Shown here: positions 1-64,000 of the stretch, in pieces
Position numbering within the stretch: position 1 is the first letter of the stretch
Layout: every line of letters starts with the position of its first letter
Virus record (IMG/VR): IMGVR_UViG_3300027901_000001
DNA length: 64,000 nt
Direction: 5' to 3' (one strand)
From: a virus
Translations under genes and position numbers: made by a program
Notes under the pieces: model-generated
The model's input: the letters and a program-made list of their open reading frames with translations, nothing else
The model's database searches: none
What the model was told of the DNA's origin: nothing

Positions 1-345
1 CTCATCCAGGGCCTCTCCGATTGCTACCTTCGGGAACCGCCGCTTGAGCACTTGGATAAACTGCTCCGGCGTCATCTTCCGAATATCCAGGTCATAGGCT
101 AGGGTGTGGGCATCGCCCATGCTGTGCCGATACCCCCGGCCATTCTTCGTATAATGCACGGCCTGAGCCTTGAACCAGAGCCGCAAATCGCCATCGAGCG
201 AAGTGGCGTGCGGAATCTTCAGCGTCCGGCTGGACAGCTTCCAACCCTCCGACTCCAACTTGTCGAGAATGGCGTCCCTAGATTGTACGAAGGTCAGCCC
301 CTTACGCTCGTCCAGCGCTGTTTGTAGCTGCCCGCTCAATCCCAT
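1..345 (-). CDS. Leader-family protein (putative virion cargo), runs off window edge
   Basis: Translated by hand: MGLSGQLQTALDERKGLTFVQSRDAILDKLESEGW...VAIGEALDE; GGAGG RBS upstream; not in the ORF track. Confidence 0.75.
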   Translation of the reverse strand, partial: MGLSGQLQTALDERKGLTFVQSRDAILDKLESEGWKLSSRTLKIPHATSLDGDLRLWFKAQAVHYTKNGRGYRHSMGDAHTLAYDLDIRKMTPEQFIQVLKRRFPKVAIGEALDE

Positions 346-371
346 ATCGATCCTCCGCGCCAGTGGACTGC

Positions 372-608
372 TCAATACGCTCCCGCAACTTTCTTCACCT
401 CGTAGGGATTGTCTCCCAGGTGCTTCTTCGCCCAGGTATGAGCTTTGTCCGGAGAAGGAAAGACACCCCGCGTAAGCCTGGAAAAGGGTCCGGTCTTCTC
501 GGTTGGGTGCCACTTCGTTCGTTTTTTGGGGTCCGCCCACGGTATGACCACCGTGAAATAGCTCGCGCCTTCCTTCACGGCCTCTCTCAGTTGCGTGCTC
601 AGTCCCAT
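372..608 (-). CDS. Small leader-family protein
   Basis: Starts MGLSTQLREAVKEG; GGAGG RBS. Confidence 0.7.
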   Translation of the reverse strand: MGLSTQLREAVKEGASYFTVVIPWADPKKRTKWHPTEKTGPFSRLTRGVFPSPDKAHTWAKKHLGDNPYEVKKVAGAY

Positions 609-660
609 GCCGAACCTCCGTGTGGTCTTAGACTACCACCGACCGCGCCGCCGTCCCAAG

Positions 661-1656
661 TTATCCGGGATCACCTCGAATCCTTGGCCTCCAGGAGGAG
701 CCCTGAAGGGCAGGAGCGCCCCTTTCGTGGCACCACTGTATCCACTCCTCCGCCCGGCGAACGACCGTTTTCCAGGCCCCTACGGCTCCGCAACGGACGC
801 ATTTCACCTGACTGTCATCTTCGTGCCGACACTCACCCTCCTTACCGTGCTCCTCCAGTTTCATCCCGCGCAGCGCGCCGTATTTCTGCACCAACTTCAG
901 CTTGTAGGAGGCAATCTCCCACCTGGCCGCCAGAATCGGATCCACCACCCTGGCCGTCCGGTCCCCGGCCAACCAGCTCTCATCGTTTCCGCCCCGGCCG
1001 GATTCCAGTCCCTTTGAAGCGTACTTTGACGCCGCCACCACCGCTTTCTTCGAGCCCCTAGGGTCTTTACTTTTCACGCGCTGATCCTTCGGAGCCGGGT
1101 CACAATCCAGGGCCTGCACATCGCAGAATCCCACACGGCAGTCGACTGCCTTAGCGGCGCGCTCCAGCTTTGCCTTGGGAATCGCCGGACCGAAGTAAAT
1201 CAAATGCAGATGCACGTGGCCGCGTTTGGAGCATTCTATCGAACGCAGCATCGCCGCTCCGCGCTTCTTCAGCACCTTCTCCCATGTTTCACGTGAAACA
1301 CGCCCGGCCAGCAGCACACGCGACCGCAACGCCGTCGCCTCCAGGTCTTTCTCGTCTTCCGGGTCGTACTGGATCGTCACCGTCACGTTCTGCCAGTGAT
1401 AATTGTTATCACCCCCCAGCCGCTCAAACGCTTCCCCCATTAACTCGCTCACCCTGCGGGCGCGCACCCACGCGCACGCGGAGCAGCTCCGGCATTTACA
1501 CGTCCGCGTACCTTCAAAAGTCCCCGTGCCTTCCCTGTCCTTACCGCATTCCCCACAGCTCCGCACATACAACACCTGGCCGCACCGCATAAATTCTCCC
1601 ACCCGCTTCTCCTGGACACGCCTCTGGGCAACCGTATCCAGCTTGGCTAGCTCCAC
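661..1656 (-). CDS. HUH endonuclease, rolling-circle Rep-like (Rep_1/IS91-type Zn finger)
   Basis: Cys cluster CGECG...TCKCRSCSAC, motif I VTVT, HUH motif HVHLHLIY, Tyr motif KYASK; probable GTG start 1656 (ORF open to 1884). Confidence 0.7.
   Translation of the reverse strand: MELAKLDTVAQRRVQEKRVGEFMRCGQVLYVRSCGECGKDREGTGTFEGTRTCKCRSCSACAWVRARRVSELMGEAFERLGGDNNYHWQNVTVTIQYDPEDEKDLEATALRSRVLLAGRVSRETWEKVLKKRGAAMLRSIECSKRGHVHLHLIYFGPAIPKAKLERAAKAVDCRVGFCDVQALDCDPAPKDQRVKSKDPRGSKKAVVAASKYASKGLESGRGGNDESWLAGDRTARVVDPILAARWEIASYKLKLVQKYGALRGMKLEEHGKEGECRHEDDSQVKCVRCGAVGAWKTVVRRAEEWIQWCHERGAPALQGSSWRPRIRGDPG
1137..1150. repeat. 14-bp palindrome GGCAGTCGACTGCC, copy 1
   Basis: Perfect copy inside the Rep-like gene. 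Confidence 0.95.
1285..1300. promoter_or_regulatory. parS-like site TGTTTCACGTGAAACA
   Basis: Exact match to the widespread bacterial parS consensus. Confidence 0.75.
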
Positions 1657-2048
1657 TCGCCAGGCTCCCGCTACACCACGCCGATAGCCCCATTCCCCAC
1701 CGCTCCTCCGTTCGTGAAATCCCGTGTCATCCCACAGGGGTAGACATCTACCTCCTTCTTTATGAGCTGTCCGTTGATGCGCGCCGACGTACCTACCACC
1801 GCTCCGGACGCGCCGTTTTCGGCCGCCGTGAAGTGACAATACGTTGCAATAGCCGTCGCTATGGGGTAAATGGAGAGTGGCCACGGTCCCTGGCTATAAA
1901 TCGTGGCTTCCAGCCGGACGCCCTCGTCCCTTGCCGCGATGCCAACCACAACCTATATCCTTGGCACCGTGGGGCTGGTTCGCTAGCGCCCGGCCAGAAG
2001 GAATCTCCAGCTATAAGGGAGGGCCGACTTCGGATGCAAGCCTAAACG

Positions 2049-2360
2049 TCAGCCCCTCTTTCCATTTTCTATCCGGTCGAGCTTTTTGAACATCGCGTCG
2101 ATCCGGTTGGTGAGCGTGACGTAATCCCGTGTCCAGGTTTCACGGTCCACAAATTGCTTCATGGAATCACGTTCGGACTCAACAATCTTCCGATCAATCT
2201 CAGAAATTTTCTTGGCCAACTCTCCGATGCGGCCGTCTTGTTCCTCATTCTTTTTTTGGCTCGTAGCGATCACGACTCGAATCAGGTAACCGATCGTGGC
2301 CATTAAAATGGCGATAATCCCCCCGATTGCCGTGAGCATCCAAGCTGATATTTGCAGCAT
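2049..2360 (-). CDS. Single-TM coiled-coil protein (possibly holin-associated)
   Basis: N-terminal hydrophobic helix followed by a coiled coil. Confidence 0.5.
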   Translation of the reverse strand: MLQISAWMLTAIGGIIAILMATIGYLIRVVIATSQKKNEEQDGRIGELAKKISEIDRKIVESERDSMKQFVDRETWTRDYVTLTNRIDAMFKKLDRIENGKRG

Positions 2361-2378
2361 GTACGTTCCCAGTTAGCA

Positions 2379-2756
2379 TCATCCTTCGTACGCAAGGCCG
2401 AAAACGAGCTTCTCCAGCAACCGTCCATCGTGGTGCATCGACTCGTCTATAAAGGCACTCGCACCAGCGCGCATGGCATCGACCTCACAATCATCATCGT
2501 CAGCCATCACAATAACAGGGAGGTCGCGTTCCGACCACTTTTTACGCAGACTCCGAAGGAACTCAAAACTGGGATCGGCTAATAGATTCACGATGAGCAC
2601 ATGAGGATTGTCAGGATAACCGTTCGTTGGAGGCACAGTATCTCGCTTGACAATAGCGCCGACCCGCTCCTCCAGAAAGCTGGCAATCCGCTGTGCCCAG
2701 GATTCCTCACCCACCATCCGGACTTTAATTTGAGGAGGGCGGTTCGAGATGCTCAT
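2379..2756 (-). CDS. Pseudo-receiver (REC-like) domain protein
   Basis: VLIVNL...FEFLRSLRK...LPVIVMA...AMRAGASAFI; the phospho-Asp position is Asn. Confidence 0.6.
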   Translation of the reverse strand: MSISNRPPQIKVRMVGEESWAQRIASFLEERVGAIVKRDTVPPTNGYPDNPHVLIVNLLADPSFEFLRSLRKKWSERDLPVIVMADDDDCEVDAMRAGASAFIDESMHHDGRLLEKLVFGLAYEG

Positions 2757-2798
2757 GCTGAACCTACCCATATCATACCCGTCGCTACGGGGCGACCG

Positions 2799-3275
2799 TC
2801 AAGGTTTGTCACCCTTTGGGGTGATATCTGGTAGCTTTTTCGATCCGCCGTCGCCCAGCCGCCTCACCCGCTGGGCTCTCTCCATCAGCTCCAGTAGGTA
2901 AGCAGGGTCGGCCAGGACCTTGTTGATCTCTTCCGGATCAAAACCCGGCGGCATCCAAACCACGACCAGTGTGGGGACCAGATGGCGGATGTCGTCCTCG
3001 CGCTCAATGTAGGCTTTCCGAGCGTTGATGGCGTATTTCTCCACCTGGTCTGGGTCGCCGTGCTTCAGGACCTGGCGCGTAGCTGCGTCGAAGGCGATGG
3101 CAATCTGGTTGCCGTACTCCTCGATGACCACGCCCTTGCGGAAGAGCTGGTATCGGCCGCCGTCCAGGACATAGAAGGTGCCGGTAATAGGATCACCCTT
3201 GGCGTTGCGCTGGGCCGCTTCAAGCCGGGCCTGCCAGTCGATCGGCCCGGAGCCGCCGGTCCAGAAATCGGTCAC
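2799..3275 (-). CDS. Hypothetical protein
   Basis: ORF with GAGG RBS in a tight minus-strand operon. Confidence 0.6.
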   Translation of the reverse strand: MTDFWTGGSGPIDWQARLEAAQRNAKGDPITGTFYVLDGGRYQLFRKGVVIEEYGNQIAIAFDAATRQVLKHGDPDQVEKYAINARKAYIEREDDIRHLVPTLVVVWMPPGFDPEEINKVLADPAYLLELMERAQRVRRLGDGGSKKLPDITPKGDKP

Positions 3276-3345
3276 CTCACAGCCTCAGTGCCCATAGTTG
3301 TACCCCAGCAGGTAGAGCTGGCCGTCGGGACCGTCTCGGGTGAAG

Positions 3346-3747
3346 TCAGAGCATCAGCCATGCTTCTATTCCTTTCCATATCCAGTAAAGCAGATTACCA
3401 ACGATCCCCATGAAGCCCACCAAGAACAGGTAGCCAGTCCAGTCTCGGCGCATTCGCTTTCTACAAACGCCGTCGAACTCGTGATCGACTATCTGCTTGC
3501 GCACCACCCACACCACCGAACCGTCCTTGCGCAGGTCGGTCCTGGGCTCAGGAGCTATGGGGACTTCTTCGACCACCTGCCAACACTCCACGCATTTGGT
3601 CTTGAAGGTCTCACCCTCGAACTCCTTACGGTAACCACCCAGGATGACCCCCGAACCTCTGCACTTAGCCATGCCGCCCACTACCTTTCCACTTATTCCC
3701 TCGCGCCAACTGGGCCATATCCAATCTTCCACGCACTTTGAGGCCAT
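3346..3747 (-). CDS. Hypothetical protein with CxxC and C-terminal TM helix
   Basis: CVECW motif; hydrophobic tail. Confidence 0.5.
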   Translation of the reverse strand: MASKCVEDWIWPSWREGISGKVVGGMAKCRGSGVILGGYRKEFEGETFKTKCVECWQVVEEVPIAPEPRTDLRKDGSVVWVVRKQIVDHEFDGVCRKRMRRDWTGYLFLVGFMGIVGNLLYWIWKGIEAWLML

Positions 3748-3748
3748 T

Positions 3749-4168
3749 CTATAAGCCAGCCCGTAGGTAGTAACACTTGGGATGCTTGCTGCTCTTAAGA
3801 TGCTTCATCTTTTCGCCTTGCGGCACGTAGGTCGGATACGCGAACTGCTTGCGCGTCCCGAGCCGCACGAACCGCCGCCCGTCGGACAGGTACGGCCTGA
3901 TTCCAAGCTCCGGATTGCCCTTCCAGGTCCGACTGAGCCACACCCCTTTGGGGGTCTTCTTCACCACCTGGTACTCCTCCAGCTCCACCGTCAGCCGGTA
4001 GCCAGGATACGGGTTGTCGAACTCGTCAGCGCCCAGAGACCACCGGCGTTCCTCGTAGCGGTAGAAATACTCGGTCTCTGGCGCGGCGGGGACCTCTGCC
4101 TGCTGGAGGGCAGCCGTCACGCTACATGCCTCCAGCGATGTCCCCTGACAATCCTCGATATCTCCCAC
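3749..4168 (-). CDS. Hypothetical phage protein
   Basis: FYRYEE...VVKKTPKGVWL...FAYPT pattern; start uncertain. Confidence 0.5.
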   Translation of the reverse strand: MGDIEDCQGTSLEACSVTAALQQAEVPAAPETEYFYRYEERRWSLGADEFDNPYPGYRLTVELEEYQVVKKTPKGVWLSRTWKGNPELGIRPYLSDGRRFVRLGTRKQFAYPTYVPQGEKMKHLKSSKHPKCYYLRAGL

Positions 4169-4608
4169 TGACCAATATCGTACTCTCGCCCCAGTGCTCT
4201 CTGCGTGACTCCCCCAGCGGCGTAACGCCTTTTAATTTCCTTCACCTGCGATTCCGTCAGCTTAGAATTGCCCTGAATCTCTCCCTTGATGTGCCGCCCT
4301 TTCTCCATCGCGTCCTTTACGTTGTCGTACTGACTTCCAGAAACCAGGTGTAGAGGATTACAGCAGAGTCGATTGTCACAGGTATGGCGGATAACGGTTC
4401 CATGAGGCCCCTCTCCTTTGGGGATAGCCCCATGCTCAATCACAAAGGCCACCCGATGAGCCAACCTTTTGGCTTGTTCTGAAGCCAACCAAAAAGACCC
4501 GTACCCACGAATCACAGATTTTCCTATCCAGTTCCAACACGCCTTCTCACCGCCGCTTTTGTCCACCTTAGACCAGAACCGACGCCGATCCCTCTCTGTC
4601 AAAATCAT
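4117..4608 (-). CDS. HNH homing endonuclease
   Basis: RFWSKVDK..CWNW..GYG..AHRVAF..RHTCDNRLCCNPLHL..GNSKLTE. Confidence 0.9.
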   Translation of the reverse strand: MILTERDRRRFWSKVDKSGGEKACWNWIGKSVIRGYGSFWLASEQAKRLAHRVAFVIEHGAIPKGEGPHGTVIRHTCDNRLCCNPLHLVSGSQYDNVKDAMEKGRHIKGEIQGNSKLTESQVKEIKRRYAAGGVTQRALGREYDIGQWEISRIVRGHRWRHVA

Positions 4609-4631
4609 GCCATGCAGTTACCAGAATATGC

Positions 4632-5660
4632 CTACCCAGGCAAGTCACGCGGCATCAGTGCGTGCGGTCCATCGAAGAGTGCCCAGCTCCACAAGCCGGA
4701 GGCCCGCGCCGCCGACCGGGTGCGCTGGTACCGGCCGGTCTTGATGTCATCGTCCCACCGGCCATAGCTGGAGTTGCCCAGCAGCCGGATGAGCTTTTTG
4801 GGGTCGAGCTGCCCGTCCCTTGTCCGGGCGCGTTTGATGGCTTTATTGGCAACGGCTGGGGCGTTAACCGAATGACAATGGTACATGCACATGGCCAAGT
4901 CTTCTGCGGCCCCGATATTCCTGCCCACTATCAGGCTGGTGATTTCCTTACCATCATAGGCCCATTCGAGAGGACGTTTCCTGGTGCGTTCCACTAAGTG
5001 CTCCTTGCCGAACTCGGCCTGGGCGCGGAACCCGTCCGGATGGCTGAAAACCAAGTGGAACATCCTGGCCCACTCAGCAGCCCTGTCCCGGTTGAATGGG
5101 CCGTCCACCTTACCCTTCACCGGCGTCAACGCATCACGAATCTCGAAGCCGTACACGATGTCCCCAGCATCGCAAATGACCCCAGGCTCCCTTCCCTTGT
5201 CCTTCGCGTACCGCAGCACACCATCTTGAGCCAGGTACCAACCCTGGACCTCCAGGGCCTGCCAGAGCTGCCCCAGGCACGCCCGGTAGCTCGCGTCCCC
5301 CTGGACACACTCCAGCCGCCTGAGCAGCTTCCAGAGGCCGCCCTGGTCGTCCTTGGCATCGTAGTCCTCGTTCGCCAGCTCCTTGGGGTAGACGGCGATG
5401 TGCTGGTCCAGCCCGGCCGTCATGCCGGTGCCGTCGTAAGCGATGACCGAACCGAACTTCGCGCCGGTCTCCACCTTGGCCGTGAGCCAGAAGGCCCGGT
5501 CCACGTGGTGATCCCGGCGTTCCGGCGGCAGCTCGTAGAGCACAGTGCCCTGGATCATCGGCCCGTAGTAGGACCGGAATTTGCGCCACTGGACCTTGGG
5601 CTCTGATCTCCCCACCTTCCGTGGGGAGAACCCTCTCTTTTCCCACTCGCTTTTTTTCAT
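4632..5660 (-). CDS. Putative lysozyme-like hydrolase/endolysin
   Basis: VETGAKFGSVIAYDGTGMTAGLDQ resembles the E...YD..G.T.G..Q core of lysozyme-fold enzymes. Confidence 0.4.
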   Translation of the reverse strand: MKKSEWEKRGFSPRKVGRSEPKVQWRKFRSYYGPMIQGTVLYELPPERRDHHVDRAFWLTAKVETGAKFGSVIAYDGTGMTAGLDQHIAVYPKELANEDYDAKDDQGGLWKLLRRLECVQGDASYRACLGQLWQALEVQGWYLAQDGVLRYAKDKGREPGVICDAGDIVYGFEIRDALTPVKGKVDGPFNRDRAAEWARMFHLVFSHPDGFRAQAEFGKEHLVERTRKRPLEWAYDGKEITSLIVGRNIGAAEDLAMCMYHCHSVNAPAVANKAIKRARTRDGQLDPKKLIRLLGNSSYGRWDDDIKTGRYQRTRSAARASGLWSWALFDGPHALMPRDLPG

Positions 5661-6325
5661 GGCTGCTCCGCGTCGCCGAACAGCATCTTGCCCTGGGTCG
5701 GACGGTCCCCGGCACGTTCCTTGAAGACGTACCCGTCGCCGTCCTGGGTGATCTCGTTCTCGGCCACCAGCCGCTTCAGCTCGGCCTCGACCGCGATGAG
5801 GTCGCCGCCCTCCCAGACCAGTTGCTCCTTAGTCAGGGCCTTGGGATGGGCCGCCGCCAAAGCGATAATGATCCGGTCGCTGATAGAGGGCTCCGTGGCC
5901 GCCTCCGATGGAACAGTGGTGACCAGCTCGATCGTGCGCTGGCCTCGCTTACCCGACCGCTTGAGCCGCCCCTTTTTTTCCAGACGCAGAATAGCCGACT
6001 GCACGGACTTCTCGGTCATACCAGGATACTTACGTCGCGTTCGATCGATCAAGATGGACTCGCGCTGTACGGGAGCCCCTTTGGTCAACTCGGTGAGCTG
6101 TTCGTAGACGTGCGTCTCCACGTTCCGATTCCGGCCACTAGGCTCGCTTTTACCCAGAATGTTATCGATGCGCGTCAACTCTTGTTCGACCTTTCCCAGC
6201 TCGTTGATGGTGTCATCGCGGAGTCTCTCCAGCTCCCCCTTCCGCGTCATCAGTTCCTCGCGCACCTGCCGAATCCCAGCCAAGTAATCATCAAGAGTAC
6301 GGGCCTTCCACGGTTCCTCTGACAT
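5657..6325 (-). CDS. Coiled-coil plus two winged-helix domains
   Basis: Heptad N-terminus; SVQSAILRLEKKGRL and VEAELKRLVAENEI wHTH-like segments. Confidence 0.55.
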   Translation of the reverse strand: MSEEPWKARTLDDYLAGIRQVREELMTRKGELERLRDDTINELGKVEQELTRIDNILGKSEPSGRNRNVETHVYEQLTELTKGAPVQRESILIDRTRRKYPGMTEKSVQSAILRLEKKGRLKRSGKRGQRTIELVTTVPSEAATEPSISDRIIIALAAAHPKALTKEQLVWEGGDLIAVEAELKRLVAENEITQDGDGYVFKERAGDRPTQGKMLFGDAEQP

Positions 6326-6603
6326 CAGCTTCCTCCCTTCCCAGGAGTAATAATTCTCTTCTCCGGGGCCGCCCCCAGCGGCTGCCCTTCGTGCCCCTTG
6401 ACGTGCTTCAGCTCGTGCTTCTCCAGCACCTTAGCCAGGGGCGTGATATCGTAACCCTCCGTCGGTTTTTTCGGATTGTGGTAGTCGATGAGGCAGACGA
6501 ACACCGCCCGCTCGCCCTTGAACTCGCCCTCCACGCACGCGGTCGGAAACCGGGGATCGGAGAGCAGTTGAGCAACAACCTTTTCCTCTTTGGATAGTGG
6601 CAT
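6325..6603 (-). CDS. Hypothetical protein
   Basis: ORF directly downstream of a promoter. Confidence 0.6.
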   Translation of the reverse strand: MPLSKEEKVVAQLLSDPRFPTACVEGEFKGERAVFVCLIDYHNPKKPTEGYDITPLAKVLEKHELKHVKGHEGQPLGAAPEKRIITPGKGGS

Positions 6604-6612
6604 GGTTATCTG

Positions 6613-6640
6613 ATACTACTGGATGACAAGCGATAGTCAA
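6613..6640 (-). promoter_or_regulatory. sigma70-type promoter TTGACT-N16-TAGTAT
   Basis: Shares 20 identical bp with the promoter at 44849-44877. Confidence 0.65.
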
Positions 6641-6981
6641 GGCTTCGGACGCTCTTCCCAAACCCCGAGCGCCTTCCGGACTTTTTTGTGCGCCTTTCTC
6701 CACGCACCCGTACTGGGACCGATGGCGTCGCCGTGATCGATGAGCGCGGCCAGTACAGCGCGGCCCTGGCCTTCAGTCAGACGCACGACGATCGGAGCGT
6801 GCTCGCTGCTGCCACATTCTTCCCAGTCCCGGTGAGCCTGGATCAACTTCGCCTTGGCCACCTCCAGCGTGGCCTCGCTCTTACCGCTGAGAGGGCTACA
6901 GATCACCGACTTCACCACCACCATGTATTGGGGATGGGTCAGCTCCAGGACGATCTGTTTGCGCGGCCGACCGCCCATCAA
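6637..6981 (-). CDS. Hypothetical protein with internal two-unit repeat
   Basis: LELTHPQYMVVVKS and VRLTEGQGRAVLAA units. Confidence 0.55.
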   Translation of the reverse strand: MMGGRPRKQIVLELTHPQYMVVVKSVICSPLSGKSEATLEVAKAKLIQAHRDWEECGSSEHAPIVVRLTEGQGRAVLAALIDHGDAIGPSTGAWRKAHKKVRKALGVWEERPKP

Positions 6982-7385
6982 TCCTCCGGCTCGGCCTCAA
7001 ATTCCTCGCAGGTCACGTGCTTCAGGTTGAGCAGGTTACCGATCAGCTCCGCCAAGACCACGGCGTCGGACAGGCCGACCCCGAGCTTCTCCTGGACCGA
7101 GCTGTAGTGAAGAAGGTGGTGCACGCCGCCGACCAGCATGGCGGTCCCGAAGCCCCCGTTGACCTTCGCCACCAGGTAGGTGTCCCGCTGGTCTCCTGTG
7201 CCCAGCGCGTTGCGTAGCTCGGAGCTGGACGCTGGCTCCGCCACTCTGGTAATCACCAGCATGTAGCGCGTGCCGTTGCCCGGCTGGTACTCGACGATCC
7301 GCACCTTATGGAACGAGTCCAACGAGTCGAGAACGATTCCCTCCTCGACTGTCGACTTGGTTCTGATATCATATCCCTTCGGCAT
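6978..7385 (-). CDS. Hypothetical protein
   Basis: ORF with GGAG RBS; contains YQPGNGTRY. Confidence 0.6.
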   Translation of the reverse strand: MPKGYDIRTKSTVEEGIVLDSLDSFHKVRIVEYQPGNGTRYMLVITRVAEPASSSELRNALGTGDQRDTYLVAKVNGGFGTAMLVGGVHHLLHYSSVQEKLGVGLSDAVVLAELIGNLLNLKHVTCEEFEAEPED

Positions 7386-7405
7386 TTTCTTCTCCAGATA
7401 AGGTG

Positions 7406-7442
7406 GGGGTCCCCTCCAGCAGGATCATCCGGAGGGGACCCC
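7406..7442. other. Intergenic 12-bp perfect stem-loop
   Basis: GGGGTCCCCTCC-N13-GGAGGGGACCCC, no U-tract. Confidence 0.6.
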
Positions 7443-7467
7443 GGTTTTGGAAGTAGGGATTGTGGCG

Positions 7468-7929
7468 TTAAGCCGCCTCTTCGAGACGGTCAACCTCTTT
7501 CGCCTTGACCTCAACCTTGGCAATAACTTTCCCGGCCCGCGTCTTCTCGGGCAGCTTCTCCAGGCCGTCTCTCACGGTCTTTTCGGCCGCGTCCAGGTCA
7601 GCAATCTCGCGGATCGCTTCGATGGCGCGCTCCCGTTCCTTGCCCTTGAGCTTCTCAATCTCCAGGGCTTTGGTCATGGCCTTGATAAGGGCCTCGATGG
7701 CCGCCTCGCGGGTGATGCCCGCATAGCGCACGAATAGCGCCAAAGCGACCTTCAACGGAATGTCCACGGTGGGAATGTACTTCTCATCCACCAGGACGTT
7801 CACGATGCCCTGGTAGGCCAGCGTGACCTCGCCCTCGATCTCGTGCTCGCCGGGCTTCAGGTCGCCTCTGACCTTCTTGGCCTTCTTCCCCAGCTCCTTG
7901 CTGAGTGCCGTTAGAATCAATGCGTCCAT
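7468..7929 (-). CDS. Hypothetical protein
   Basis: GGAAGGAGGG RBS and promoter upstream. Confidence 0.65.
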   Translation of the reverse strand: MDALILTALSKELGKKAKKVRGDLKPGEHEIEGEVTLAYQGIVNVLVDEKYIPTVDIPLKVALALFVRYAGITREAAIEALIKAMTKALEIEKLKGKERERAIEAIREIADLDAAEKTVRDGLEKLPEKTRAGKVIAKVEVKAKEVDRLEEAA

Positions 7930-7954
7930 AGAAATTCCCTCCTTCCTTCTATCT

Positions 7955-8005
7955 AAAATAATACGGTCAGGAGAGATTGTCAAGAACGCTTTTCGGCGTT
8001 ATATT
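7955..8005. promoter_or_regulatory. Overlapping divergent sigma70-type promoters
   Basis: Minus strand TTGACA-N17-TATTTT; plus strand TTGTCA-N17-TATATT; the -35 hexamers overlap. Confidence 0.7.
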
Positions 8006-8024
8006 GAGAATTGGAAGGAGGGAT

Positions 8025-8204
8025 ATGATCAAGGCCACGGAAAACGGTGAGCCCTCGGAGCTGGCCGAACTGAAGGAGCTGCGAGCCATTATCAGAGAAG
8101 AGTTACAGGAACGGCCGACGCCCCAGGAGCGCCAGGAGTTGCTAAGAGAGCTGGCAAAGGTCCAGGAAAAAATCACGCACCTGGGCACCGTTCTGTACGA
8201 ATAA
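8025..8204 (+). CDS. Small coiled-coil protein
   Basis: GGAAGGAGGG RBS, ATG at 8025. Confidence 0.6.
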   Translation: MIKATENGEPSELAELKELRAIIREELQERPTPQERQELLRELAKVQEKITHLGTVLYE

Positions 8205-8261
8205 ACCTCCCGATAATCCCGAGATGTTGGGAAATTAGCGGTTTTCCTATACCGTAGTGCT

Positions 8262-8549
8262 ATGTCCGAAACGGCCCGAATCCTCCATACCTGGGGCAGC
8301 CAGGCTGTCATCGAGCGCACCTCCGATGACGGCAAGGTCCGCATCCAGGGTGCCTCCCTGGTCCGGGAAGGCCAACCCCTCAACGACATGGAGGAGGTCC
8401 TCCAGCTCTCCAGACGTGAAGACGACCCGCAGCGGTTCGATGTCACGGTGCTGCACAAGGGGCCTGCTCGGGCCGCCAGCCCGCGCTACCGGGAGAACCA
8501 CGAAGCCATCTTCGGGCAGACCAGGGCGGAGAAGCAGCTCCTAAATTGA
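8262..8549 (+). CDS. Hypothetical protein
   Basis: ORF ending SPRYRENHEAIFG. Confidence 0.55.
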   Translation: MSETARILHTWGSQAVIERTSDDGKVRIQGASLVREGQPLNDMEEVLQLSRREDDPQRFDVTVLHKGPARAASPRYRENHEAIFGQTRAEKQLLN

Positions 8550-8554
8550 CACCA

Positions 8555-8568
8555 GGCAGTCGACTGCC
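8555..8568. repeat. 14-bp palindrome, copy 2
   Basis: Perfect copy between a stop (8549) and the next start. Confidence 0.95.
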
Positions 8569-8581
8569 GGATACTCGGGTC

Positions 8582-8905
8582 ATGGAAAAGATGACCCCAG
8601 AATCCCTCCGCGACGCGATTCATCAGGTCGCTGGTGAAGCCAACGCCCCGCACACCCCCCCTCACCTGATACAGGAAAGGCAGGAACTGGATGAGGCTGT
8701 CCTCACAGCAAAAGACGTTCCCAAACTGCTAAAAAGCGCTGCTCTCTCCCACGCAGGAACCGCCGTAAAAGGCGTAATCGGACTACTGGGAACCCTGGAG
8801 AAATTCGACAAGAAACATCGTTTGGTATCGAAACAGGACTTCGACGCCATCCAGCAAGCCAGCTACAAGCTCGATAGCGTCTGGCGGAAACTTAAAAAGG
8901 CTTAG
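8582..8905 (+). CDS. Hypothetical helical protein, leader-like N-terminus
   Basis: ESLRDAIHQVAGEA...QELDEAV. Confidence 0.5.
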   Translation: MEKMTPESLRDAIHQVAGEANAPHTPPHLIQERQELDEAVLTAKDVPKLLKSAALSHAGTAVKGVIGLLGTLEKFDKKHRLVSKQDFDAIQQASYKLDSVWRKLKKA

Positions 8906-9591
8906 CGCCAGCCACGCTTCTGCTTCCGCCTCTGCCCCTGCTTCTTGTCCCGCTCCACCTTCTGCCGGATCTTGTTCATCTTCTTCAACGCCATACGCCT
9001 GGTGAACATCGATACCCGGTCCAGGTAAATCTTGCCATCCAGGTGGTCCACCTCATGTAGGAAAATCCTGGCGGCCCAGCCTTCCAGCCACAGGTCAACT
9101 TCCTTGCCATGCTCGGTCCACCAGTGCGCCCGAATCGCCAGCGGACGTTCGACCGGAAACCGCACACCTGGAAACGACAGGCAGCCCTCGATCTGCTGGT
9201 CGCTCTTGGGGCCGACCTCCAGGACATCCGGGTTGACCACGGTGATGAGCTTGCCCTTCTCGCCGGACCAGTCGGCGACGAACAGTCGCCGGAGCTGGCC
9301 GACCTGGGGACCGGACAGACCGACGCCGCCGCACATATACATGGTGTAGGCCATGTCCTTGAGCAGCTCACGCACCTCAGAATCGAACTTCTCCACCGTT
9401 TCGCAGACCTGCCGCAGCCGGGCATCGGGATAGAGCACCAGCTCCAGGGTCTCGCCACCTTTGACGACTTCGGGCATCGCCTTGTTAACCGCCTCGCCAA
9501 ATTCTTTCTTGGCCTGCTGGAGCGCCTTGTCCTGATCGACTACCCGGCGCTTCTCTTCGAGCTGCATCCGTTGGATGGGATCGTCTGGCAT
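8902..9591 (-). CDS. def: Peptide deformylase
   Basis: Motifs GVGLSGPQVG, EGCLSFP, HEVDHLDG. Confidence 0.97.
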   Translation of the reverse strand: MPDDPIQRMQLEEKRRVVDQDKALQQAKKEFGEAVNKAMPEVVKGGETLELVLYPDARLRQVCETVEKFDSEVRELLKDMAYTMYMCGGVGLSGPQVGQLRRLFVADWSGEKGKLITVVNPDVLEVGPKSDQQIEGCLSFPGVRFPVERPLAIRAHWWTEHGKEVDLWLEGWAARIFLHEVDHLDGKIYLDRVSMFTRRMALKKMNKIRQKVERDKKQGQRRKQKRGWR

Positions 9592-9597
9592 GTTTCC

Positions 9598-9960
9598 TCA
9601 GAAAAGCAGGCCACCCGCGCCGTGCTCGACGGTGCAGTACACCTTCTGCCTGATGTTGAAAACGAGAATCCTGTCCGGCGGCATGTGTTTGCTGACGAAC
9701 ACGTAATGCCGGTGGTTCAGAACCCCGATACACATCGCATCCGGAATCGTCTCCTTGGGCGTGCTGTTTGTCCGCTTGAGCTTGTTCGGCCCCAGGCGCG
9801 ACAGCGGATCGTACATCTGCGCATTGGCGACGATTACATTTGCCGGGTGATCACCGGTGCGCCGGTGCACCTCAGCGGTCGCTTCCTCTATCGACGCCGC
9901 CGAAACCTTCTCCACCGCGTCGGACATAATATGCTCGATAACATGGACGGGCTCGGTCAT
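9598..9960 (-). CDS. Hypothetical protein
   Basis: Probable start MTEPVHVIEH, overlapping the upstream stop. Confidence 0.5.
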   Translation of the reverse strand: MTEPVHVIEHIMSDAVEKVSAASIEEATAEVHRRTGDHPANVIVANAQMYDPLSRLGPNKLKRTNSTPKETIPDAMCIGVLNHRHYVFVSKHMPPDRILVFNIRQKVYCTVEHGAGGLLF

Positions 9961-10199
9961 GCGTAGCCCCGGCCCTCCCTCAAGCACTCGCAGTTGTGCG
10001 GATGGTGCACGTCGCCTATCAGCGCTTGCTGCATCGACACGTCGCGGCCTTCCGCGCACGGCCGCCCGCACGGAGCCTTGTGCGGTTCGTGCATGTGAAC
10101 GTAGGCCACCTGTCCCCGCAACGCAGGGACCGCTCGGAAGCGCACCTGCTGACCACAACCGGGGCATTCACGCATCACATTTACTTCGGCTTTCTCCAT
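9957..10199 (-). CDS. Small zinc-finger protein
   Basis: CPGCG...H..CGRPC...HNCEC. Confidence 0.55.
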   Translation of the reverse strand: MEKAEVNVMRECPGCGQQVRFRAVPALRGQVAYVHMHEPHKAPCGRPCAEGRDVSMQQALIGDVHHPHNCECLREGRGYA

Positions 10200-10519
10200 C
10201 AGTGCATCACCATCTTCTTGCCCTCGTTGAGCTGCGCCAGCACGTCCTGGTCCACGACCTCCCGCAGCTTCATAAATCGCACGCTGTCGGTCACCACCAG
10301 GCCCTTGTCGACGCCCAAAACCTTCAACGCCGCTTGCGCACTCTTTATCCGGGCCACTGTTTTTGGCTCGTTACCGTAAACCTCGGTGATCTGCGCGATG
10401 GTTACCTTATCGAAATTGCCACAGATGAAAATCCGGTCGCCCTGGTGCACCACCTCCTTGCCCTCCTCGGGCTTGAAGTACGCCACGACCTCAAACCATT
10501 TTTCCTCCGGCACGCTCAC
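10199..10519 (-). CDS. Hypothetical protein
   Basis: Translationally coupled ORF. Confidence 0.6.
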   Translation of the reverse strand: MSVPEEKWFEVVAYFKPEEGKEVVHQGDRIFICGNFDKVTIAQITEVYGNEPKTVARIKSAQAALKVLGVDKGLVVTDSVRFMKLREVVDQDVLAQLNEGKKMVMH

Positions 10520-10833
10520 ATCAATCTCACCGGCACCTTGACAGAAACCGCTACCGTCCGCACCTCTGTTCCGTGCTCGGGCACCGGCAGTTTCCGGTAG
10601 ACTACGAAGATGGCGTCGTCGAGATCCACTTCGTGCTGCACCTCCGGCGTCGGCACATCGTGAACCCAGATGTTACGCTCTTCCTTCTCCCTGTCATCGG
10701 GCGTGAATTTGACCAGGACCGCCAGGTTCTTCGGATGCCTGGGCGCTCCCTCGTAACAAGTCAGCGTCCCCTTGGCTCCAAGGTTGCCGCAAAAACCGGC
10801 CTCCATAGCGCGAAACATCCACCGGATCTGCAT
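10516..10833 (-). CDS. Hypothetical protein, probably leaderless mRNA
   Basis: -10 TAGGAT lies 6 nt before the ATG. Confidence 0.6.
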   Translation of the reverse strand: MQIRWMFRAMEAGFCGNLGAKGTLTCYEGAPRHPKNLAVLVKFTPDDREKEERNIWVHDVPTPEVQHEVDLDDAIFVVYRKLPVPEHGTEVRTVAVSVKVPVRLM

Positions 10834-10839
10834 CCGTTT

Positions 10840-10867
10840 ATCCTACAGTGTCAGGTCCGTTTGTCAA
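10840..10867 (-). promoter_or_regulatory. sigma70-type promoter TTGACA-N16-TAGGAT
   Basis: Near-copy of the promoter at 15376-15403. Confidence 0.7.
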
Positions 10868-10870
10868 TCG

Positions 10871-11557
10871 CTACTTGAGCTGCGCCTTGACGGAGTCCCG
10901 GAAGGCGGTTTTCTTTTTGGGCACGGGCTTCTTGGCCTGCTTCAACCTCTCGTCGGCCTGCTGGACAACAGCTTGAATCGCCGCTAGTCTTGACAGTTTT
11001 CGGGGCTGGCTGGAAACCGTCGAGGAGGAAATGGCGCGGCCACCACCGCCGGAGCCGCTGCCCACTTCCTGTCCCAGGCTGCTCATCACCGTCCCGACAT
11101 CCAGCACCCCGTGACGCAGCCGGACCTCGTTCCGGAGCGCCTCGATGGAACCACGCAGCTTCTCGTCCTGGATGGCCCCTTCCTGGACGTGCTCTCCGGC
11201 CGCCTTGATGGTGGCCTCCAACAGGGCAGTCTGCTTCTCCAGGGCCGCCCCCAGCCTGTTGGTGGCCTTCGTGTTATCACGGACCGCCTCCAGCGTACCT
11301 CTCAACGCAGAACGCACCATCCAGGGCCAGACCTGCGTACTTACCACCGCGCCCAGGGAAAAAATGGCCACGATCGCACCGGCCGTCGCACCCAATTGCC
11401 TGATGCGGCTGTCGTACCCGGAGTCCTTCAGTTCCCGCTGATGCCGCTCCTGCATCTGCCGCTTGGTCTCGCCGATCGATGGACGCTCGGAATCAGGCAT
11501 AGGCCACCTCCTGGTGACCTCTATTGTGCCAGACGGCCCCGGCCAGCTCCAAATCAA
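10871..11557 (-). CDS. Membrane-anchored coiled-coil protein
   Basis: TM segment LGATAGAIVAIFSLGAVV followed by heptads. Confidence 0.6.
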   Translation of the reverse strand: MIWSWPGPSGTIEVTRRWPMPDSERPSIGETKRQMQERHQRELKDSGYDSRIRQLGATAGAIVAIFSLGAVVSTQVWPWMVRSALRGTLEAVRDNTKATNRLGAALEKQTALLEATIKAAGEHVQEGAIQDEKLRGSIEALRNEVRLRHGVLDVGTVMSSLGQEVGSGSGGGGRAISSSTVSSQPRKLSRLAAIQAVVQQADERLKQAKKPVPKKKTAFRDSVKAQLK

Positions 11558-12276
11558 GGGGCGTATCTGGCCCGGAGCGCTTCCCGATCAGTGTCCGTGA
11601 ACCGCAGGAACTCCAGGTGCTCGCCTTCGTCGGCTGCCCGCAGCGGGTACATGATGGACGCCTTGAAAGGATCGTGCGCTAGCCCCAACCCACAATGACC
11701 CAGTTCGTGTACGAGGATACGGTGGGTGAGTTGCACGCTGTTGGTGTCACGTAATCTGATGAGGGCTCGCATGTCGTCTCGCAGGTTGGGGTCATGTCTA
11801 CCCGTGAGCGTGCAAGACGCCGCAGCTCGATCTGCTCTAGTCGTTCCTTTTCCTGTTTCAAACGGCGCTCCAAATACCACCTCGATGTCCGCATGAGGCC
11901 GGTCAAGGGGATCGCCCGGCGAAAAATCTGCAATCCTGAAATGGGTATAGCCAAGTTGCCCATTAATATGGTCGATGGCGGCTTTAGTGGCATCGTCCAT
12001 CGCTTGACTCCACTTTGCCCCATCAGGCGGACCGGCGGAGACGGTGAGCGGTAATCTTTCCTTCGGCCATACCAGTTCTTCAGGCTCCGCGCATGACCCA
12101 CGATTCTCCTCCTCCAGGCCGCCTTCGACCCAGGTAACATTTCCATCGGTCCAGCACACCTTCATAAAAACGGGCTCCTCGTGCGTCGCCCGGCCGAAAA
12201 TAATGAGGGCAAGCATCGCCACGGCAAAGCCTGCAAATGCGCTCAACAAGATATAGGTAAGCGTTCTCTTAGACAT
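11554..12276 (-). CDS. Matrixin-like (metzincin) membrane-anchored metalloprotease
   Basis: HELGHCGLGLAH plus Met-turn SIMYP; N-terminal TM helix. Confidence 0.85.
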   Translation of the reverse strand: MSKRTLTYILLSAFAGFAVAMLALIIFGRATHEEPVFMKVCWTDGNVTWVEGGLEEENRGSCAEPEELVWPKERLPLTVSAGPPDGAKWSQAMDDATKAAIDHINGQLGYTHFRIADFSPGDPLDRPHADIEVVFGAPFETGKGTTRADRAAASCTLTGRHDPNLRDDMRALIRLRDTNSVQLTHRILVHELGHCGLGLAHDPFKASIMYPLRAADEGEHLEFLRFTDTDREALRARYAP

Positions 12277-12601
12277 GGGGTACTCCTGCGTTTGCTTCGC
12301 TGGCCCGTGCACAGCGGGAACTACAGAACACCACCCCGCGTTCCTGCACAGCCAGCACAGACTGGGGATCGACCTTCCGCCCGCACTGCGGACAGTAGAC
12401 CATCCCCTGCTTCAATCGTCGATTCTCGTTACGGAGAGCTTCGGCCAAAGCCACACGACCCGCGTTCCAGCCGCGCTTCCAATCGTGCGACATATCAGCG
12501 TGATCCGGCCGTTCAGCAGCCCCGGCGATGAATCCTTCCCGAAAATCCCTCAACGGATTTCGCCGCTCTCCGCCGTTTCCTTGGCCTTGGTCGCTCGCCA
12601 T
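12269..12601 (-). CDS. RMF-like segment plus TRASH/FCS zinc finger
   Basis: FREGFIAG...DWKRGWNAG; CPQC...FCSSRC. Confidence 0.5.
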   Translation of the reverse strand: MASDQGQGNGGERRNPLRDFREGFIAGAAERPDHADMSHDWKRGWNAGRVALAEALRNENRRLKQGMVYCPQCGRKVDPQSVLAVQERGVVFCSSRCARASEANAGVPHV

Positions 12602-13287
12602 TCGTCACCACACCTTTTCGAGCAAAAATATACCGTATTGCCGCCGTCCTTCGGAACAAAAGCGAGCACGAAATCCTTGCCCCGGCGCAGTCTCACGGGC
12701 AGCTTTTCCGAATGACTCGGACCGGCACATTCCACCGTCTCAGGGCCTTCCAGGGGCGGCGGTTCCGGCATCAGGACCCCGCGCCTCTCCAGGAGCTGCC
12801 GGACTTCCAGGGCCGTTCTCTCGGCCCGGATGGACACCTCTCGGGTGATGTTGGCCATGAATACCAGCTCATCGGCCGCCTGGATGAGCGCCAGCTCCAT
12901 CTCCGACTCGGCCGCCACGTCGCGGGGACGCACTGAAGCCGTGTCGGTCTTCATATCGGTAAGCTGGACCCCCGCCTTCTGCTGCTCGTTCCAAATGGCC
13001 TGATGCCAAACCCTGGCCGCCTCCAGGAGGGGCTCGTACCGGACCTTCAAGAATCCGGCCAGCTCCTGGAGCCTCCCAGCTTGAAGGATGGCCAGGCCGC
13101 GCTCGACCTCCCCGAGCAAGATCGGCGACACATCCAGAAACTCAGCCGTCTCGCGCAGCCCCTTCTCCGCATTCACCCGGTACCGCCGGATCAACGTGCC
13201 CAGTCGCTGGCGCGGAGGAATATCCGCGATAGGTGTGTCATCCGATTGGCTGGGCAGTCCCACCAACTTCGGTTTCTTGTCCTCCAT
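12550..13287 (-). CDS. XRE-family HTH protein with C-terminal FCS zinc finger
   Basis: LGTLIRRYR..KGLRETAEFLDVSPILLGEVERG; YFCSKRC. Confidence 0.75.
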   Translation of the reverse strand: MEDKKPKLVGLPSQSDDTPIADIPPRQRLGTLIRRYRVNAEKGLRETAEFLDVSPILLGEVERGLAILQAGRLQELAGFLKVRYEPLLEAARVWHQAIWNEQQKAGVQLTDMKTDTASVRPRDVAAESEMELALIQAADELVFMANITREVSIRAERTALEVRQLLERRGVLMPEPPPLEGPETVECAGPSHSEKLPVRLRRGKDFVLAFVPKDGGNTVYFCSKRCGDEWRATKAKETAESGEIR

Positions 13288-13933
13288 GCTCCCTCTCCTT
13301 CTCCTGGGTCAACAGGTGGCTCAACCGAGCCAGCGCCGCGTGCGCGTAATAGACCCTCGGTGAGATTACCATACCGAGATTGGGAAACCCCTCCATTCCA
13401 TCGAACCCGAGCTGCCCATAGAGAAAATAGGCTAGGGCTTCACTGCCATCCTCCACGTAATGATCGATGGCCTCCATAACCACTTCAACAAACCGATCCA
13501 TACCCCCCCAAGGGTCCTTACGTCGCTCCTCAATGGCCTTCAGAAGTTGGAACCGGGCCACGTCGGAATCGTATTCATCGACCACCTCCTGGCAGCCGAT
13601 CGTCGCCTTCTCATGCACATAATGGCCAAAATCCTCGCAACCGCCCATCCAGTGAATCACCTCAACCGGGTCCTTGAAAGGGCCGTAGTGCGCGAACAGA
13701 ACAGGAAGCAAGTCGCCCCATACGACGATCCGGCCGCCTTTCATCACCACAATATCGGCCGCCAGCGTCCAGTCCCAGCCCGACCGATCCTTGTATGGTC
13801 GCTGGAGCAACCACCGGCCTCCGCCGGAGTCCCCTTGTGACCGCGAAATGTAGTGGCCCCGGAACGCTTCTTGAGCCCTCTCCTTCATCCGCCGGTCCAA
13901 CTCCTTCGGATCTTGTCCGCGTTCATCGTTCAT
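13238..13933 (-). CDS. Hypothetical phage protein
   Basis: Probable start MNDERGQD; GGAGG RBS. Confidence 0.6.
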   Translation of the reverse strand: MNDERGQDPKELDRRMKERAQEAFRGHYISRSQGDSGGGRWLLQRPYKDRSGWDWTLAADIVVMKGGRIVVWGDLLPVLFAHYGPFKDPVEVIHWMGGCEDFGHYVHEKATIGCQEVVDEYDSDVARFQLLKAIEERRKDPWGGMDRFVEVVMEAIDHYVEDGSEALAYFLYGQLGFDGMEGFPNLGMVISPRVYYAHAALARLSHLLTQEKEREHGGQETEVGGTAQPIG

Positions 13934-14294
13934 CGTCCTTATCCTCCACGGCTTCAGAAAACAGATCGTCAAGCCGACCCTCGTCGATGGCGTGCAGCAT
14001 AGCCTCATCCATCATCTGCTCGCGCATATGGGTCATCATCGGCACATTGGTCGCAATCTCTAGGGGCTGGACCACCGGCCCCTCAGCCATTGCTTTCTGC
14101 AACCTTTCTCGACACGCGCTTGAACAGGCCAGCAACCCGGCCGGGGCATCCGGATGGGGCTGGTACAGAACGGTCCACCCCCGAGGGGGCTCAATTTTCC
14201 GCTCCCCTTTGCGGGGCATACCGAACCGCCCGCAGCACATACAATAAACGAGCTTGTTCAGGTACGCCCGCCAATCTATGCGGCGCTCGGTCAC
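13923..14294 (-). CDS. Zinc-finger protein
   Basis: CMCCG...ACSSAC. Confidence 0.55.
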   Translation of the reverse strand: MTERRIDWRAYLNKLVYCMCCGRFGMPRKGERKIEPPRGWTVLYQPHPDAPAGLLACSSACRERLQKAMAEGPVVQPLEIATNVPMMTHMREQMMDEAMLHAIDEGRLDDLFSEAVEDKDDER

Positions 14295-14296
14295 CT

Positions 14297-14488
14297 TTAC
14301 CGATACTTACCGCGACATTCCTTGCACTGCGCCTGGTTGCGTACGGTGCCGTCACCCATCTTCCGCAACCCAACCTCGCTACCCCACTTCCACTTGCCGC
14401 ATGGTCCCGTGCACAGAAACTTCGCGTTGATCAGCACGACCCCGCTGGGGTGCCTTACTACGTCATCCTTCCCTGCTTTTCTCGCCAT
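14297..14488 (-). CDS. Small zinc-ribbon protein
   Basis: CTGPC...CKEC. Confidence 0.6.
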   Translation of the reverse strand: MARKAGKDDVVRHPSGVVLINAKFLCTGPCGKWKWGSEVGLRKMGDGTVRNQAQCKECRGKYR

Positions 14489-14502
14489 CTCCTTCTCCTT
14501 CT

Positions 14503-15189
14503 TCAGAACTGGATACTGATTTTCGGCTTCGACATCCGGGACCAGATTTCTACGCAGTCCTCTGTGATGTCAGCGCTCGAAAGCAAATCTCTGATCTTCT
14601 CCGGGACCTCTGCCCGCGTACACCGCAGCATCTGGCTCTCCTCGTTCACAGCCCCCGCCTTCTTGTAGACAATCAGGATAGGATCGTTGGGGTCTTCCAC
14701 CACCGTGGTGGCAGCGGGCTGTGCCGCCCCAGCCATCGCCGGTTGAGCCCCAACGCGCATCGTCCGCTGCTTCTCGATGGCCTCCACTTCCTTCAAGGTC
14801 TCCGCATCGGCGACCGCCGCCTCCGGATTGACCGCCGCCGGGGACTGCCATTCTCCGGACTGCATAAACCCCTCATACTCATCGGCCTCGACTACCGTGG
14901 TCAGCGTGCGCCTACCATGCACCGTCCGAATCAAGGCGTATAACATCTCGCCCTCGACCCAGCCGCTCAGGTCCACGATCCAGCCACCACCTGCCTTATC
15001 GCTGAACCGGGGCGCGTCTTTGGTTCCCCAGGCACGCTCAACGGCCCGGTGCAGGAGTAAACCCACGTCCTGGGGGCCACCGACGTTGCGCCCCTGCTGT
15101 GCCAAGTGCGTGTGCAGGTTGGCCGCCACCACCTCGGTGATCAGCACGTCGGACGGTGCGCCGCCCGCCAACTGGGTCTCGTCTGGCAC
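14503..15189 (-). CDS. Hypothetical protein
   Basis: GAAGGAG RBS, GTG start. Confidence 0.65.
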   Translation of the reverse strand: MPDETQLAGGAPSDVLITEVVAANLHTHLAQQGRNVGGPQDVGLLLHRAVERAWGTKDAPRFSDKAGGGWIVDLSGWVEGEMLYALIRTVHGRRTLTTVVEADEYEGFMQSGEWQSPAAVNPEAAVADAETLKEVEAIEKQRTMRVGAQPAMAGAAQPAATTVVEDPNDPILIVYKKAGAVNEESQMLRCTRAEVPEKIRDLLSSADITEDCVEIWSRMSKPKISIQF

Positions 15190-15368
15190 GTTCTCCTTCT
15201 CCTCTCTTTTGGGGGGCAGTCGACTGCCCCCTCCTTCCCCAACTTCACCTCAAGCTGGTGGATCCTTTGGTCTATCTTCCGCAGAATCCATGAAACCAAA
15301 GCGAGATACAATACCGCGATAACACTCCCGGCTGGCACCGTGAGCAATAGCCACTCTTGCAGGCTCAT
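15141..15368 (-). CDS. Small single-TM protein
   Basis: Hydrophobic N-terminus; ATG 7 nt after the -10. Confidence 0.5.
   Translation of the reverse strand: MSLQEWLLLTVPAGSVIAVLYLALVSWILRKIDQRIHQLEVKLGKEGAVDCPPKERRRRTCQTRPSWRAAHRPTC
15215..15228. repeat. 14-bp palindrome, copy 3
   Basis: Extends to a 20-bp perfect palindrome at 15212-15231. Confidence 0.95.
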
Positions 15369-15375
15369 CTGGGTC

Positions 15376-15403
15376 AGCTTACAGTATCAGGTGCGTTTGT
15401 CAA
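15376..15403 (-). promoter_or_regulatory. sigma70-type promoter TTGACA-N16-TAAGCT
   Basis: TTGACAAACGCACCTGATACTG, near-copy of 10840-10867. Confidence 0.65.
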
Positions 15404-16402
15404 TCAATAGCAGATGCGCGGAATTTCCAGATGGCAGACCAGCCCCTCATCGCAAAGCCCGATGCTGGTCCCGTAAAAACAACACGGCTGCCATCGAGCG
15501 CCACATTGGCAGGTACCGTCTATGCACTCGCCAGTGACGCACATACCTTCAGAGCAACAAACCCTATTCTTGTATCCGCAGTTTCGACAAAATCCCTGAT
15601 CACAATTACCGAAAGTACACGTGCCGCCAGCGCAACACGGTTCGCCTATCCCACCGCAATCCCCTCCACTACCGCCAGTGCCACCAGTACCGCCAGTTCC
15701 AGAAGTACCCCCCGTTCCTCCCGTCCCGGAAGTCCCACCAGCACCGCCGCCGCCGGTCCCGGCGATGGGCTCACACACGCCATTCTGACACTCGCCGCCG
15801 GAACAGGGTGTTCCGTCATCCACCGGCGTATGGATGCAGACAGTCCCCACAATGAGCCTGTCCTCAGTACATTCCTTACCATCATCGCAGGAATCGCCTG
15901 ACCCACCGGCTCCGCCGGTCGCCCCTGCTCCTCCGGATCCACCAATTCCGGCTCCGCCGACACCAGCTCCGCCAGTACCTCCGGCTCCAGCCCCAGCCAC
16001 GCTACCAGCAACACCACCTGTACCAGCCGCGCCTCCGGCAACACCGCCGGTACCTCCCGCGCCCGCGCCCGCGAGCCCACCAGCAGCTCCGCCGGTTCCC
16101 GCTTGGGCGTCCGGGTCGCTCCCGGCATCCGGGTCAGCAGACGGCCCGCTGTCGACTTCCGGATCCTCGACATATCCATCTACCTCCGGCTCGACGAAGC
16201 TCCCTCCCTGGCCCGCCTGGGGGCCGGGATCAGGCAATTCGCCGTCCTCCGTCAGTTCGGGTTCGATGCCCGCGTCTGCTCCAATAGGCTCTCCCGGTGA
16301 CTCGCTTTCCAATGGCACGGAGCTGTCCACAGAGAGCCCATCAATCGACTGGGCATCCGCCGCACACCCCACGAGAAAAAACAACAGGACCACTGATCGC
16401 AT
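15404..16402 (-). CDS. Myxobacterial-type Gly-rich/Cys-rich lipoprotein
   Basis: Lipobox LVGC, AGTGG linkers, CDDGKECTED and CGGIGEPCC modules. Confidence 0.8.
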   Translation of the reverse strand: MRSVVLLFFLVGCAADAQSIDGLSVDSSVPLESESPGEPIGADAGIEPELTEDGELPDPGPQAGQGGSFVEPEVDGYVEDPEVDSGPSADPDAGSDPDAQAGTGGAAGGLAGAGAGGTGGVAGGAAGTGGVAGSVAGAGAGGTGGAGVGGAGIGGSGGAGATGGAGGSGDSCDDGKECTEDRLIVGTVCIHTPVDDGTPCSGGECQNGVCEPIAGTGGGGAGGTSGTGGTGGTSGTGGTGGTGGSGGDCGGIGEPCCAGGTCTFGNCDQGFCRNCGYKNRVCCSEGMCVTGECIDGTCQCGARWQPCCFYGTSIGLCDEGLVCHLEIPRICY

Positions 16403-16517
16403 AACACCCTCCTTTCCAAGTTTAGCTCATTTGTGAAAAGTTACAAAAATCCCATAATCTCAGGACGCAGTTGCCCAGAGACACGTCCCCCGTGGTCGGC
16501 CCCGGACTAGCGGCCGA

Positions 16518-17978
16518 CTACCCCTCCAACTCTCCTTCCAGAGCCAACCGCTTGAGCCTGGCACCGAGCCTACACAGGGCGTCGTGGTACTCCTCACTGA
16601 GATGGTCCGCGCTGTAGTGGTGGCCGAACTCATGGAGAAGCAGCCTGTCCACCACCTCCAGGTCCCCGTCCTTCACCTTGCGGAACCACTTTTTGCCCAA
16701 ACGCTTGACGCCAAACATCAGGCGACCATCTCTCCCGTAGCAGGCCGAGAAGCCGTTGAGGTCCTTGGCCATCTGGACATCAATGGTCTCGCCCAGCAGC
16801 AACCGCCCGAGCTTTTGGGCGTAGATTACGGTGGCCCGCATGTCGGCCGTCCACTTGTCCTCGGGAATCAGCTCGACCGGCGGCGCGTCCGGATCATCGG
16901 AGAACACCTTGGGACTGGGCGTTACCTGGCCCGCCGGTAGCGCCGCGCCCGACCGCCGGATATTGTCCCACTGAGTCCGGTTGAAGGACCCGGCCTGGAT
17001 GACCTGGTAGCCCTTGGCAACCGCCAGCTTGGTGCCCTCCGGATCGCTCGGATCGGCGATGACCCGCTTTTCCCCGTACCGGGCCGTGAGCACGGTGTCC
17101 ACCGCTTCGTCGGTGACGTTCTCGCTCTCCAGGGCCTCATCGACCCAGGGAGCCCTGGCGGTTTCCTCGCTCATGTATCCGTGCATCTCGTTGAGCACCA
17201 GCGTCAGGACCTCCCGCATATAGGCCGGGGTCACGTTGTCGCGGTCCGCGTTCAACGGCACCTTTTGGTTGATGTCGACGTGCCAGATACAGTCGATGTC
17301 CACGACCGGAATGCCCATCTCGTAGAGCCGCGCCGGTCCACCGTAGGTCCGGTTTGTCGTGTAGACCTTGACGATGGTGCTGCGCTTGGTGCGCCGGAGG
17401 AAGCCCTCTTCGTCCGCAATCTCGGTCGGCAACGTAGCCTGGAAGGTCCTGACCGGCTGCCACTTCGGTAACCGCTTGCCGTTGAACCAGAGCTTCACAC
17501 CTCGCGGCACGATGACCTCGCGCACCGCCTTTTCGATGCGCTTCACCTCATCATCCTTTAGACGCAGTTGTCCCTGGAAAAAGGACCCTCTCTGGGTCTT
17601 CCCACGGGTATGGGTTCGACCATTCTTATCGAAAAACACGGTACCCTTGGTGGTTGTGATCCTCGCCTCCTTGCAGACGGCGATGACCAACTTCTCACCC
17701 AGGTTGAATCGGCCCCGCTGGTTCGGGTTCTTGCCCTTGGCCGACTCCGCAAACAGCGTGTAGGCGTGCGCCAGGTCCTTGAAGCCCTCCGGGTTGTCGT
17801 CCTCGACCACCAGTTCGTGAAGGCTGTGACCGACGCCCAGCCGCCGGAGCGTCACCGCGACGCTGGTCGACTTCTCATCCAGGGCATTCTGGATCAGCTC
17901 CAGCACCACGAACTCGATACCGCGCCGAGCCAGAATCTTGGCCAGACCCTTCTTGTCCACTTCAAATGTTGGTTTCAT
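16518..17978 (-). CDS. GHKL (HSP90/MORC-like) ATPase with C-terminal HExxH domain
   Basis: ELIQNALDE, VEDDNPEG, GRFNLGEK; LLHEFGHH. Confidence 0.85.
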   Translation of the reverse strand: MKPTFEVDKKGLAKILARRGIEFVVLELIQNALDEKSTSVAVTLRRLGVGHSLHELVVEDDNPEGFKDLAHAYTLFAESAKGKNPNQRGRFNLGEKLVIAVCKEARITTTKGTVFFDKNGRTHTRGKTQRGSFFQGQLRLKDDEVKRIEKAVREVIVPRGVKLWFNGKRLPKWQPVRTFQATLPTEIADEEGFLRRTKRSTIVKVYTTNRTYGGPARLYEMGIPVVDIDCIWHVDINQKVPLNADRDNVTPAYMREVLTLVLNEMHGYMSEETARAPWVDEALESENVTDEAVDTVLTARYGEKRVIADPSDPEGTKLAVAKGYQVIQAGSFNRTQWDNIRRSGAALPAGQVTPSPKVFSDDPDAPPVELIPEDKWTADMRATVIYAQKLGRLLLGETIDVQMAKDLNGFSACYGRDGRLMFGVKRLGKKWFRKVKDGDLEVVDRLLLHEFGHHYSADHLSEEYHDALCRLGARLKRLALEGELEG

Positions 17979-18008
17979 TAGCCACCTTCTTCCTTTCCAT
18001 ATATTACT

Positions 18009-18037
18009 ATTCTACCATACTCCTATCTATTTGTCAA
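18009..18037 (-). promoter_or_regulatory. Strong sigma70-type promoter TTGACA-N17-TAGAAT
   Basis: Near-consensus, upstream of the GHKL gene. Confidence 0.8.
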
Positions 18038-18060
18038 GATGGCTGTTTTTTGCTGTTTTG

Positions 18061-18408
18061 TCAGAATAGCCCTTTTTCCTTTTTTCCGGGGCACCCATGC
18101 GAGAGTATCCCCGTGGTGGAACTGGCACGCCGATCGCGTTTGGTCCACCGGCCGCACAGGTCGCACTTCACCTCCTCCCGGGAGACGCCCTGGTGATCGG
18201 TGATTCGCTCCCCGCGATAGAAGACACCTCGGTCATACAAACCAGCGGTCTGCAACTGCATCGCATCGACCGCCTCATCAAAGGTGTCGTGCTTGCTGAT
18301 CGTCTGCCATCGTCCGTAGCAGACCTGTCCCCGAGGACGGAACGGGTTGTAGGCCGCCGCCTCGACAGACCGCTTCTTGTAGATGAACTTGGGCTCACGC
18401 TTCTTCAT
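18061..18408 (-). CDS. Hypothetical protein (paralogue of 18783-19028)
   Basis: GRWQTISKHDTFDEAV...VFYRGERI; C-terminal CDLC. Confidence 0.55.
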   Translation of the reverse strand: MKKREPKFIYKKRSVEAAAYNPFRPRGQVCYGRWQTISKHDTFDEAVDAMQLQTAGLYDRGVFYRGERITDHQGVSREEVKCDLCGRWTKRDRRASSTTGILSHGCPGKKEKGLF

Positions 18409-18587
18409 CCCGAACCTCTCCGTTCGAGTTCCCCCACCAGCTCCCGGAAAGATTCCCACATCCGTTTGTAGTCCTCATCCGAGATATCGGAATGGTAATG
18501 CTCAAAAGGCCAACCGCAGTCGAGCTGCCCATTGATCAGGTCCGCTACGTGCTTGCAGACAACCTTTTTCGCTTCAGCCTTGGTCAT
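18405..18587 (-). CDS. Hypothetical protein
   Basis: GGAGG RBS, coupled ORF. Confidence 0.5.
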   Translation of the reverse strand: MTKAEAKKVVCKHVADLINGQLDCGWPFEHYHSDISDEDYKRMWESFRELVGELERRGSG

Positions 18588-18790
18588 TTGGCATCTCCTC
18601 CGAAGCCACATACCTTCAGCACACCGCGAGCCCAGTCAGGCTTCTCCCGCACAATACGCATCGCCCAGACCACATCCTCATCGGTAACCCCTGGCAAGTT
18701 TCCGGCCCCGTCAAACTTGGCGCTGAGAATGCGCCGGAGCCTGATCCGATACGGTCGCCACCTGTCGGGGCGTAGGCGTCCTCTACCCAT
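18584..18790 (-). CDS. Hypothetical protein
   Basis: Probable start MGRGRLRP. Confidence 0.45.
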   Translation of the reverse strand: MGRGRLRPDRWRPYRIRLRRILSAKFDGAGNLPGVTDEDVVWAMRIVREKPDWARGVLKVCGFGGDAK

Positions 18791-19028
18791 GTATCTTTCT
18801 CCCCCGGTACCAAACCGAGTAGCCAGCAAAACATCCCCGACCAGAACGCTGGTCCTTGGCAAGGTCATCGCAAAGCGCGACCGCTTCCTTGCGTTTGCGG
18901 AAAGAAGCGATGGTCCGCCACGGCCCCCATCGATGCGGATCGCCGTCTCCCAGACGTTGCGCACTCGCGCTGGGCAGCACCCCGCGCTGCTTCACGATGA
19001 ACCTGGCGGCACGCTTAGACATTTGCAT
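18783..19028 (-). CDS. Hypothetical protein
   Basis: GPWRTIASFRKRKEAV...VWYRGRKI. Confidence 0.5.
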   Translation of the reverse strand: MQMSKRAARFIVKQRGVLPSASAQRLGDGDPHRWGPWRTIASFRKRKEAVALCDDLAKDQRSGRGCFAGYSVWYRGRKIHG

Positions 19029-19314
19029 CTCCAATGAGCCCAGCGGCCCGCAACAGGCCGGGTACACCCAGGCCCTTGGAAACGTATCCAGACCAGATCT
19101 CGTGACCACTTTCATCCTTCACGAAACCCATCCATTTGAATCCGATATTCTGCCCCCCGCGAGCGGGCTTGTACGGGATACGCACGCGCCGCCCGCGCTC
19201 CACACCTAAGTAGAACTTCTTGCCCTCGACCAGGACGGTCATGTACCTGGTGTCCGCGTCGTACTTCGACGTGTGGCGGTCGACCACCTCGAACTGCTTT
19301 TTGCGTTTAGACAT
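19015..19314 (-). CDS. Hypothetical basic protein
   Basis: Coupled ORF. Confidence 0.6.
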   Translation of the reverse strand: MSKRKKQFEVVDRHTSKYDADTRYMTVLVEGKKFYLGVERGRRVRIPYKPARGGQNIGFKWMGFVKDESGHEIWSGYVSKGLGVPGLLRAAGLIGDANV

Positions 19315-19633
19315 CTCTCAGGTACCTCCGGTATCCCGCCAGGTAGCCAGCGAGAATCGCGGCCTTCTTCCTGCTCTTCGCCAGCGCCAGGGCCTCGGAC
19401 CTCCATTCGGGGGTATTCGGTTCGCACGCAGCGAATATCCGACGAATCACCGAGATGAGATGGACTGTCCTTTGCAGTTCCCACCTTGCGTGCTTCTCGG
19501 CAGCAATCACGTTGTCCAGGCTCTCATCGTTCGCCCAGGACAAGGCATCTTCGCGAGCCTTCCGCATGAACCGACGCAGCTTCTTGGTGTTGTTGGTCAT
19601 TACAATCAGCACACCTCTCCGTCGATCGTCCAC
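19307..19633 (-). CDS. Hypothetical protein
   Basis: Coupled ORF. Confidence 0.55.
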   Translation of the reverse strand: MDDRRRGVLIVMTNNTKKLRRFMRKAREDALSWANDESLDNVIAAEKHARWELQRTVHLISVIRRIFAACEPNTPEWRSEALALAKSRKKAAILAGYLAGYRRYLRDV

Positions 19634-20088
19634 TCCACGTCGAAGGTAAAGGCCACGCCGTTGCCATCGACCGTCTCATCCCTTTTCTTGAAAACCGCCT
19701 CGACCCCCGCGCACGGACCATCCTCTTTATGGGGGGCAAGCTCGATGATGCGGTTGCGGTCAACAGCGCCGTTCAGCATGTTGAGAACGCGCTGCTCCAG
19801 GTCCTCACATTCCTCCGGCCCAACGCCGTTGACCAGGGCGCGCACCGTAATATCCTCGTGGTCCTTCACGACCAGATAGTTGGTACCGCTGTCGAAACCG
19901 CGAACACCCTGGTATTCGTAAAAACCAACACCGTTATTATCGACACCGACCTCTACGGCCGCGTCTGCCAGCATCTGTTCCAGCAACCAAAACTGGCCCA
20001 GGGGGCCTTCTAAGTCGCTGTTAAGACAGAAGAAAACCTCGTACTCTTGCCTCACAAAATCCCTCCTTCCACCTATCAACGTAACCAT
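19606..20088 (-). CDS. Hypothetical acidic protein
   Basis: ORF downstream of a divergent promoter region. Confidence 0.55.
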   Translation of the reverse strand: MVTLIGGRRDFVRQEYEVFFCLNSDLEGPLGQFWLLEQMLADAAVEVGVDNNGVGFYEYQGVRGFDSGTNYLVVKDHEDITVRALVNGVGPEECEDLEQRVLNMLNGAVDRNRIIELAPHKEDGPCAGVEAVFKKRDETVDGNGVAFTFDVEWTIDGEVC

Positions 20089-20131
20089 CTTTCATGGCCC
20101 GTCAATTCCTTTCTACCATAGGAGACGCCTC

Positions 20132-20160
20132 TTGACAATGCTTTCTAATACGATTATATT
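20132..20160 (+). promoter_or_regulatory. sigma70-type promoter TTGACA-N17-TATATT
   Basis: Near-consensus; start of the plus-strand block. Confidence 0.8.
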
Positions 20161-20378
20161 AAATAGTGGAGGCAGGGAAATTCCAGGGAAGGCCACGTAC
20201 CAGGAGGCTTACCAGGCGGCCCAGACAGGCCGCATGGAGAGCTGTCCCAAGTGCGGAAAACCGGGCCGGGTCAAGCTCTTTGCTGGTGGCTCCGTGGCCG
20301 TTTTTCACGAAACTGCCTCTGGCCGGGAAGGGTGCTTTTTCCAGGCCCCCAGGCGACAAAAGAAGCTGGGGCCTGTTC

Positions 20379-20406
20379 TTGACAAACGCTCCTCAGTGGC
20401 TAAGAT
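20379..20406 (+). promoter_or_regulatory. sigma70-type promoter TTGACA-N16-TAAGAT
   Basis: Followed by a GGAAGGAGGG RBS. Confidence 0.7.
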
Positions 20407-20431
20407 AGATAGAGGAAGGAGGGAAAAATCT

Positions 20432-20968
20432 GTGGCAAAGCTCAACAGGTTCCCGCTGTTCGGCCTCTGGAATCGCGTGGCGGCCGAGCTAATCGGGTAT
20501 CCAGAACACGAGGCCAAGGCCATCGGCCACGGCGTCGCTGTGCTGTTCGCCATCCGTGCTCGCGGTGGAGGCCGGAGCAAGAAGGCGGGCGGCGGCAACG
20601 GTGCCGGGGGCGAGACGCCTATTATCGAAAAGCCCGAGTCGATCCGATTCGGCGGGGATGATCTGCCGGTGATCTACCAGGGCGAGAATGAGGAGACCTT
20701 CATTTGCCGCGTAGGCGGCGGGACCCCTCAGACCCCAGCGAGCTATGATTCTGCGGTTGAGGCCAAGATACCGGCCGACTACCGCGAACGGCTCACGGAG
20801 GCATTTCGCAAGGCCCTGGGCGCGTTTCCAAAGGCAAGCCTGGACGGCCGTATCATTTACAAGGTCTATGACGGCTGGAAGAAGGAGTGCGCAGCCGGGC
20901 GCAGCGTGGACCTCGACAAGCTCATCGAGTGGTGCGAGCGTTACGCAGCCAGAAAAGCGGCAGCCTGA
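20432..20968 (+). CDS. Hypothetical early protein
   Basis: GTG start after a strong RBS; frame is open upstream to 20132. Confidence 0.7.
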   Translation: MAKLNRFPLFGLWNRVAAELIGYPEHEAKAIGHGVAVLFAIRARGGGRSKKAGGGNGAGGETPIIEKPESIRFGGDDLPVIYQGENEETFICRVGGGTPQTPASYDSAVEAKIPADYRERLTEAFRKALGAFPKASLDGRIIYKVYDGWKKECAAGRSVDLDKLIEWCERYAARKAAA

Positions 20969-21477
20969 TGGGAGGCAAGGCAAACGGCGGCCGGAGGGTC
21001 GACTGGCAGGAAGCCTGGGACCTCGGGATGAGAATCATCGAGGCCGCTGACGAGGATGGCACCCTCCAGGACGCCATCATCGTAGGGTCGGTCCGGCGCT
21101 GGGCCGTGGATGAGAACGGCACTGTCGGCGATGTCGATATCGTGATGATTCCGCCGGAGGGCCTGGGCGATCAACTCCGAGCTTTCCTGCTCACCGAGTT
21201 CAACATCAATGGCGGCGCGCATAAGCTGAGCGGCCTGGTCGATGGCGTGCAGGTCGATATCCTGCTCACTGATGACGACAGCGCGGGCGCGGCCTTGATG
21301 TACCTGACCGGTCCAAAGGAGCGCAACATCCAGCAGCGGACCAAGGCCAAGCGCAAGGGCTACAAGCTCAACGAGTACGGGCTGTGGAAGGACGGCGAAA
21401 AACTCCCGTGCTCCTGCAACGAAGAACTCATCTACAAGGAGCTGGACCTGAAGTGGCTCGAACCTCAAAACAGATAA
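20968..21477 (+). CDS. polX: Minimal DNA polymerase X (palm and C-terminal subdomains only)
   Basis: GSVRR..VGDVDIV, VQVDILL, GAALMYLTG, GYKLNEYGL; about 169 aa. Confidence 0.9.
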   Translation: MGGKANGGRRVDWQEAWDLGMRIIEAADEDGTLQDAIIVGSVRRWAVDENGTVGDVDIVMIPPEGLGDQLRAFLLTEFNINGGAHKLSGLVDGVQVDILLTDDDSAGAALMYLTGPKERNIQQRTKAKRKGYKLNEYGLWKDGEKLPCSCNEELIYKELDLKWLEPQNR

Positions 21478-22316
21478 TGACCGAGGCCGAGATTCTCGGC
21501 TGGTACGTCAGTCACTACGGCGACCTTTCCCCCGACGCCCTGTACTGGGTAGAGCGAGAGTTCGAGGACCTGGCATGGATGGAGCCCAAGGTCGACGGCA
21601 TCTGGACAGCGATGTTCGTCCAGGCAAACGGCCTGGACTTCGAGCTAGTCTCGCGCCTGGGTAAGGACCGCCGCTGGTCTTTCGACCTGCCCCGGTTGTC
21701 CCGGCCGCTACCGGGAAACAGCGTGGTGATTGGCGAGCTAGAGGCGTCAACGTCCGCCGGGGCCAGGGCCGCACGCGCACGCGGGTATGCGCGCCTGCAC
21801 GCGCATGACTGCTTAATGATCGGCGGTGATGACCTCCGGCCTCCCATCTGCGATACGCTCCAGCGTCGCAATATCCTGGAAGCGTTCACGCCCATGCTGG
21901 AAGCCAACGATGGCCGGATCGAGTTGGTCCCGCGCTGGCTGTGCGCGTTCCGGGAAGAGTACGATCGGCACGTCGCCACCGGGGGCGAGGGCGTCATGGT
22001 CAAGGTCGTGCAGCCCGATGAAGATATCTGGTGGCGCGTGAAGCGTGAAGTCACCCTGGACTACGTGCTGGTCAGCGAAGGCCGGACCGATACCGGCAAC
22101 CGAACCGGGCTGCTGGGCCTGTTCATCGACGGCACACTGACGCCGGTGATGAAGTGCCCGGTGCCCATTAGATATCTGCACCCGAAACACTACGGCCACC
22201 TGGTGGTCGAAGTCAAAGCATTCGAGCAGTTTCCGAGCGGGGCCGCGAAATCGGCTCAGTTCGTCCGTGTCAGAGATGACAAACCCGTGTCGTCTTGCAT
22301 TCTAAAGGCGGCATAA
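21477..22316 (+). CDS. Minimal ATP-dependent DNA ligase
   Basis: EPKVDG (motif I), IGEL, HDCL, GEGVMVK, WWRVK, OB-fold FVRVRDDK. Confidence 0.85.
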   Translation: MTEAEILGWYVSHYGDLSPDALYWVEREFEDLAWMEPKVDGIWTAMFVQANGLDFELVSRLGKDRRWSFDLPRLSRPLPGNSVVIGELEASTSAGARAARARGYARLHAHDCLMIGGDDLRPPICDTLQRRNILEAFTPMLEANDGRIELVPRWLCAFREEYDRHVATGGEGVMVKVVQPDEDIWWRVKREVTLDYVLVSEGRTDTGNRTGLLGLFIDGTLTPVMKCPVPIRYLHPKHYGHLVVEVKAFEQFPSGAAKSAQFVRVRDDKPVSSCILKAA

Positions 22317-22332
22317 TTGGAAGGAGGGAAAC

Positions 22333-22968
22333 GTGGCAAATATCAGAGTATCTCACGAAAAAGCCCGAGGCTGCGGCTACCGCAAAGGCGGCGGCACGTA
22401 CCTCATCGGCGGCGATGCCTTCTCCGCCTGCGGGAAGCTGCCCTATCCGCTGAAGCCGTGCGAGCACTGCGGCGAGGGACTCAGGTTCTTCCGGGGTTTC
22501 CGCTGGATCAATCCGCAGTCGTTCATCGACCCAAAGCCGTGCGTTGAGGAAGGCATCCATTCCATGCAGTGCACAACGTGTTCCATGTCCGGCAATATCC
22601 CCGAGCGCGCCGGGCTCATGTGGGTCGGCAAGAAGTTCTACTCGCCCGAGAGTTTCCTGGTCGAGGTGCAGAAGATGGGGCTGTCCAAGCGGCTGTCCAC
22701 CATCCCGAAGGAGCTGCTCGACAACCTGGGCACCGTCCGCGTTTACCTGATGCACCCCGAAGCGTGCACCGATGCAGAGGGCAAGCCCGCACCCGGAATC
22801 TTCTGCTCGTTCGTCCCGCGCAAGATCGAGTACGTGGTGCGCGGCGACGAAACCGAAGAAGAGCTGGAGCGCAAGGAGAAGCGCGGCATCGAGCTGGTCA
22901 AGGTCGTGCCCGAAGAGGAAACGACCACACTGGAGGATGTCGCTACTCGTCACGCTGCTGAAAACTAA
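22333..22968 (+). CDS. Cys-rich hypothetical phage protein
   Basis: RGCGYRK, CGKLP, CEHCG, CTTC. Confidence 0.7.
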   Translation: MANIRVSHEKARGCGYRKGGGTYLIGGDAFSACGKLPYPLKPCEHCGEGLRFFRGFRWINPQSFIDPKPCVEEGIHSMQCTTCSMSGNIPERAGLMWVGKKFYSPESFLVEVQKMGLSKRLSTIPKELLDNLGTVRVYLMHPEACTDAEGKPAPGIFCSFVPRKIEYVVRGDETEEELERKEKRGIELVKVVPEEETTTLEDVATRHAAEN

Positions 22969-22975
22969 CCGGTTC

Positions 22976-23004
22976 TTGACAAACTTGGCTTACCTTATTA
23001 GATT
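22976..23004 (+). promoter_or_regulatory. sigma70-type promoter TTGACA-N17-TAGATT
   Basis: Upstream of the second GHKL gene. Confidence 0.8.
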
Positions 23005-23034
23005 CATAAGCACAACCTTTTGGAAGGAGGGACC

Positions 23035-24381
23035 GTGGCAATTATCGAGCTGAGTATTAAGGAGACCTACGTCCCCTCCTGGGGCACCTGGGAGTGCCTT
23101 CGGGAGGCCATGCAGAACGGCATGGACGAAGACAAGCGGGGCTACAAGCTGACCGTGAAGTACCGAAACGGGCAGCTCCACATCCAAAACATCGGTGCCG
23201 ACATGACGACTGAAGCGTTGCTCATGGGCGAGACCGACAAGGCCGAGAACGCAGAGCTGCTGGGCGAGCACGGCGAGGGCCTGGGCGTCGGCATCCTGGC
23301 CGGAGTGCGCGCCGGGTACGACATCACCATCAGAACCCAGACCGAAATCTGGAAGCCGTTTATCGGATCGTCCAACAACTTCCGAGGCCGCAACGTCCTG
23401 AAGGTCCGCACGCGCAAGCTGAAGGTACGGCGCGGCGATGTCACCGTCTCCATCACGATGCCGGAGGAGACCTGGGAGGAGGCCAAGGACCTGTTCCTGC
23501 CGTTCGCCACGCTCGACCGGGCCAAGCATCTTATCGAGATCGAAGGCCGGGGAGCCATCATCCGGGACGAGAAGTTCAAGGGGCGCGTGTACGTGAAGGG
23601 AATCTTCGTGCAGCACATCCCCGAGCTGGTGATGGGCTACAACCTACTCGACTTCAGGGTCGACCGCGACCGCCGCCTGATCGACACCTGGAACCTGAAG
23701 TGGGAACTGGCCTCGATGTATCGAGAGGCTATCCGTAAACGACCCGAAGCGATGGCCCCGGAAGTCTACGCCATGCTGCGCGACGGCAAGATGGACACCC
23801 AGAGCCTGGAGCACAACTCCGACGAAGAGGTCACCGAAGCCCTGGCCCAAGAATTCATCGCCGAGCACGGCGAAAATTCGGTCCCGGTCAAATCCATCGG
23901 CGAAGCCGTGGACATCAGTAACGCCAACAAGCACGGCGTCGTGGTCAACGACACGCTGGCCAAGGTCCTGGCCGCGTCCAGGACGGTACAGACCTCCGAA
24001 GAGGTCAAGCAGGCGCTGGCCAAGTCGATCACCGCGACCTACTCCTGGAGCGACCTGACCGCGATCGAGCAGGCCAACCTCCAGGCTGCCGCCGCCATCG
24101 TCGACGCCGTACTGCCGTCCTTCCTGGAGAGCCACCACGTGGAGCCCGTCCTGAACATCATCCAGGTAGCGGACTTCTACCAGGAGGACCTGGTAGGAGA
24201 AATCCGGGACGGCCGCGTCGTGTTGGCCCGGAAGGTCCTTACCACCCAGGAGGAGATTCTGGAGCACCTGGTCCACGAGCTGGCCCACATCATCAGCGGC
24301 GCGGACGACGGCATGATCCGCCATACCCGCGCCATCGAGAGCCTGTGGTCGGCCCTCTACTGGAAGGGAAGGGGAAACTGA
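23035..24381 (+). CDS. GHKL ATPase with C-terminal HExxH domain
   Basis: LREAMQNGMDE, GEHGEGLGVG; LVHELAH. Confidence 0.85.
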   Translation: MAIIELSIKETYVPSWGTWECLREAMQNGMDEDKRGYKLTVKYRNGQLHIQNIGADMTTEALLMGETDKAENAELLGEHGEGLGVGILAGVRAGYDITIRTQTEIWKPFIGSSNNFRGRNVLKVRTRKLKVRRGDVTVSITMPEETWEEAKDLFLPFATLDRAKHLIEIEGRGAIIRDEKFKGRVYVKGIFVQHIPELVMGYNLLDFRVDRDRRLIDTWNLKWELASMYREAIRKRPEAMAPEVYAMLRDGKMDTQSLEHNSDEEVTEALAQEFIAEHGENSVPVKSIGEAVDISNANKHGVVVNDTLAKVLAASRTVQTSEEVKQALAKSITATYSWSDLTAIEQANLQAAAAIVDAVLPSFLESHHVEPVLNIIQVADFYQEDLVGEIRDGRVVLARKVLTTQEEILEHLVHELAHIISGADDGMIRHTRAIESLWSALYWKGRGN

Positions 24382-24539
24382 TGAGAAAGTACATCGTTAC
24401 CCAGATGGGCAACGCGGGCTGGTACTATTCAGCCTACCTGTTGCCCAGAGGCCATACGAACCTGATACTGGTAGGCAAGTTCCACTGTCGGTACCGGGCC
24501 AGGAAAGCGTTGCTGGCTGCCGAACGACTTTTCCGATAA
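24381..24539 (+). CDS. Small hypothetical protein
   Basis: TGATG overlap, GGAAGGGG RBS. Confidence 0.45.
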   Translation: MRKYIVTQMGNAGWYYSAYLLPRGHTNLILVGKFHCRYRARKALLAAERLFR

Positions 24540-24553
24540 GGCAGTCGACTGCC
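24540..24553. repeat. 14-bp palindrome, copy 4
   Basis: Directly after a TAA and before the next GGAGG RBS. Confidence 0.95.
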
Positions 24554-24567
24554 TCCTGGAGGAAACC

Positions 24568-25047
24568 GTGATCGGAGAAATCACCCACATCCTCATCAAG
24601 GAAATCCCGGACGCCCGCGTCACCTGGCGACGGTCGGATTTGGATGGATTGATCTTGGAGGTCCGGGTAATCGACCCCCCTTTCGAGTCCAATCATGTGC
24701 TCGACGAAAACGTCTTAAGAACACCGCCACCGTTCCGGATACAGGTAGCCAAAGAGATCGCCGCTCACATCATCTTCGACTACCAGAAAGAGCACGGCTC
24801 TCCTATGTCCCGGCGTACCGTGATGCGCCAGTACGCCATCTACGATCACCCCAAGGATTTCCCCAATCACTGGGTCGTCCGGGGCTGGGAAGTCATCGAC
24901 GGAATGCTCAAGCCGCAGCCCGATGCCGAGCCCATCCTATGCAAGAGCATAGAGGAGGCCCGGAACCATATCAGAAATCTCGTGCCCTACGCCTTGCTCA
25001 TAACTATCGACGATCCAGATCCTCACCTGGTCGAAGTCTGGGGGTAA
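24568..25047 (+). CDS. Hypothetical phage protein
   Basis: C-terminal YDHPKDFP...VEVWG domain. Confidence 0.7.
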   Translation: MIGEITHILIKEIPDARVTWRRSDLDGLILEVRVIDPPFESNHVLDENVLRTPPPFRIQVAKEIAAHIIFDYQKEHGSPMSRRTVMRQYAIYDHPKDFPNHWVVRGWEVIDGMLKPQPDAEPILCKSIEEARNHIRNLVPYALLITIDDPDPHLVEVWG

Positions 25048-25056
25048 AATACCGGT

Positions 25057-25341
25057 GTGGAGCCGCAACCAAATCCCGCCGGAATGAGCCCCCGGATCGT
25101 CCGCTGCTATGGCATCTACAAGCACCCACCGCAGTATCCGGGATGGTGGGCCATCTGGGGCTGGCGGCGGCTCCAGAAGGGCTTTCAGGGCACGCCTGAG
25201 CCCATTCTGGTGGAAAGCCTCCAGGAGGCCCAGCAGACCGTGGAGAGGCTCCTGGGGCCGGGAGCACGCCAGGTCCGCAGCTTCGACCCGAATCCCGTAG
25301 AGGTCTGGGGGGTCCGGTCCGTCGAACCCCTTTCTAAGTAA
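25057..25341 (+). CDS. Paralogue of the C-terminal domain of 24568-25047
   Basis: YKHPPQYP...PEPILVESLQEA...VEVWG. Confidence 0.7.
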   Translation: MEPQPNPAGMSPRIVRCYGIYKHPPQYPGWWAIWGWRRLQKGFQGTPEPILVESLQEAQQTVERLLGPGARQVRSFDPNPVEVWGVRSVEPLSK

Positions 25342-25407
25342 GGAAATAAATCCGGCCGAATGTTGCGTTTTTTTCGCCCCCGATGTCGTTTTTGCCCCTG
25401 ACCCTTC

Positions 25408-25436
25408 TTGACTATTCATTCTGACTGTATTAGATT
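25408..25436 (+). promoter_or_regulatory. sigma70-type promoter TTGACT-N17-TAGATT
   Basis: Spacer contains CTGACTGTAT; GGAAGGAGGG RBS follows. Confidence 0.8.
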
Positions 25437-25459
25437 GGATAGTGGAAGGAGGGAATAGC

Positions 25460-26676
25460 GTGAAGGCCCGTCGACTGAAGCCCGCGCCACTACTGCGGCC
25501 AACGAAAGAGGCCCTGAAGGAGCTGCAAACCTTCTGGGCCAACTCCATCACCGCCTGCGTAGCGAACCTTTCGGCCGAGAAGAAGGCGGCCGAGGAGGAG
25601 CACTACGAGCGCCTGGCCGAAGCTGCCGAAGAAGAGCGCATCGCCAGATTCAACGGAGGCAAGCCCGCGTGACGAGAGCCAGAGACAGCCAAGGCCGATA
25701 CGACTTCGAGCCTGCCTGCGACTGCTGCGGTAAGCCCTGCGGCTCCACGGTGGACGGCTACCTTACGGATGACGAGGTCTGCGGCAACACGGATGGTCCC
25801 GGCTTCTTCCTCTGCGACCGGAAACGGTGTGCCGCGAAACGCGAGGGTCTCACGGTCGAACAGCGCCGCGAACTCTACACCCGGCAGCGCGCCATCAACG
25901 AGGCAAGAAAGGCAAGGACCGCGTGACCGCCGAGAACCACTGGCACCGCCGTCCGAAAGGCAAAGGCCCGTGCAGCATCTGCGGCTGCCCGAGCACGATT
26001 CGCGCCATCCACCGCACCACTACAGACAAGGAAAAAGCGAACCAGACCGACCCAACCACCGGGCGCGGTTACGACTGGCTCTGCTACTACGTCATGGGAT
26101 ACGGGATGGACAGCGAGGATGCTTTCGTCCAAAGCGACGGACTGAAGGAGCGTGACGTGGCCTGGACCGATCCCGAAGCCCCTCCGATACCGGAGGACTG
26201 GAGGAGGGAAGCGTGAACTGGTGGGACAAGCCCGAAGTCCAGGACGAGTACGAGCGCCGCTACCGGCAGCTCATCATCGAGCCTGCCGTGCAGCCGGAGC
26301 CCACCAAGGACAACCCAGCCCTCTGGGACATCGACCCGGAGGCGTTCAAACCCAAGCCACGGAAGGAGGAACTCAATTGACCAAGTGCCCCGCATGTAGC
26401 CACACCAAAGGCCGCGACTACCGCCCCGAGAAGTTCCACGGCGAAGTCCGGGAGTGCGCCCGCTGCGGCGCGATCTTCACCTACAACGGCGCGGCCATCT
26501 ACGTGGGCGAAAGCTACCTCATCGTCAGCCCCTGGTTCGTCGATGAGGGCCAGGACACGCCGGAGGTGAACGAGCGCGCCCGCTACTACGACTTGACCTG
26601 CCTGGGCAGCAAGGGCATCACCCGTCGCCACGGCTGGTTCGATCCGCAGACCAAACGCATCACGCAGGTAGGATAG
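25460..26676 (+). other. Run of five small coupled ORFs (25460-25672, 25669-25926, 25923-26216, 26213-26380, 26377-26676), three with CxxC fingers
   Basis: GTGA/TTGA stop-start overlaps and RBSs; 26213-26380 translated by hand (MNWWDKPEV...). Confidence 0.65.
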
Positions 26677-26686
26677 GGAAACAACG

Positions 26687-27241
26687 ATGCGCTTGAAAGA
26701 TTGGCTGAAAAGCACCGGCAAAACAAATATGGCGTTCTCTTTTGAAGCGGAAGTTAGCATTTCATCGATTCAACGAATCCTGAGAGGACACGCCGCCTCC
26801 TATCGAGTTGCAGAGAAGGTAAGTGCAGCAACACATGGCAAGGTTTCCACAAAGGAATTGATGCGAGGAGAAAAAAAACCTTCTCTCTCACCAACATCCA
26901 AAATGAGCCCGAACAATACCGGGCTCGCGCATCTCCTCACGGCTGTCGCGGCCAAGTGCGAGACCGACAAGCAGCTCCAGGCCGCCATCAAAGCGTTGAA
27001 GAAAGAGCTGGCCAGACGCAAGCTGAACCGCCACATCGAGCGCGTCCGCAGTGCCGCCAAGAAACTCACCGAGGCCGAGCGTAAGGCCATCGAAGGTGGA
27101 GAGCGGGACCGTATTCTGAATACCACGGACGATGCTGTCCGGGACCGACTGCGGAAAAACAAGCTCGTCTGCCACGACTCGTACTACCTCACCATGCTAG
27201 GCCGCAACGTGGCCTACCTCATCGAGCAAGGAGCCGCATGA
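26687..27241 (+). CDS. Cro/XRE-like HTH fusion protein
   Basis: MRLKDWLK..NMAFSFEAEVSISSIQRILRG. Confidence 0.65.
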   Translation: MRLKDWLKSTGKTNMAFSFEAEVSISSIQRILRGHAASYRVAEKVSAATHGKVSTKELMRGEKKPSLSPTSKMSPNNTGLAHLLTAVAAKCETDKQLQAAIKALKKELARRKLNRHIERVRSAAKKLTEAERKAIEGGERDRILNTTDDAVRDRLRKNKLVCHDSYYLTMLGRNVAYLIEQGAA

Positions 27242-27465
27242 AGCTACTTATGACACAACAGGTCACCACCGACGGCCCCGACGATGGCGATCCGGGGCCG
27301 CCCCTGAAGTCGGCCGCTGAGGTCATGGAGGAGTCGATGGTCACCAATACCAAACACCTGGCGGAGGTGATCAATCGGCTACCCGATCCGGCCAAGCGCG
27401 CTAAGTGGTACCAGGAATACGTCGAACAGCTCCAGGAGCTGGAAGACAAGATAGTAGGAGGCTGA
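27238..27465 (+). CDS. Hypothetical protein
   Basis: ATGA overlap. Confidence 0.55.
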   Translation: MKLLMTQQVTTDGPDDGDPGPPLKSAAEVMEESMVTNTKHLAEVINRLPDPAKRAKWYQEYVEQLQELEDKIVGG

Positions 27466-27479
27466 ACAAAAGCTAGCCA

Positions 27480-28613
27480 CTACCTTTTCATTTTCGGAAA
27501 AATCCGGCCCTTATGGGTCTCGAACTCCATCGACTTCTGCTTCTTAATCAGCGCCAGCATCTGGTCCTTGGTTGCATCGCCGAATCGTTCGACCACTCGG
27601 GTCAACCAGTCGATCACGCGCAAGGCAGCCTTTGAAGGTTTCTTACCCCAAATCGCCCTCCCGACATCCCTCTCCATGTCGTGATTAGGCGACCCGCTGA
27701 TGGCTGCCAGGTTAACCCGACCGATGCCTTGCTCCAACACCAACACGGCCTCCCGATCGTACCATCCCTGTCCGAACTTGTAGTTCCTGAATGCCGCCTC
27801 CGTCCCGGCCACGTCCGGCATCCTATGATGCCAATATGCTTTCTCCCCCTTCTCCTTCCGGAACTGCTGGTACTGGGCCTCGAATCCCTTTTCCCGCTCC
27901 ACATGATAGTCGCATAACGCCGGAACCAGCGCTTTGGTGATCAGTTTTTTGTACCGCTCCCACGTGTGTTTCCAGTCCTCCTTCTGCCCCAGAAAGATAT
28001 CTTTCTCAGGCATCATCCGCTGCACAACGCCCTTCTGAGCCGGAGACAGAGCACGGCCGTTTTCTAGTTGTCGGATGAAGTCCACCAAGATGTCCTTCCC
28101 CTCCCAGCCGGGGATCGACTTTATCATCTCGATGTCAGGCTCATTCTTCCGAACCGCCGCCTGGCGCTCCTTTTCAACATCCACCACGATGGTGGGAATC
28201 TTCTTACGCTCGAACTCCACCTTCGTGCCGCCCCAGTCGACCTCATGGCCGTACTGCCCCTGCTTGGGCTTGGCCTGGCTGATCTTGAGCCGCCCCTTGG
28301 CCACGACACCGCCATTGTCAACCACGAAAACGTCGCCGTAATACCGAACCTTGCTGACATCGCGCCGCCCGTATCGCTTGTCCGAGACGATATTCGTAAT
28401 GGCGTGTCCTCGGTATCCATGTCTGCGAGCCCATGCCTCTGCTGACCGATCCCGGTAGCCAGGACTGGAAATCCTATTGAGCAGAAACCGCGCCTGCCGG
28501 TCGCTTTTCCATAAACCGTTGTTGTACCGGGCCAGGCTGCTTAGCGACCGGAAGGTATCGCTGATGTCGGTCGGTCCGGCAAGGGCCTCCTGGAGCTGTT
28601 CGGAAATCAGCAT
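27480..28613 (-). CDS. Leader-family protein
   Basis: Starts MLISEQLQEAL. Confidence 0.75.
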   Translation of the reverse strand: MLISEQLQEALAGPTDISDTFRSLSSLARYNNGLWKSDRQARFLLNRISSPGYRDRSAEAWARRHGYRGHAITNIVSDKRYGRRDVSKVRYYGDVFVVDNGGVVAKGRLKISQAKPKQGQYGHEVDWGGTKVEFERKKIPTIVVDVEKERQAAVRKNEPDIEMIKSIPGWEGKDILVDFIRQLENGRALSPAQKGVVQRMMPEKDIFLGQKEDWKHTWERYKKLITKALVPALCDYHVEREKGFEAQYQQFRKEKGEKAYWHHRMPDVAGTEAAFRNYKFGQGWYDREAVLVLEQGIGRVNLAAISGSPNHDMERDVGRAIWGKKPSKAALRVIDWLTRVVERFGDATKDQMLALIKKQKSMEFETHKGRIFPKMKR

Positions 28614-29362
28614 CAGCCTTCTCCGGTCCCTAATTCCCTCACAATCTCAACATATAGACCATACAAACGCTGAAGAAATTTGCGCTTGTATTTCTTATTG
28701 AGACCAGCCACGAAATCCTGGTCAAAGAACGTCTGGTCGCCACCAATACGTTTCTCGAAAACTTTGAAGCTCTTGAGATACCGGGCCAAACTGCCGCGCT
28801 GTATGGGTTCGGCCTGCGTCGCCACGTTACGGAGAAAACTCAGGGCCTCTCCAGCGCCCATCTGATAGAAGGCGTTGAACTCCTGGGGGCTATTGTAATA
28901 CGCCGAATAACCCTTTTTCTGTAGCAACTCTGCCGGTGCTGCCGGTGGCTTTCCCTTAAAACGATGACTGTCCAGGTAATGAATAAACTCGTGCACGAAG
29001 GCGTCGCGTCGCACCGTTATCCTGGTGGATATGTGCTTAGTATCGTATGGTCCTATCAACACCGGCAACACCATCACTTGCCCTTTGCCACCACTCCGAG
29101 GACTCCCCATTCCTGCCGTATAGCTGCTGGGCGCAAGCACAATAAAAAGATCCGGATACGTGCGCGTCGTGTGTAGATGTTTAGGGAAGATAACAAAGCC
29201 TTGAAACTGTTTGTGCTTCGGCAACTGGTGTAGGGTTTCCGCATTCTTTTTGACGTAGGTGCTCAGCAGCTTCCAGTAATCCAGCGCCTCCTGCCGGTAG
29301 ATGCGGTCCACCTTCTCGGTAGCCTCGGTCACCGCCGTCTGTAGTTGATCCGCAAGCATCAC
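28613..29362 (-). CDS. Leader-family zincin-like metallopeptidase
   Basis: MMLADQLQTAVTEA; FVHEFIHYLD...YYNSPQEFNAF. Confidence 0.75.
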   Translation of the reverse strand: MMLADQLQTAVTEATEKVDRIYRQEALDYWKLLSTYVKKNAETLHQLPKHKQFQGFVIFPKHLHTTRTYPDLFIVLAPSSYTAGMGSPRSGGKGQVMVLPVLIGPYDTKHISTRITVRRDAFVHEFIHYLDSHRFKGKPPAAPAELLQKKGYSAYYNSPQEFNAFYQMGAGEALSFLRNVATQAEPIQRGSLARYLKSFKVFEKRIGGDQTFFDQDFVAGLNKKYKRKFLQRLYGLYVEIVRELGTGEG

Positions 29363-30171
29363 ATCATCGCCAATATCCCGCTACCGCGCTCCCACGAGGC
29401 GGTGCCACTCACAATAGACGCAAGCCGCTTTCCTTCACGCCTGATCCTCTCCCATTCACCGTCCGGCAGGTGGTAGCTCACGAATTTTCCACGCGGAATC
29501 GACCGCTTGATCGGCAAACGATGAAGCGCCTGGTTGTCCGACAGCACCAAGTAAAAATTCTTGTTTTCCAGCCACGGTTTCGGCGCACCCGACAAAAAAG
29601 CGAACACCCTCTTCCAGGCTTTTTCCTCGACCGGAAGAACGGTCTTCTTTCCATCCCTGTGGTCGATGAGCACGGCCACCACTTCCTTGGTCTTTCTTGT
29701 CCTCAGCTCAGTAGTGGCGGGAAGCTCCTCTCGGGCGGTAACATAGAACCCTCTTCCTAAAGCATTGATGCGCCGCCTTTCGGCCTCGAAATACAGGCCA
29801 TGAGCGCCGCCCAATTCTTTCATCCCCTTCTCGATGAGCTTGACGTGGATCATCTCGTGAGCCAGCCGATTCATAAACTGTTCACGGGTTAGATGATAGA
29901 ATTTTGAGAACTCTATACTGTGTATCTTCACGGTTTCCGGCCGACCCCGGATACCTCTCGAACGTACACGTGCCAACGTGCTCTTCCGGTTGTTCCACCG
30001 CATCGGATATTCGCCCAGCTCGTTGTCGAACAGCAGCCGGTTGAGCTTGCGGTACTCGGTCTTCAAGTCGATGGTGGCTGGATCGATCGGGTCGCCCGGC
30101 TCCGGCATTTTCGCGGGCACACCGACGTTGCCCTGGTCCCGCAACGCTTCCTGAAGCTGGGCCGAAATCAT
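29359..30171 (-). CDS. Leader-family SprT-like metalloprotease
   Basis: MISAQLQEAL; YRKLNRLLFDNEL..RWNNR..LAHEMIHV..AHGLYF. Confidence 0.85.
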   Translation of the reverse strand: MISAQLQEALRDQGNVGVPAKMPEPGDPIDPATIDLKTEYRKLNRLLFDNELGEYPMRWNNRKSTLARVRSRGIRGRPETVKIHSIEFSKFYHLTREQFMNRLAHEMIHVKLIEKGMKELGGAHGLYFEAERRRINALGRGFYVTAREELPATTELRTRKTKEVVAVLIDHRDGKKTVLPVEEKAWKRVFAFLSGAPKPWLENKNFYLVLSDNQALHRLPIKRSIPRGKFVSYHLPDGEWERIRREGKRLASIVSGTASWERGSGILAMM

Positions 30172-30183
30172 GGCCCCAGGATA

Positions 30184-30738
30184 TCACCTGCGACGATCTG
30201 GCCCAAATCCTATGGGTCCCGGCCCCGGCCCCGGATTGATGGGTTTGTTGGCGCTGAACCCGATGGGACCCGGCCCTATCTGGGGCGGCTGCTGGGGCGG
30301 TGCGAACCCGATAGGCCCCGGACCAACCTGCGGAGGCTGCTGGGGTGCGGGCTGCCGCTGTGGAGGAGGTTGCGGTGCCATATGCGCGGAGGCGGCGCGG
30401 TCCTTCGCCACGCCAGCTCGCAACACGTCGAGTCCGAGCGTCGCACCCAGAGCATCGGCTTCCTTATTCTGGCCGGGCGCGCTTCTTCCACCAATACGGC
30501 CGCCGCCGCTCTCGGTCAGAGCCGCACTGAAGCTGCCTCTCTTGCCGCCGCCTTGGGCCTCCCGAATAACTATCCCAAAGAGGGTGTCCGATATCCACCG
30601 CAAGGTCTTCTCCGGGTCACCCTCGGTGAATATCTCGAAGAGCTTGAGCGTGCGCGCCGGTATCTCGACCTCTTCGTGCTTGGTCGCCTGCTTGCCGTGC
30701 TCGTAGTCCTTGGCGACGATTTTTATTTCAACGTGCAT
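30184..30738 (-). CDS. Protein with Pro/Gln-rich GPGPIGF repeats
   Basis: Three GPGPIGF units at the C-terminus. Confidence 0.6.
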   Translation of the reverse strand: MHVEIKIVAKDYEHGKQATKHEEVEIPARTLKLFEIFTEGDPEKTLRWISDTLFGIVIREAQGGGKRGSFSAALTESGGGRIGGRSAPGQNKEADALGATLGLDVLRAGVAKDRAASAHMAPQPPPQRQPAPQQPPQVGPGPIGFAPPQQPPQIGPGPIGFSANKPINPGPGPGPIGFGPDRRR

Positions 30739-30748
30739 GATGCCTCCC

Positions 30749-30762
30749 GGCAGTCGACTGCC
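30749..30762. repeat. 14-bp palindrome, copy 5
   Basis: Directly between a TGA and the next RBS on the minus strand. Confidence 0.95.
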
Positions 30763-31185
30763 TCACGTTTTATTCAGGAGCCCTTCTCGCACCAGGCGCG
30801 CACGGTCCTCCCGGCGGATCGACCGAGCCGTGAGGGTAAAGACATCACCGCCCTTGCCGATCTTGAGAATTCTAGTGTACCGACGATAGCGGACAATGAC
30901 AGCAGAGGATTTCGGAAACTTGCTCGCCAGCCACTTGGCAAACGGTCCAAAAGGGTCCGGGTCACCGAGCCCGCGCTTCTTGCGGAACTGGGGGGGCACA
31001 AGACGTTCGGGGATGGGCTCGTCCAGGACATAAACGGGCGTACCACGGTCTGTCTCTGCGACGGCTGAGAGGGTGGTTGACTCTTCGTTCGTCTCCACAT
31101 CCAACGCCGCCGCTCTTCCCTTATATCGTATCGGGCTGTTCACGCGGCGCATTGTACCCCTCATCCCGCAGCCGCGACACTTCAT
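30763..31185 (-). CDS. Hypothetical protein with N-terminal CxxC
   Basis: MKCRGCG; GGAGG RBS. Confidence 0.55.
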   Translation of the reverse strand: MKCRGCGMRGTMRRVNSPIRYKGRAAALDVETNEESTTLSAVAETDRGTPVYVLDEPIPERLVPPQFRKKRGLGDPDPFGPFAKWLASKFPKSSAVIVRYRRYTRILKIGKGGDVFTLTARSIRREDRARLVREGLLNKT

Positions 31186-31519
31186 CCTCCGACAACGGCC
31201 TCAACCCGTTCATCCGGTAGAACTCCTCCGGGGTTTTGGGGGAGCGTAGCCCATTGACCGTCGGCGGCAGGCGCTCCAATGTCATCAACCCGAGCACTAG
31301 GCACTTAAAGATGACCTCCTTCACGGAACCCATCTGGTGACGACTCTGCACCTCGACCAGGCGATTTCTCAAGCGGTACGGAATTCGTAAGCCGTTGGTG
31401 ACACCGGCGGTAGACGGTGTAGGAATTGGCAACCGCTCCAGCACGTTGCGTATTTCGTCGAATCTCCCTCTAGTCAATCGTTGCCTGGCCTCGATTGCAC
31501 TGAGAAAAGACATCGGCAC
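31121..31519 (-). CDS. Ribbon-helix-helix-like hypothetical protein
   Basis: LRIPYRLRNRL...SVKEVIFKCL. Confidence 0.4.
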   Translation of the reverse strand: MPMSFLSAIEARQRLTRGRFDEIRNVLERLPIPTPSTAGVTNGLRIPYRLRNRLVEVQSRHQMGSVKEVIFKCLVLGLMTLERLPPTVNGLRSPKTPEEFYRMNGLRPLSEDEVSRLRDEGYNAPREQPDTI

Positions 31520-31525
31520 CTCCCA

Positions 31526-31684
31526 TCAACGCGCTGCGCGCTTTTCCAAAGCACCTCGTATCCGTTGCCACCGATCGGTGCTGTCCAGCAGACCATCTTC
31601 GACCACCGGCTTCCTACTGCGCACGACCATCACACCCACGCTTAAAGCCACCATCACCGCTAGCAACCACCACACAAAACCCAC
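31526..31684 (-). CDS. Small membrane protein
   Basis: Hand translation MGFVWWLLAVMVALSVGVMVVRSRK...; AGGA RBS. Confidence 0.45.
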   Translation of the reverse strand: MGFVWWLLAVMVALSVGVMVVRSRKPVVEDGLLDSTDRWQRIRGALEKRAAR

Positions 31685-31805
31685 CTTTTCCTACAGGCGC
31701 GTCTTGAGTAACGCAAAGTAGTGTATGCCTATGGATATACACTACCTCTAGTGTCATTTCCAGCCGAATTTTACCCTAGTGGCACAAGATGTCCCCAGGG
31801 ACGGA

Positions 31806-32066
31806 CTACCAGCCCCGGACCTTCACCACCAAGTCGGCGATACGAGAAGCACAGACCACGTACAGGGTGCGCTTGCCATCTTCCCGTACCACGTGGAGAT
31901 TATTGGCTTTATCGACGATACTGAACGCTTCCAGCATCTGCTCCTTGGGATACGGCGGCAGCGTAACTTCCTCCCCGAATACGACTGTATGTATGTACCA
32001 CTGAGCAACGTTTCCGTTGATTTCCTTGGCCTCCTGGAGGCTCATTCTGGATCGTTCTTCAGGCAT
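31806..32066 (-). CDS. Hypothetical protein
   Basis: Coupled ORF. Confidence 0.45.
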   Translation of the reverse strand: MPEERSRMSLQEAKEINGNVAQWYIHTVVFGEEVTLPPYPKEQMLEAFSIVDKANNLHVVREDGKRTLYVVCASRIADLVVKVRGW

Positions 32067-32838
32067 ACAGGCCCTTTTCCAGGTTGAACTTCTTGATGAC
32101 CGCCCGCGCCTCCTGGTAAGTCTTCTCCGCGTTGAATATCCCACAGCCCCAACAGAAGCCCTCCCGGTCTAACAATTGCGGATGGCCGCCACAATCCTCA
32201 TACTCTAGGATGAGCAGGATGGCCTCCGATTGATTGAGCAGCTCATACCAGCCATCTGCGGCCCGTAGAGGCACCTCGTCGGCGTCCCTGGGCTCACAGG
32301 CACCACAGACCCCATCCTGGCGTCGGCCGCGCCACAAACGCCCCCTATAGGACCCCGGCAGCAGGTTGAAGTGCCGCTTACAGAACGGCAGTTCAGGATG
32401 GCAGTCGACTGCCTCACACCCCCTGGCATGGCAACGGTGAACTGGCCACGCCTGCGGAGCTTCGGCCTTCGCGGCCCTCCTCTCCGTTTTCAGCGGCGTC
32501 CCCGTTCTCCTGTACTGCCTCATCAAGCGAGCATGAGCGGCCTCAACCTTTGCCAAGGAGGTCCCCTCTATCTCGATCAAATTCGCCGCCAGCCACTTCC
32601 TTATCCTTCCCCCTATAACGGCACTCCAGGCGTTATGATGATGGGGCTCTCCTACAACAGACTGAATAGCGGTTCGGATATCCTCCCCCGTAAAAACTTC
32701 TCCTTCCGGGGTTTCACTAAACCAACCATCTATCTCAGCTTGCGCCGTATATTTCCACTCCCCGGCGTTCTCCGCGACACGCTCCATTCCCCTGTCGCGC
32801 AGCTCTTCTCCGTTCGTCCGATCATCATCATCACACAT
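32059..32838 (-). CDS. Two-domain Cys-rich hypothetical protein
   Basis: CHARGC..FCKRH; CWGCG. Confidence 0.65.
   Translation of the reverse strand: MCDDDDRTNGEELRDRGMERVAENAGEWKYTAQAEIDGWFSETPEGEVFTGEDIRTAIQSVVGEPHHHNAWSAVIGGRIRKWLAANLIEIEGTSLAKVEAAHARLMRQYRRTGTPLKTERRAAKAEAPQAWPVHRCHARGCEAVDCHPELPFCKRHFNLLPGSYRGRLWRGRRQDGVCGACEPRDADEVPLRAADGWYELLNQSEAILLILEYEDCGGHPQLLDREGFCWGCGIFNAEKTYQEARAVIKKFNLEKGLYA
32400..32413. repeat. 14-bp palindrome, copy 6
   Basis: Inside a CDS, read as AVDC. Confidence 0.95.
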
Positions 32839-32850
32839 AACAGCGGTGGC

Positions 32851-33612
32851 TCACTTATCCCAGCCGCGCAGCTTGGCCTCGCCATCATCTGGGTCCTCCG
32901 GCTCAAGAGACTCGGCATCTTTTTCTGGCTCGCCTGCGGGCTCGGGGACATCATCTGCGGGCTGCGGAGCTTCTTCGGTCACAAGCGTTCCTATCACGTT
33001 CCCGTCCGCATCCTTCACGAAATGCCACCATCCCTCAACACCCATCCTGCTCCGCGCCTTTGTTTCCCTTTCGACTATCTCAGCCTCTTCTTTGGACAAA
33101 AACACGACCGGCTTGCCATCGTGCCTACCGGCCGCAAAAGGAACCTCTATCCTGAAATAGCGTTTCTCCGGCCTCATTCCTTCCTCAGAATGCGTGGCCA
33201 TCACGCGCCGTTGAAAATCGAGATACCTGGATAACAGCCGCTCCTCCCGCAACGTCGGGTCAAACCATCTGCGATACCGGTTCGGCAAAGGAACTCCACG
33301 CAAAGGGGGCTCGACCCGACGCAGAAATCGTTTCACCCCCCATATCAAATCCTCCACGTACGCTTCTTGCGCCCGCTTCTTCAGCCTGAAAAACATCCGC
33401 GCCCGGCGCTCCCAGAACCAGTGAAACAAATGCTTTTTCAGGATGGAAATAATCTGCTGCGTGTCGACTCCCGCATCCCCTTCCTGCTGAAGGGAATCCA
33501 GTAGCTCCGTGAATCTCTCGCTGGCTTCTCGCCTCGTATCCGACGAAAAAGGGGACTCCATTAGTTTTTGGAGTATGCCGATCAAATCGTCCAAACGTTC
33601 TCTTGAATCCAC
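32851..33612 (-). CDS. Hypothetical protein with acidic tail
   Basis: GGAG RBS, long ORF. Confidence 0.6.
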   Translation of the reverse strand: MDSRERLDDLIGILQKLMESPFSSDTRREASERFTELLDSLQQEGDAGVDTQQIISILKKHLFHWFWERRARMFFRLKKRAQEAYVEDLIWGVKRFLRRVEPPLRGVPLPNRYRRWFDPTLREERLLSRYLDFQRRVMATHSEEGMRPEKRYFRIEVPFAAGRHDGKPVVFLSKEEAEIVERETKARSRMGVEGWWHFVKDADGNVIGTLVTEEAPQPADDVPEPAGEPEKDAESLEPEDPDDGEAKLRGWDK

Positions 33613-33623
33613 GTTTCCTTCTC

Positions 33624-35547
33624 CTAGTGATAATCCTCGTCCTCTCCCATGTGCAGCACCGGGTCATGCTCACCGTCAATCTCTTCCGGCAGCTCCCCCT
33701 CCACGCGCCTAAGAAGGCCGTCCACGTCTCTCAAATCGGCATTCCTTCTGAACGGCACGCCCGCCCTGTCGCCATCATCAGGCTGGAGTGGATCGAAATG
33801 AAGCGATGGCTCACGCGGTGCCAGCACCACGTCCTTTGTCCATTTCCATATCAGATACCGCTTCAGCCAGTAAAACGGCGACAGCCAGCGCAAAACCGTC
33901 ATCAGTGCACCTGCTTCTCTTCCGGCGCGGGCACCACGCCGTGCTCCTTGGGCGGCACGCGGGCGAACTTGATCAGCCTGCCCAGCGCCAGGGGCTCGCC
34001 GCAGTTCGGGCACGGATCGCCAACCTTGCTCTTGCCGCGCTGCTCCTCGGTGGGCTCGCACTCCTCGGCCAAGCACACCACGTCGAAGTGCCCGCACACG
34101 CGGCCCCAGCCGTCCGGGTAGCGCCCGGCCAGGCCGTTGAGCAGCCCCATGACCCGGACGCCCCACTTGCGCTCGCCCTGCTGGTACTCCTCCGGCAGCT
34201 CGCGCACCTGCACGGACGGGTGATCGGCCAGCGCCTTGTTGCACGGAACGTGCGTCCCGAACACCAGCTCCACGGTCGCATCGTAGTCCAGCGCCAGCAT
34301 CTCGTTGAGCAGCCCTACCATCCGATCGGCCAGGACCTCCTCCAGCATCTCATGGGCCGCCGCAATACTCTTTTTGGTAACGGTCATTTGCACGCCTTCT
34401 TGAGGTCTTTTAGAGCCGCCGCGATGTCCTCCAGCGCCTCAGCCTGTTTTTGCTGGGCTTTCACCATCTGCTGCCGCTGCTGACACTCGCTGAATTCCGT
34501 AGCCTTCCCGCGATTCTCGACCACCGCCACCACCACACACATCACGATAAACGTCACCAGCCAGCCCAGAATCATAGGGGGGAGGAAACGCACCCACTCT
34601 TTTAGAAAATCTCCCATTTAACCCTCCTGGCCTTCCGGCTGAGGCTCGGACTCGGCCTCTTCCTTTGGCGGTGGAAACGGCCGAATCTCATCGACCATTT
34701 CCAGCAGCTCGGTCTCTTGGAACAGCACACCGTCCGAAGCGTAGATGTTGGCCATCGCGTCCAGACGAAACGGCAACCGCATGGGCTTCCCGATCCGCAG
34801 GGTGAAGACACGGGACTTTTGCTCCACCTTGGGCGCGAACAGCACCACCTCGACCGTCCGGGCGTTCTGGAGCAAGTCGAACAGCATCGGCTGTTCTATC
34901 CGCTGCCCGGTCCACACCTCCAGGCCAAGCGGTGTAAACCGCATCCCGCAGTGCTCCGCGCCGACCTCTAGCGACTGGAAACCACGTTCACCCAGGTCCA
35001 GCGGCGGCCCATCCTTGGTGTAGAGCTGCCAGAACCGAGCGTGAAACCGGAATCCGAATAAGAATTCGTGTGGAACTGGTACCGCCATTTTCTCCTTCTC
35101 CTTCTCCAATGGGTCCGCGTACGCGGCCCGGTTATCCGCAACAGCCGGTCGCCGTGGGCTTCCCGGTCTGATTCCCCTTCAGGCGGCTCATGGCAATCGC
35201 TGGCTGCTCCTTTTTCCAGCACTTCGGACAGACGGCCACGGCATTCGCCTCGTTCTCTCTCCGGCGCGTCATCCAGTGCCATCCTTCCGGGAGGGTCGTG
35301 CGCGGTCGCTGACCCTCAACCTCTTCTGACCATTCGCAGAAATAACAGACGTGGACGTGCTTGTGCATGGCTTTCCCTCAGCCTCCCACGACACTTTATC
35401 ACGAGGAGGTGGCGGTTCGATATGGGCCGTCCGGAGCCTGAAAAGGAGCTGATCCACTGACTTACTGCTGCCCCGCCACTGGCACACCACCTGGATAAGC
35501 TGCCGCCGGGCAGCCCGGATCACTTCCTTGTCACGCTCTATCGACAT
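33624..35547 (-). other. Run of six small hypothetical ORFs (33624-33902, 33902-34393, 34384-34617, 34618-35109, 35132-35368, 35269-35547)
   Basis: Coupled ORFs, some with CxxC motifs or TM helices; exact starts uncertain. Confidence 0.55.
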
Positions 35548-36650
35548 GGATACTCATCCCAAATTCGTCCGTCCAACTCGCGCCCGGCCGCCTTCTTGCC
35601 GGTACGCCTCATCCAATGCAATCCACCGCCATAGAACTCGTATTTCTTCCCGTTCGCCTTGATAAACGTGTTCTTCCCGTACGGCTGCGCCGTCGGCAAC
35701 GGCATGTCGACGGTCACGTTCTCGGCTACTTCTTCGACGCCGACATGCGGCTTCCACTCGCCCCATTGCTTGAAGAGAAATGGTATCCCGGCGTGCTGGC
35801 ACTGGTCCCGGAGCGTGCGTACCCAATTCAGACTCATCGGCCGCCCCTTATGCCCGGATTCGCCACCAACCACTACCCAGCCCAGCTTCGGCCCCAACTC
35901 CTCCGCCATCACGCCGCCGTGATCACGCGGTGCGTACTCGCCGTTCAAGTACTCGTCCGGTATCAGAATCGCCCCGAGCAGCGGCTCGAAGCTGACCCAG
36001 TGCACCGCCGCCGGAACCGTCAACAGCGTCTCCACGCGGTCCATCGTACTGTCGTCCTCGACGCTGACTCCGAGCCAGACGTGCGGCAGCGGCCACCCCT
36101 TCGAGAGGTACCCGAACCCCATTCGGTTGATCGCCTTGTTGATCCGATCGGAGTGCTTCCGCGAATAGCTGTCCACGATGCAGGCCGCATGATGGGCGAT
36201 AGACGGGACCTTGTGCCGTCCCTGCATATCGTTCTCGGCCCATTCAAACCATTCCTTCATGCGGTCCGGTCGTTTTGTCAGCACCTGAAAGATGTGCTGT
36301 CGGCAAACCGCCATTATCCCGAACACGGCCGCGATGAACTCGTAGGGCACGTCCGGATGGAACAGGTCGCTCATAGAATTCACGAACACCTTGCACGGCT
36401 TCTTCCACTCCATCGGCCGGTGCAGCATCCCGTGGATCGGCCGCGCCTCTCCAACCCACTTCGGACCGTCCGGCGTCATCCGGGTCAGCCCCTCGTACCT
36501 GCCGCCCGGCTTGTCGAACCTGTGCGCGAAGGCTGCGGCGTAACAGTTCTTGCAACCCGCGCTCACGTGCGCGCACCCTCTGACCGGGTTCCAGACTTTA
36601 CCCGGAGAGCCGTCCTCACCTCGCGTCCACTCAATTTTTGTCGTACTCAT
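35538..36650 (-). CDS. Phage Gp37/Gp68 (DUF5131) family protein
   Basis: TKIEWT..WNPVRGC..SAGCKNCYA..FVNSMSDLFH..VSFEPLLG..VVVGGESG..FLFKQWG. Confidence 0.92.
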   Translation of the reverse strand: MSTTKIEWTRGEDGSPGKVWNPVRGCAHVSAGCKNCYAAAFAHRFDKPGGRYEGLTRMTPDGPKWVGEARPIHGMLHRPMEWKKPCKVFVNSMSDLFHPDVPYEFIAAVFGIMAVCRQHIFQVLTKRPDRMKEWFEWAENDMQGRHKVPSIAHHAACIVDSYSRKHSDRINKAINRMGFGYLSKGWPLPHVWLGVSVEDDSTMDRVETLLTVPAAVHWVSFEPLLGAILIPDEYLNGEYAPRDHGGVMAEELGPKLGWVVVGGESGHKGRPMSLNWVRTLRDQCQHAGIPFLFKQWGEWKPHVGVEEVAENVTVDMPLPTAQPYGKNTFIKANGKKYEFYGGGLHWMRRTGKKAAGRELDGRIWDEYPCR

Positions 36651-36662
36651 GCTACCCTTTCC

Positions 36663-37010
36663 CTAATAGTCCCTTCCACGCCTCCCGTTCCGGCGACCCC
36701 TATCGTTTCGGCCACCGCTATCCCATCCACCGCCCCGGCGCGGCCCGGTGCCCCGGCCTCGCTCCTCGCGCTCCCGCGCCTCGTTCACCCGGAGCGGGCG
36801 GCCATCCAGCTCGAAGCCGTCGAGCTTCTCCTGGGCGATGCGAGCTTCCTCAGTAGAGGACATGGTGACGAATCCGAAGCCCCTGGACCGACCAGTCTCG
36901 CGGTCCGTAACAATCTTGGCGTCGAGCACATCGCCATACTGCCTGAAGCAATCCGCAAGCGCGTCCTCGCTGGTGTCCCAGCTTATGTTACCCACGTACA
37001 ATTTCGCCAT
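36663..37010 (-). CDS. RRM RNA-binding protein with RGG tail
   Basis: RNP2 LYVGNI, RNP1 RGFGFV. Confidence 0.95.
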   Translation of the reverse strand: MAKLYVGNISWDTSEDALADCFRQYGDVLDAKIVTDRETGRSRGFGFVTMSSTEEARIAQEKLDGFELDGRPLRVNEAREREERGRGTGPRRGGGWDSGGRNDRGRRNGRRGRDY

Positions 37011-37016
37011 TCTCGC

Positions 37017-38521
37017 TCAATTCCTTTCTGGTTCCGCCTCCTCAGAAAGCGGACTTTCGTTGTTCAATGGCTTTCTGCAAAAGCCACAGACCCATTTACC
37101 CCCGGCGCGCTCGGCCTTCCACTGTAGATGGCGCGAACACGTCGGCGGCTCTGACGGTAGCACCTTTTCTTCGGGAGGCTTCCGCCGAAACCAAAGTCTC
37201 TGCCACCAGGACAGTTGCTCGGACAGCTTCATCTTCCGCTGGAGGTCCAGGGCCACGCGCAGAGCGTCCTGCTCGGGCATCGGCCCCCTGGTGAAAACCC
37301 CAGTGGGCAGACTGGCCATGACGTAGAAGCCGCCCTTCCCGAACGTAACCTTGACCTGATACCGGCCCATCAGGGCTTCTCCACGATGAAAACGGCGGGC
37401 TGAATCTCCACCCTGGGAGGACTGGGCTTCTTCAAATGCTGCTTGTAGTTCCTGGCAGTAATGATCCCCCGCGTGTACCAGAACGCGAACGAGGCCGTAA
37501 ACTCCACCTGGTGCACAACATCCTCCAGCGTGAGCCCCAGCTCTTTCATGCCAACGGCATAATGCTCCATATACGCCCCAGCCTTCACCCACTCCTCAGC
37601 TTCCTCGACCGAAAACCCGGCCTCCTTCCACTTCCGGGCCACGTAGGGCACATCGTAGATGGTCTTGCCCTCCTCGAATGGAGGGTGCCGCCTGAGCATC
37701 TCCAGGTACTCGTCCGCCATCTACCGCCCCGACATGCGCTGGGCAACAATCTCATCGAAATGAACGGAGCCTGTCCCCTTACACTGCGGACACCGACCTG
37801 ACCCCTCGCAAGTAGGACACGGTGCCTTGGCCTGAGTGCGCCGCCGGAATATCTCCTCGCACTTCTCGTGCACCACGCCGTGTTTTACCACCAGCGCCTT
37901 CCCTTCCGGTACGGGTTTCCGACAAGACAAGCAGAGCATAATACCGTCCTTGTCCCGGCCCTCAATCCCTTCAAGCTGACGCTCCAGGACCTTGATGCGC
38001 CGGTCCTGCTCGTTCACTCCTTTGGCCAGACCGTTGGCCCGGCTTTCCTCGTTCTCCGCCTTACAGCCAGGACACTCCTCCTCCGTCCCCCGCATCTTCA
38101 TCAAGGACCCTGGCTCCCAGGTCAGGCCGCATTCATCGCAGTGCATATCTCACGGTTGTTACATGGTGGAGAGCGTTTGTCAACGCCTCGCCCTGGTTGC
38201 CGTCAACTCGGCCCGGAGGCCCCGAATATGGATGCCCCGCTGGAGCCGATCGGCCTCGGTCTCCAGGGGGTCGACCGGGCTGTTGGGGTCCGGCAGCACC
38301 AGCACCTCCAGCACCAGGTCGATCTGGCGCGCCGTCAGGGTCGTGACGCCGTTACGCAGGTACGCCTGGCAGGCGTCGGCCTTCTCCAGGAAGGTGCCCC
38401 GGTCGTCCATGTGGATCCGGGTGGCCGCCGCGATGGCATCGTTGGAGCCCAGCTCCAGCAGCCAGCGGGCGTACTCCGCCGGGCTCATCTTCGAGATACG
38501 GCGTCGCCAGGGGTCGGTCAT
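37017..38521 (-). other. Four hypothetical ORFs (37017-37370, 37370-37720, 37721-38146, 38180-38521)
   Basis: Coupled ORFs; 37721-38146 has several CxxC pairs; a TTGACA promoter lies just upstream of 38146. Confidence 0.55.
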
Positions 38522-38524
38522 CGC

Positions 38525-38842
38525 TCACCGACCTGAAGACCGCTGCGGCGAATAAACCAGAGACCAATCCGATACCACAGCCAGCCGAACGGCGTCGGGG
38601 AGATGGACTCCACCACGATCAACCGGACCTGCACCGTCAACGGAAGCGTCTAATGACCGCCCATTTTTATCAGTCCACTTCAAATACAATCGCTTGTCAC
38701 AGATATGATAAAGAAGCCGTCCCATCTCAAGATAATCACGTGTCATCCGGTCTCGCAGGACGACAACCCTCGCTCGGACCTCCTCTTCCGAACTAAGGTC
38801 TATCGCCGTAATCGGTTCAAGTACCACGCCACTGATGCTCAT
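38525..38842 (-). pseudogene. Probably truncated or chimeric gene
   Basis: Plausible N-terminus until about 38650; downstream, a different frame encodes a start-less C-terminal fragment. Confidence 0.35.
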
Positions 38843-38903
38843 CGTCTTTTCCTCCTCTACTTTTTCACTTCTTCTTAGGCTGCCCGCGCTACTTTTACCG
38901 CCA

Positions 38904-39458
38904 TTACTCCCTTGATACTGTCACCGCCCCTCCTCTTTCTATCTCGCCCCACGCCGCATCTGCTTCACGAGCACTGCAACTAAAGTGATCCTGAAATCTC
39001 TTCTGCGCTTCCTTGGTTTCTATTCGTATCCATTCTGTCATTTCTTCTGCTAATTTATTTCTTTTATCCCGTCTATCCTTCATTTTTCTCCAAAAATCCC
39101 AGTCTTCCAAAGGGAAAGAGCCTCCGTCGCCTCTCCATCTTGCCAGCGCCTCTTTCCCTTTTTTTGACAAATCAATCGTCTTTACCCCATAGCCAACACC
39201 AGGCCCGTCGCAAGTAAAACCCATTAAATCAATTCTACGCATATAACTGCGAACGCCGTGGTACGGACTCGGCCTTCTGTCAGTAATGGAATACAACGTG
39301 TCGTCCAGGGTGGTTGTTTTGCCTTCAAAATTCACTAGATATCTGTATTTGTCCCACATACAGATAGCAAATTCCGTATAAGTTATATCTCCCTCGAAAA
39401 GCCCTAGAATTGTTAACGCCCTGGCAATATTAGAGGTAATCACCATGTCATCTGTCAT
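38904..39458 (-). CDS. Hypothetical protein, AT-richer
   Basis: GGAGG RBS, ATG at 39458. Confidence 0.6.
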   Translation of the reverse strand: MTDDMVITSNIARALTILGLFEGDITYTEFAICMWDKYRYLVNFEGKTTTLDDTLYSITDRRPSPYHGVRSYMRRIDLMGFTCDGPGVGYGVKTIDLSKKGKEALARWRGDGGSFPLEDWDFWRKMKDRRDKRNKLAEEMTEWIRIETKEAQKRFQDHFSCSAREADAAWGEIERGGAVTVSRE

Positions 39459-39949
39459 CACCGCCTCCTTTTCCAGCGCTTCTTCCGCTTCCTCTTGGGC
39501 CGCCCACGCCACTCCTTCCAGAACGCGGTTCCCGGCCCGTGGGTCCGGACCTTCTCGACCACCTGCTTGCACTGCTCGATGTTCATCTCGAACATATGCG
39601 CCTCATCGGCAGTCAGCTCCATGACCTCCATCAGCCAACCGTAGGCCCCGGTCCGGCTGCAATGCCCCTCCTGCCAGATAGGGTCGAATGCGCCGTGCGC
39701 CTGGTTCCGCCAACCCTGTAATTCCCGCGTGCGCGGACGCCCGCGTGGGGAACCATTCTCGTTGGCCGGGAGAACGCCGTTGCAGTCCGGAAACCGGGAA
39801 CAGCCGTAGAACCAGCGCCCGAGCTGGACGGACCAGCGCAGCTCCAGGACGCCGTCACAGCCTGGCTCGGCACACCGGAGGCCCTCCACACTACCCGTCG
39901 GCTTCGGCGGCTCCTTGGGCTGCTCAGCGCCTGCAAACAGCATCGGCAT
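39458..39949 (-). CDS. Topoisomerase-type C4 zinc finger / DUF3268-like protein
   Basis: CAEPGC..FYGCSRFPDC..RNQAHGAFDPIW. Confidence 0.75.
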   Translation of the reverse strand: MPMLFAGAEQPKEPPKPTGSVEGLRCAEPGCDGVLELRWSVQLGRWFYGCSRFPDCNGVLPANENGSPRGRPRTRELQGWRNQAHGAFDPIWQEGHCSRTGAYGWLMEVMELTADEAHMFEMNIEQCKQVVEKVRTHGPGTAFWKEWRGRPKRKRKKRWKRRR

Positions 39950-40161
39950 TACTGCCCCTTTTCTCCCGGACTCTCTTCACCCCTTTCCTTCAAACTCAGA
40001 AGAGAAACCTTCCTGGCCAACTTCTCCTTCAAACAGCAGGGATGGGCCACGATACGGAACCTATCCACGTCATCGGCCTTGAAAGCTACATGGCCATGCA
40101 CGGGACAATCGTAGAGATAGCACCGGACGCCATCTATCATTGCCTCGGGGTGCCCAAACAT
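39949..40161 (-). CDS. Small hypothetical protein
   Basis: CPVHG...HPCC. Confidence 0.45.
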   Translation of the reverse strand: MFGHPEAMIDGVRCYLYDCPVHGHVAFKADDVDRFRIVAHPCCLKEKLARKVSLLSLKERGEESPGEKGQ

Positions 40162-40164
40162 TCC

Positions 40165-40725
40165 CTACCCCCGAACGAGCTGCCGGGCCATCTTGAACAC
40201 ATCGCTGTCCAGGCAGGCCACCACCGTCGCCGCCGCGTCGAATCCGTGCTCCCACTGGCCCGCCGGACACTTCTCCTTGAACTTGTCGAACTGGCCCGGA
40301 TACCGGGCCTCCATAGTATCCTGAACCATTTTCTTGGTCACCGTGGCCTTGCCGCACAGCTTCTTCTTGATGGCCTGGGGCGACGCCTCCGTGAGAGGGG
40401 TGCCATGCAAGGCCAGGAGCGTGATCCAAACACCGTCGGCAATACCGATCTTGTGCGCGGAGCTGGAGTTGCGCGGCAGACTGGTGGACTCGGCCGCCCC
40501 CGCCACGGGCCTGAAGAGATCGAAAACCCCAGCCAGCTCCCCGTAAATCTCCTGGCCGCGCCGGTGGTTGTCGGACGCCGCCAGCACAACCTTCTTCTTG
40601 GCGTCCTTCTTGGTCTCGATGACCCCGACTTTAACCACGCGCTCGCCCACGGCTGTCAGCTCGAAAACCGCGTATCCAAATTTCGCAAACCCCCGGTCAG
40701 CTCCTATGACAAAAACGCCGCTCAT
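40165..40725 (-). CDS. ruvC: RuvC-like Holliday junction resolvase
   Basis: VIGADRGFAKFGYAV, AES, PQAIKKKLCGKATVTK, HGFDAAA. Confidence 0.88.
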   Translation of the reverse strand: MSGVFVIGADRGFAKFGYAVFELTAVGERVVKVGVIETKKDAKKKVVLAASDNHRRGQEIYGELAGVFDLFRPVAGAAESTSLPRNSSSAHKIGIADGVWITLLALHGTPLTEASPQAIKKKLCGKATVTKKMVQDTMEARYPGQFDKFKEKCPAGQWEHGFDAAATVVACLDSDVFKMARQLVRG

Positions 40726-41417
40726 TTCTTGCCTCCGCAGCGGTGCACATCGAGCCCGCTGACCTTGCTGTGGACTTTGTAGTCCGCCAACCTATAAAGC
40801 TCCGTGTAGTGATGGTTCAGCGTTACAAAGCCGCCCTCCAGCAGCTCCGCCTTATAGACCTTCGCCCCACATTTCGGGCAGACCTGCTCCAGATTCAACA
40901 TCCGTATCGCGTATTCAACGTGGTGCTCTTCCAGGCCACGCTCCATCCGAGTCCGAACCTGACGCAGGTTGACGCGGATGTTATGCAGCTCATCATCATC
41001 CAGAACCACATAGATAAACTCCGGCCCGCGCCCGGCCTGCTCACGTTCGACCAGCCACCGCGCAATCTCATCGCCAGTCTTGGACCACCTGTCGTTTCCC
41101 TTCTGGAAAGGCTCGGGGGTGTAGTCGATCACCTCTCCCTTGAAACCGCGCTTCTCCAGTAACGCCTGCATCTCCTCGATGGTAAACCGCTTGCGCCAGG
41201 TTGAAGAAATCACCACCTTCGCCTCGGTCTCCTCAACGATGCGATTCAGCAGCGCCACCTTCTCGGGATCGATTTGGTGCGGCCCGTACCACTCGCTGGC
41301 TGGGATAACAAGGGGGGACTCCTTAAGCTGCGCCGTGCGCTCCTGCTTCTTGGCGGCCACGTAATCCTGGTAGTTCAGCACGCCGTCGATATCGAGGAAG
41401 ATGATTTTCACTTCCAC
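40722..41417 (-). CDS. HAD-superfamily phosphatase (HAD_SAK type)
   Basis: IIFLDIDGVLN, VVISSTWR, YVVLDDD. Confidence 0.88.
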   Translation of the reverse strand: MEVKIIFLDIDGVLNYQDYVAAKKQERTAQLKESPLVIPASEWYGPHQIDPEKVALLNRIVEETEAKVVISSTWRKRFTIEEMQALLEKRGFKGEVIDYTPEPFQKGNDRWSKTGDEIARWLVEREQAGRGPEFIYVVLDDDELHNIRVNLRQVRTRMERGLEEHHVEYAIRMLNLEQVCPKCGAKVYKAELLEGGFVTLNHHYTELYRLADYKVHSKVSGLDVHRCGGKK

Positions 41418-41590
41418 AGCTCCTTCCACCAGTGAATCAACGCAAGGTAAAGAGCCAAAAAAGCAGCACCCTTCGTAGTAAGCTCGCCGGTTTCGGTTAT
41501 CCAAAAAATGTATCCCATGACCGCGAACATCCCGATCCTCATCCCCCACGTCAGCGAGGCGTTGACCTTCTTCAGGGTCGCGTCCTTCAT
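41408..41590 (-). CDS. Small two-TM protein
   Basis: Two hydrophobic segments. Confidence 0.5.
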   Translation of the reverse strand: MKDATLKKVNASLTWGMRIGMFAVMGYIFWITETGELTTKGAAFLALYLALIHWWKELWK

Positions 41591-42174
41591 ATCTGCCTCA
41601 CCAGCTCCTCGACCTCTGCCCAGGACACCGGCCGGTAGTGCCAGGCGTCAACGCCGATGTTGATCATGTTCTCATGGCGACGCTTACTGCCGTGGATGTG
41701 GCCGTGCAGCAGCACTTCACCCTTTATCCGCTGAGGGTGCAGAGCCTTGTACCTCTCTATCTGCTCGGGCGTCAGCTCCTTGTTCCGGCCGTGCCGATCG
41801 GCATCACCTGTCCAGTAGGGATAATGGCTGACGCGCACCACTCGATCGCCCATCGACAAAACCAGCTCGCCGGTTATTACCATGAATCCCAGCTTGGCCA
41901 TGCCGGACACGGACTTGTCGTGGTTGCCCATCAGCAGGAACTTCCTGCCATTGAGCTGCCCCATGATCATCTTGCAGACCTCAGACGGCATCTTCAGAAA
42001 GGCGTCCCCGGCCCATAAGCAGGTATGCTCCGGCTTCACCTCCCTGTTGTAGCGGACGATGAGTTCGCGGTTCATACCCGCCACGTCCCCGAAAGGGCGC
42101 TGCTCGTACTCAATTATCTTGTCGTGCCCGAAGTGAGGATCGGCATAGAAGTGCGAAATTACGTGCTCATCCAT
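41587..42174 (-). CDS. Calcineurin-like metallophosphoesterase
   Basis: DPHFGH, AGD, GNHD, SHYP, HGHIH, NIGVD. Confidence 0.92.
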   Translation of the reverse strand: MDEHVISHFYADPHFGHDKIIEYEQRPFGDVAGMNRELIVRYNREVKPEHTCLWAGDAFLKMPSEVCKMIMGQLNGRKFLLMGNHDKSVSGMAKLGFMVITGELVLSMGDRVVRVSHYPYWTGDADRHGRNKELTPEQIERYKALHPQRIKGEVLLHGHIHGSKRRHENMINIGVDAWHYRPVSWAEVEELVRQI

Positions 42175-42734
42175 TGATTTACCCTTTGATGGATTCTTTC
42201 AACCCACTTTGCAAACTCCAAGACGGACATCGTTGACTTGGCGCTGTTACAGGTAGTGCAACAGGCAACAACATTCCCCTCCTCGTACCCCTTGCTGTTG
42301 TCGATACGATCTATCCCGTTATACTTGAGATCGTATGGTCCTGGTCGAGAAGGAGGAGGGGTTCCGCAGAAATAACAGTCAGCCTGAATCAGCCTGAAAA
42401 ACTCCTCTTTCGACAGATTCCAGTCAACCCCCCGCATCTTGGCGTTGCGCCTGTAGTACCGAAAAACCCGAGAGTGTTTTGGGTAGTCCCGGAAACGCTC
42501 CCGTACCCGATGGGCCGCCAACTCTCGATGAAGGCAACCACAGCTCCGAACATCCCCATTACTCAAATTTAAGTAGGCCACCTCCTTGGTTTGTCCGCAG
42601 TCACATCTACATTTCCAAAACGTTCGACTGTTTCCGGCCCTTCCACGACGATTGGAGGCGCGTTCCAACGCCACCAAACGACCAAACCTCTTTCCCTGTA
42701 TATCCTTAGCCAGCATGGCCCCTCGGGTCCGCAT
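42159..42734 (-). CDS. HNH homing endonuclease
   Basis: GKRFGRL..WKCRCDCG..SCGC; CYFCG..GIDRIDNSKGY..NVVACCTTCN. Confidence 0.88.
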   Translation of the reverse strand: MRTRGAMLAKDIQGKRFGRLVALERASNRRGRAGNSRTFWKCRCDCGQTKEVAYLNLSNGDVRSCGCLHRELAAHRVRERFRDYPKHSRVFRYYRRNAKMRGVDWNLSKEEFFRLIQADCYFCGTPPPSRPGPYDLKYNGIDRIDNSKGYEEGNVVACCTTCNSAKSTMSVLEFAKWVERIHQRVNQWMST

Positions 42735-42746
42735 AGAAATAGTCGA

Positions 42747-43178
42747 TCATCGCTGCACCAATAAAATCGCTATGGGCAAAAGAAACACGACATGCAGAAT
42801 CTGGTCCACCGCGATGAACAGAATCGGGTTGACAGGATTAGCCAGCCACGCCTCCTTGAATCTCGGGTTGTTGGGCGGCGGCATCCGACGCAGATACTTC
42901 GCCCACCAGTAGACCGGCCAGTAGGAGTCGATGAAGTAGTGGGAAAACAGAATCCAAAGGAATCCGCCCATCCCCGCCTCCAGCGAGACCTCGGTAGACC
43001 AGACAAAAAAGCAGGGAATGAACCAGATGGAATAGCCGAAGGAATGCCACAGCCGCACCACCCTGTTGTGGTTCTTCTTCTGCGCCGTATCGTGCGTCTG
43101 AATCAGCCAGTCCGCAACGAAGTGGACAAGGCCCAGCAACGCCAGCGTCGCCCCCAAATTCACAAGCGTTTCATTCAT
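42747..43178 (-). CDS. DUF3307-like membrane protein
   Basis: HFVADW, SHYFID, DQILH. Confidence 0.8.
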   Translation of the reverse strand: MNETLVNLGATLALLGLVHFVADWLIQTHDTAQKKNHNRVVRLWHSFGYSIWFIPCFFVWSTEVSLEAGMGGFLWILFSHYFIDSYWPVYWWAKYLRRMPPPNNPRFKEAWLANPVNPILFIAVDQILHVVFLLPIAILLVQR

Positions 43179-43452
43179 CGGATTCCCTTTCCCGCACCCA
43201 AATAACCGGACACCGCGACCACGGAGGCTTACGTGGCGTGGGCATCTGAATAATTATCCTGACTTTCTTCCACAGCTCCGGCTCCTCCAGCTTCTTCACG
43301 GCTTCGCCTATCGTCATGCCCTTGATGGCCGCCTTGACCATATCCACCAGCTCGTAGTTGTCACAAAGCGAGTCCGGGCCGATGAGATAATCCGTAACAT
43401 CCATCAGGTCTTTTGGAATGCGATAGCCCACGCTATTCCTCTCGGCTGCCAA
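43171..43452 (-). CDS. Hypothetical protein
   Basis: Coupled ORF. Confidence 0.45.
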   Translation of the reverse strand: MAAERNSVGYRIPKDLMDVTDYLIGPDSLCDNYELVDMVKAAIKGMTIGEAVKKLEEPELWKKVRIIIQMPTPRKPPWSRCPVIWVRERESDE

Positions 43453-44215
43453 AGCCCCACACCTTCTGCTTGGGGAAATCGGTCTTACGGCCCCGCAGCT
43501 TCTTCAGCTTGATGTGCCAGCACCAGGGATTCGTGTTCCAGGCGTAGCCCTCGTTGTAGTACGACCCATCCCAACCCGAGGCAAAGTGAGCACGGAACAG
43601 GTCGTCCTCAGTCCACTCTGGAAGGCGACGCCCCACGTAGGCAGTCGGGGGGTGCGCGCCGGTGAGCCGGATCATCGGCCTGAACCGGCCCTTCTCCCTC
43701 GCACCCATGACCCGGATACCGTCCAGCTTGATTTCCTCCAGGGTAATAGTCTGGAGCCGCCGTACCTCGATGACCTCGATCCGGAAGAGGATGCGCGAGG
43801 CCCAGCGCGGCATGTGGATGGACGGCCGCCAGGGACCGTTCACATACTCCACCTCTTGGTCCGCCCGGTATATTATCTCGTAGCCATCAGGACACTTCTT
43901 CGGAATTGGCTCCTTCCACAAATCCTCCCACTCCTCTCTAAGCCTGAGATTCCACGCCTCGCGCACGTACAGCCGGTCGCCAGGCACCCCGTGGGGACAG
44001 CGAACGACGCCTCCATCAAGGCAAGGGTAAGACGGCCCTCGGAACAAGCGGGCGGTCCCCGGCCCGTCCCGGCCTGGACACGCCACGTACTGGGTGTACG
44101 GGGGCGGCGGCTGCGGCCGGATCGGCCGCCACGTCGCCTTCTTGAGGCCCAGCAACGCGGCCCGCACCAGCTCGTCCCGAAGGAGAAGCTGGCGCTCTTT
44201 CACCTGATGTTTCAC
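43433..44215 (-). CDS. Conserved phage protein, ASCH-like
   Basis: CPHGVPGDRLYVRE, WRPSIHMPRWASRI, NPWCW. Confidence 0.8.
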   Translation of the reverse strand: MKHQVKERQLLLRDELVRAALLGLKKATWRPIRPQPPPPYTQYVACPGRDGPGTARLFRGPSYPCLDGGVVRCPHGVPGDRLYVREAWNLRLREEWEDLWKEPIPKKCPDGYEIIYRADQEVEYVNGPWRPSIHMPRWASRILFRIEVIEVRRLQTITLEEIKLDGIRVMGAREKGRFRPMIRLTGAHPPTAYVGRRLPEWTEDDLFRAHFASGWDGSYYNEGYAWNTNPWCWHIKLKKLRGRKTDFPKQKVWGFGSREE

Positions 44216-44223
44216 GTGAAACG
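44208..44223. promoter_or_regulatory. parS-like site TGTTTCACGTGAAACG
   Basis: 15/16 match to the consensus; at a gene junction, overlapping the GTG start of 43433-44215. Confidence 0.7.
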
Positions 44224-44224
44224 T

Positions 44225-44626
44225 CTACTTGGAGCTGGCCGCTGCGTCGCTGATGAGCTTGGCCGCCTTGTCCCTCAGCGCGCCGTCCCGCGAGAGCTTC
44301 CCTTCCAAGATGACCGTTAGAGTGCCCTTATCACCGAGATTGAGCGACATTTCCTCATGCTGCCCATTCACCATCGCGACAGGGGGCTTCTGCTGCGGCT
44401 TCTTGGGAGGCATCGTCCGTGGACGCTCTCTGAAGCCCAGGCCCAGCTCCCCTAATCGCTTCTCGACACCAGCCTTGGAGCGGCCAGCATTGAACTTCTT
44501 GTTGAACAGCCGCCTGATAGCAGCAACACGGAGACCCTTGTTGTGCAGCTTTTTAAGGTGCTCATCTTCGGCTTTGCGCCATCCATAGCGGCGCTTTTTC
44601 TTGCCGTTCGTCTTCTTCGTCGCCAT
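44225..44626 (-). CDS. Myb/GcrA-like HTH protein
   Basis: WRKAEDEHLKKL..RSKAGVEKRLGELGL. Confidence 0.6.
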   Translation of the reverse strand: MATKKTNGKKKRRYGWRKAEDEHLKKLHNKGLRVAAIRRLFNKKFNAGRSKAGVEKRLGELGLGFRERPRTMPPKKPQQKPPVAMVNGQHEEMSLNLGDKGTLTVILEGKLSRDGALRDKAAKLISDAAASSK

Positions 44627-44646
44627 CTTTATCTCCTCTCTCCTAG

Positions 44647-44841
44647 TCAGAGACTGAAGATGTCCGGGTCCGCCTCCCTGAACTCTCGTTCCGGCCCACC
44701 ACAGCCCAGACAGTGGCGCACCGAAGAAGGATTGACGGCCCCGCATCGGGAACAGCTCCAGCCCAGTTCCCCTTCTTCTTCACCTTCTCCGTTCAAAAGG
44801 CGGTCGACTGCATCCGCCGCGTGATTGAAATCGTCGCTCAT
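44647..44841 (-). CDS. RanBP2-type zinc ribbon protein
   Basis: WSCSRCGAVN..CLGCG. Confidence 0.6.
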   Translation of the reverse strand: MSDDFNHAADAVDRLLNGEGEEEGELGWSCSRCGAVNPSSVRHCLGCGGPEREFREADPDIFSL

Positions 44842-44848
44842 CTCACCA

Positions 44849-44877
44849 AATCTAATACGATGACAAGCGATAGTCAA
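44849..44877 (-). promoter_or_regulatory. sigma70-type promoter TTGACT-N17-TAGATT
   Basis: 20 bp identical to the promoter at 6613-6640; ATG 7 nt downstream. Confidence 0.75.
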
Positions 44878-45887
44878 GCCTCGCCGGGTATATCGAGCAC
44901 CAGCTTTTTCACCGGCACATCGCCTTTCCCCACCACCTGGTAATCCCGGATATGGCCAGCTTTGAGCGTCTGCACCAGATGGTTATCGTCGATAACGATC
45001 TTCCATACGTCCCGCGCCCGGCCACCGCCCAGCTCCCGGCTGATACCCACCGCCCGGTCCGGGTCGGTCGTCAAAAAGATATTGGTCGGCACCGTCCTGG
45101 CCCCCATGTACCGGCGGCGGTCCCTCACAGGGCGCGCCGTCCATAGGGTCAGTGGCCGCCCGCGCCGCTTGGTGGAACCTGGGCTCTTCAGCTCGCGCAC
45201 CAGGTCGAAATACTGGAGCTGCTCAACGGTGTCCTTGAAGAAATCCGGATCCCCGGCCTCCAGCACATCGTCTATTTCATCGACCTTGCCGTTCTTGGTG
45301 AACACGGTAAAGCCCGCGTCGCGCTTACCAACGGTCACGTAAAAAGATTCGGCAACGTCTTCTTTGGGCTCGCCGCTTGGCTTAATAACAACCGGAGGAT
45401 CCTGCCAAACGCGCATCCGGCGTGTGGCCGCCTGTATCTGAGCCAGCAGCTTCTGGGCATTCTTCTTGGTCCCATCAATGCGCTCTTTTGCCAGGCCGCT
45501 CAGCTCCTTTTTTATCTTCTCCGGCGTCTCCCCGCCCGCGACTTCCTCCCAACTCAGAATATCGCTCCGCAGCTTGAACAGCTCATCCCAGTTCTCCGGG
45601 GGTGCCTCCCCTTTAAGGGAAAGGTTGATGAGCGCCTTTAGTACCGCGTGGGCCGCATACACGTCACCCTTTTCCAGACGGTCGATGCTCTTGGACGGCC
45701 CCAAGTGTTTGCGCGCCCTGGCCGCCAACTTAGCCGGATCGTGTTTTGCGGCTCTCGCCTGCTCGATACGCCGAATAGAGCTGGCAATTAGGTCCTCTTC
45801 GTAATCCTTGGCCGCCTGCTCATACTTCTTCATGTCCACGGTGATGGACTCGACCAGCGCCGCGCTCAACTCCTCCGAGGGCCTCAT
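44874..45887 (-). CDS. Leader-family protein with possible C-terminal ADP-ribosyltransferase-like fold
   Basis: MRPSEELSAALVES; LTLWTAR..IFLTTDPDRA..RDYQV. Confidence 0.55.
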   Translation of the reverse strand: MRPSEELSAALVESITVDMKKYEQAAKDYEEDLIASSIRRIEQARAAKHDPAKLAARARKHLGPSKSIDRLEKGDVYAAHAVLKALINLSLKGEAPPENWDELFKLRSDILSWEEVAGGETPEKIKKELSGLAKERIDGTKKNAQKLLAQIQAATRRMRVWQDPPVVIKPSGEPKEDVAESFYVTVGKRDAGFTVFTKNGKVDEIDDVLEAGDPDFFKDTVEQLQYFDLVRELKSPGSTKRRGRPLTLWTARPVRDRRRYMGARTVPTNIFLTTDPDRAVGISRELGGGRARDVWKIVIDDNHLVQTLKAGHIRDYQVVGKGDVPVKKLVLDIPGEA

Positions 45888-45899
45888 GCCCCGAGAGTA

Positions 45900-46703
45900 T
45901 CACAGGGCATCGCGCATGGCCCGATATAGGTCGTCCGGTTCAATGGCCGATAAGCCCGACTGCTGGCCGTCGTTCAGCTCGATGACATACCACACATCCG
46001 GATCGGTCCCGCTGCGGGCCACGTCCACCACGAAGAACCGGACGTTCGGGGCCACGCACCTGATGACCTCCACCAGGAGGGCCTCCGGCACGAAATCCGG
46101 ACTCACCTCCACATCGATATCGTCGAGGTACTGGCTCCAGTAAAATCCCCCGGCGAGCACCTTCCCGTCGAGGATGAAAAACCGGTACTCCTCCGTCACA
46201 GGCGGCCCACCGGGGACCACCGGGTCACAGAGTTTCCGCAGCGGCATCCACTTCCGAATGTAGATGTTCTGCTCCCCTATCATGCCGTCGGCCGACAGGC
46301 GGTGATGCACCTTCAGCACCTCCTCCCAGTTGGCCGCGTGCATGTGGGTCCGCCAGAGCTGTTTCTTGGAGTTGGTCGCGCCCTTGAGCACAAATGGGCC
46401 GTCCTCTTTGTCCACCTCATCCAGCGAAAACCAAGTCGTCGGCGTAAACCGCTCCAGGTCCTGGTACCAGTTCTTCAGATCGGCGACGTAAACGTGCTGG
46501 CGGTGGCTGTTAATGAGCTGGCTGCCCAGCGCGAGCACATCCTGTTCCAGCTCGTAATTGCAGGGCAGCGCCGCATACCGGGGGATAATCAGGCTGCCCG
46601 CCGGGACCGCCGTGCGGCGCTCCACGATGGGAAAATACTTGGCCGCCGCCTGCTTCTCGTCCTCTTCGGCGAGCGACGCCCGGATGAAGACTACCGGCTC
46701 CAT
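45900..46703 (-). CDS. ATP-grasp protein, R2K-like
   Basis: FVLKGATNSKK, EEYRFFILDG, FVVDVA, VIELNDGQQSG. Confidence 0.8.
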   Translation of the reverse strand: MEPVVFIRASLAEEDEKQAAAKYFPIVERRTAVPAGSLIIPRYAALPCNYELEQDVLALGSQLINSHRQHVYVADLKNWYQDLERFTPTTWFSLDEVDKEDGPFVLKGATNSKKQLWRTHMHAANWEEVLKVHHRLSADGMIGEQNIYIRKWMPLRKLCDPVVPGGPPVTEEYRFFILDGKVLAGGFYWSQYLDDIDVEVSPDFVPEALLVEVIRCVAPNVRFFVVDVARSGTDPDVWYVIELNDGQQSGLSAIEPDDLYRAMRDAL

Positions 46704-47703
46704 ATCGGGAACTTGACCGGCCGCCGAAGCCACATCCACAGGCGCATCCACCAGGTGTTACGGCGCTCCGCCGCCTTCTCCTCCAGCGAGAGTGTCCGCA
46801 GCCTGAACGTCAAGAGGGAAGGCCCAAATTCGTTCCCCTCAACATGGAATTCGGTAAGCCGATACTCCTCTCCCATGAATTGAAAACCCTGTCCCACCGG
46901 CCTGTCGACCAGCTTTATTTTCGTCCCACGACCAAATTGAAAATGCACAACTCCTCCTTAGTGCTCGTCTATCTTCTGATACCGCACCCTGATGGTGCCC
47001 TCGATGGAACTCTCCCTACCAGTGGGAGACGGAGAGTTCCAAACCACTTCCGTCACCACGACTCTAGGGCCACCTGCTCTAACCATGACAGGCTCGACGG
47101 GCCTCTTGCCGTTGAGAGGGGGAAGGGGAAAGGCCAGCGATCGAAGAAAGTCCATCAAGTCAAAAGCCGGGTCCTCGACCAGTTTCCGGTAGTCGATAGC
47201 CACTACACTCCCTCCGTCTTGATCGCCGACGCCGCCATGCCCAGTGCCACCAGCAAGTCCGGATGCCGCGCCTCCAGATACACCGGCTCCGCTTCCACTC
47301 GTACTACCCAGACGAAGGGAGGGTCTTCCGCCGCCTGAGCCGCAGCTATCCAGTTGCGTTCCGCCGAAACGGTCGCCAGGCCGCCCAGCGTCTCGTCCGC
47401 CTGGACGCAAAGGGCCTCCAGCTCGGTCCGTGCCCGGACGCGCTTCTGGCCTTCCCTGGTCTCCTCAGTCAGCTTGCCCAGGCCGCCGTCAGGAGGAGAC
47501 GGTAAGACGGTGCTCCCTTCCAACAATATCACAATCTCGCTCTGCCTCAGCGGACACCACTCCGGAACATCCTCCGGAAGCGGAAACACCAGCTCCTTGT
47601 TCGTCGCCCAACACACGCTCCGCTCGTCCTTCATTATCACAATTTTGTGATGGAACGGACACGGGGCCAGGCAGCTCTTTATCTTCTTGAATCTCGGTCT
47701 CAT
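46691..47703 (-). other. Three hypothetical ORFs (46691-46948, 46958-47203, 47203-47703)
   Basis: Coupled ORFs with RBSs. Confidence 0.55.
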
Positions 47704-47711
47704 CTTTCCCT

Positions 47712-48281
47712 CTAGGCAGTCGACTGCCCTTTGAAAATCTCCAGCGGCGTCTTGTACGGCCGCATCAGTGGATGGAAGGGATCACCCTCCTTGGTAATGC
47801 CCAGGCACTCCGGCTCGCGATTCTGAAACTGAACGAGCGCCAGCACATCCCGCTTGCGCCTGGCAGCCCGGCGACGCCCGGCCCCGCCCCAGGCCACCAC
47901 CACCTTGCCAACGTTCTCCTGCTTCAGCACCTCCATGATGTACCGATCGTTGGTCGGCCCGATGGGTCTAACGTCGCGGCCCCAGAGGTCGCCCGGCTTG
48001 GTAGTGCGGAAGGCATACAGGTTCACCACCTCGATGCCACCGTACTCCCAGAGCGCCGCGAAGCCCATACACTTGCGGATGGTTGGGTCGTCCTCGGTGG
48101 CGTCGGCCGTGCTCGGGTTGAGCATAATCCATAACACGCGCTTGTCCTGGTGAGCTGGCGGAAAATGCCTGAGCGGAAACAATGAACGGCCTTCCCGAAT
48201 GCCGAACTCGCGCCACAGCCGGTAACGGTACTTGCCGTCATCGCTGATCACCGCGCCCGCATCTGCGACTATTGGCTTCAC
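47712..48281 (-). CDS. DUF1643 family protein
   Basis: YRYRLWR, IMLNPSTADA..DDPTIRKC, VVNLYA, VVAWG, HPL. Confidence 0.9.
   Translation of the reverse strand: MKPIVADAGAVISDDGKYRYRLWREFGIREGRSLFPLRHFPPAHQDKRVLWIMLNPSTADATEDDPTIRKCMGFAALWEYGGIEVVNLYAFRTTKPGDLWGRDVRPIGPTNDRYIMEVLKQENVGKVVVAWGGAGRRRAARRKRDVLALVQFQNREPECLGITKEGDPFHPLMRPYKTPLEIFKGQSTA
47715..47728. repeat. 14-bp palindrome, copy 7
   Basis: Forms the last codons (QSTA) of the DUF1643 gene. Confidence 0.95.
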
Positions 48282-48859
48282 TTACCCCTCTTCTTTCTGA
48301 CAAAAGGAGAAGTCGTGTGCCTGGACCAGCATGTCCTCGCGTCGTGCCCCCTTCTCCCACAAAGAGAACACCGTCTAAGAGATACATTGCAGGTACGAGC
48401 ATTGTGTCCCCGCCCTCCACAACGAGAACAACGAACCCTGTGAGGACAATGGTTGCTGTGATGCCCCGCTTCATCACAGTGCATACAGTGATCTTTTTCC
48501 TTCTTTCCATATATTCTTCTGAGAGGAATTCCTTTTTTCTTCTTTTCTAACCGGTACGTCTCTCCTTCCTCACTCGGACAAGTATTTTTTTTGTGCCCCG
48601 TCTCTCCACAAAACGAGCATCTCTGCAATCCATCGCCACGCTTAGGGCGGGGGGGTCTTCCAAGGGATAGAATGCTTCCAAATTCAGTTGGCTTCCACTT
48701 CCTTTTTCTTTTCTTTTTGAGGGCAACCCCCTCCAATCTATCAATCGCATGTAAAAGCCTTTTCTCTGGTTTGGATAGCCCTTTTTTTTTACTTCTTGCC
48801 TCCTTTGCCCATCCCTTGGCCTGAAAAATCACATAATTTTCTGCCGCCACTTCGCTCAT
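48278..48859 (-). CDS. Basic protein with four CCHC zinc knuckles
   Basis: Four C-x2-C-x4-H-x4-C units. Confidence 0.85.
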   Translation of the reverse strand: MSEVAAENYVIFQAKGWAKEARSKKKGLSKPEKRLLHAIDRLEGVALKKKRKRKWKPTEFGSILSLGRPPRPKRGDGLQRCSFCGETGHKKNTCPSEEGETYRLEKKKKGIPLRRIYGKKEKDHCMHCDEAGHHSNHCPHRVRCSRCGGRGHNARTCNVSLRRCSLCGRRGHDARTCWSRHTTSPFVRKKRGK

Positions 48860-48866
48860 GGCTGAC

Positions 48867-49227
48867 TCACTGCCGCCCTGCCTTCACCACACTGACCACC
48901 TGAACATCGGGTTTGGTCCTGCTGATGAGAAAACCATCACCAAACCTCTGACCCAGCAGCCTATCGACCACCGCGCAGTTTAGAAGCCGCTCCAGCCGTC
49001 GCTGCTCTTCAGTCCCGAACAGCTCCTCCACGGACTTAGCCTCCAGCTCCTGCAACCGATCGTGCTGAGCCTCCACGTCCAGCTCCAGACTCACCTTGCA
49101 CTTCACCTGCATCGCCTTCTCCTCCGGTTTTTTTCTTCAGCCCACGAATGTAGCGAGCGGCGGCCTGCCAGCCCTCCCCGGTCTTGGCCATCCGCGCCTT
49201 TACGAGCTTCTTGAAGTTGCTCGGCAT
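48867..49227 (-). other. Two small ORFs (48867-49112, 49036-49227)
   Basis: The second contains KARMAKTGEGWQAA. Confidence 0.5.
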
Positions 49228-49230
49228 TTT

Positions 49231-49740
49231 CTACTTCTTATTTTTTTTGGGAGGAGGGAGCTTGCCGATTTGCCTGATGTAGCTGTCTCCAAGAGTACGG
49301 CTGGCCTTATCGAGCTGGCGCACTCGTTCCCGGAGAGCCGGATCCTTAATCTTGTCCAGGTCGATGAGACGCCGAATCTTATCAAACCCTTTTCTGGAGC
49401 CAACGATCCGGCGCACCTTAGCCTCCAGGGCCACGGCTGCGAGATCGTCCTGACTAAAAGTGGCCCGATAACCCACCGTCCGGAGAGGAACGAGGGCCTG
49501 CCCATACTTCAAGTTCAGAACATCCCCAACCCGCTGCATCTTTTTTGCAAAGAGTTTTACAAGCTCGGACTCTTCGCGGGGCAACCTCGACAGGATATGA
49601 GCTGCCCGCACGATGTAGCGAAGTGAGACGTACCTTCCAGGATACTTCTTCGCGCACCAGTGGAGAAAGTCCGCTGCCCTCTCCGTCTCGCTCATTTTTT
49701 TAGGATTAGAATATCCGTTGAATTCATCCTTCACTGGCAT
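49231..49740 (-). CDS. Hypothetical basic protein
   Basis: GGAG RBS. Confidence 0.65.
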   Translation of the reverse strand: MPVKDEFNGYSNPKKMSETERAADFLHWCAKKYPGRYVSLRYIVRAAHILSRLPREESELVKLFAKKMQRVGDVLNLKYGQALVPLRTVGYRATFSQDDLAAVALEAKVRRIVGSRKGFDKIRRLIDLDKIKDPALRERVRQLDKASRTLGDSYIRQIGKLPPPKKNKK

Positions 49741-50671
49741 AATCGGCTCCTTTCTCCTTCCACTGCTGCCTAGCGGCCAGAGAACGATCCTCCAACCGCC
49801 TCACCTTCAGATACGCTAACAAAACCACACGCGCCTTGTTCACGCGGTCAAACTCTTCTTTTGCAGCCTCCGTAGGATTCCTATCCGGATGCAGCTCCGC
49901 CGCCCGCTTATTAGCTTTCCTCACCACAAACCTCTCGTCCGGAGGCTTTTTGAATACAAACCTTATCCCCAAAACTTCACAGGCCCACCTGGCATCGGCA
50001 ACGGTAATCGCCAACGCCTCTTCCATGTCCGCCCGCCGCTTTCCCTCTCGAATCCCATTAATAAGATCACTGATACAAAAACCAAGACCAACCTTGAATC
50101 GCCGGACAACCTCGTCCTTCACACTCCCATTGATGGCGTAGCCCTCACAAATTCTTTCCACAAAACCTTCAGCATTTTCCATCACCTGCGCCTTGAATAA
50201 ACGTGCGTCCGCGTCACCCTTTTTTTCTTCCTTCGCGTCTTTTTTTGTCTCCTCTGGCGCTTCTACGACTTCTTCTGGACCCGTTTCTCCCCGTAAACAT
50301 TGACTAACAACAAGTTCTAACGCCTTGGCAGTAGAAATCTTTTCTTTCCGAGAAAGTGCCAATATCTTTTTCCGTAACGAAATTGCCTTTCTAAGCGTAA
50401 CGGTCCCCTCATCGACCAGTCTAAACAGAACCTCCCCCCACCCACCTGTATTCAACAATATAGACCTACTTTGATAATGCGAAACCTTCCCCCCGAGAGT
50501 TTTACAAAGCCAGTCCCTTTTATAGATCCGCTTTCCATTTTCTTTTCCGCCCAGCATCGACCATAGGCCGTACATCTTGCCCTCAGCCTTGGCCAATTCG
50601 CGCTGGGACATTGACCCTTGCCCCTGCTTATAGCTATCAATCAGCTTAGCCAACTTTTCCTGTGCCGTCAT
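49724..50671 (-). CDS. ParB-HTH-like N-terminus fused to a C-terminal J-domain
   Basis: SQRELAKA..LCKTLGGKVSHYQSRSILL..LFRLVDEGTVTLRKAISL; ACEVLG..ELHPDRN..EEFDRVNKA. Confidence 0.65.
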   Translation of the reverse strand: MTAQEKLAKLIDSYKQGQGSMSQRELAKAEGKMYGLWSMLGGKENGKRIYKRDWLCKTLGGKVSHYQSRSILLNTGGWGEVLFRLVDEGTVTLRKAISLRKKILALSRKEKISTAKALELVVSQCLRGETGPEEVVEAPEETKKDAKEEKKGDADARLFKAQVMENAEGFVERICEGYAINGSVKDEVVRRFKVGLGFCISDLINGIREGKRRADMEEALAITVADARWACEVLGIRFVFKKPPDERFVVRKANKRAAELHPDRNPTEAAKEEFDRVNKARVVLLAYLKVRRLEDRSLAARQQWKEKGADYASEG

Positions 50672-51662
50672 CTCCGCCCTCTACTTCCGTGTACCCAGCC
50701 GCCTGCAAAAGCCGGTTAACCACCTTCCCACCAGATCCCTTCGACTCAGCCCCTTCTTCTCCATCCACTACTATGCTGCTCAACTTCTCCAGCCTGCCCA
50801 TCCCATCATTCATCAACTCCATATTCGCCTTCAGCTCCCGGATCAGCGGCCCCAGCGCAATGACCTTTAACAGCTTTTTCACAAGCCCCCCAACAAACAG
50901 AAGCTCGCCCCCCAGCTTTCTCATAAGGGACCGTGACTCTTCATCAAGAGTTATGTCCTGCTCCCGCTCCAGCTTTAACTCGTTTAATCCTTCCTCTATT
51001 TTTTGCAGCCGCCTACCGTAATCATCCTTGATCGTGCTCCAACGACCGTCCTCCTTCTCAAAACGAAGGTTCAACCGTTCCTTCAGCAAATCCATCCCTA
51101 AACAAAGTTCATTTTGTGTCTCCAACATCATACGCGCCCACTCATAATCCGGCGCTAAAGAACCGGTTGGGCCACCTTCATCCTCATCCTCGTATCTCTT
51201 CTCCTTCTCTCTTTCTTCCTCTCTTTTTTCTACCGAATCCTCCGACTTAACAATTGTTGAAGCCTCCTCCATAACGAACTGAAGAATATCGTCTGGCATC
51301 CGTGTTCCCTTGCTATTGGGAAATAAAAACCAAAGAAGCTCGTTTCCTCCATTAATGTCTTCTTGGTTAATAATTTTCTTCACATAGTCCAGCCACTGAA
51401 TGCCATAAAAAAGCTGGCCGTCTATGGTCGTAGTATAGAGAACACCATGCTCCACCATCCGGTGCAGATATTCTTTTTGCCAACGACTGTTTTTGAAGAG
51501 CCTGGTAACGACAACCCGGTCCACCGGCTCGGGCGGCTCAACGAATAATTCGCTCCTGGTTAAAATACCTCCCTCTCCTTCTTCAAAAAGCCGGATGAGT
51601 CCGTGCAAAGCGAATTTAGCTCGGGCGTCCTCTACGCTCTCCTTGCTGACCTTCGCCACCAC
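50646..51662 (-). CDS. Hypothetical coiled-coil protein
   Basis: GGAGG RBS, GTG start. Confidence 0.65.
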   Translation of the reverse strand: MVAKVSKESVEDARAKFALHGLIRLFEEGEGGILTRSELFVEPPEPVDRVVVTRLFKNSRWQKEYLHRMVEHGVLYTTTIDGQLFYGIQWLDYVKKIINQEDINGGNELLWFLFPNSKGTRMPDDILQFVMEEASTIVKSEDSVEKREEEREKEKRYEDEDEGGPTGSLAPDYEWARMMLETQNELCLGMDLLKERLNLRFEKEDGRWSTIKDDYGRRLQKIEEGLNELKLEREQDITLDEESRSLMRKLGGELLFVGGLVKKLLKVIALGPLIRELKANMELMNDGMGRLEKLSSIVVDGEEGAESKGSGGKVVNRLLQAAGYTEVEGGDDGTGKVG

Positions 51663-51670
51663 CGTCCTCC

Positions 51671-51684
51671 GGCAGTCGACTGCC
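51671..51684. repeat. 14-bp palindrome, copy 8
   Basis: Abuts the RBS of 50646-51662, downstream of a TTGACA promoter near 51750. Confidence 0.95.
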
Positions 51685-51941
51685 TACATGATAACTTTAG
51701 TGACCACCAACGCCTCCCAGTATTTATATTATGGTCACCGTTTGTCAAGTGGGAGTGTTCGCTTTTGTATCGAGACGTAAGTGTCCGATAACATTAATCT
51801 AGGTGAACAACCAGGTCACGCTCATAAGAAAATTGAGGCTACCAACCCACATAGATTTGTAATAGTCAACGCATAAAAACTATGGAGCTACTGAAAAAAA
51901 ATCTTGACGCTCCACTGTTTTTGGTCCATAAAGTTGTCACG

Positions 51942-52178
51942 ATGTCAAAAAAGGTCAAGGCAATCCGAACAGTCCATGTAAACCCAGAGATTCCTACCCA
52001 GGGGCGTCCGAAGCTCTGGGCCTTCGGGTACCGCGATTTCGCCCAACTGTTTGGAATTACTGAGGAAGAAGTCTACTACATGGCCCGGCAAGGATTCGAT
52101 TTCGGCGATCTCAATGCAATCTGCACCAAGTGGTGGGATTGCAAAAAGGCCCGGCTCGTCCGGGACGGCAACTGGTAA
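51942..52178 (+). CDS. Small HTH (MerR/excisionase-like) protein
   Basis: GYRDFAQLFGITEEEVYYMARQG; TTGACG-N17-CATAAA upstream. Confidence 0.5.
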   Translation: MSKKVKAIRTVHVNPEIPTQGRPKLWAFGYRDFAQLFGITEEEVYYMARQGFDFGDLNAICTKWWDCKKARLVRDGNW

Positions 52179-52197
52179 TCAACAAGGAGAAGGTGAC

Positions 52198-53337
52198 ATG
52201 CAAGTAGCATCACACGATGGTTCAGTGTCGTTTGTCGATGGTGACTTCCGCCTCGACGTGAAGTTCCACCGGACAATCCGGTTGCCGGAGGACGGCCGCA
52301 CGCACGCGCTCCCGCCCTCGCTCGGCACCTTTCCCGTCCGCCTGGTGGATGACTTCAAGGACAAGGTTCCGGCCGACTGGATAGAGCACGGCGGAATCTT
52401 TCTGCCCATGCACCAGCGCGAGGCCCTGTGGCTGAGCTTTCACGGCTCGGTAGGGGCCATCAAGGTCGCGGCCGGGAAAATCAATGCGGTCAGCGGCAAG
52501 CCCTGGGACCCGGCTCTGAAGGCCGGAGGCAAGCGGGAAGGAGACGAACAGGACTACATGGTCGGCCCAAGCCCACAGCCCTGGCTCGACGGTTTTAACT
52601 CCGGTGACGGCGTTATCAAGCAGTTCGTGGGCATGGCACTCGGCCAAGGCTACACGGTCGAGGGGCAGGTCACTGGGGAGGAAAAGTTCGGCGGTATCCA
52701 GCTCCTGGTGGTGCCCCCGAAGGACGAACACAGAAAGCGCGTCAATCCACCCCGACCACGCGGCGGCCTGATCGCCTCCGGGTTACACCCCAACCACCTG
52801 GCGGAAGAAAAGACCAGCGGCGGCGTTATTACGCCGGACAGCAGCGAGGTCTACTTCTCATCCGCCATCGACCCCAGCATGGCGCGTTCCGTCAGCCGCC
52901 GGGAACTCTGTTCCTCCAGCGTGCGCCGCCGGGCTTCCACCAAGGGCGCGCAGATCGGCCTGGCCGCCGGGGGCTCCATGAAGCAGAAAATCTACCCCGA
53001 TCCTTTCGGCCTGGAGGTCTGGGACCAGGCCAAGTCCGGCCGCCTGTACGTGCACATCATCAACGCAGAAATGTACCAGGAAATCACCGGCATCTACCCG
53101 CCGGAGATGCCCCAAGACGCCCAGAGTTACGACGGCGCGTGGTTCGACCTGAACGACGGCCAAATGGGCGACGTGGCGGCCTCCGAGACCCTCAGCGGGG
53201 TCAAGACCGTGGCCGAGAAGGACAAGGAGCACGGCTTCGAGGGCCAGCAGGACGACTCGAAAGTAGACGAGAGCGGCAAGGTGCACACCTACGATATGCC
53301 TGCCGGATCATTACCGGTCCGCAACGGGAAGTGGTAA
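52198..53337 (+). CDS. Conserved hypothetical protein of a family shared by bacteria and fungi
   Basis: FHRTIRLPEDG..LPPSLGTFP..GGIFLPMHQREALW..QPWLDGFNSG..QFVGMALGQGYTVE. Confidence 0.7.
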   Translation: MQVASHDGSVSFVDGDFRLDVKFHRTIRLPEDGRTHALPPSLGTFPVRLVDDFKDKVPADWIEHGGIFLPMHQREALWLSFHGSVGAIKVAAGKINAVSGKPWDPALKAGGKREGDEQDYMVGPSPQPWLDGFNSGDGVIKQFVGMALGQGYTVEGQVTGEEKFGGIQLLVVPPKDEHRKRVNPPRPRGGLIASGLHPNHLAEEKTSGGVITPDSSEVYFSSAIDPSMARSVSRRELCSSSVRRRASTKGAQIGLAAGGSMKQKIYPDPFGLEVWDQAKSGRLYVHIINAEMYQEITGIYPPEMPQDAQSYDGAWFDLNDGQMGDVAASETLSGVKTVAEKDKEHGFEGQQDDSKVDESGKVHTYDMPAGSLPVRNGKW

Positions 53338-53435
53338 ACTCGGCTCTGATGCCACGTTCAGGGTGGCGGTAGCCATAGATAAGACGCTCCACAGAAGGGT
53401 AGACGGTACTGAACGAGGAAGTAGTAGGCCACAAT

Positions 53436-53471
53436 AACCCGGCCTCGCCTGGACAGGGGCCGGGTTTTTTT
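53436..53471 (+). terminator. Rho-independent terminator between convergent genes
   Basis: AACCCGGCC...GGCCGGGTT followed by a T-run. Confidence 0.8.
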
Positions 53472-53991
53472 ATGCCGCCGAACTCTCCCAGACGGTGACC
53501 TCGCCAAATTCGTCCCGACGCTTCGTCCGCTTGGGCCTGTGGTCGAATATCAGGTCGGAAGACACGCGCTTCGCGCCCTTGGCCGTCTGTACCTCGCAAT
53601 AGTAGTGGCCGCCGTGGTAGGTCCGCTCCACCCGCGAAATCGTCCCCTGGATGGGCTTCTGGTCGACCTGGCCAACGAGAGCCCAGACCTTCTCACCCTC
53701 CTTTGGAATACGGCGCTGGTCGAAGAAGCTGCCCTTGTTTCTGGCCTCCTCCAGCCCCTCCCGAATCCTCTTCTTCATAATGCCTTCGGCGTGATCGAAG
53801 GTGGCGCGACGCCCCAGGTTAAACTCCATACCGCGCCAATCCAGATAGAAATTCTTACCGCGCTTGAATATCACGGCCTTGTTACCACCGAACACTCCCG
53901 CATAGCGCGCCCCCTGGGAATAGTGCGTCGATCCTTCTACTTTCTTCCAGGACTCATGGAGAGCCCCGACAAGCTGAGAGGAGAAGGACAT
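53470..53991 (-). CDS. Leader-family two-module protein
   Basis: MSFSSQLVGALHES; internal GLEEAR. Confidence 0.75.
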   Translation of the reverse strand: MSFSSQLVGALHESWKKVEGSTHYSQGARYAGVFGGNKAVIFKRGKNFYLDWRGMEFNLGRRATFDHAEGIMKKRIREGLEEARNKGSFFDQRRIPKEGEKVWALVGQVDQKPIQGTISRVERTYHGGHYYCEVQTAKGAKRVSSDLIFDHRPKRTKRRDEFGEVTVWESSAA

Positions 53992-53995
53992 CTCC

Positions 53996-55228
53996 TTAGC
54001 TCTCGCCCCTCGACCGCGCTATCTCCGCCTTGGCCGCCGATAGCTTCTTCGGCTTGAAGTACATATCGCGCTCGATCGCCTGCACGCCCTTGTACTTCGC
54101 GCCCTCCATCTCCTTCAGTGAGGAGTAGCCCAGCTCCCAGCCGTGGCCGGTGTTGGCCGCGCCGAACATGGTGTCGTCCCCGTCAAACTCGGTGATCAGC
54201 CAGTAGCCCATAGCCATGTACGGGCTGAAGAGCTTGAGATAGACCATCGGATCCTTTTCCTTCTCCTGGGAGTAAAGTGGCGGCAGCTTTTTCCGAACGG
54301 ACCCGATGACGAGCTTCTGCTTGCGCTCAGTTAATTCGGTATGATTTGCGTCACTCGCGTCATTCAGCTCGGTCCGTAGCTCCGCGATGCGCTTCTCCCG
54401 GATCTCCGGAAACGGCGAGCTGGTGGCGTCCAGCCGGTCGATCTCGGCCTGGATACCCTCTTGCTTCTTCGCCTTCTTGCCCTTGAACATGGACGCCTTG
54501 ATGCGAAGCCACTTGCGCTCCCGCGCCTCGACCCTGAAGCGGTGAATGGGAGGACCGCCGCCGTAGCTGATGGAGAACTTCTCTCCCTTGCCGCCGCCTC
54601 CGGCCGCCGCCTTCTTCGAGCCACCGCCCTTCACCTTCACGATGTCCAGCGGAGACACGCCGACCGTGCCGGTGTCGTCCCACTTCACATAGACCAGGCC
54701 GCCGCCCGGCCCCGACATATAGTGCATCTTGCCGCGAGGCCCGGCGATCGTTGTGACGGTGCCCTCACCGCCCTTGTCGGGCAACCTCCTCCGGTGATCG
54801 GCGGAGTACAACATGAAGCTGGCCGGGTTGGGCTGGAACTTCACCCTGGTGCCGGGACGCGGCACGCCCTTGCGGCCCTCGGCCAGTTCGAGCTGCTCTT
54901 CCTGGTACGAAGGATAGGCGACCATGTTCTTCGCCACCTTGTCTTTGATCAGCGCCCTCCACTCCTTGCGCCCGAGAGCCCCGTGCGACGGATGACGGGT
55001 TGCCTTCTTCAGAGCAGCAATCATCGCCTCGCGTGACGGGAAGGTCTTGACCTCGTACCCGGCGAAAGCTCCACCCGGCGCTCCGCGAATTGCCATCTGC
55101 TTGGCCTTGGGGTTTTTCTTCAGGTCCATCATCTGGGCTATGGAGATGATCTGGGTACCCCGCGCCTCCTCCAACCGCATCTCGCGGTCGATGTCCGGGG
55201 CTCCGTAATAATCGAATCGTCCGTACAT
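53996..55228 (-). CDS. Multi-module protein with C-terminal DUF2958-like domain
   Basis: RLEEAR, ELAEGR linkers; LKLFSP..WLITEFDG..ELGYSSLKEM..IERDMYF. Confidence 0.75.
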   Translation of the reverse strand: MYGRFDYYGAPDIDREMRLEEARGTQIISIAQMMDLKKNPKAKQMAIRGAPGGAFAGYEVKTFPSREAMIAALKKATRHPSHGALGRKEWRALIKDKVAKNMVAYPSYQEEQLELAEGRKGVPRPGTRVKFQPNPASFMLYSADHRRRLPDKGGEGTVTTIAGPRGKMHYMSGPGGGLVYVKWDDTGTVGVSPLDIVKVKGGGSKKAAAGGGGKGEKFSISYGGGPPIHRFRVEARERKWLRIKASMFKGKKAKKQEGIQAEIDRLDATSSPFPEIREKRIAELRTELNDASDANHTELTERKQKLVIGSVRKKLPPLYSQEKEKDPMVYLKLFSPYMAMGYWLITEFDGDDTMFGAANTGHGWELGYSSLKEMEGAKYKGVQAIERDMYFKPKKLSAAKAEIARSRGES

Positions 55229-55240
55229 GGGACCTCCGTC

Positions 55241-55777
55241 CTAGTAAAACCTGAAGTCCGTACTCCGCAAAAGCCCGTGAAGTGCCGTCAGCGCATTCAC
55301 AGCCATAGAAGCATTCATGTTGGCGCTGTAGTAGGTGTCGCTGGCATCCTGTTTCCCGCCCGACTGTGGGAGAGGACCGCCCTTTTTACTGAACCGATCC
55401 ATCTGCGTGACGGCGTCCTTGAACTCATCGTAGTGTCGCTTCGACTTGTCCGGCAGCTTCTCTGGATCAATAAGACTGGCCATCTGGCGTACAGACTTTC
55501 TCACCTGTTCAGCGGCCCGGTGCTTCTTGTCCGCAAACTCCTTGGCCTTGGGCAACAGCTCCCTTTCAACCGCTGCGGGATCGCCTGCCCCGTGGTGAGC
55601 GCGTCTCAAACGCCCCGTTTCCGACTCTGCCCCCCCCATATTCCGGAGTTCCCCATAAGCCTTCATCGCCCGCTTGTTGGTCCGCTTCATGGCCCTTTCA
55701 TCGAAACCGTAAGGACCTACAGTCCCGGCCCCCGAACCCTCGGAAAGCGCCTCGCTGAGCTGTTCTGAAACCGACAT
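55241..55777 (-). CDS. Leader-family protein
   Basis: True start MSVSEQLSEALSEG after an AGGAG RBS. Confidence 0.75.
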   Translation of the reverse strand: MSVSEQLSEALSEGSGAGTVGPYGFDERAMKRTNKRAMKAYGELRNMGGAESETGRLRRAHHGAGDPAAVERELLPKAKEFADKKHRAAEQVRKSVRQMASLIDPEKLPDKSKRHYDEFKDAVTQMDRFSKKGGPLPQSGGKQDASDTYYSANMNASMAVNALTALHGLLRSTDFRFY

Positions 55778-55785
55778 GGTCGCTC

Positions 55786-56748
55786 CTATGATTTCCCCTT
55801 CATCATGTTGTCGACGTACCACTGGGTGTAGTAGTCCGGCACCAGCTTCAGCCCGGTCTGGTCGATGACGTGATCCCGGCTCACCTGGTCAGGCATCTCG
55901 CGCTCCACCCACCACTTCAGATCGTCCTTCTTGTGGAAGGTCCACTTGGTCTTGGAGCCGCCCTTGCGCGGGTCGCCGATGGACACCACCCATCCGGAGC
56001 CCGCCTTGGCAATAAACCACATATGGGGCGCGGGCTTCTTCTTGACGGTGGACAGCTTCCCCGTATCTCCCCTGGCCTCCGAGAGCACCCGGTAGGCCCA
56101 AGTCGCCCCGGACTTCTTGCGCTCGATCTTCCCGTCGTCCTCCAGCTCGTCCAGCCCCCAGTGGATGTACTTGTAGTCACCGCCGGGGACAGCCGCCGGA
56201 TATCGCTTCTTGACCGCATTCAGAATCGCATCCCGCTTCTTCCATTTACCGCCGGAAAGCGCGTCCCGGATGGCCTGGAGCAGGTTGGTCTTGCCAACGG
56301 GCACGTCCTTCAGGCTGGCCTCGAACAGGTCGTCCAGGTCTCTACACCCAGAAAGCATTACCTCCCAATCCAGGCTCTCCATCACACCTTTGAACCGGGC
56401 CATGACCTTCGGCGGAACGTCCTTTTCCTGAATGCGCTTCCACTCCACGCCCAGCGTCGGATGGTACACGCTGTCCTTCTTCGGCTTACTGGGCTTCCTC
56501 CCCACGTGCGCGTCCACGCGGTAGCCCGTGGCGTTGCCGTTCTTCAACGTTCCGGTGCGGTAAAAATAAGCCTCATCTCCCAAGCCCAACCCTATCTTGT
56601 AAAACTCTCCGGCCCCAGCCGTCGGATCCTTGCCCGCCTCCCGTCCTGCTCGTTGCAGCGCCGCGTATCCACCACCGTAGGTCGCCGCTGGGTAACGCCG
56701 CCGGGCTTCGGTGGTCACGGCCTCCTGGAGCTGCTTGGATAGTGACAT
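55786..56748 (-). CDS. Leader-family three-module protein, including a winged helix
   Basis: MSLSKQLQEAVTTEA; LFEAS and VLSEAR linkers; IHWGLDELEDDGKI. Confidence 0.75.
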   Translation of the reverse strand: MSLSKQLQEAVTTEARRRYPAATYGGGYAALQRAGREAGKDPTAGAGEFYKIGLGLGDEAYFYRTGTLKNGNATGYRVDAHVGRKPSKPKKDSVYHPTLGVEWKRIQEKDVPPKVMARFKGVMESLDWEVMLSGCRDLDDLFEASLKDVPVGKTNLLQAIRDALSGGKWKKRDAILNAVKKRYPAAVPGGDYKYIHWGLDELEDDGKIERKKSGATWAYRVLSEARGDTGKLSTVKKKPAPHMWFIAKAGSGWVVSIGDPRKGGSKTKWTFHKKDDLKWWVEREMPDQVSRDHVIDQTGLKLVPDYYTQWYVDNMMKGKS

Positions 56749-56758
56749 GGTTCGCCTC

Positions 56759-56983
56759 CTAGTCCGCGAAACCGGCCCGCTTCCACTTCTCGGCCAGCCC
56801 GGCCAACGCCTTCCAGCCGTGCTCGGCCGTCACCTTCTTCTGGTCTGCCTTCAGGTGCTCCGAGCCCTTGCCGGAAAACTCGGCTATCCACTTGTCGTCC
56901 GATATCCGGCGAAGGGTGATGTTGTAGCTCACGGCCTCTTCGAGCTGCGCAGCGGCCTCCTGGAGCTGTTCGGACAAACCCAT
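56759..56983 (-). CDS. Small leader-family protein
   Basis: MGLSEQLQEAAAQLEEAV. Confidence 0.75.
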   Translation of the reverse strand: MGLSEQLQEAAAQLEEAVSYNITLRRISDDKWIAEFSGKGSEHLKADQKKVTAEHGWKALAGLAEKWKRAGFAD

Positions 56984-57016
56984 GCTCCGAGCCTACCGCA
57001 CCGGCCCGCGCCGGGT

Positions 57017-58027
57017 CTACTTTTCCGGTGCGGCAGCCGGAACGGAGGGAACCGCCTTGAGCGTAAAAACGAGACCTATAAACTTCTCGTTCTTGCGCGC
57101 TCGGACCAGCCTATCCACCTCTACCTTCGCCGCCTCGAACATCTTGCTCACACCGACACGAATTCGATCCAGGCTCACCTCTTCCAGATTCATATCTGGA
57201 TATGCCGAAGGCGGAATAAGAATATGGCCGCCGTCGTACCTTCCGGCCACAATCTTCCCAATCAAATCCGGTGTGAAACGCGGTAATTCCTCCAAATCCA
57301 CCATCGGCACATCCGACTGCCTATCAAACGGCTTTTGGCTGACCTCCCCAGCCTCCGGGCTGTAGACGCCAACCGTTTCCTGGGGCTCCTGGACACTGGA
57401 ATCAGCCTGTTTGGACGGGCTCTCCTCTTCAACCTGAGCCTCGAAAATCTCCGCGCACTGAACACATGGTATGCAACTGTCAGGCAGCTCCTCACCGACG
57501 GAGAAAATCGCACCTTCCGCACCACATAACGAGGTTACGCCATCCCTGGTTTGGTGCACGGTGACGCCCGCGAACGCCTGCTCCACGGCCGCGTCGTTCT
57601 CCGCCGGGCCGGGCTTAGGATCGACCACATCATCAACGGTCACCTCCGTCGCCGTGTCCTGTTGGGCAGTCGACTGCCCCTTGCGCACCTTCAAAGCAAT
57701 CAAACGGCTTTTGAGCCGCTGTTCCTCTGCCAGGGCCTCCTCATCGGAAAGCTGCTCGACGGGCTTTACAACCGGATTCTCGGCCAGCCGCTGAGCTATT
57801 TGCTGCTCGGCCAGCATTTCGACCTGGCGCTGGGCGATGAACTCGTCCCGCGCCTGCTGGCACGCGGGCTTGTCGCAGTACCAGGCCATCTTGCCGCCGC
57901 CCGCATCAACGCCCTTCCAGCCCGCCTGGTCGCCCCGGCCGATCACCTTCAGGTGGCAGCCCTCGCACTCCCGAATCTCATCTGGAACCTTATGTCTCGG
58001 ATACAAGTCGTCCGGTACTATTGCCAT
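57017..58027 (-). CDS. Hypothetical protein with Cys motifs and acidic linker
   Basis: CEGC..YCDKPAC; CIPCVQC; start after a GAAGGAG RBS. Confidence 0.6.
   Translation of the reverse strand: MAIVPDDLYPRHKVPDEIRECEGCHLKVIGRGDQAGWKGVDAGGGKMAWYCDKPACQQARDEFIAQRQVEMLAEQQIAQRLAENPVVKPVEQLSDEEALAEEQRLKSRLIALKVRKGQSTAQQDTATEVTVDDVVDPKPGPAENDAAVEQAFAGVTVHQTRDGVTSLCGAEGAIFSVGEELPDSCIPCVQCAEIFEAQVEEESPSKQADSSVQEPQETVGVYSPEAGEVSQKPFDRQSDVPMVDLEELPRFTPDLIGKIVAGRYDGGHILIPPSAYPDMNLEEVSLDRIRVGVSKMFEAAKVEVDRLVRARKNEKFIGLVFTLKAVPSVPAAAPEK
57665..57678. repeat. 14-bp palindrome, copy 9
   Basis: Inside a CDS, read as GQSTA. Confidence 0.95.
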
Positions 58028-58239
58028 CTCCTTCTCCTTTCGCTCCTCCCTCAAAACGGCCCAGCGCTTGGTGCTGACCCGCCGGAATTCCACCCTTACT
58101 ATACTCCCGTCCTTGACCACTTCGGCTATCCAAATGTCACCGGTACCGATCGGCGGTAGCATTTTCTTGATGGCCCCGCCGCCATCGTACCGGCTCCGCA
58201 AAAATCCTCGCGCCCAGTTCCACTCAATGGACTCGCCCA

Positions 58240-59522
58240 CTAGAGCATCGTAGCAGCCGCGTAACCCCAGGCGTATCCAAGAATCATTCCGATCGCCAGC
58301 GCCAGCGCCACCACGGTGGCCCCGAACTGGAGAGCCTCGCCATCGTCGATGTCAGTATCGCGGTCGTAGATTTCATCCGCGCACTTCTCGCAGAGGATGT
58401 CCCCCTTCGGGTCCGTGCAGTAGCAGCAATCAGCCATGAAGCGCCTCTCTTCCTTCTCTGGTCAGGCTATACATCCACACCCCGTCCTTGGGCCTGGCCA
58501 AGACAAATCCCCTCCGACACAGCTTGTTCAGGTAGGAGCCGCCCTGCCGGATAATCCCCGCGCCGGTCGTAGATCCCTTGGGGCCACATTTGGAATGCCG
58601 CCTCCAGGAGGGACTATCAGGCCACATCTTATGAGCAAACCATCCAGCCATCATCGGGCCGTCGGCCCTCTCCAGAATCTCCAGCGCCCGGCGCTGGGCC
58701 GTGGTGAGCTTCACAGTCACCGCCCCCTCCTAGCGCTCACCCGGTGCGGTATCGGTACCGAAGTAATCGCAGTCTCCCGAATCTCGCGGTCAGGCGGCGG
58801 CTGCGGCTTCTGCGGCGGTGGCGGTCTTGGCCGCTCGTCTATCTGGTAGTCCTGGTTTACGCCGCCCTTTTTGACCTTACCCTCCCGCAACCTGCTCTTG
58901 ATGATCGTCTGCTCCAGTTGATGCTGACAACCGGTACACGTCACCTGGGCCTGATCTGTGGTCCCGTGCGCGGAAAGCGCGCCACATAACGGCCGCGTAT
59001 GCTTCCCCGCCGCGTCCATAAAGTGCATCGGCGAGCGCACGGCATGGGATTCCAGCCAGCGTACCAGCCCCTGCATCTTGGAATCGGCGACGTAGAACTC
59101 GTCCCAATTGTTGACCGTTATTGTCCCCATTCACCCGTCTCCAGTATGCGCTTCACCGCCCCCATCCAACATAAGTCCTTCTTCGGACGATACAAGAAGC
59201 ACTCCGGACATCCTCCCAAACCGTGCTCCAGGAGGTGTTGATAGCAGGCGTCCCGCAGCTCCTTGATCATCTCGACCATCAGGAAATAGACAATCTCTTT
59301 GTTCCCGGCGACCTGGCCATAAGCTCCAAGGTGTCGAAGCGCGTCGACCGTCATCCATAAATCCGACACTTCGACAAAATTGACAAAGTGCTCGTCCGCC
59401 TCCTCTTCTTCCGCTAGGAATTTGGTGTAGCTGCTGATGACATCAATCACCTGCTTGCGACGCTTCAGCGGCAAAAAGGCCCATCGAGAGCACGGGTCAT
59501 TGGCTTTGAATCGGGCGGTCAT
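58240..59522 (-). other. Four hypothetical ORFs (58240-58437, 58430-58720 wHTH-like, 58717-59130, 59118-59522)
   Basis: Coupled ORFs. Confidence 0.55.
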
Positions 59523-59976
59523 ATCGATCCTTCAGCTCCTGCAACAGACGCTCGACCTCTTTCCGGGTTTCGGCGTGCAGATGCATCTTGTCCTTGTTCT
59601 TCTCGTACCAACCCCACACGTCAATCTTCCCGGTGATGGCCCGACCCGCGCCTACCCAGTCAGCCACCATCTCCAGCATCTCATCATGCGGCATCTCCAG
59701 GGCGTCTACGGTGCCGTTGTCACGTCTTAGGAGCCAAAATTGCCAATGGTGCGGATTGCGATGTTGATGGAAAAGCCACGCCCGGTCGAACGCTTTTTTC
59801 ACCTCCTCCGTCGCCTTTGGACCGAAAAAGTTGTCCCGGTAAGGTGCCCATTCGTCTTTCTTGAACTTGCTGTTGTCGTGCACCAGGCCGCGCCGGATGA
59901 TGCCCAGCCGAACGCACTGAACGAACACGAACCACTTGTGCCGAAGCACGTACCAGAGGTATCGCAGGTTCCTCAT
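59497..59976 (-). CDS. DUF5662-like HD-type protein
   Basis: RHKWFV..LVHDNSKF..HQHRNPHHWQ..EMVADW. Confidence 0.75.
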   Translation of the reverse strand: MRNLRYLWYVLRHKWFVFVQCVRLGIIRRGLVHDNSKFKKDEWAPYRDNFFGPKATEEVKKAFDRAWLFHQHRNPHHWQFWLLRRDNGTVDALEMPHDEMLEMVADWVGAGRAITGKIDVWGWYEKNKDKMHLHAETRKEVERLLQELKDRYDRPIQSQ

Positions 59977-60890
59977 TTCACCATCTCCGCGTACCAATCC
60001 GTCCGAACCTCGATCCGGAATTCTCCTTTCCCCTTCGTCCCTTTAACCTCCACCACGTCGCCGTCCTCCAGGCCCCACTCCTCAGCAAAACACGAAGCCG
60101 CGTCCACCGGATCGAGAGCCTCCGTGACCCTCCACCGCTTGGTGCCCTTCTTCCGGCAAGAGTAGGTCTTGATCTCAGCCACGGGACTTCTCCTCCCGAC
60201 GCGCCACGATCATCGTGTCCGGCAGCTTGATCTTCAGCGCCTTCAAACGCTTCCGCAAATCTTCTCTCGGTCCCGCCGCCGCCCAGCCGTAGGTTTCCTG
60301 CACCCACTGTTCGGCCTCCGCGATGAGCTGCAACCGCGTCGCCGTCTCCACCTGGAGGTCACGCGCTCCGCGCCTCCCTTCGACCTCTGCCAGCCTGAGC
60401 GTTGTCTTCGCCAGCATCTCGTCCAGCCACGCCGCGCACTGCGGACAGTGGCACGGATGGCCCTTCTTCCACGTATCGGTGCCGCACAGATTCCCTGTTA
60501 CCTCGCACCACCTGTACCCGTTTTCGCTCACGACTTTTCTTCCTTGGCCACTACCCCGATGTCCTCCAGTTTCTTCAGCAGCTTTTCCATCTTACCGATC
60601 GCGCACGTCTCCTTGTGCGCGGTGCCCTTGCAGAGGTCGCACTTCCGCACCCCGGCAATCTCGTAGGACGCCTGGGCCACGATATCGCGGACGACCTTGA
60701 CGACCATCGCCGACGCCTGCTTCCCCAGCTCCTCCTCCGACATCTTGGGAAAGTAATAGGTCCACGTATGGCCGTCCATGCACACCATGTCGTAGTAGAC
60801 CCCATGCCAGCCCCAGATGATTCTGGATTGCTCGACGCTACAGAACGGACACGGCCCGAACTGGTCAGTAGGGGCGTTCTGGCCGGTCAT
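59973..60890 (-). other. Three small ORFs (59973-60182, 60175-60531, 60528-60890)
   Basis: Coupled ORFs with Cys motifs. Confidence 0.55.
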
Positions 60891-60909
60891 AACGACTCCT
60901 TATCTGGTC

Positions 60910-60938
60910 AAAGTAATACGGTCAGAAGGCTTTGTCAA
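60910..60938 (-). promoter_or_regulatory. sigma70-type promoter TTGACA-N17-TACTTT
   Basis: Spacer CTGACCGTAT is shared with the promoter at 7955-7983. Confidence 0.7.
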
Positions 60939-61344
60939 TCCGGGGCCGCCGGGCTCTCTGCACCCGGTTTAGTCGATCAATTTCGGCCGCAATAAGAGCC
61001 CCGGCCTTCACCAGCAGGTCCAGGCGTTCCTCGTAGGTGTAGGTCGCCGGATCCGCCGGGTCACCGATCGGAACACCGGCTGGATGCGGATCCTCACGGT
61101 CCTCTCCGTAGAACCTTCGTTTGTCCCACTTCATTTCCCAGCTCTCCGGCCACGGGTCCTCAAAGGTAACCGTTGTCCCGCAAGCGATCTTGAAAAGCCT
61201 GACCGGCGTGGCGTAGCAGACGGCCGCCAGCGCCAACGAGCCGTCCGTGTGCTCGTCATCGTGTTCGGCGTCCCAGCCTTCCCCTTCAATCTGCCTTTTC
61301 CGCTCTCTTGCGATCAGCTCTGCCCCTGTCATCGCCGCCTCCAT
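60922..61344 (-). CDS. Conserved phage protein
   Basis: IARERKRQIEGEGWDAEHDD..LVKAGALIAAEIDRL. Confidence 0.75.
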   Translation of the reverse strand: MEAAMTGAELIARERKRQIEGEGWDAEHDDEHTDGSLALAAVCYATPVRLFKIACGTTVTFEDPWPESWEMKWDKRRFYGEDREDPHPAGVPIGDPADPATYTYEERLDLLVKAGALIAAEIDRLNRVQRARRPRIDKAF

Positions 61345-61506
61345 TCTCCTTCACTAGATTCTTCATAGAGGGCAGTATTTCAGCCCATTCCGCAAGTGCT
61401 GTCGCCGCTTTTCGCGCTGAAACACCCAAACGCGCAAACGCCCGCATTCCCCGGTTCACCTGCACCTTGAATTTGAACCTCCGGAACCGCCTGTCCCAGT
61501 CGTCCA

Positions 61507-62797
61507 TCAATCGCCCTTCTTCTTCAGCTCTCGGATCAGCCCACGCATGATCCTGATGGCATCTTGCAAAACAGTCGGAGGCACGGGCACGGTGGCCGTC
61601 TTGCGGCTCGCCCACTTCGTGCCCGTCAACCACCGAAGGAAATCCTCCGCCTGCTTTATCCAGTTGGGGTCCTCATCCTCCCAGGACTCCAGCTTCACAC
61701 GCCGGTCCAGGTCCGCCAGGTCCACGGTCACCGCACCCTCCGGATACAACGCAAACTCGTACAGCTCCTTGCCATCCGATATCAGCAAGAACGTGGCGCG
61801 CTTGCCGTCCACCAGGACACGCTCACCGAGCTGGAGCGCCTTCGCCACTTTCGAGGCCCTGTATGTCTGCGCCCACCCCATCAGCGGTTCATCGCAGCGA
61901 TGCCACGCACGATGTCGGACAGCTTGTACGGCCTGGTCAGCCGCAGCTCGCCCGGATTGCACACGCGCTCCAACTCCTCCACCCTGGCGCGCACGATGTC
62001 CAGGGCCTCCGCATCATTGCGACCCTCGCCCTTCACGGCCAGGTCGCCCTTGGTGAGCAGCCAGAAGGTGAAGCCCTGGTCGTCCAGCCGATAGTCGCTG
62101 TGCACGGCCACGGTCCAGCCCATGAACCGCAGATCGCTCGGATCGCCGCGCTGGGCCACGTCGATTTCAACGCGGTCCTTGTCCATCTGCGCACACATGG
62201 CGTTGGCAAACCAGCCGACCATCAGGTCCGGGTCGATCTGCTCCAGCGTCCAGCGGTTCTTCTTTTTGAGCCGCTCGAATTCCGCTGCCCAGACCGTAGC
62301 GTCGGTCGTTTCGAGCAGGTTCACGTCGTCTCCCGTGGCCGGTTCCGGCTCCGCGACCTCGCGCACCGCCACCTCCGGCTGGCACGGCGAGATATCGTTT
62401 TCGACCTCGATACCGGAGTGCCGGATGGCACGCTCCAGATCGGCAAATCCGACATCGCCGGTATCCTTATGGTGCAGGTGCTCCCACACCCTGATTACCT
62501 CTGACAGCTTCAGCTTCGTCATGGCCCCTCCTTCTGCGCCGCCGGTACATCGTGCTTGCCGCACACCCGGCAGATGTTGGTCTTGTCGCGGCCCATAATG
62601 TCTCTGAAATAGGTCTCCGGATGGTCGCACACCGCCTGAATCGCCTCCGTTAGCTTCTTGTTGTAGGCCAGCTTCAGGTCCAGCAGCCGCCGCTCCTCTC
62701 GCAAGGCCCGCATCTGGGCCTCAATCTCCTCCCTGGTGGTCGGCATCTCGGGCATCATCCACCCCCGGCCTGGTTCTTGTAGGGAAACGCCGGACAC
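61507..62797 (-). other. Hypothetical ORFs (61507-61881, 61881-62522, 62519-62797)
   Basis: Coupled ORFs; 61881-62522 appears to be a fusion of several modules. Confidence 0.55.
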
Positions 62798-63696
62798 TCG
62801 TACTGCCCCTTTTCGGCAGTCCGAAGACGGCAGTCGTCTGCCGCCTCCAACGCCTGTTGGAGTCTGTTTTCGAGCTTTCCGTGGGCTACCGCTACTCTAT
62901 CGAAAGCCGTGTTTACCGTGAACAACTCGGCCCGCGCCTGCTCCAGCTCGATTTCGAGCCGCTCGACCTTCCTGTCCTTGGACCGTAGCTCGACCGCCTC
63001 GTCAAAGCTCCAGTCGGCGATCAGCTCGCGCAGTTCCTCCAGTTCCTCATGGGTGGTAGTGAGCTGGTCGCCTTCGACCCTTACGTGCTCGTGCCACCAG
63101 GCCCGGATGGCCTCCCGCTTGTCAAACTCGGCATGGTAGGCCCGCTCCATCTTGTCGCGTTCCTGCGTCACCGCATCCATCGTCTGCTGCGAATAACCGG
63201 TCCCAGCATCGTCCAGTTTCTTCAATCGCGCTAGAGCCTCTTCTCGTTCCAGCTCCGCCTGCCGCGCCAGGTCGTTCTGCTGGGCCAGCACCTTGGCGTT
63301 GGCGGCGAGATCCGCCCGCGCCTTTTCAAGATCACGCCTGGGCTTACAGTGAAGATGCCCATCATTATCGCAAATCGCATCCTTACAACGAGCGCACATC
63401 TCCGTATTGAAGGCCCGCGCTTCCTTGAACAGGCGCAGTATCCGCTCCAGCTCCCTTTCCAGAGGGTAGGGGGCGCTATCATCGTCCGGCCGCCGCCTAA
63501 AGCTCAACACCGACAGCGCCTTGTCGAGCTGCTCCGGCAGGCTCATCCAGACGCCCAGCGTCGCCATCATCCGGTAGACGGTGTTCTGCGGCAGCGGCCC
63601 TTGCAGCTCCGCCTTCAGCAGGTCCTCGACCTCCTCCGGGGTCATCGGCCCTCGCGGATCACCTATCATCACCACCTTCTTTCCCACCCAAAACAA
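62755..63696 (-). CDS. Long coiled-coil protein
   Basis: Extended heptads; CARC..C..C motif. Confidence 0.6.
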   Translation of the reverse strand: MFWVGKKVVMIGDPRGPMTPEEVEDLLKAELQGPLPQNTVYRMMATLGVWMSLPEQLDKALSVLSFRRRPDDDSAPYPLERELERILRLFKEARAFNTEMCARCKDAICDNDGHLHCKPRRDLEKARADLAANAKVLAQQNDLARQAELEREEALARLKKLDDAGTGYSQQTMDAVTQERDKMERAYHAEFDKREAIRAWWHEHVRVEGDQLTTTHEELEELRELIADWSFDEAVELRSKDRKVERLEIELEQARAELFTVNTAFDRVAVAHGKLENRLQQALEAADDCRLRTAEKGQYECPAFPYKNQAGGG

Positions 63697-64000
63697 TCAA
63701 TATATTTTCGATCGCTTTCTCTATTTGACCATCTTTCAAAAAGCCCCTCGCTTCATCGACAAGCCTATTCCGCGCTTGCCTACGCTCTTCCCTTTTAGTT
63801 ATGTTTTTATGCTTTTCCTCCCTCCTTTCTCTATGTATCCGACGCTGCTTTTGCCTTATCACTCCCTTCAACAATTTACGTTTTTCGACCATAAAACCGA
63901 GAGCCATACTAGCTCTCCGTCTTAGATCCCCGTCCAAATTTATATTCTGAGCAGTCGCCTGCGTAATCGCAATAGCACTCCCAATCTCGTTACCAACAGC

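Follow-up and report, generated by a model that had tools for sequence, protein, structure and literature searches.

Evenly spaced 14-bp palindromes in an uncultured myovirus genome, with a predicted HUH Rep-family protein as candidate reader

The window, that is, the whole 64,000-nucleotide stretch analysed here, corresponds to the minus strand of bases 64098-128097 in the complete 191,623-bp record of an uncultured myovirus (genome G000). It carries the gene of a Rep-family protein, together with nine perfect and two imperfect copies of the 14-bp palindrome GGCAGTCGACTGCC (Table 1), a dyad that is perfect up to and including its centre, with half-site centres 10 bp apart. Positions, mismatches and symmetry were the same as those given in an earlier note on this DNA. 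At up to two mismatches, the 11 matches in the window compared with 0.47 expected and a maximum of 3 in dinucleotide-preserving shuffles. Over the whole genome, 26 copies were found (20 perfect, four with one mismatch and two with two mismatches). The runner-up among 14-mer palindromes was canonical parS, with five copies, and every other was present once; the objection that similar palindromes might be equally frequent thus fails.

Table 1. The Rep-family gene and the copies of GGCAGTCGACTGCC in the window
Position	Strand	Feature	Context
661-1884	-	HUH Rep-family endonuclease (predicted), 407 aa, Zn ribbons	Candidate reader/nickase of the palindromes
1137..1150	.	Perfect copy	In the HUH Rep-family gene, codons K-A-V-D-C-R, 74 nt past the HUH motif
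8555..8568	.	Perfect copy	Gene junction: past the stop of ORF 8262-8549 (+), inside the opening codons of called ORF 8546-8905 (+)
15215..15228	.	Perfect copy	Between genes, upstream of gene 14503-15189 (-) by 25 nt
24540..24553	.	Perfect copy	Intergenic, 14 nt upstream of gene 24568-25047 (+)
30749..30762	.	Perfect copy	Exactly between the stop of 30763-31185 (-) and the RBS of 30184-30738 (-)
32400..32413	.	Perfect copy	Within called ORF 32059-32838 (-), read AVDC
44799..44812	.	Two-mismatch variant	Intergenic, between 44874-45887 (-) and 44225-44746 (-)
47715..47728	.	Perfect copy	Over the final codons of 47712-48281 (-), 11 nt upstream of 47203-47703 (-)
51671..51684	.	Perfect copy	Divergent intergenic region, 8 nt upstream of 50646-51662 (-)
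57665..57678	.	Perfect copy	Within gene 57017-58240 (-), read QSTA
62829..62842	.	One-mismatch variant GGCAGTCGTCTGCC	Within 62755-63696 (-), 74 nt before the gene end

Genome-wide, the interval between copies was about 8-10 kb, and the quasi-regular spacing described earlier proved to be statistically non-random, being more even than expected (CV of 0.52 versus 0.93 for random placement; the 20 perfect copies alone gave P = 0.0012, and the full set of 26 gave P = 0.0003). Eleven of the 20 perfect copies lay outside gene interiors, where only 25% of positions lie (P = 0.004), an enrichment at gene boundaries that agrees with the stop-to-RBS placements already pointed out. The other nine were deep in gene interiors, and intragenic copies spanned all three reading frames, as GSRLP, QSTA and AVDC. 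This use of every frame, together with the enrichment at boundaries, indicates that selection acts on the DNA itself, as had been proposed. We conclude from these patterns that the palindromes are putative DNA recognition sites under selection.

Conservation at orthologous loci was also found, although with variant spellings. Related genomes held sites at matching places within a common frame, GGCA-N6-TGCC, with the centres GTCGAT, GACGAC, ATTGAT or CCCGGG, and these positions were kept across 50-67% protein identity; sites also occupied orthologous places in the relatives L342, L343, L344, L345 and L346. The copy at 1137 used the same codons in G007, L354, L356 and L357, with a one-mismatch copy there in L352/L353. 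The junction at 30749 held GGCAGTCGATTGCC in L344 and GGCAGACGACTGCC in L346, and was empty in L345 and G007. At the place of the 32400 copy, L345 carried a perfect copy, L346 carried GGCAGACGACTGCC, and L344 and G007 carried GGCAGACGATTGCC.

Within each related genome, the spelling shifted in concert, always inside the GGCA-N6-TGCC frame. Genome G011 contained 11 copies of GGCAATTGATTGCC, evenly spaced (P = 0.006), so that even spacing was found independently in two genomes, and L362/L372 contained RGCACCCGGGTGCY, with four perfect copies in 21 kb versus 0.011 expected. In G007, the sites were heterogeneous (13 matches to GGCA-N6-TGCC versus 2.8 expected), and the lattice was absent from G008, G009, G010/L348 and G013. 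The differences between the G000 and G011 sites were symmetric G-to-A and C-to-T changes, and symmetric flanks lengthened the G011 site to about 24 bp. The G011 spelling is asymmetric, in an 8:3 ratio across both orientations within one transcription direction, and all seven sites of relative R1 were asymmetric in the same sense; in both G011 and R1, asymmetric spellings occurred in both orientations relative to transcription, which points to DNA rather than RNA.

This last observation bears on the possibility that the element acts in RNA, as a small hairpin of the polycistronic mRNA serving processing, stability or termination. Many copies do separate a stop codon from the RBS that follows, and a 5-bp stem with a tetraloop could form. 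However, the changes in variant copies were uncompensated, the loop is itself palindromic and nine copies are deep inside genes, which together with the two orientations makes an RNA role extremely unlikely. No T-run was found after the copies and an Rfam search of the window gave no family match, so that the sites resemble neither an intrinsic terminator nor a known RNA family.

Another explanation is host mimicry, which was raised in the earlier note; a copied site of the host chromosome would serve to recruit or titrate one of the host's proteins. Because the same genome carries host-type parS five times, such borrowing of host sites is plausible. Nevertheless, among the matches listed from 2.9 million viral contigs and 185,579 species genomes, there were only singletons, apart from a longer and unrelated repeat in a Bacteriovoracales MAG, and in none were multiple dispersed copies of the motif present. 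This is a weak negative that leaves mimicry without support. Moreover, spelling drift between close relatives outpaces what a host factor would allow, and we consider host mimicry very unlikely.

The comparison with parS/matS made earlier was not supported as an assignment: GGCAGTCGACTGCC differs from the canonical parS TGTTNCACGTGAAACA, which is present separately. A search of the genome found no full ParB, with its HTH and CTPase domains, and gave only two ParB_N fragments below threshold, one in a 116-aa ORF and one fused to an MT-A70 methylase.

A symmetric, dimeric duplex-binding protein of phage or host origin might still dock at the sites, where it would regulate globally, form a roadblock or load a protein that slides along or organises the DNA, by the logic of KorB O_B, SlmA or Noc; the copy in rep would then be just one position of the lattice. 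The perfect dyad with its 10-bp half-site separation, the symmetric flanks and symmetric substitutions of G011, and the even spacing all agree with such a protein, and the same reading has been given to the Corndog-type repeats (PMC4351075). On the other hand, no candidate was found, since the HTH-like proteins of the window mismatch the lattice distribution and no full ParB is encoded. Among the four binders proposed earlier, only the Rep-like protein fits this distribution. The DnaJ-like and wHTH-like genes had no homologue in any relative, and the HTH_31-like gene turned up in relatives without a lattice but not in G011 (77% complete). In addition, a homodimer does not predict the uniform asymmetry of the R1 sites, and the reading leaves the presence of a site in rep at four placements without explanation. 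We regard a dimeric binder as possible, if somewhat doubtful.

The Rep-family protein gave only weak Pfam matches, to Rep_1 (26.5 bits, below the 33.2 cut-off) and to REP_ORF2-G2P. It nevertheless carries the motifs of the HUH superfamily, namely motif I (VTVT), the HUH motif (GHVHLH) and a YxxK motif with the catalytic tyrosine (KYASKG), and H225, Y288 and K291 were invariant in 13 homologues. The top VIA fold match of its AF2 model (pLDDT 79.7) was SIRV1 Rep ORF119 (Z 7.6, rmsd 3.7, 114 aligned), a middling score, as Z < 8 is common for this ferredoxin-like arrangement. Many HUH nucleases were among the top 50 matches. AAV5 Rep, MVM NS1, Vientovirus Rep, Helitron, RAYT, RepB and geminivirus Rep scored Z 4.2-5.4, and the Foldseek match, to a Helitron, had an E of only 0.018. 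On the basis of motifs and model, the phage is predicted to encode an HUH-type enzyme.

Thirteen of 17 rep homologues held their genome's own GGCA-N6-TGCC spelling within rep, one of the places where the cognate palindrome of a rolling-circle double-strand origin (dso) is expected. Four placements were observed: +74/+95 nt in frame 2, +84 in frame 0, +138/+144 in frame 0 and -44 in frame 1. Judged by the density of the lattice, any one genome would have a site in rep with a chance of about 0.1-0.2, and three to four independent placements are therefore improbable (P of about 0.003 or less). Uniform lattices were found only where the first histidine of GHVH was retained, that is, with the GHVH allele of rep (G000, G011 and L362 type), while genomes with the GMVH allele or no rep had heterogeneous sites only (G007) or none (G008, G009, G010/L348, G013). 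This contrast, 3 out of 3 versus 0 out of 4 (Fisher P = 0.029), is uncorrected for phylogeny and comes from few, non-independent genomes. Rep homologues were present in lattice-free G008, G010/L348 and G013 too, and L360 and L361, contigs of less than 4 kb, had GHVH without an internal site.

Because the own-spelling copy sits inside rep in most homologues, the phage's own HUH Rep is the most likely reader of the palindromes, as docking or nicking sites, a reading that we hold at somewhat less than even confidence. The phiX174 origin lies within gene A and the pT181 origin within repC. HUH initiators nick hairpin-like origins (PMC5714925). Rep would bind each site as a duplex or as a hairpin with a 5-bp stem and a 4-nt loop, identical from either strand, and would then nick there, like rolling-circle initiators at hairpin origins. 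The result would be some 20-26 entry points for replication or recombination, one per 8-10 kb and on either strand, at which DNA synthesis could be started or restarted by the DnaB-like helicase, primase, polymerase and UvsX-like recombinase of the phage; selection for whole-chromosome coverage would produce the even spacing. In its full form, an HUH rolling-circle-type initiator acting on an evenly spaced lattice of identical mini-origins or nick sites in a large myovirus of T4-like scale, and co-evolving with them so that each phage lineage has its own spelling, this proposal is doubtful, and we offer it only tentatively.

Several observations count against the Rep reading. At 14 bp, the perfect palindrome is short for a cruciform to be extruded, its hairpin is weak as single-stranded DNA (-3.4 kcal/mol), and the perfect dyad symmetry, which extends to the central TCGA or CCGG, suits an ordinary dimeric protein that binds duplex DNA equally well. 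Moreover, the gene of another enzyme, an MmcB-like PD-(D/E)XK nuclease (genome 147634-148464), likewise has a conserved adjoining site, 10 nt upstream of the gene in G000, L342 and L343. The sites might be targets of this nuclease, a dimer of which would cut or nick the palindrome to provide ends for recombination-dependent replication, or which would form a restriction-like pair with a methyltransferase. The protein combines a restriction-enzyme-like fold with a long coiled coil, D38, E56 and K58 are invariant, and methyltransferase genes follow in L342 and in the P0125 contig. The gene was present in G000, G011, L342 and L343 and absent from G007 (at the syntenic spot), G008, G009 and G010; however, this phyletic signal amounts to a single loss (G007), and the G011 homologue has no adjoining site. 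Restriction targets are normally avoided in genomes, not enriched and evenly spaced, and we know of no MmcB-family protein that is sequence-specific. We consider this nuclease an unlikely reader.

The palindromes could also be selfish mini-elements of the REP/RAYT kind, spread by the HUH protein without benefit to the phage. An HUH enzyme accompanies dispersed palindromes that are uniform within a genome and divergent between genomes, as in REP-RAYT pairs (PMC3333891, PMC8266576), and the 30749 junction is filled in three relatives and empty in L345. Against this, the spacing is over-dispersed, neither random nor clustered, and positions are kept across the protein divergence given above; half of the copies are in frame within genes, and inserting 14 bp there would cause a frameshift. 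A spread of this kind therefore seems quite unlikely.

Should Rep act on the lattice, a rolling-circle initiator would for the first time be seen to work at many sites of a large phage chromosome, giving a new answer to how large phage genomes start or restart replication; if the mini-origin reading is true, the lineage spelling could double as a self/non-self mark in co-infection. If Rep is not the actor, the sites and their spelling variants provide a ready specificity series for finding the true binder. Dispersed phage palindromes have been described (Corndog, 2015), so far without explanation. The array described here adds even spacing, positional conservation, a concerted spelling change in the GGCA...TGCC frame and a concrete candidate partner, a predicted HUH nickase with a site in most homologues of its gene.

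Among known systems, RK2 KorB operators (O_B), parS/ParB, SlmA-SBS, Noc-NBS and MatP-matS are likewise short palindromes scattered over a replicon, each docking one dimeric protein. Those arrays are regional or operator-linked, unlike the evenly spaced lattice described here, and no homologue of ParB, KorB, SlmA, Noc or MatP was found in the phage genome. Cluster A mycobacteriophage stoperators are 13-14-bp sites in more than 20 copies, often in short stop-to-start gaps, and are similar to the present sites in copy-number class and in their frequent location between genes. However, a stoperator is asymmetric, follows the direction of transcription and is the target of a temperate phage's immunity repressor, while the G000 site is palindromic and the asymmetric G011 form lies in both orientations.

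Rolling-circle dso and their HUH initiators (phiX174 protein A, pC194/pMV158-type Reps; PMC5714925) share with the present system motif I, the HUH motif, the catalytic tyrosine and a palindromic, hairpin-forming cognate site, here putative, in or beside rep. Such replicons have one origin in a genome of a few kb, whereas 20-26 copies, with no nick site defined, are found here in a 192-kb myovirus with its own DnaB-like helicase, primase and UvsX-like recombinase. REP sequences and their RAYT (TnpA-REP) proteins, a bacterial-chromosome system, also combine dispersed short palindromes with an HUH protein, and repeat spelling co-varies with protein lineage (PMC3333891, PMC3479197, PMC8266576). 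REPs are imperfect palindromes 20-40 nt long, extragenic, GTAG/CGTC-tagged and present in hundreds, whereas the sites described here are 14 bp long, untagged, evenly spaced and few (20-26), with 9 of the 20 perfect copies in gene interiors; RAYT genes are REP-flanked and encode Y1 proteins of about 150 aa, whereas here one site lies inside, and does not flank, the gene of a 407-aa enzyme that is Rep_1-like and no Y1 transposase.

Finally, the 17-bp dyad-symmetric repeat TGTTCGGNNNCCGAACA of Cluster O mycobacteriophages (Corndog) is also an invariant inverted repeat dispersed in a phage genome (more than 30 copies), partly intergenic and partly intragenic and absent from host genomes, with positions conserved among relatives (PMC4351075). 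The likeness is one of kind only: GGCAGTCGACTGCC differs from it in sequence and arm spacing, and Cluster O phages are Mycobacterium siphoviruses. The Cluster O repeat is about five times denser and is constant in spelling across the five genomes described, without reported even spacing or HUH link, whereas the lattice described here varies in spelling by lineage, is evenly spaced and has an HUH candidate.

The window corresponds to the minus strand of bases 64098-128097 in a complete virus record of 191,623 bp, with a terminal overlap of 94 bp (phage G000). This phage is a myovirus with genes for a tail sheath, a baseplate wedge, a portal, a prohead protease, and a major head protein; its replication and recombination genes include those of a DnaB-like helicase, a primase, and a UvsX-like recombinase, and nearly all genes are carried by a single strand. 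A pattern search for the 14-bp palindrome GGCAGTCGACTGCC returned exactly the copies listed in the earlier note, with nine perfect copies in the window and variants at 44799 and 62829 (11 matches with two mismatches or fewer, versus 0.47 expected). Over the whole genome, 20 perfect copies were found, plus six near copies, of which four carried a single mismatch and two carried two. Other 14-mer palindromes were far rarer in G000, with five copies of canonical parS and a single copy of each of the remaining ones. The flanks of the palindrome were variable, except that A was favoured at -1 and T at +1 (22 of the 40 half-sites).

Eleven of the 20 perfect copies were located outside gene interiors, compared with just 25% of all positions (P = 0.004), and several copies were placed precisely at the junction of a stop codon with the ribosome-binding site that follows. 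All three frames were represented among the nine copies in gene interiors, and also among the 12 copies lying within ORFs according to our gene calls (read as GSRLP, QSTA, or AVDC). Because intragenic copies use all three frames, the constraint acts on the DNA, as had been proposed from the sequence. The copies were also evenly spaced, with a coefficient of variation of the gaps of 0.52, versus 0.93 under random placement; the difference was significant for the set of 20 perfect copies (P = 0.0012) and for the full set of 26 (P = 0.0003). As single-stranded DNA, GGCAGTCGACTGCC is predicted to fold into no more than a 4-nt loop closed by a 5-bp stem (-3.4 kcal/mol), and a search against Rfam gave no match within the window. 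Two further readings were rejected: a sigma-54-like reading of GGCA...TGC, for which the GG-to-GC spacing was one base short on inspection, and a Chi-like reading, for which separate oriented 7-mers would be enough, the 7-mers alone being barely enriched (27 and 34 copies).

True relatives were recovered using the major head protein as query. In G007 (81 kb; head protein 84% identical to that of G000), the family theme GGCA-N6-TGCC was present 13 times versus 2.8 expected, most copies differing from the G000 motif by one or two changes. Orthologous placements were found for genome positions 95685, 126948, and 147610, and the counterpart of 162450 carried a 3-bp insertion at its centre. In G011 (148 kb; head protein 67%), GGCAATTGATTGCC was found 11 times, evenly spaced (P = 0.006), with 7 of the 11 copies at gene boundaries and both orientations present within one transcription direction. 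This site was lengthened to about 24 bp by symmetric flanks, and about five of the copies coincided with or adjoined G000 positions. Closer relatives were obtained from the protein collection. In L342, the orthologue of genome 147610 was a perfect copy. L343 and L344, from a single sample and treated as one phage (R1; JGI 3300041082), contained seven sites, in all of which position 5 is G in one half-site and A in the other. Four of these were the asymmetric GGCAGTCGATTGCC, found in both orientations, and the remaining three were one or two further bases off. L346 carried GGCAGACGACTGCC twice and L345 one perfect copy. Window site 32400 was filled in L344, L345, L346, and G007; site 30749 was filled in L344 and L346 and empty in L345 and G007. 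Judging from these orthologous placements and genome-specific spellings, the sites are old and stable in position, drifting in concert within each genome around a fixed GGCA...TGCC frame. No comparable lattice of dispersed copies was found in G008 and G009 (both complete genomes) or in G010.

Other palindromes were over-represented in two of these lattice-free genomes: TGGCCCNNGGGCCA, with five copies in 82 kb of G010 (IMGVR_UViG_3300033072_001141), and TGTACTNAGTACA, with four copies in 186 kb of G008 (IMGVR_UViG_3300002461_000812). In the 259-aa ORF containing site 32400, the two halves match two different PHROG families and relatives align just to the half downstream of the palindrome; this ORF may represent a pair of separate genes, or else a fusion with its junction at the palindrome. 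A GHKL ATPase was rejected as a marker of kinship, as its 94 loci came from genomes that have no lattice and share only 3-7 of 249 proteins with G000. This ATPase has a conserved C-terminal motif (HEFGHH...DH), and its gene looks widely exchanged, since more than 2,500 homologues were found in large phage contigs otherwise sharing almost no genes with G000. A metagenome scan with window 27480-28613 as query gave no matches.

The earlier note had likened the palindrome to parS, with mimicry of a host motif as an alternative; neither reading was supported. Canonical parS, TGTTTCACGTGAAACA, is a separate site in G000, with five copies (exact or with one mismatch) dispersed over the genome. It was not found in G007 or G011 and was present zero or one time in G008-G010, and the close relative L342 retains the copy of genome 140581. 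No full ParB was found in G000, which encodes just two sub-threshold ParB_N fragments, one of them in an MT-A70 methyltransferase common to G000 and G011 and absent from G008-G010. Given this separate parS and these two matches, the palindrome is not parS and a ParB- or KorB-type reader is absent from G000; the parS copies would therefore need host ParB as reader. As for host mimicry, no other IMG/VR contig had more than one copy of the exact 14-mer, and the matches listed in species genomes were singletons, the one exception being a Bacteriovoracales MAG in which the 14-mer belongs to a longer, unrelated repeat. Several copies of this repeat lie at contig ends, and the MAG has no proteins similar to those of the phage; the repeat probably represents an insertion-element end.

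Coordinates and characteristics of the features (L042 is a slice of the G000 genome)
Feature	Location	Strand	Characteristics
HUH Rep-family ORF, 407 aa	window 661-1884	minus	contains palindrome 1137
Rep-internal site	+74/+95 nt after HUH motif		frame 2 (AVDC)
Rep-internal site	+84 nt relative to HUH motif		frame 0
Rep-internal site	+138/+144 nt relative to HUH motif		frame 0 (GNxLP)
Rep-internal site	-44 nt relative to HUH motif		frame 1 (KHPGAG)
Rep-internal spelling	G000		GTCGAC centre
Rep-internal spelling	G011		ATCAAT centre
Rep-internal spelling	L359		ACCGGT centre
Rep-internal spelling	Hainich 191-kb phage (L362, L366, L372)		RGCACCCGGGTGCY
PD-(D/E)XK nuclease	genome 147634-148464 (L042:7634-8464)		invariant D, E, K; long C-terminal coiled coil
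MT-A70 adenine methyltransferase	genome 155116-156348 (L042:15116-16348)		weak ParB_N-like N-terminus
116-aa ORF	L042:8863-9213	minus	weak ParB_N match
parS copies in G000	genome 50277, 83875, 126798, 140581, 165445; in window 1285-1300, 44208-44223		
GHKL ATPase	window 16518-17978	minus	
259-aa ORF	window 32059-32838	minus	contains palindrome 32400
147-aa ORF	genome 169868-170311		
JAPONP01 (Bacteriovoracales MAG) matches	L245, L246, L281, L290, L307, L318, L321		14-mer in longer repeat, identical flanks

The ORF containing palindrome 1137 had been labelled Rep-like, and the sequence motifs of an HUH enzyme are indeed present. Matches to Pfam were weak (Rep_1 and G2P); alignment with homologues revealed two zinc ribbons, motif I (VTVT), GHVHLH, and KYASKG (YxxK), with H225, Y288, and K291 invariant, which identifies Rep as a predicted HUH enzyme. 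The AlphaFold model (pLDDT 79.7) was closest to SIRV1 Rep ORF119 (Z 7.6), followed by HUH domains of AAV, parvovirus, Vientovirus, Helitron, RAYT, RepB, and geminivirus proteins (Z 4.2-5.4); Foldseek alone gave weak support. The modelled fold is consistent with the HUH assignment at moderate strength, Z values below 8 being common for this ferredoxin-like arrangement. One parS copy also lies inside this gene, 150 bp from palindrome 1137.

When the Rep alignment was used to search viral and metagenome contigs, 25 loci were recovered, some from genomes already in the set, and 17 distinct homologues spanned the HUH region. A site of the GGCA-N6-TGCC family was present within rep in 13 of these 17, in four placements and all three frames, each time in the genome's own spelling. 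The Hainich spelling was found four times in 21 kb, versus 0.011 expected. A chance origin of the rep-internal sites is unlikely, because lattice density predicts such a site in just 10-20% of genomes. Moreover, genomes whose Rep keeps the first histidine of the HUH motif (GHVH; G000, G011, and the Hainich phage) exhibited uniform lattices, and those with methionine instead (GMVH) had heterogeneous sites only (G007 group, L355) or none (G008, G010/L348, G013); G009 had neither rep nor lattice. The histidine allele tracks the uniform lattice (3/3 versus 0/4; Fisher P = 0.029, uncorrected for relatedness).

The PD-(D/E)XK nuclease was kept as a rival reader of the palindrome, which lies 10 nt upstream of its gene in three loci (G000, L342, and L343); however, the homologue in G011, the only match in an alignment search of IMG/VR, has no adjoining palindrome. 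The nuclease gene was absent from the syntenic spot in G007, and was followed by DNA methyltransferase genes in L342 and the P0125 contig. Atlas features mark its product as MmcB-like, and fold comparison matched it to 3dnx (E 1.7e-7) as well as to restriction enzymes; sequence searches against PDB with this nuclease and Rep gave no matches. When a binder was sought by phyletic profile (present in G000, G007, and G011; absent from G008-G010), the sole candidate was a 147-aa ORF, for which Pfam and Atlas provided no lead.

The sites form a selected, evenly spaced, co-evolving family of DNA sites whose association with the rep gene is non-random, and this link to Rep is new in the present analysis. 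We infer that Rep may bind or nick the sites, and that the lattice would let replication or recombination enter the genome at regular intervals. This reading of Rep acting on the lattice draws on what is established for rolling-circle replicons. In phiX174 and pT181, the origin is located within the rep gene. Initiators of rolling-circle replication nick at hairpin-like origins (PMC5714925). Among palindromes associated with an HUH protein, REP/RAYT pairs come nearest (PMC3333891, PMC3479197, PMC8266576), although the G000 array differs from them in their defining features. For the array, the nearest published parallel comes from Cluster O mycobacteriophages, which carry an unexplained repeat of 17 bp (PMC4351075).
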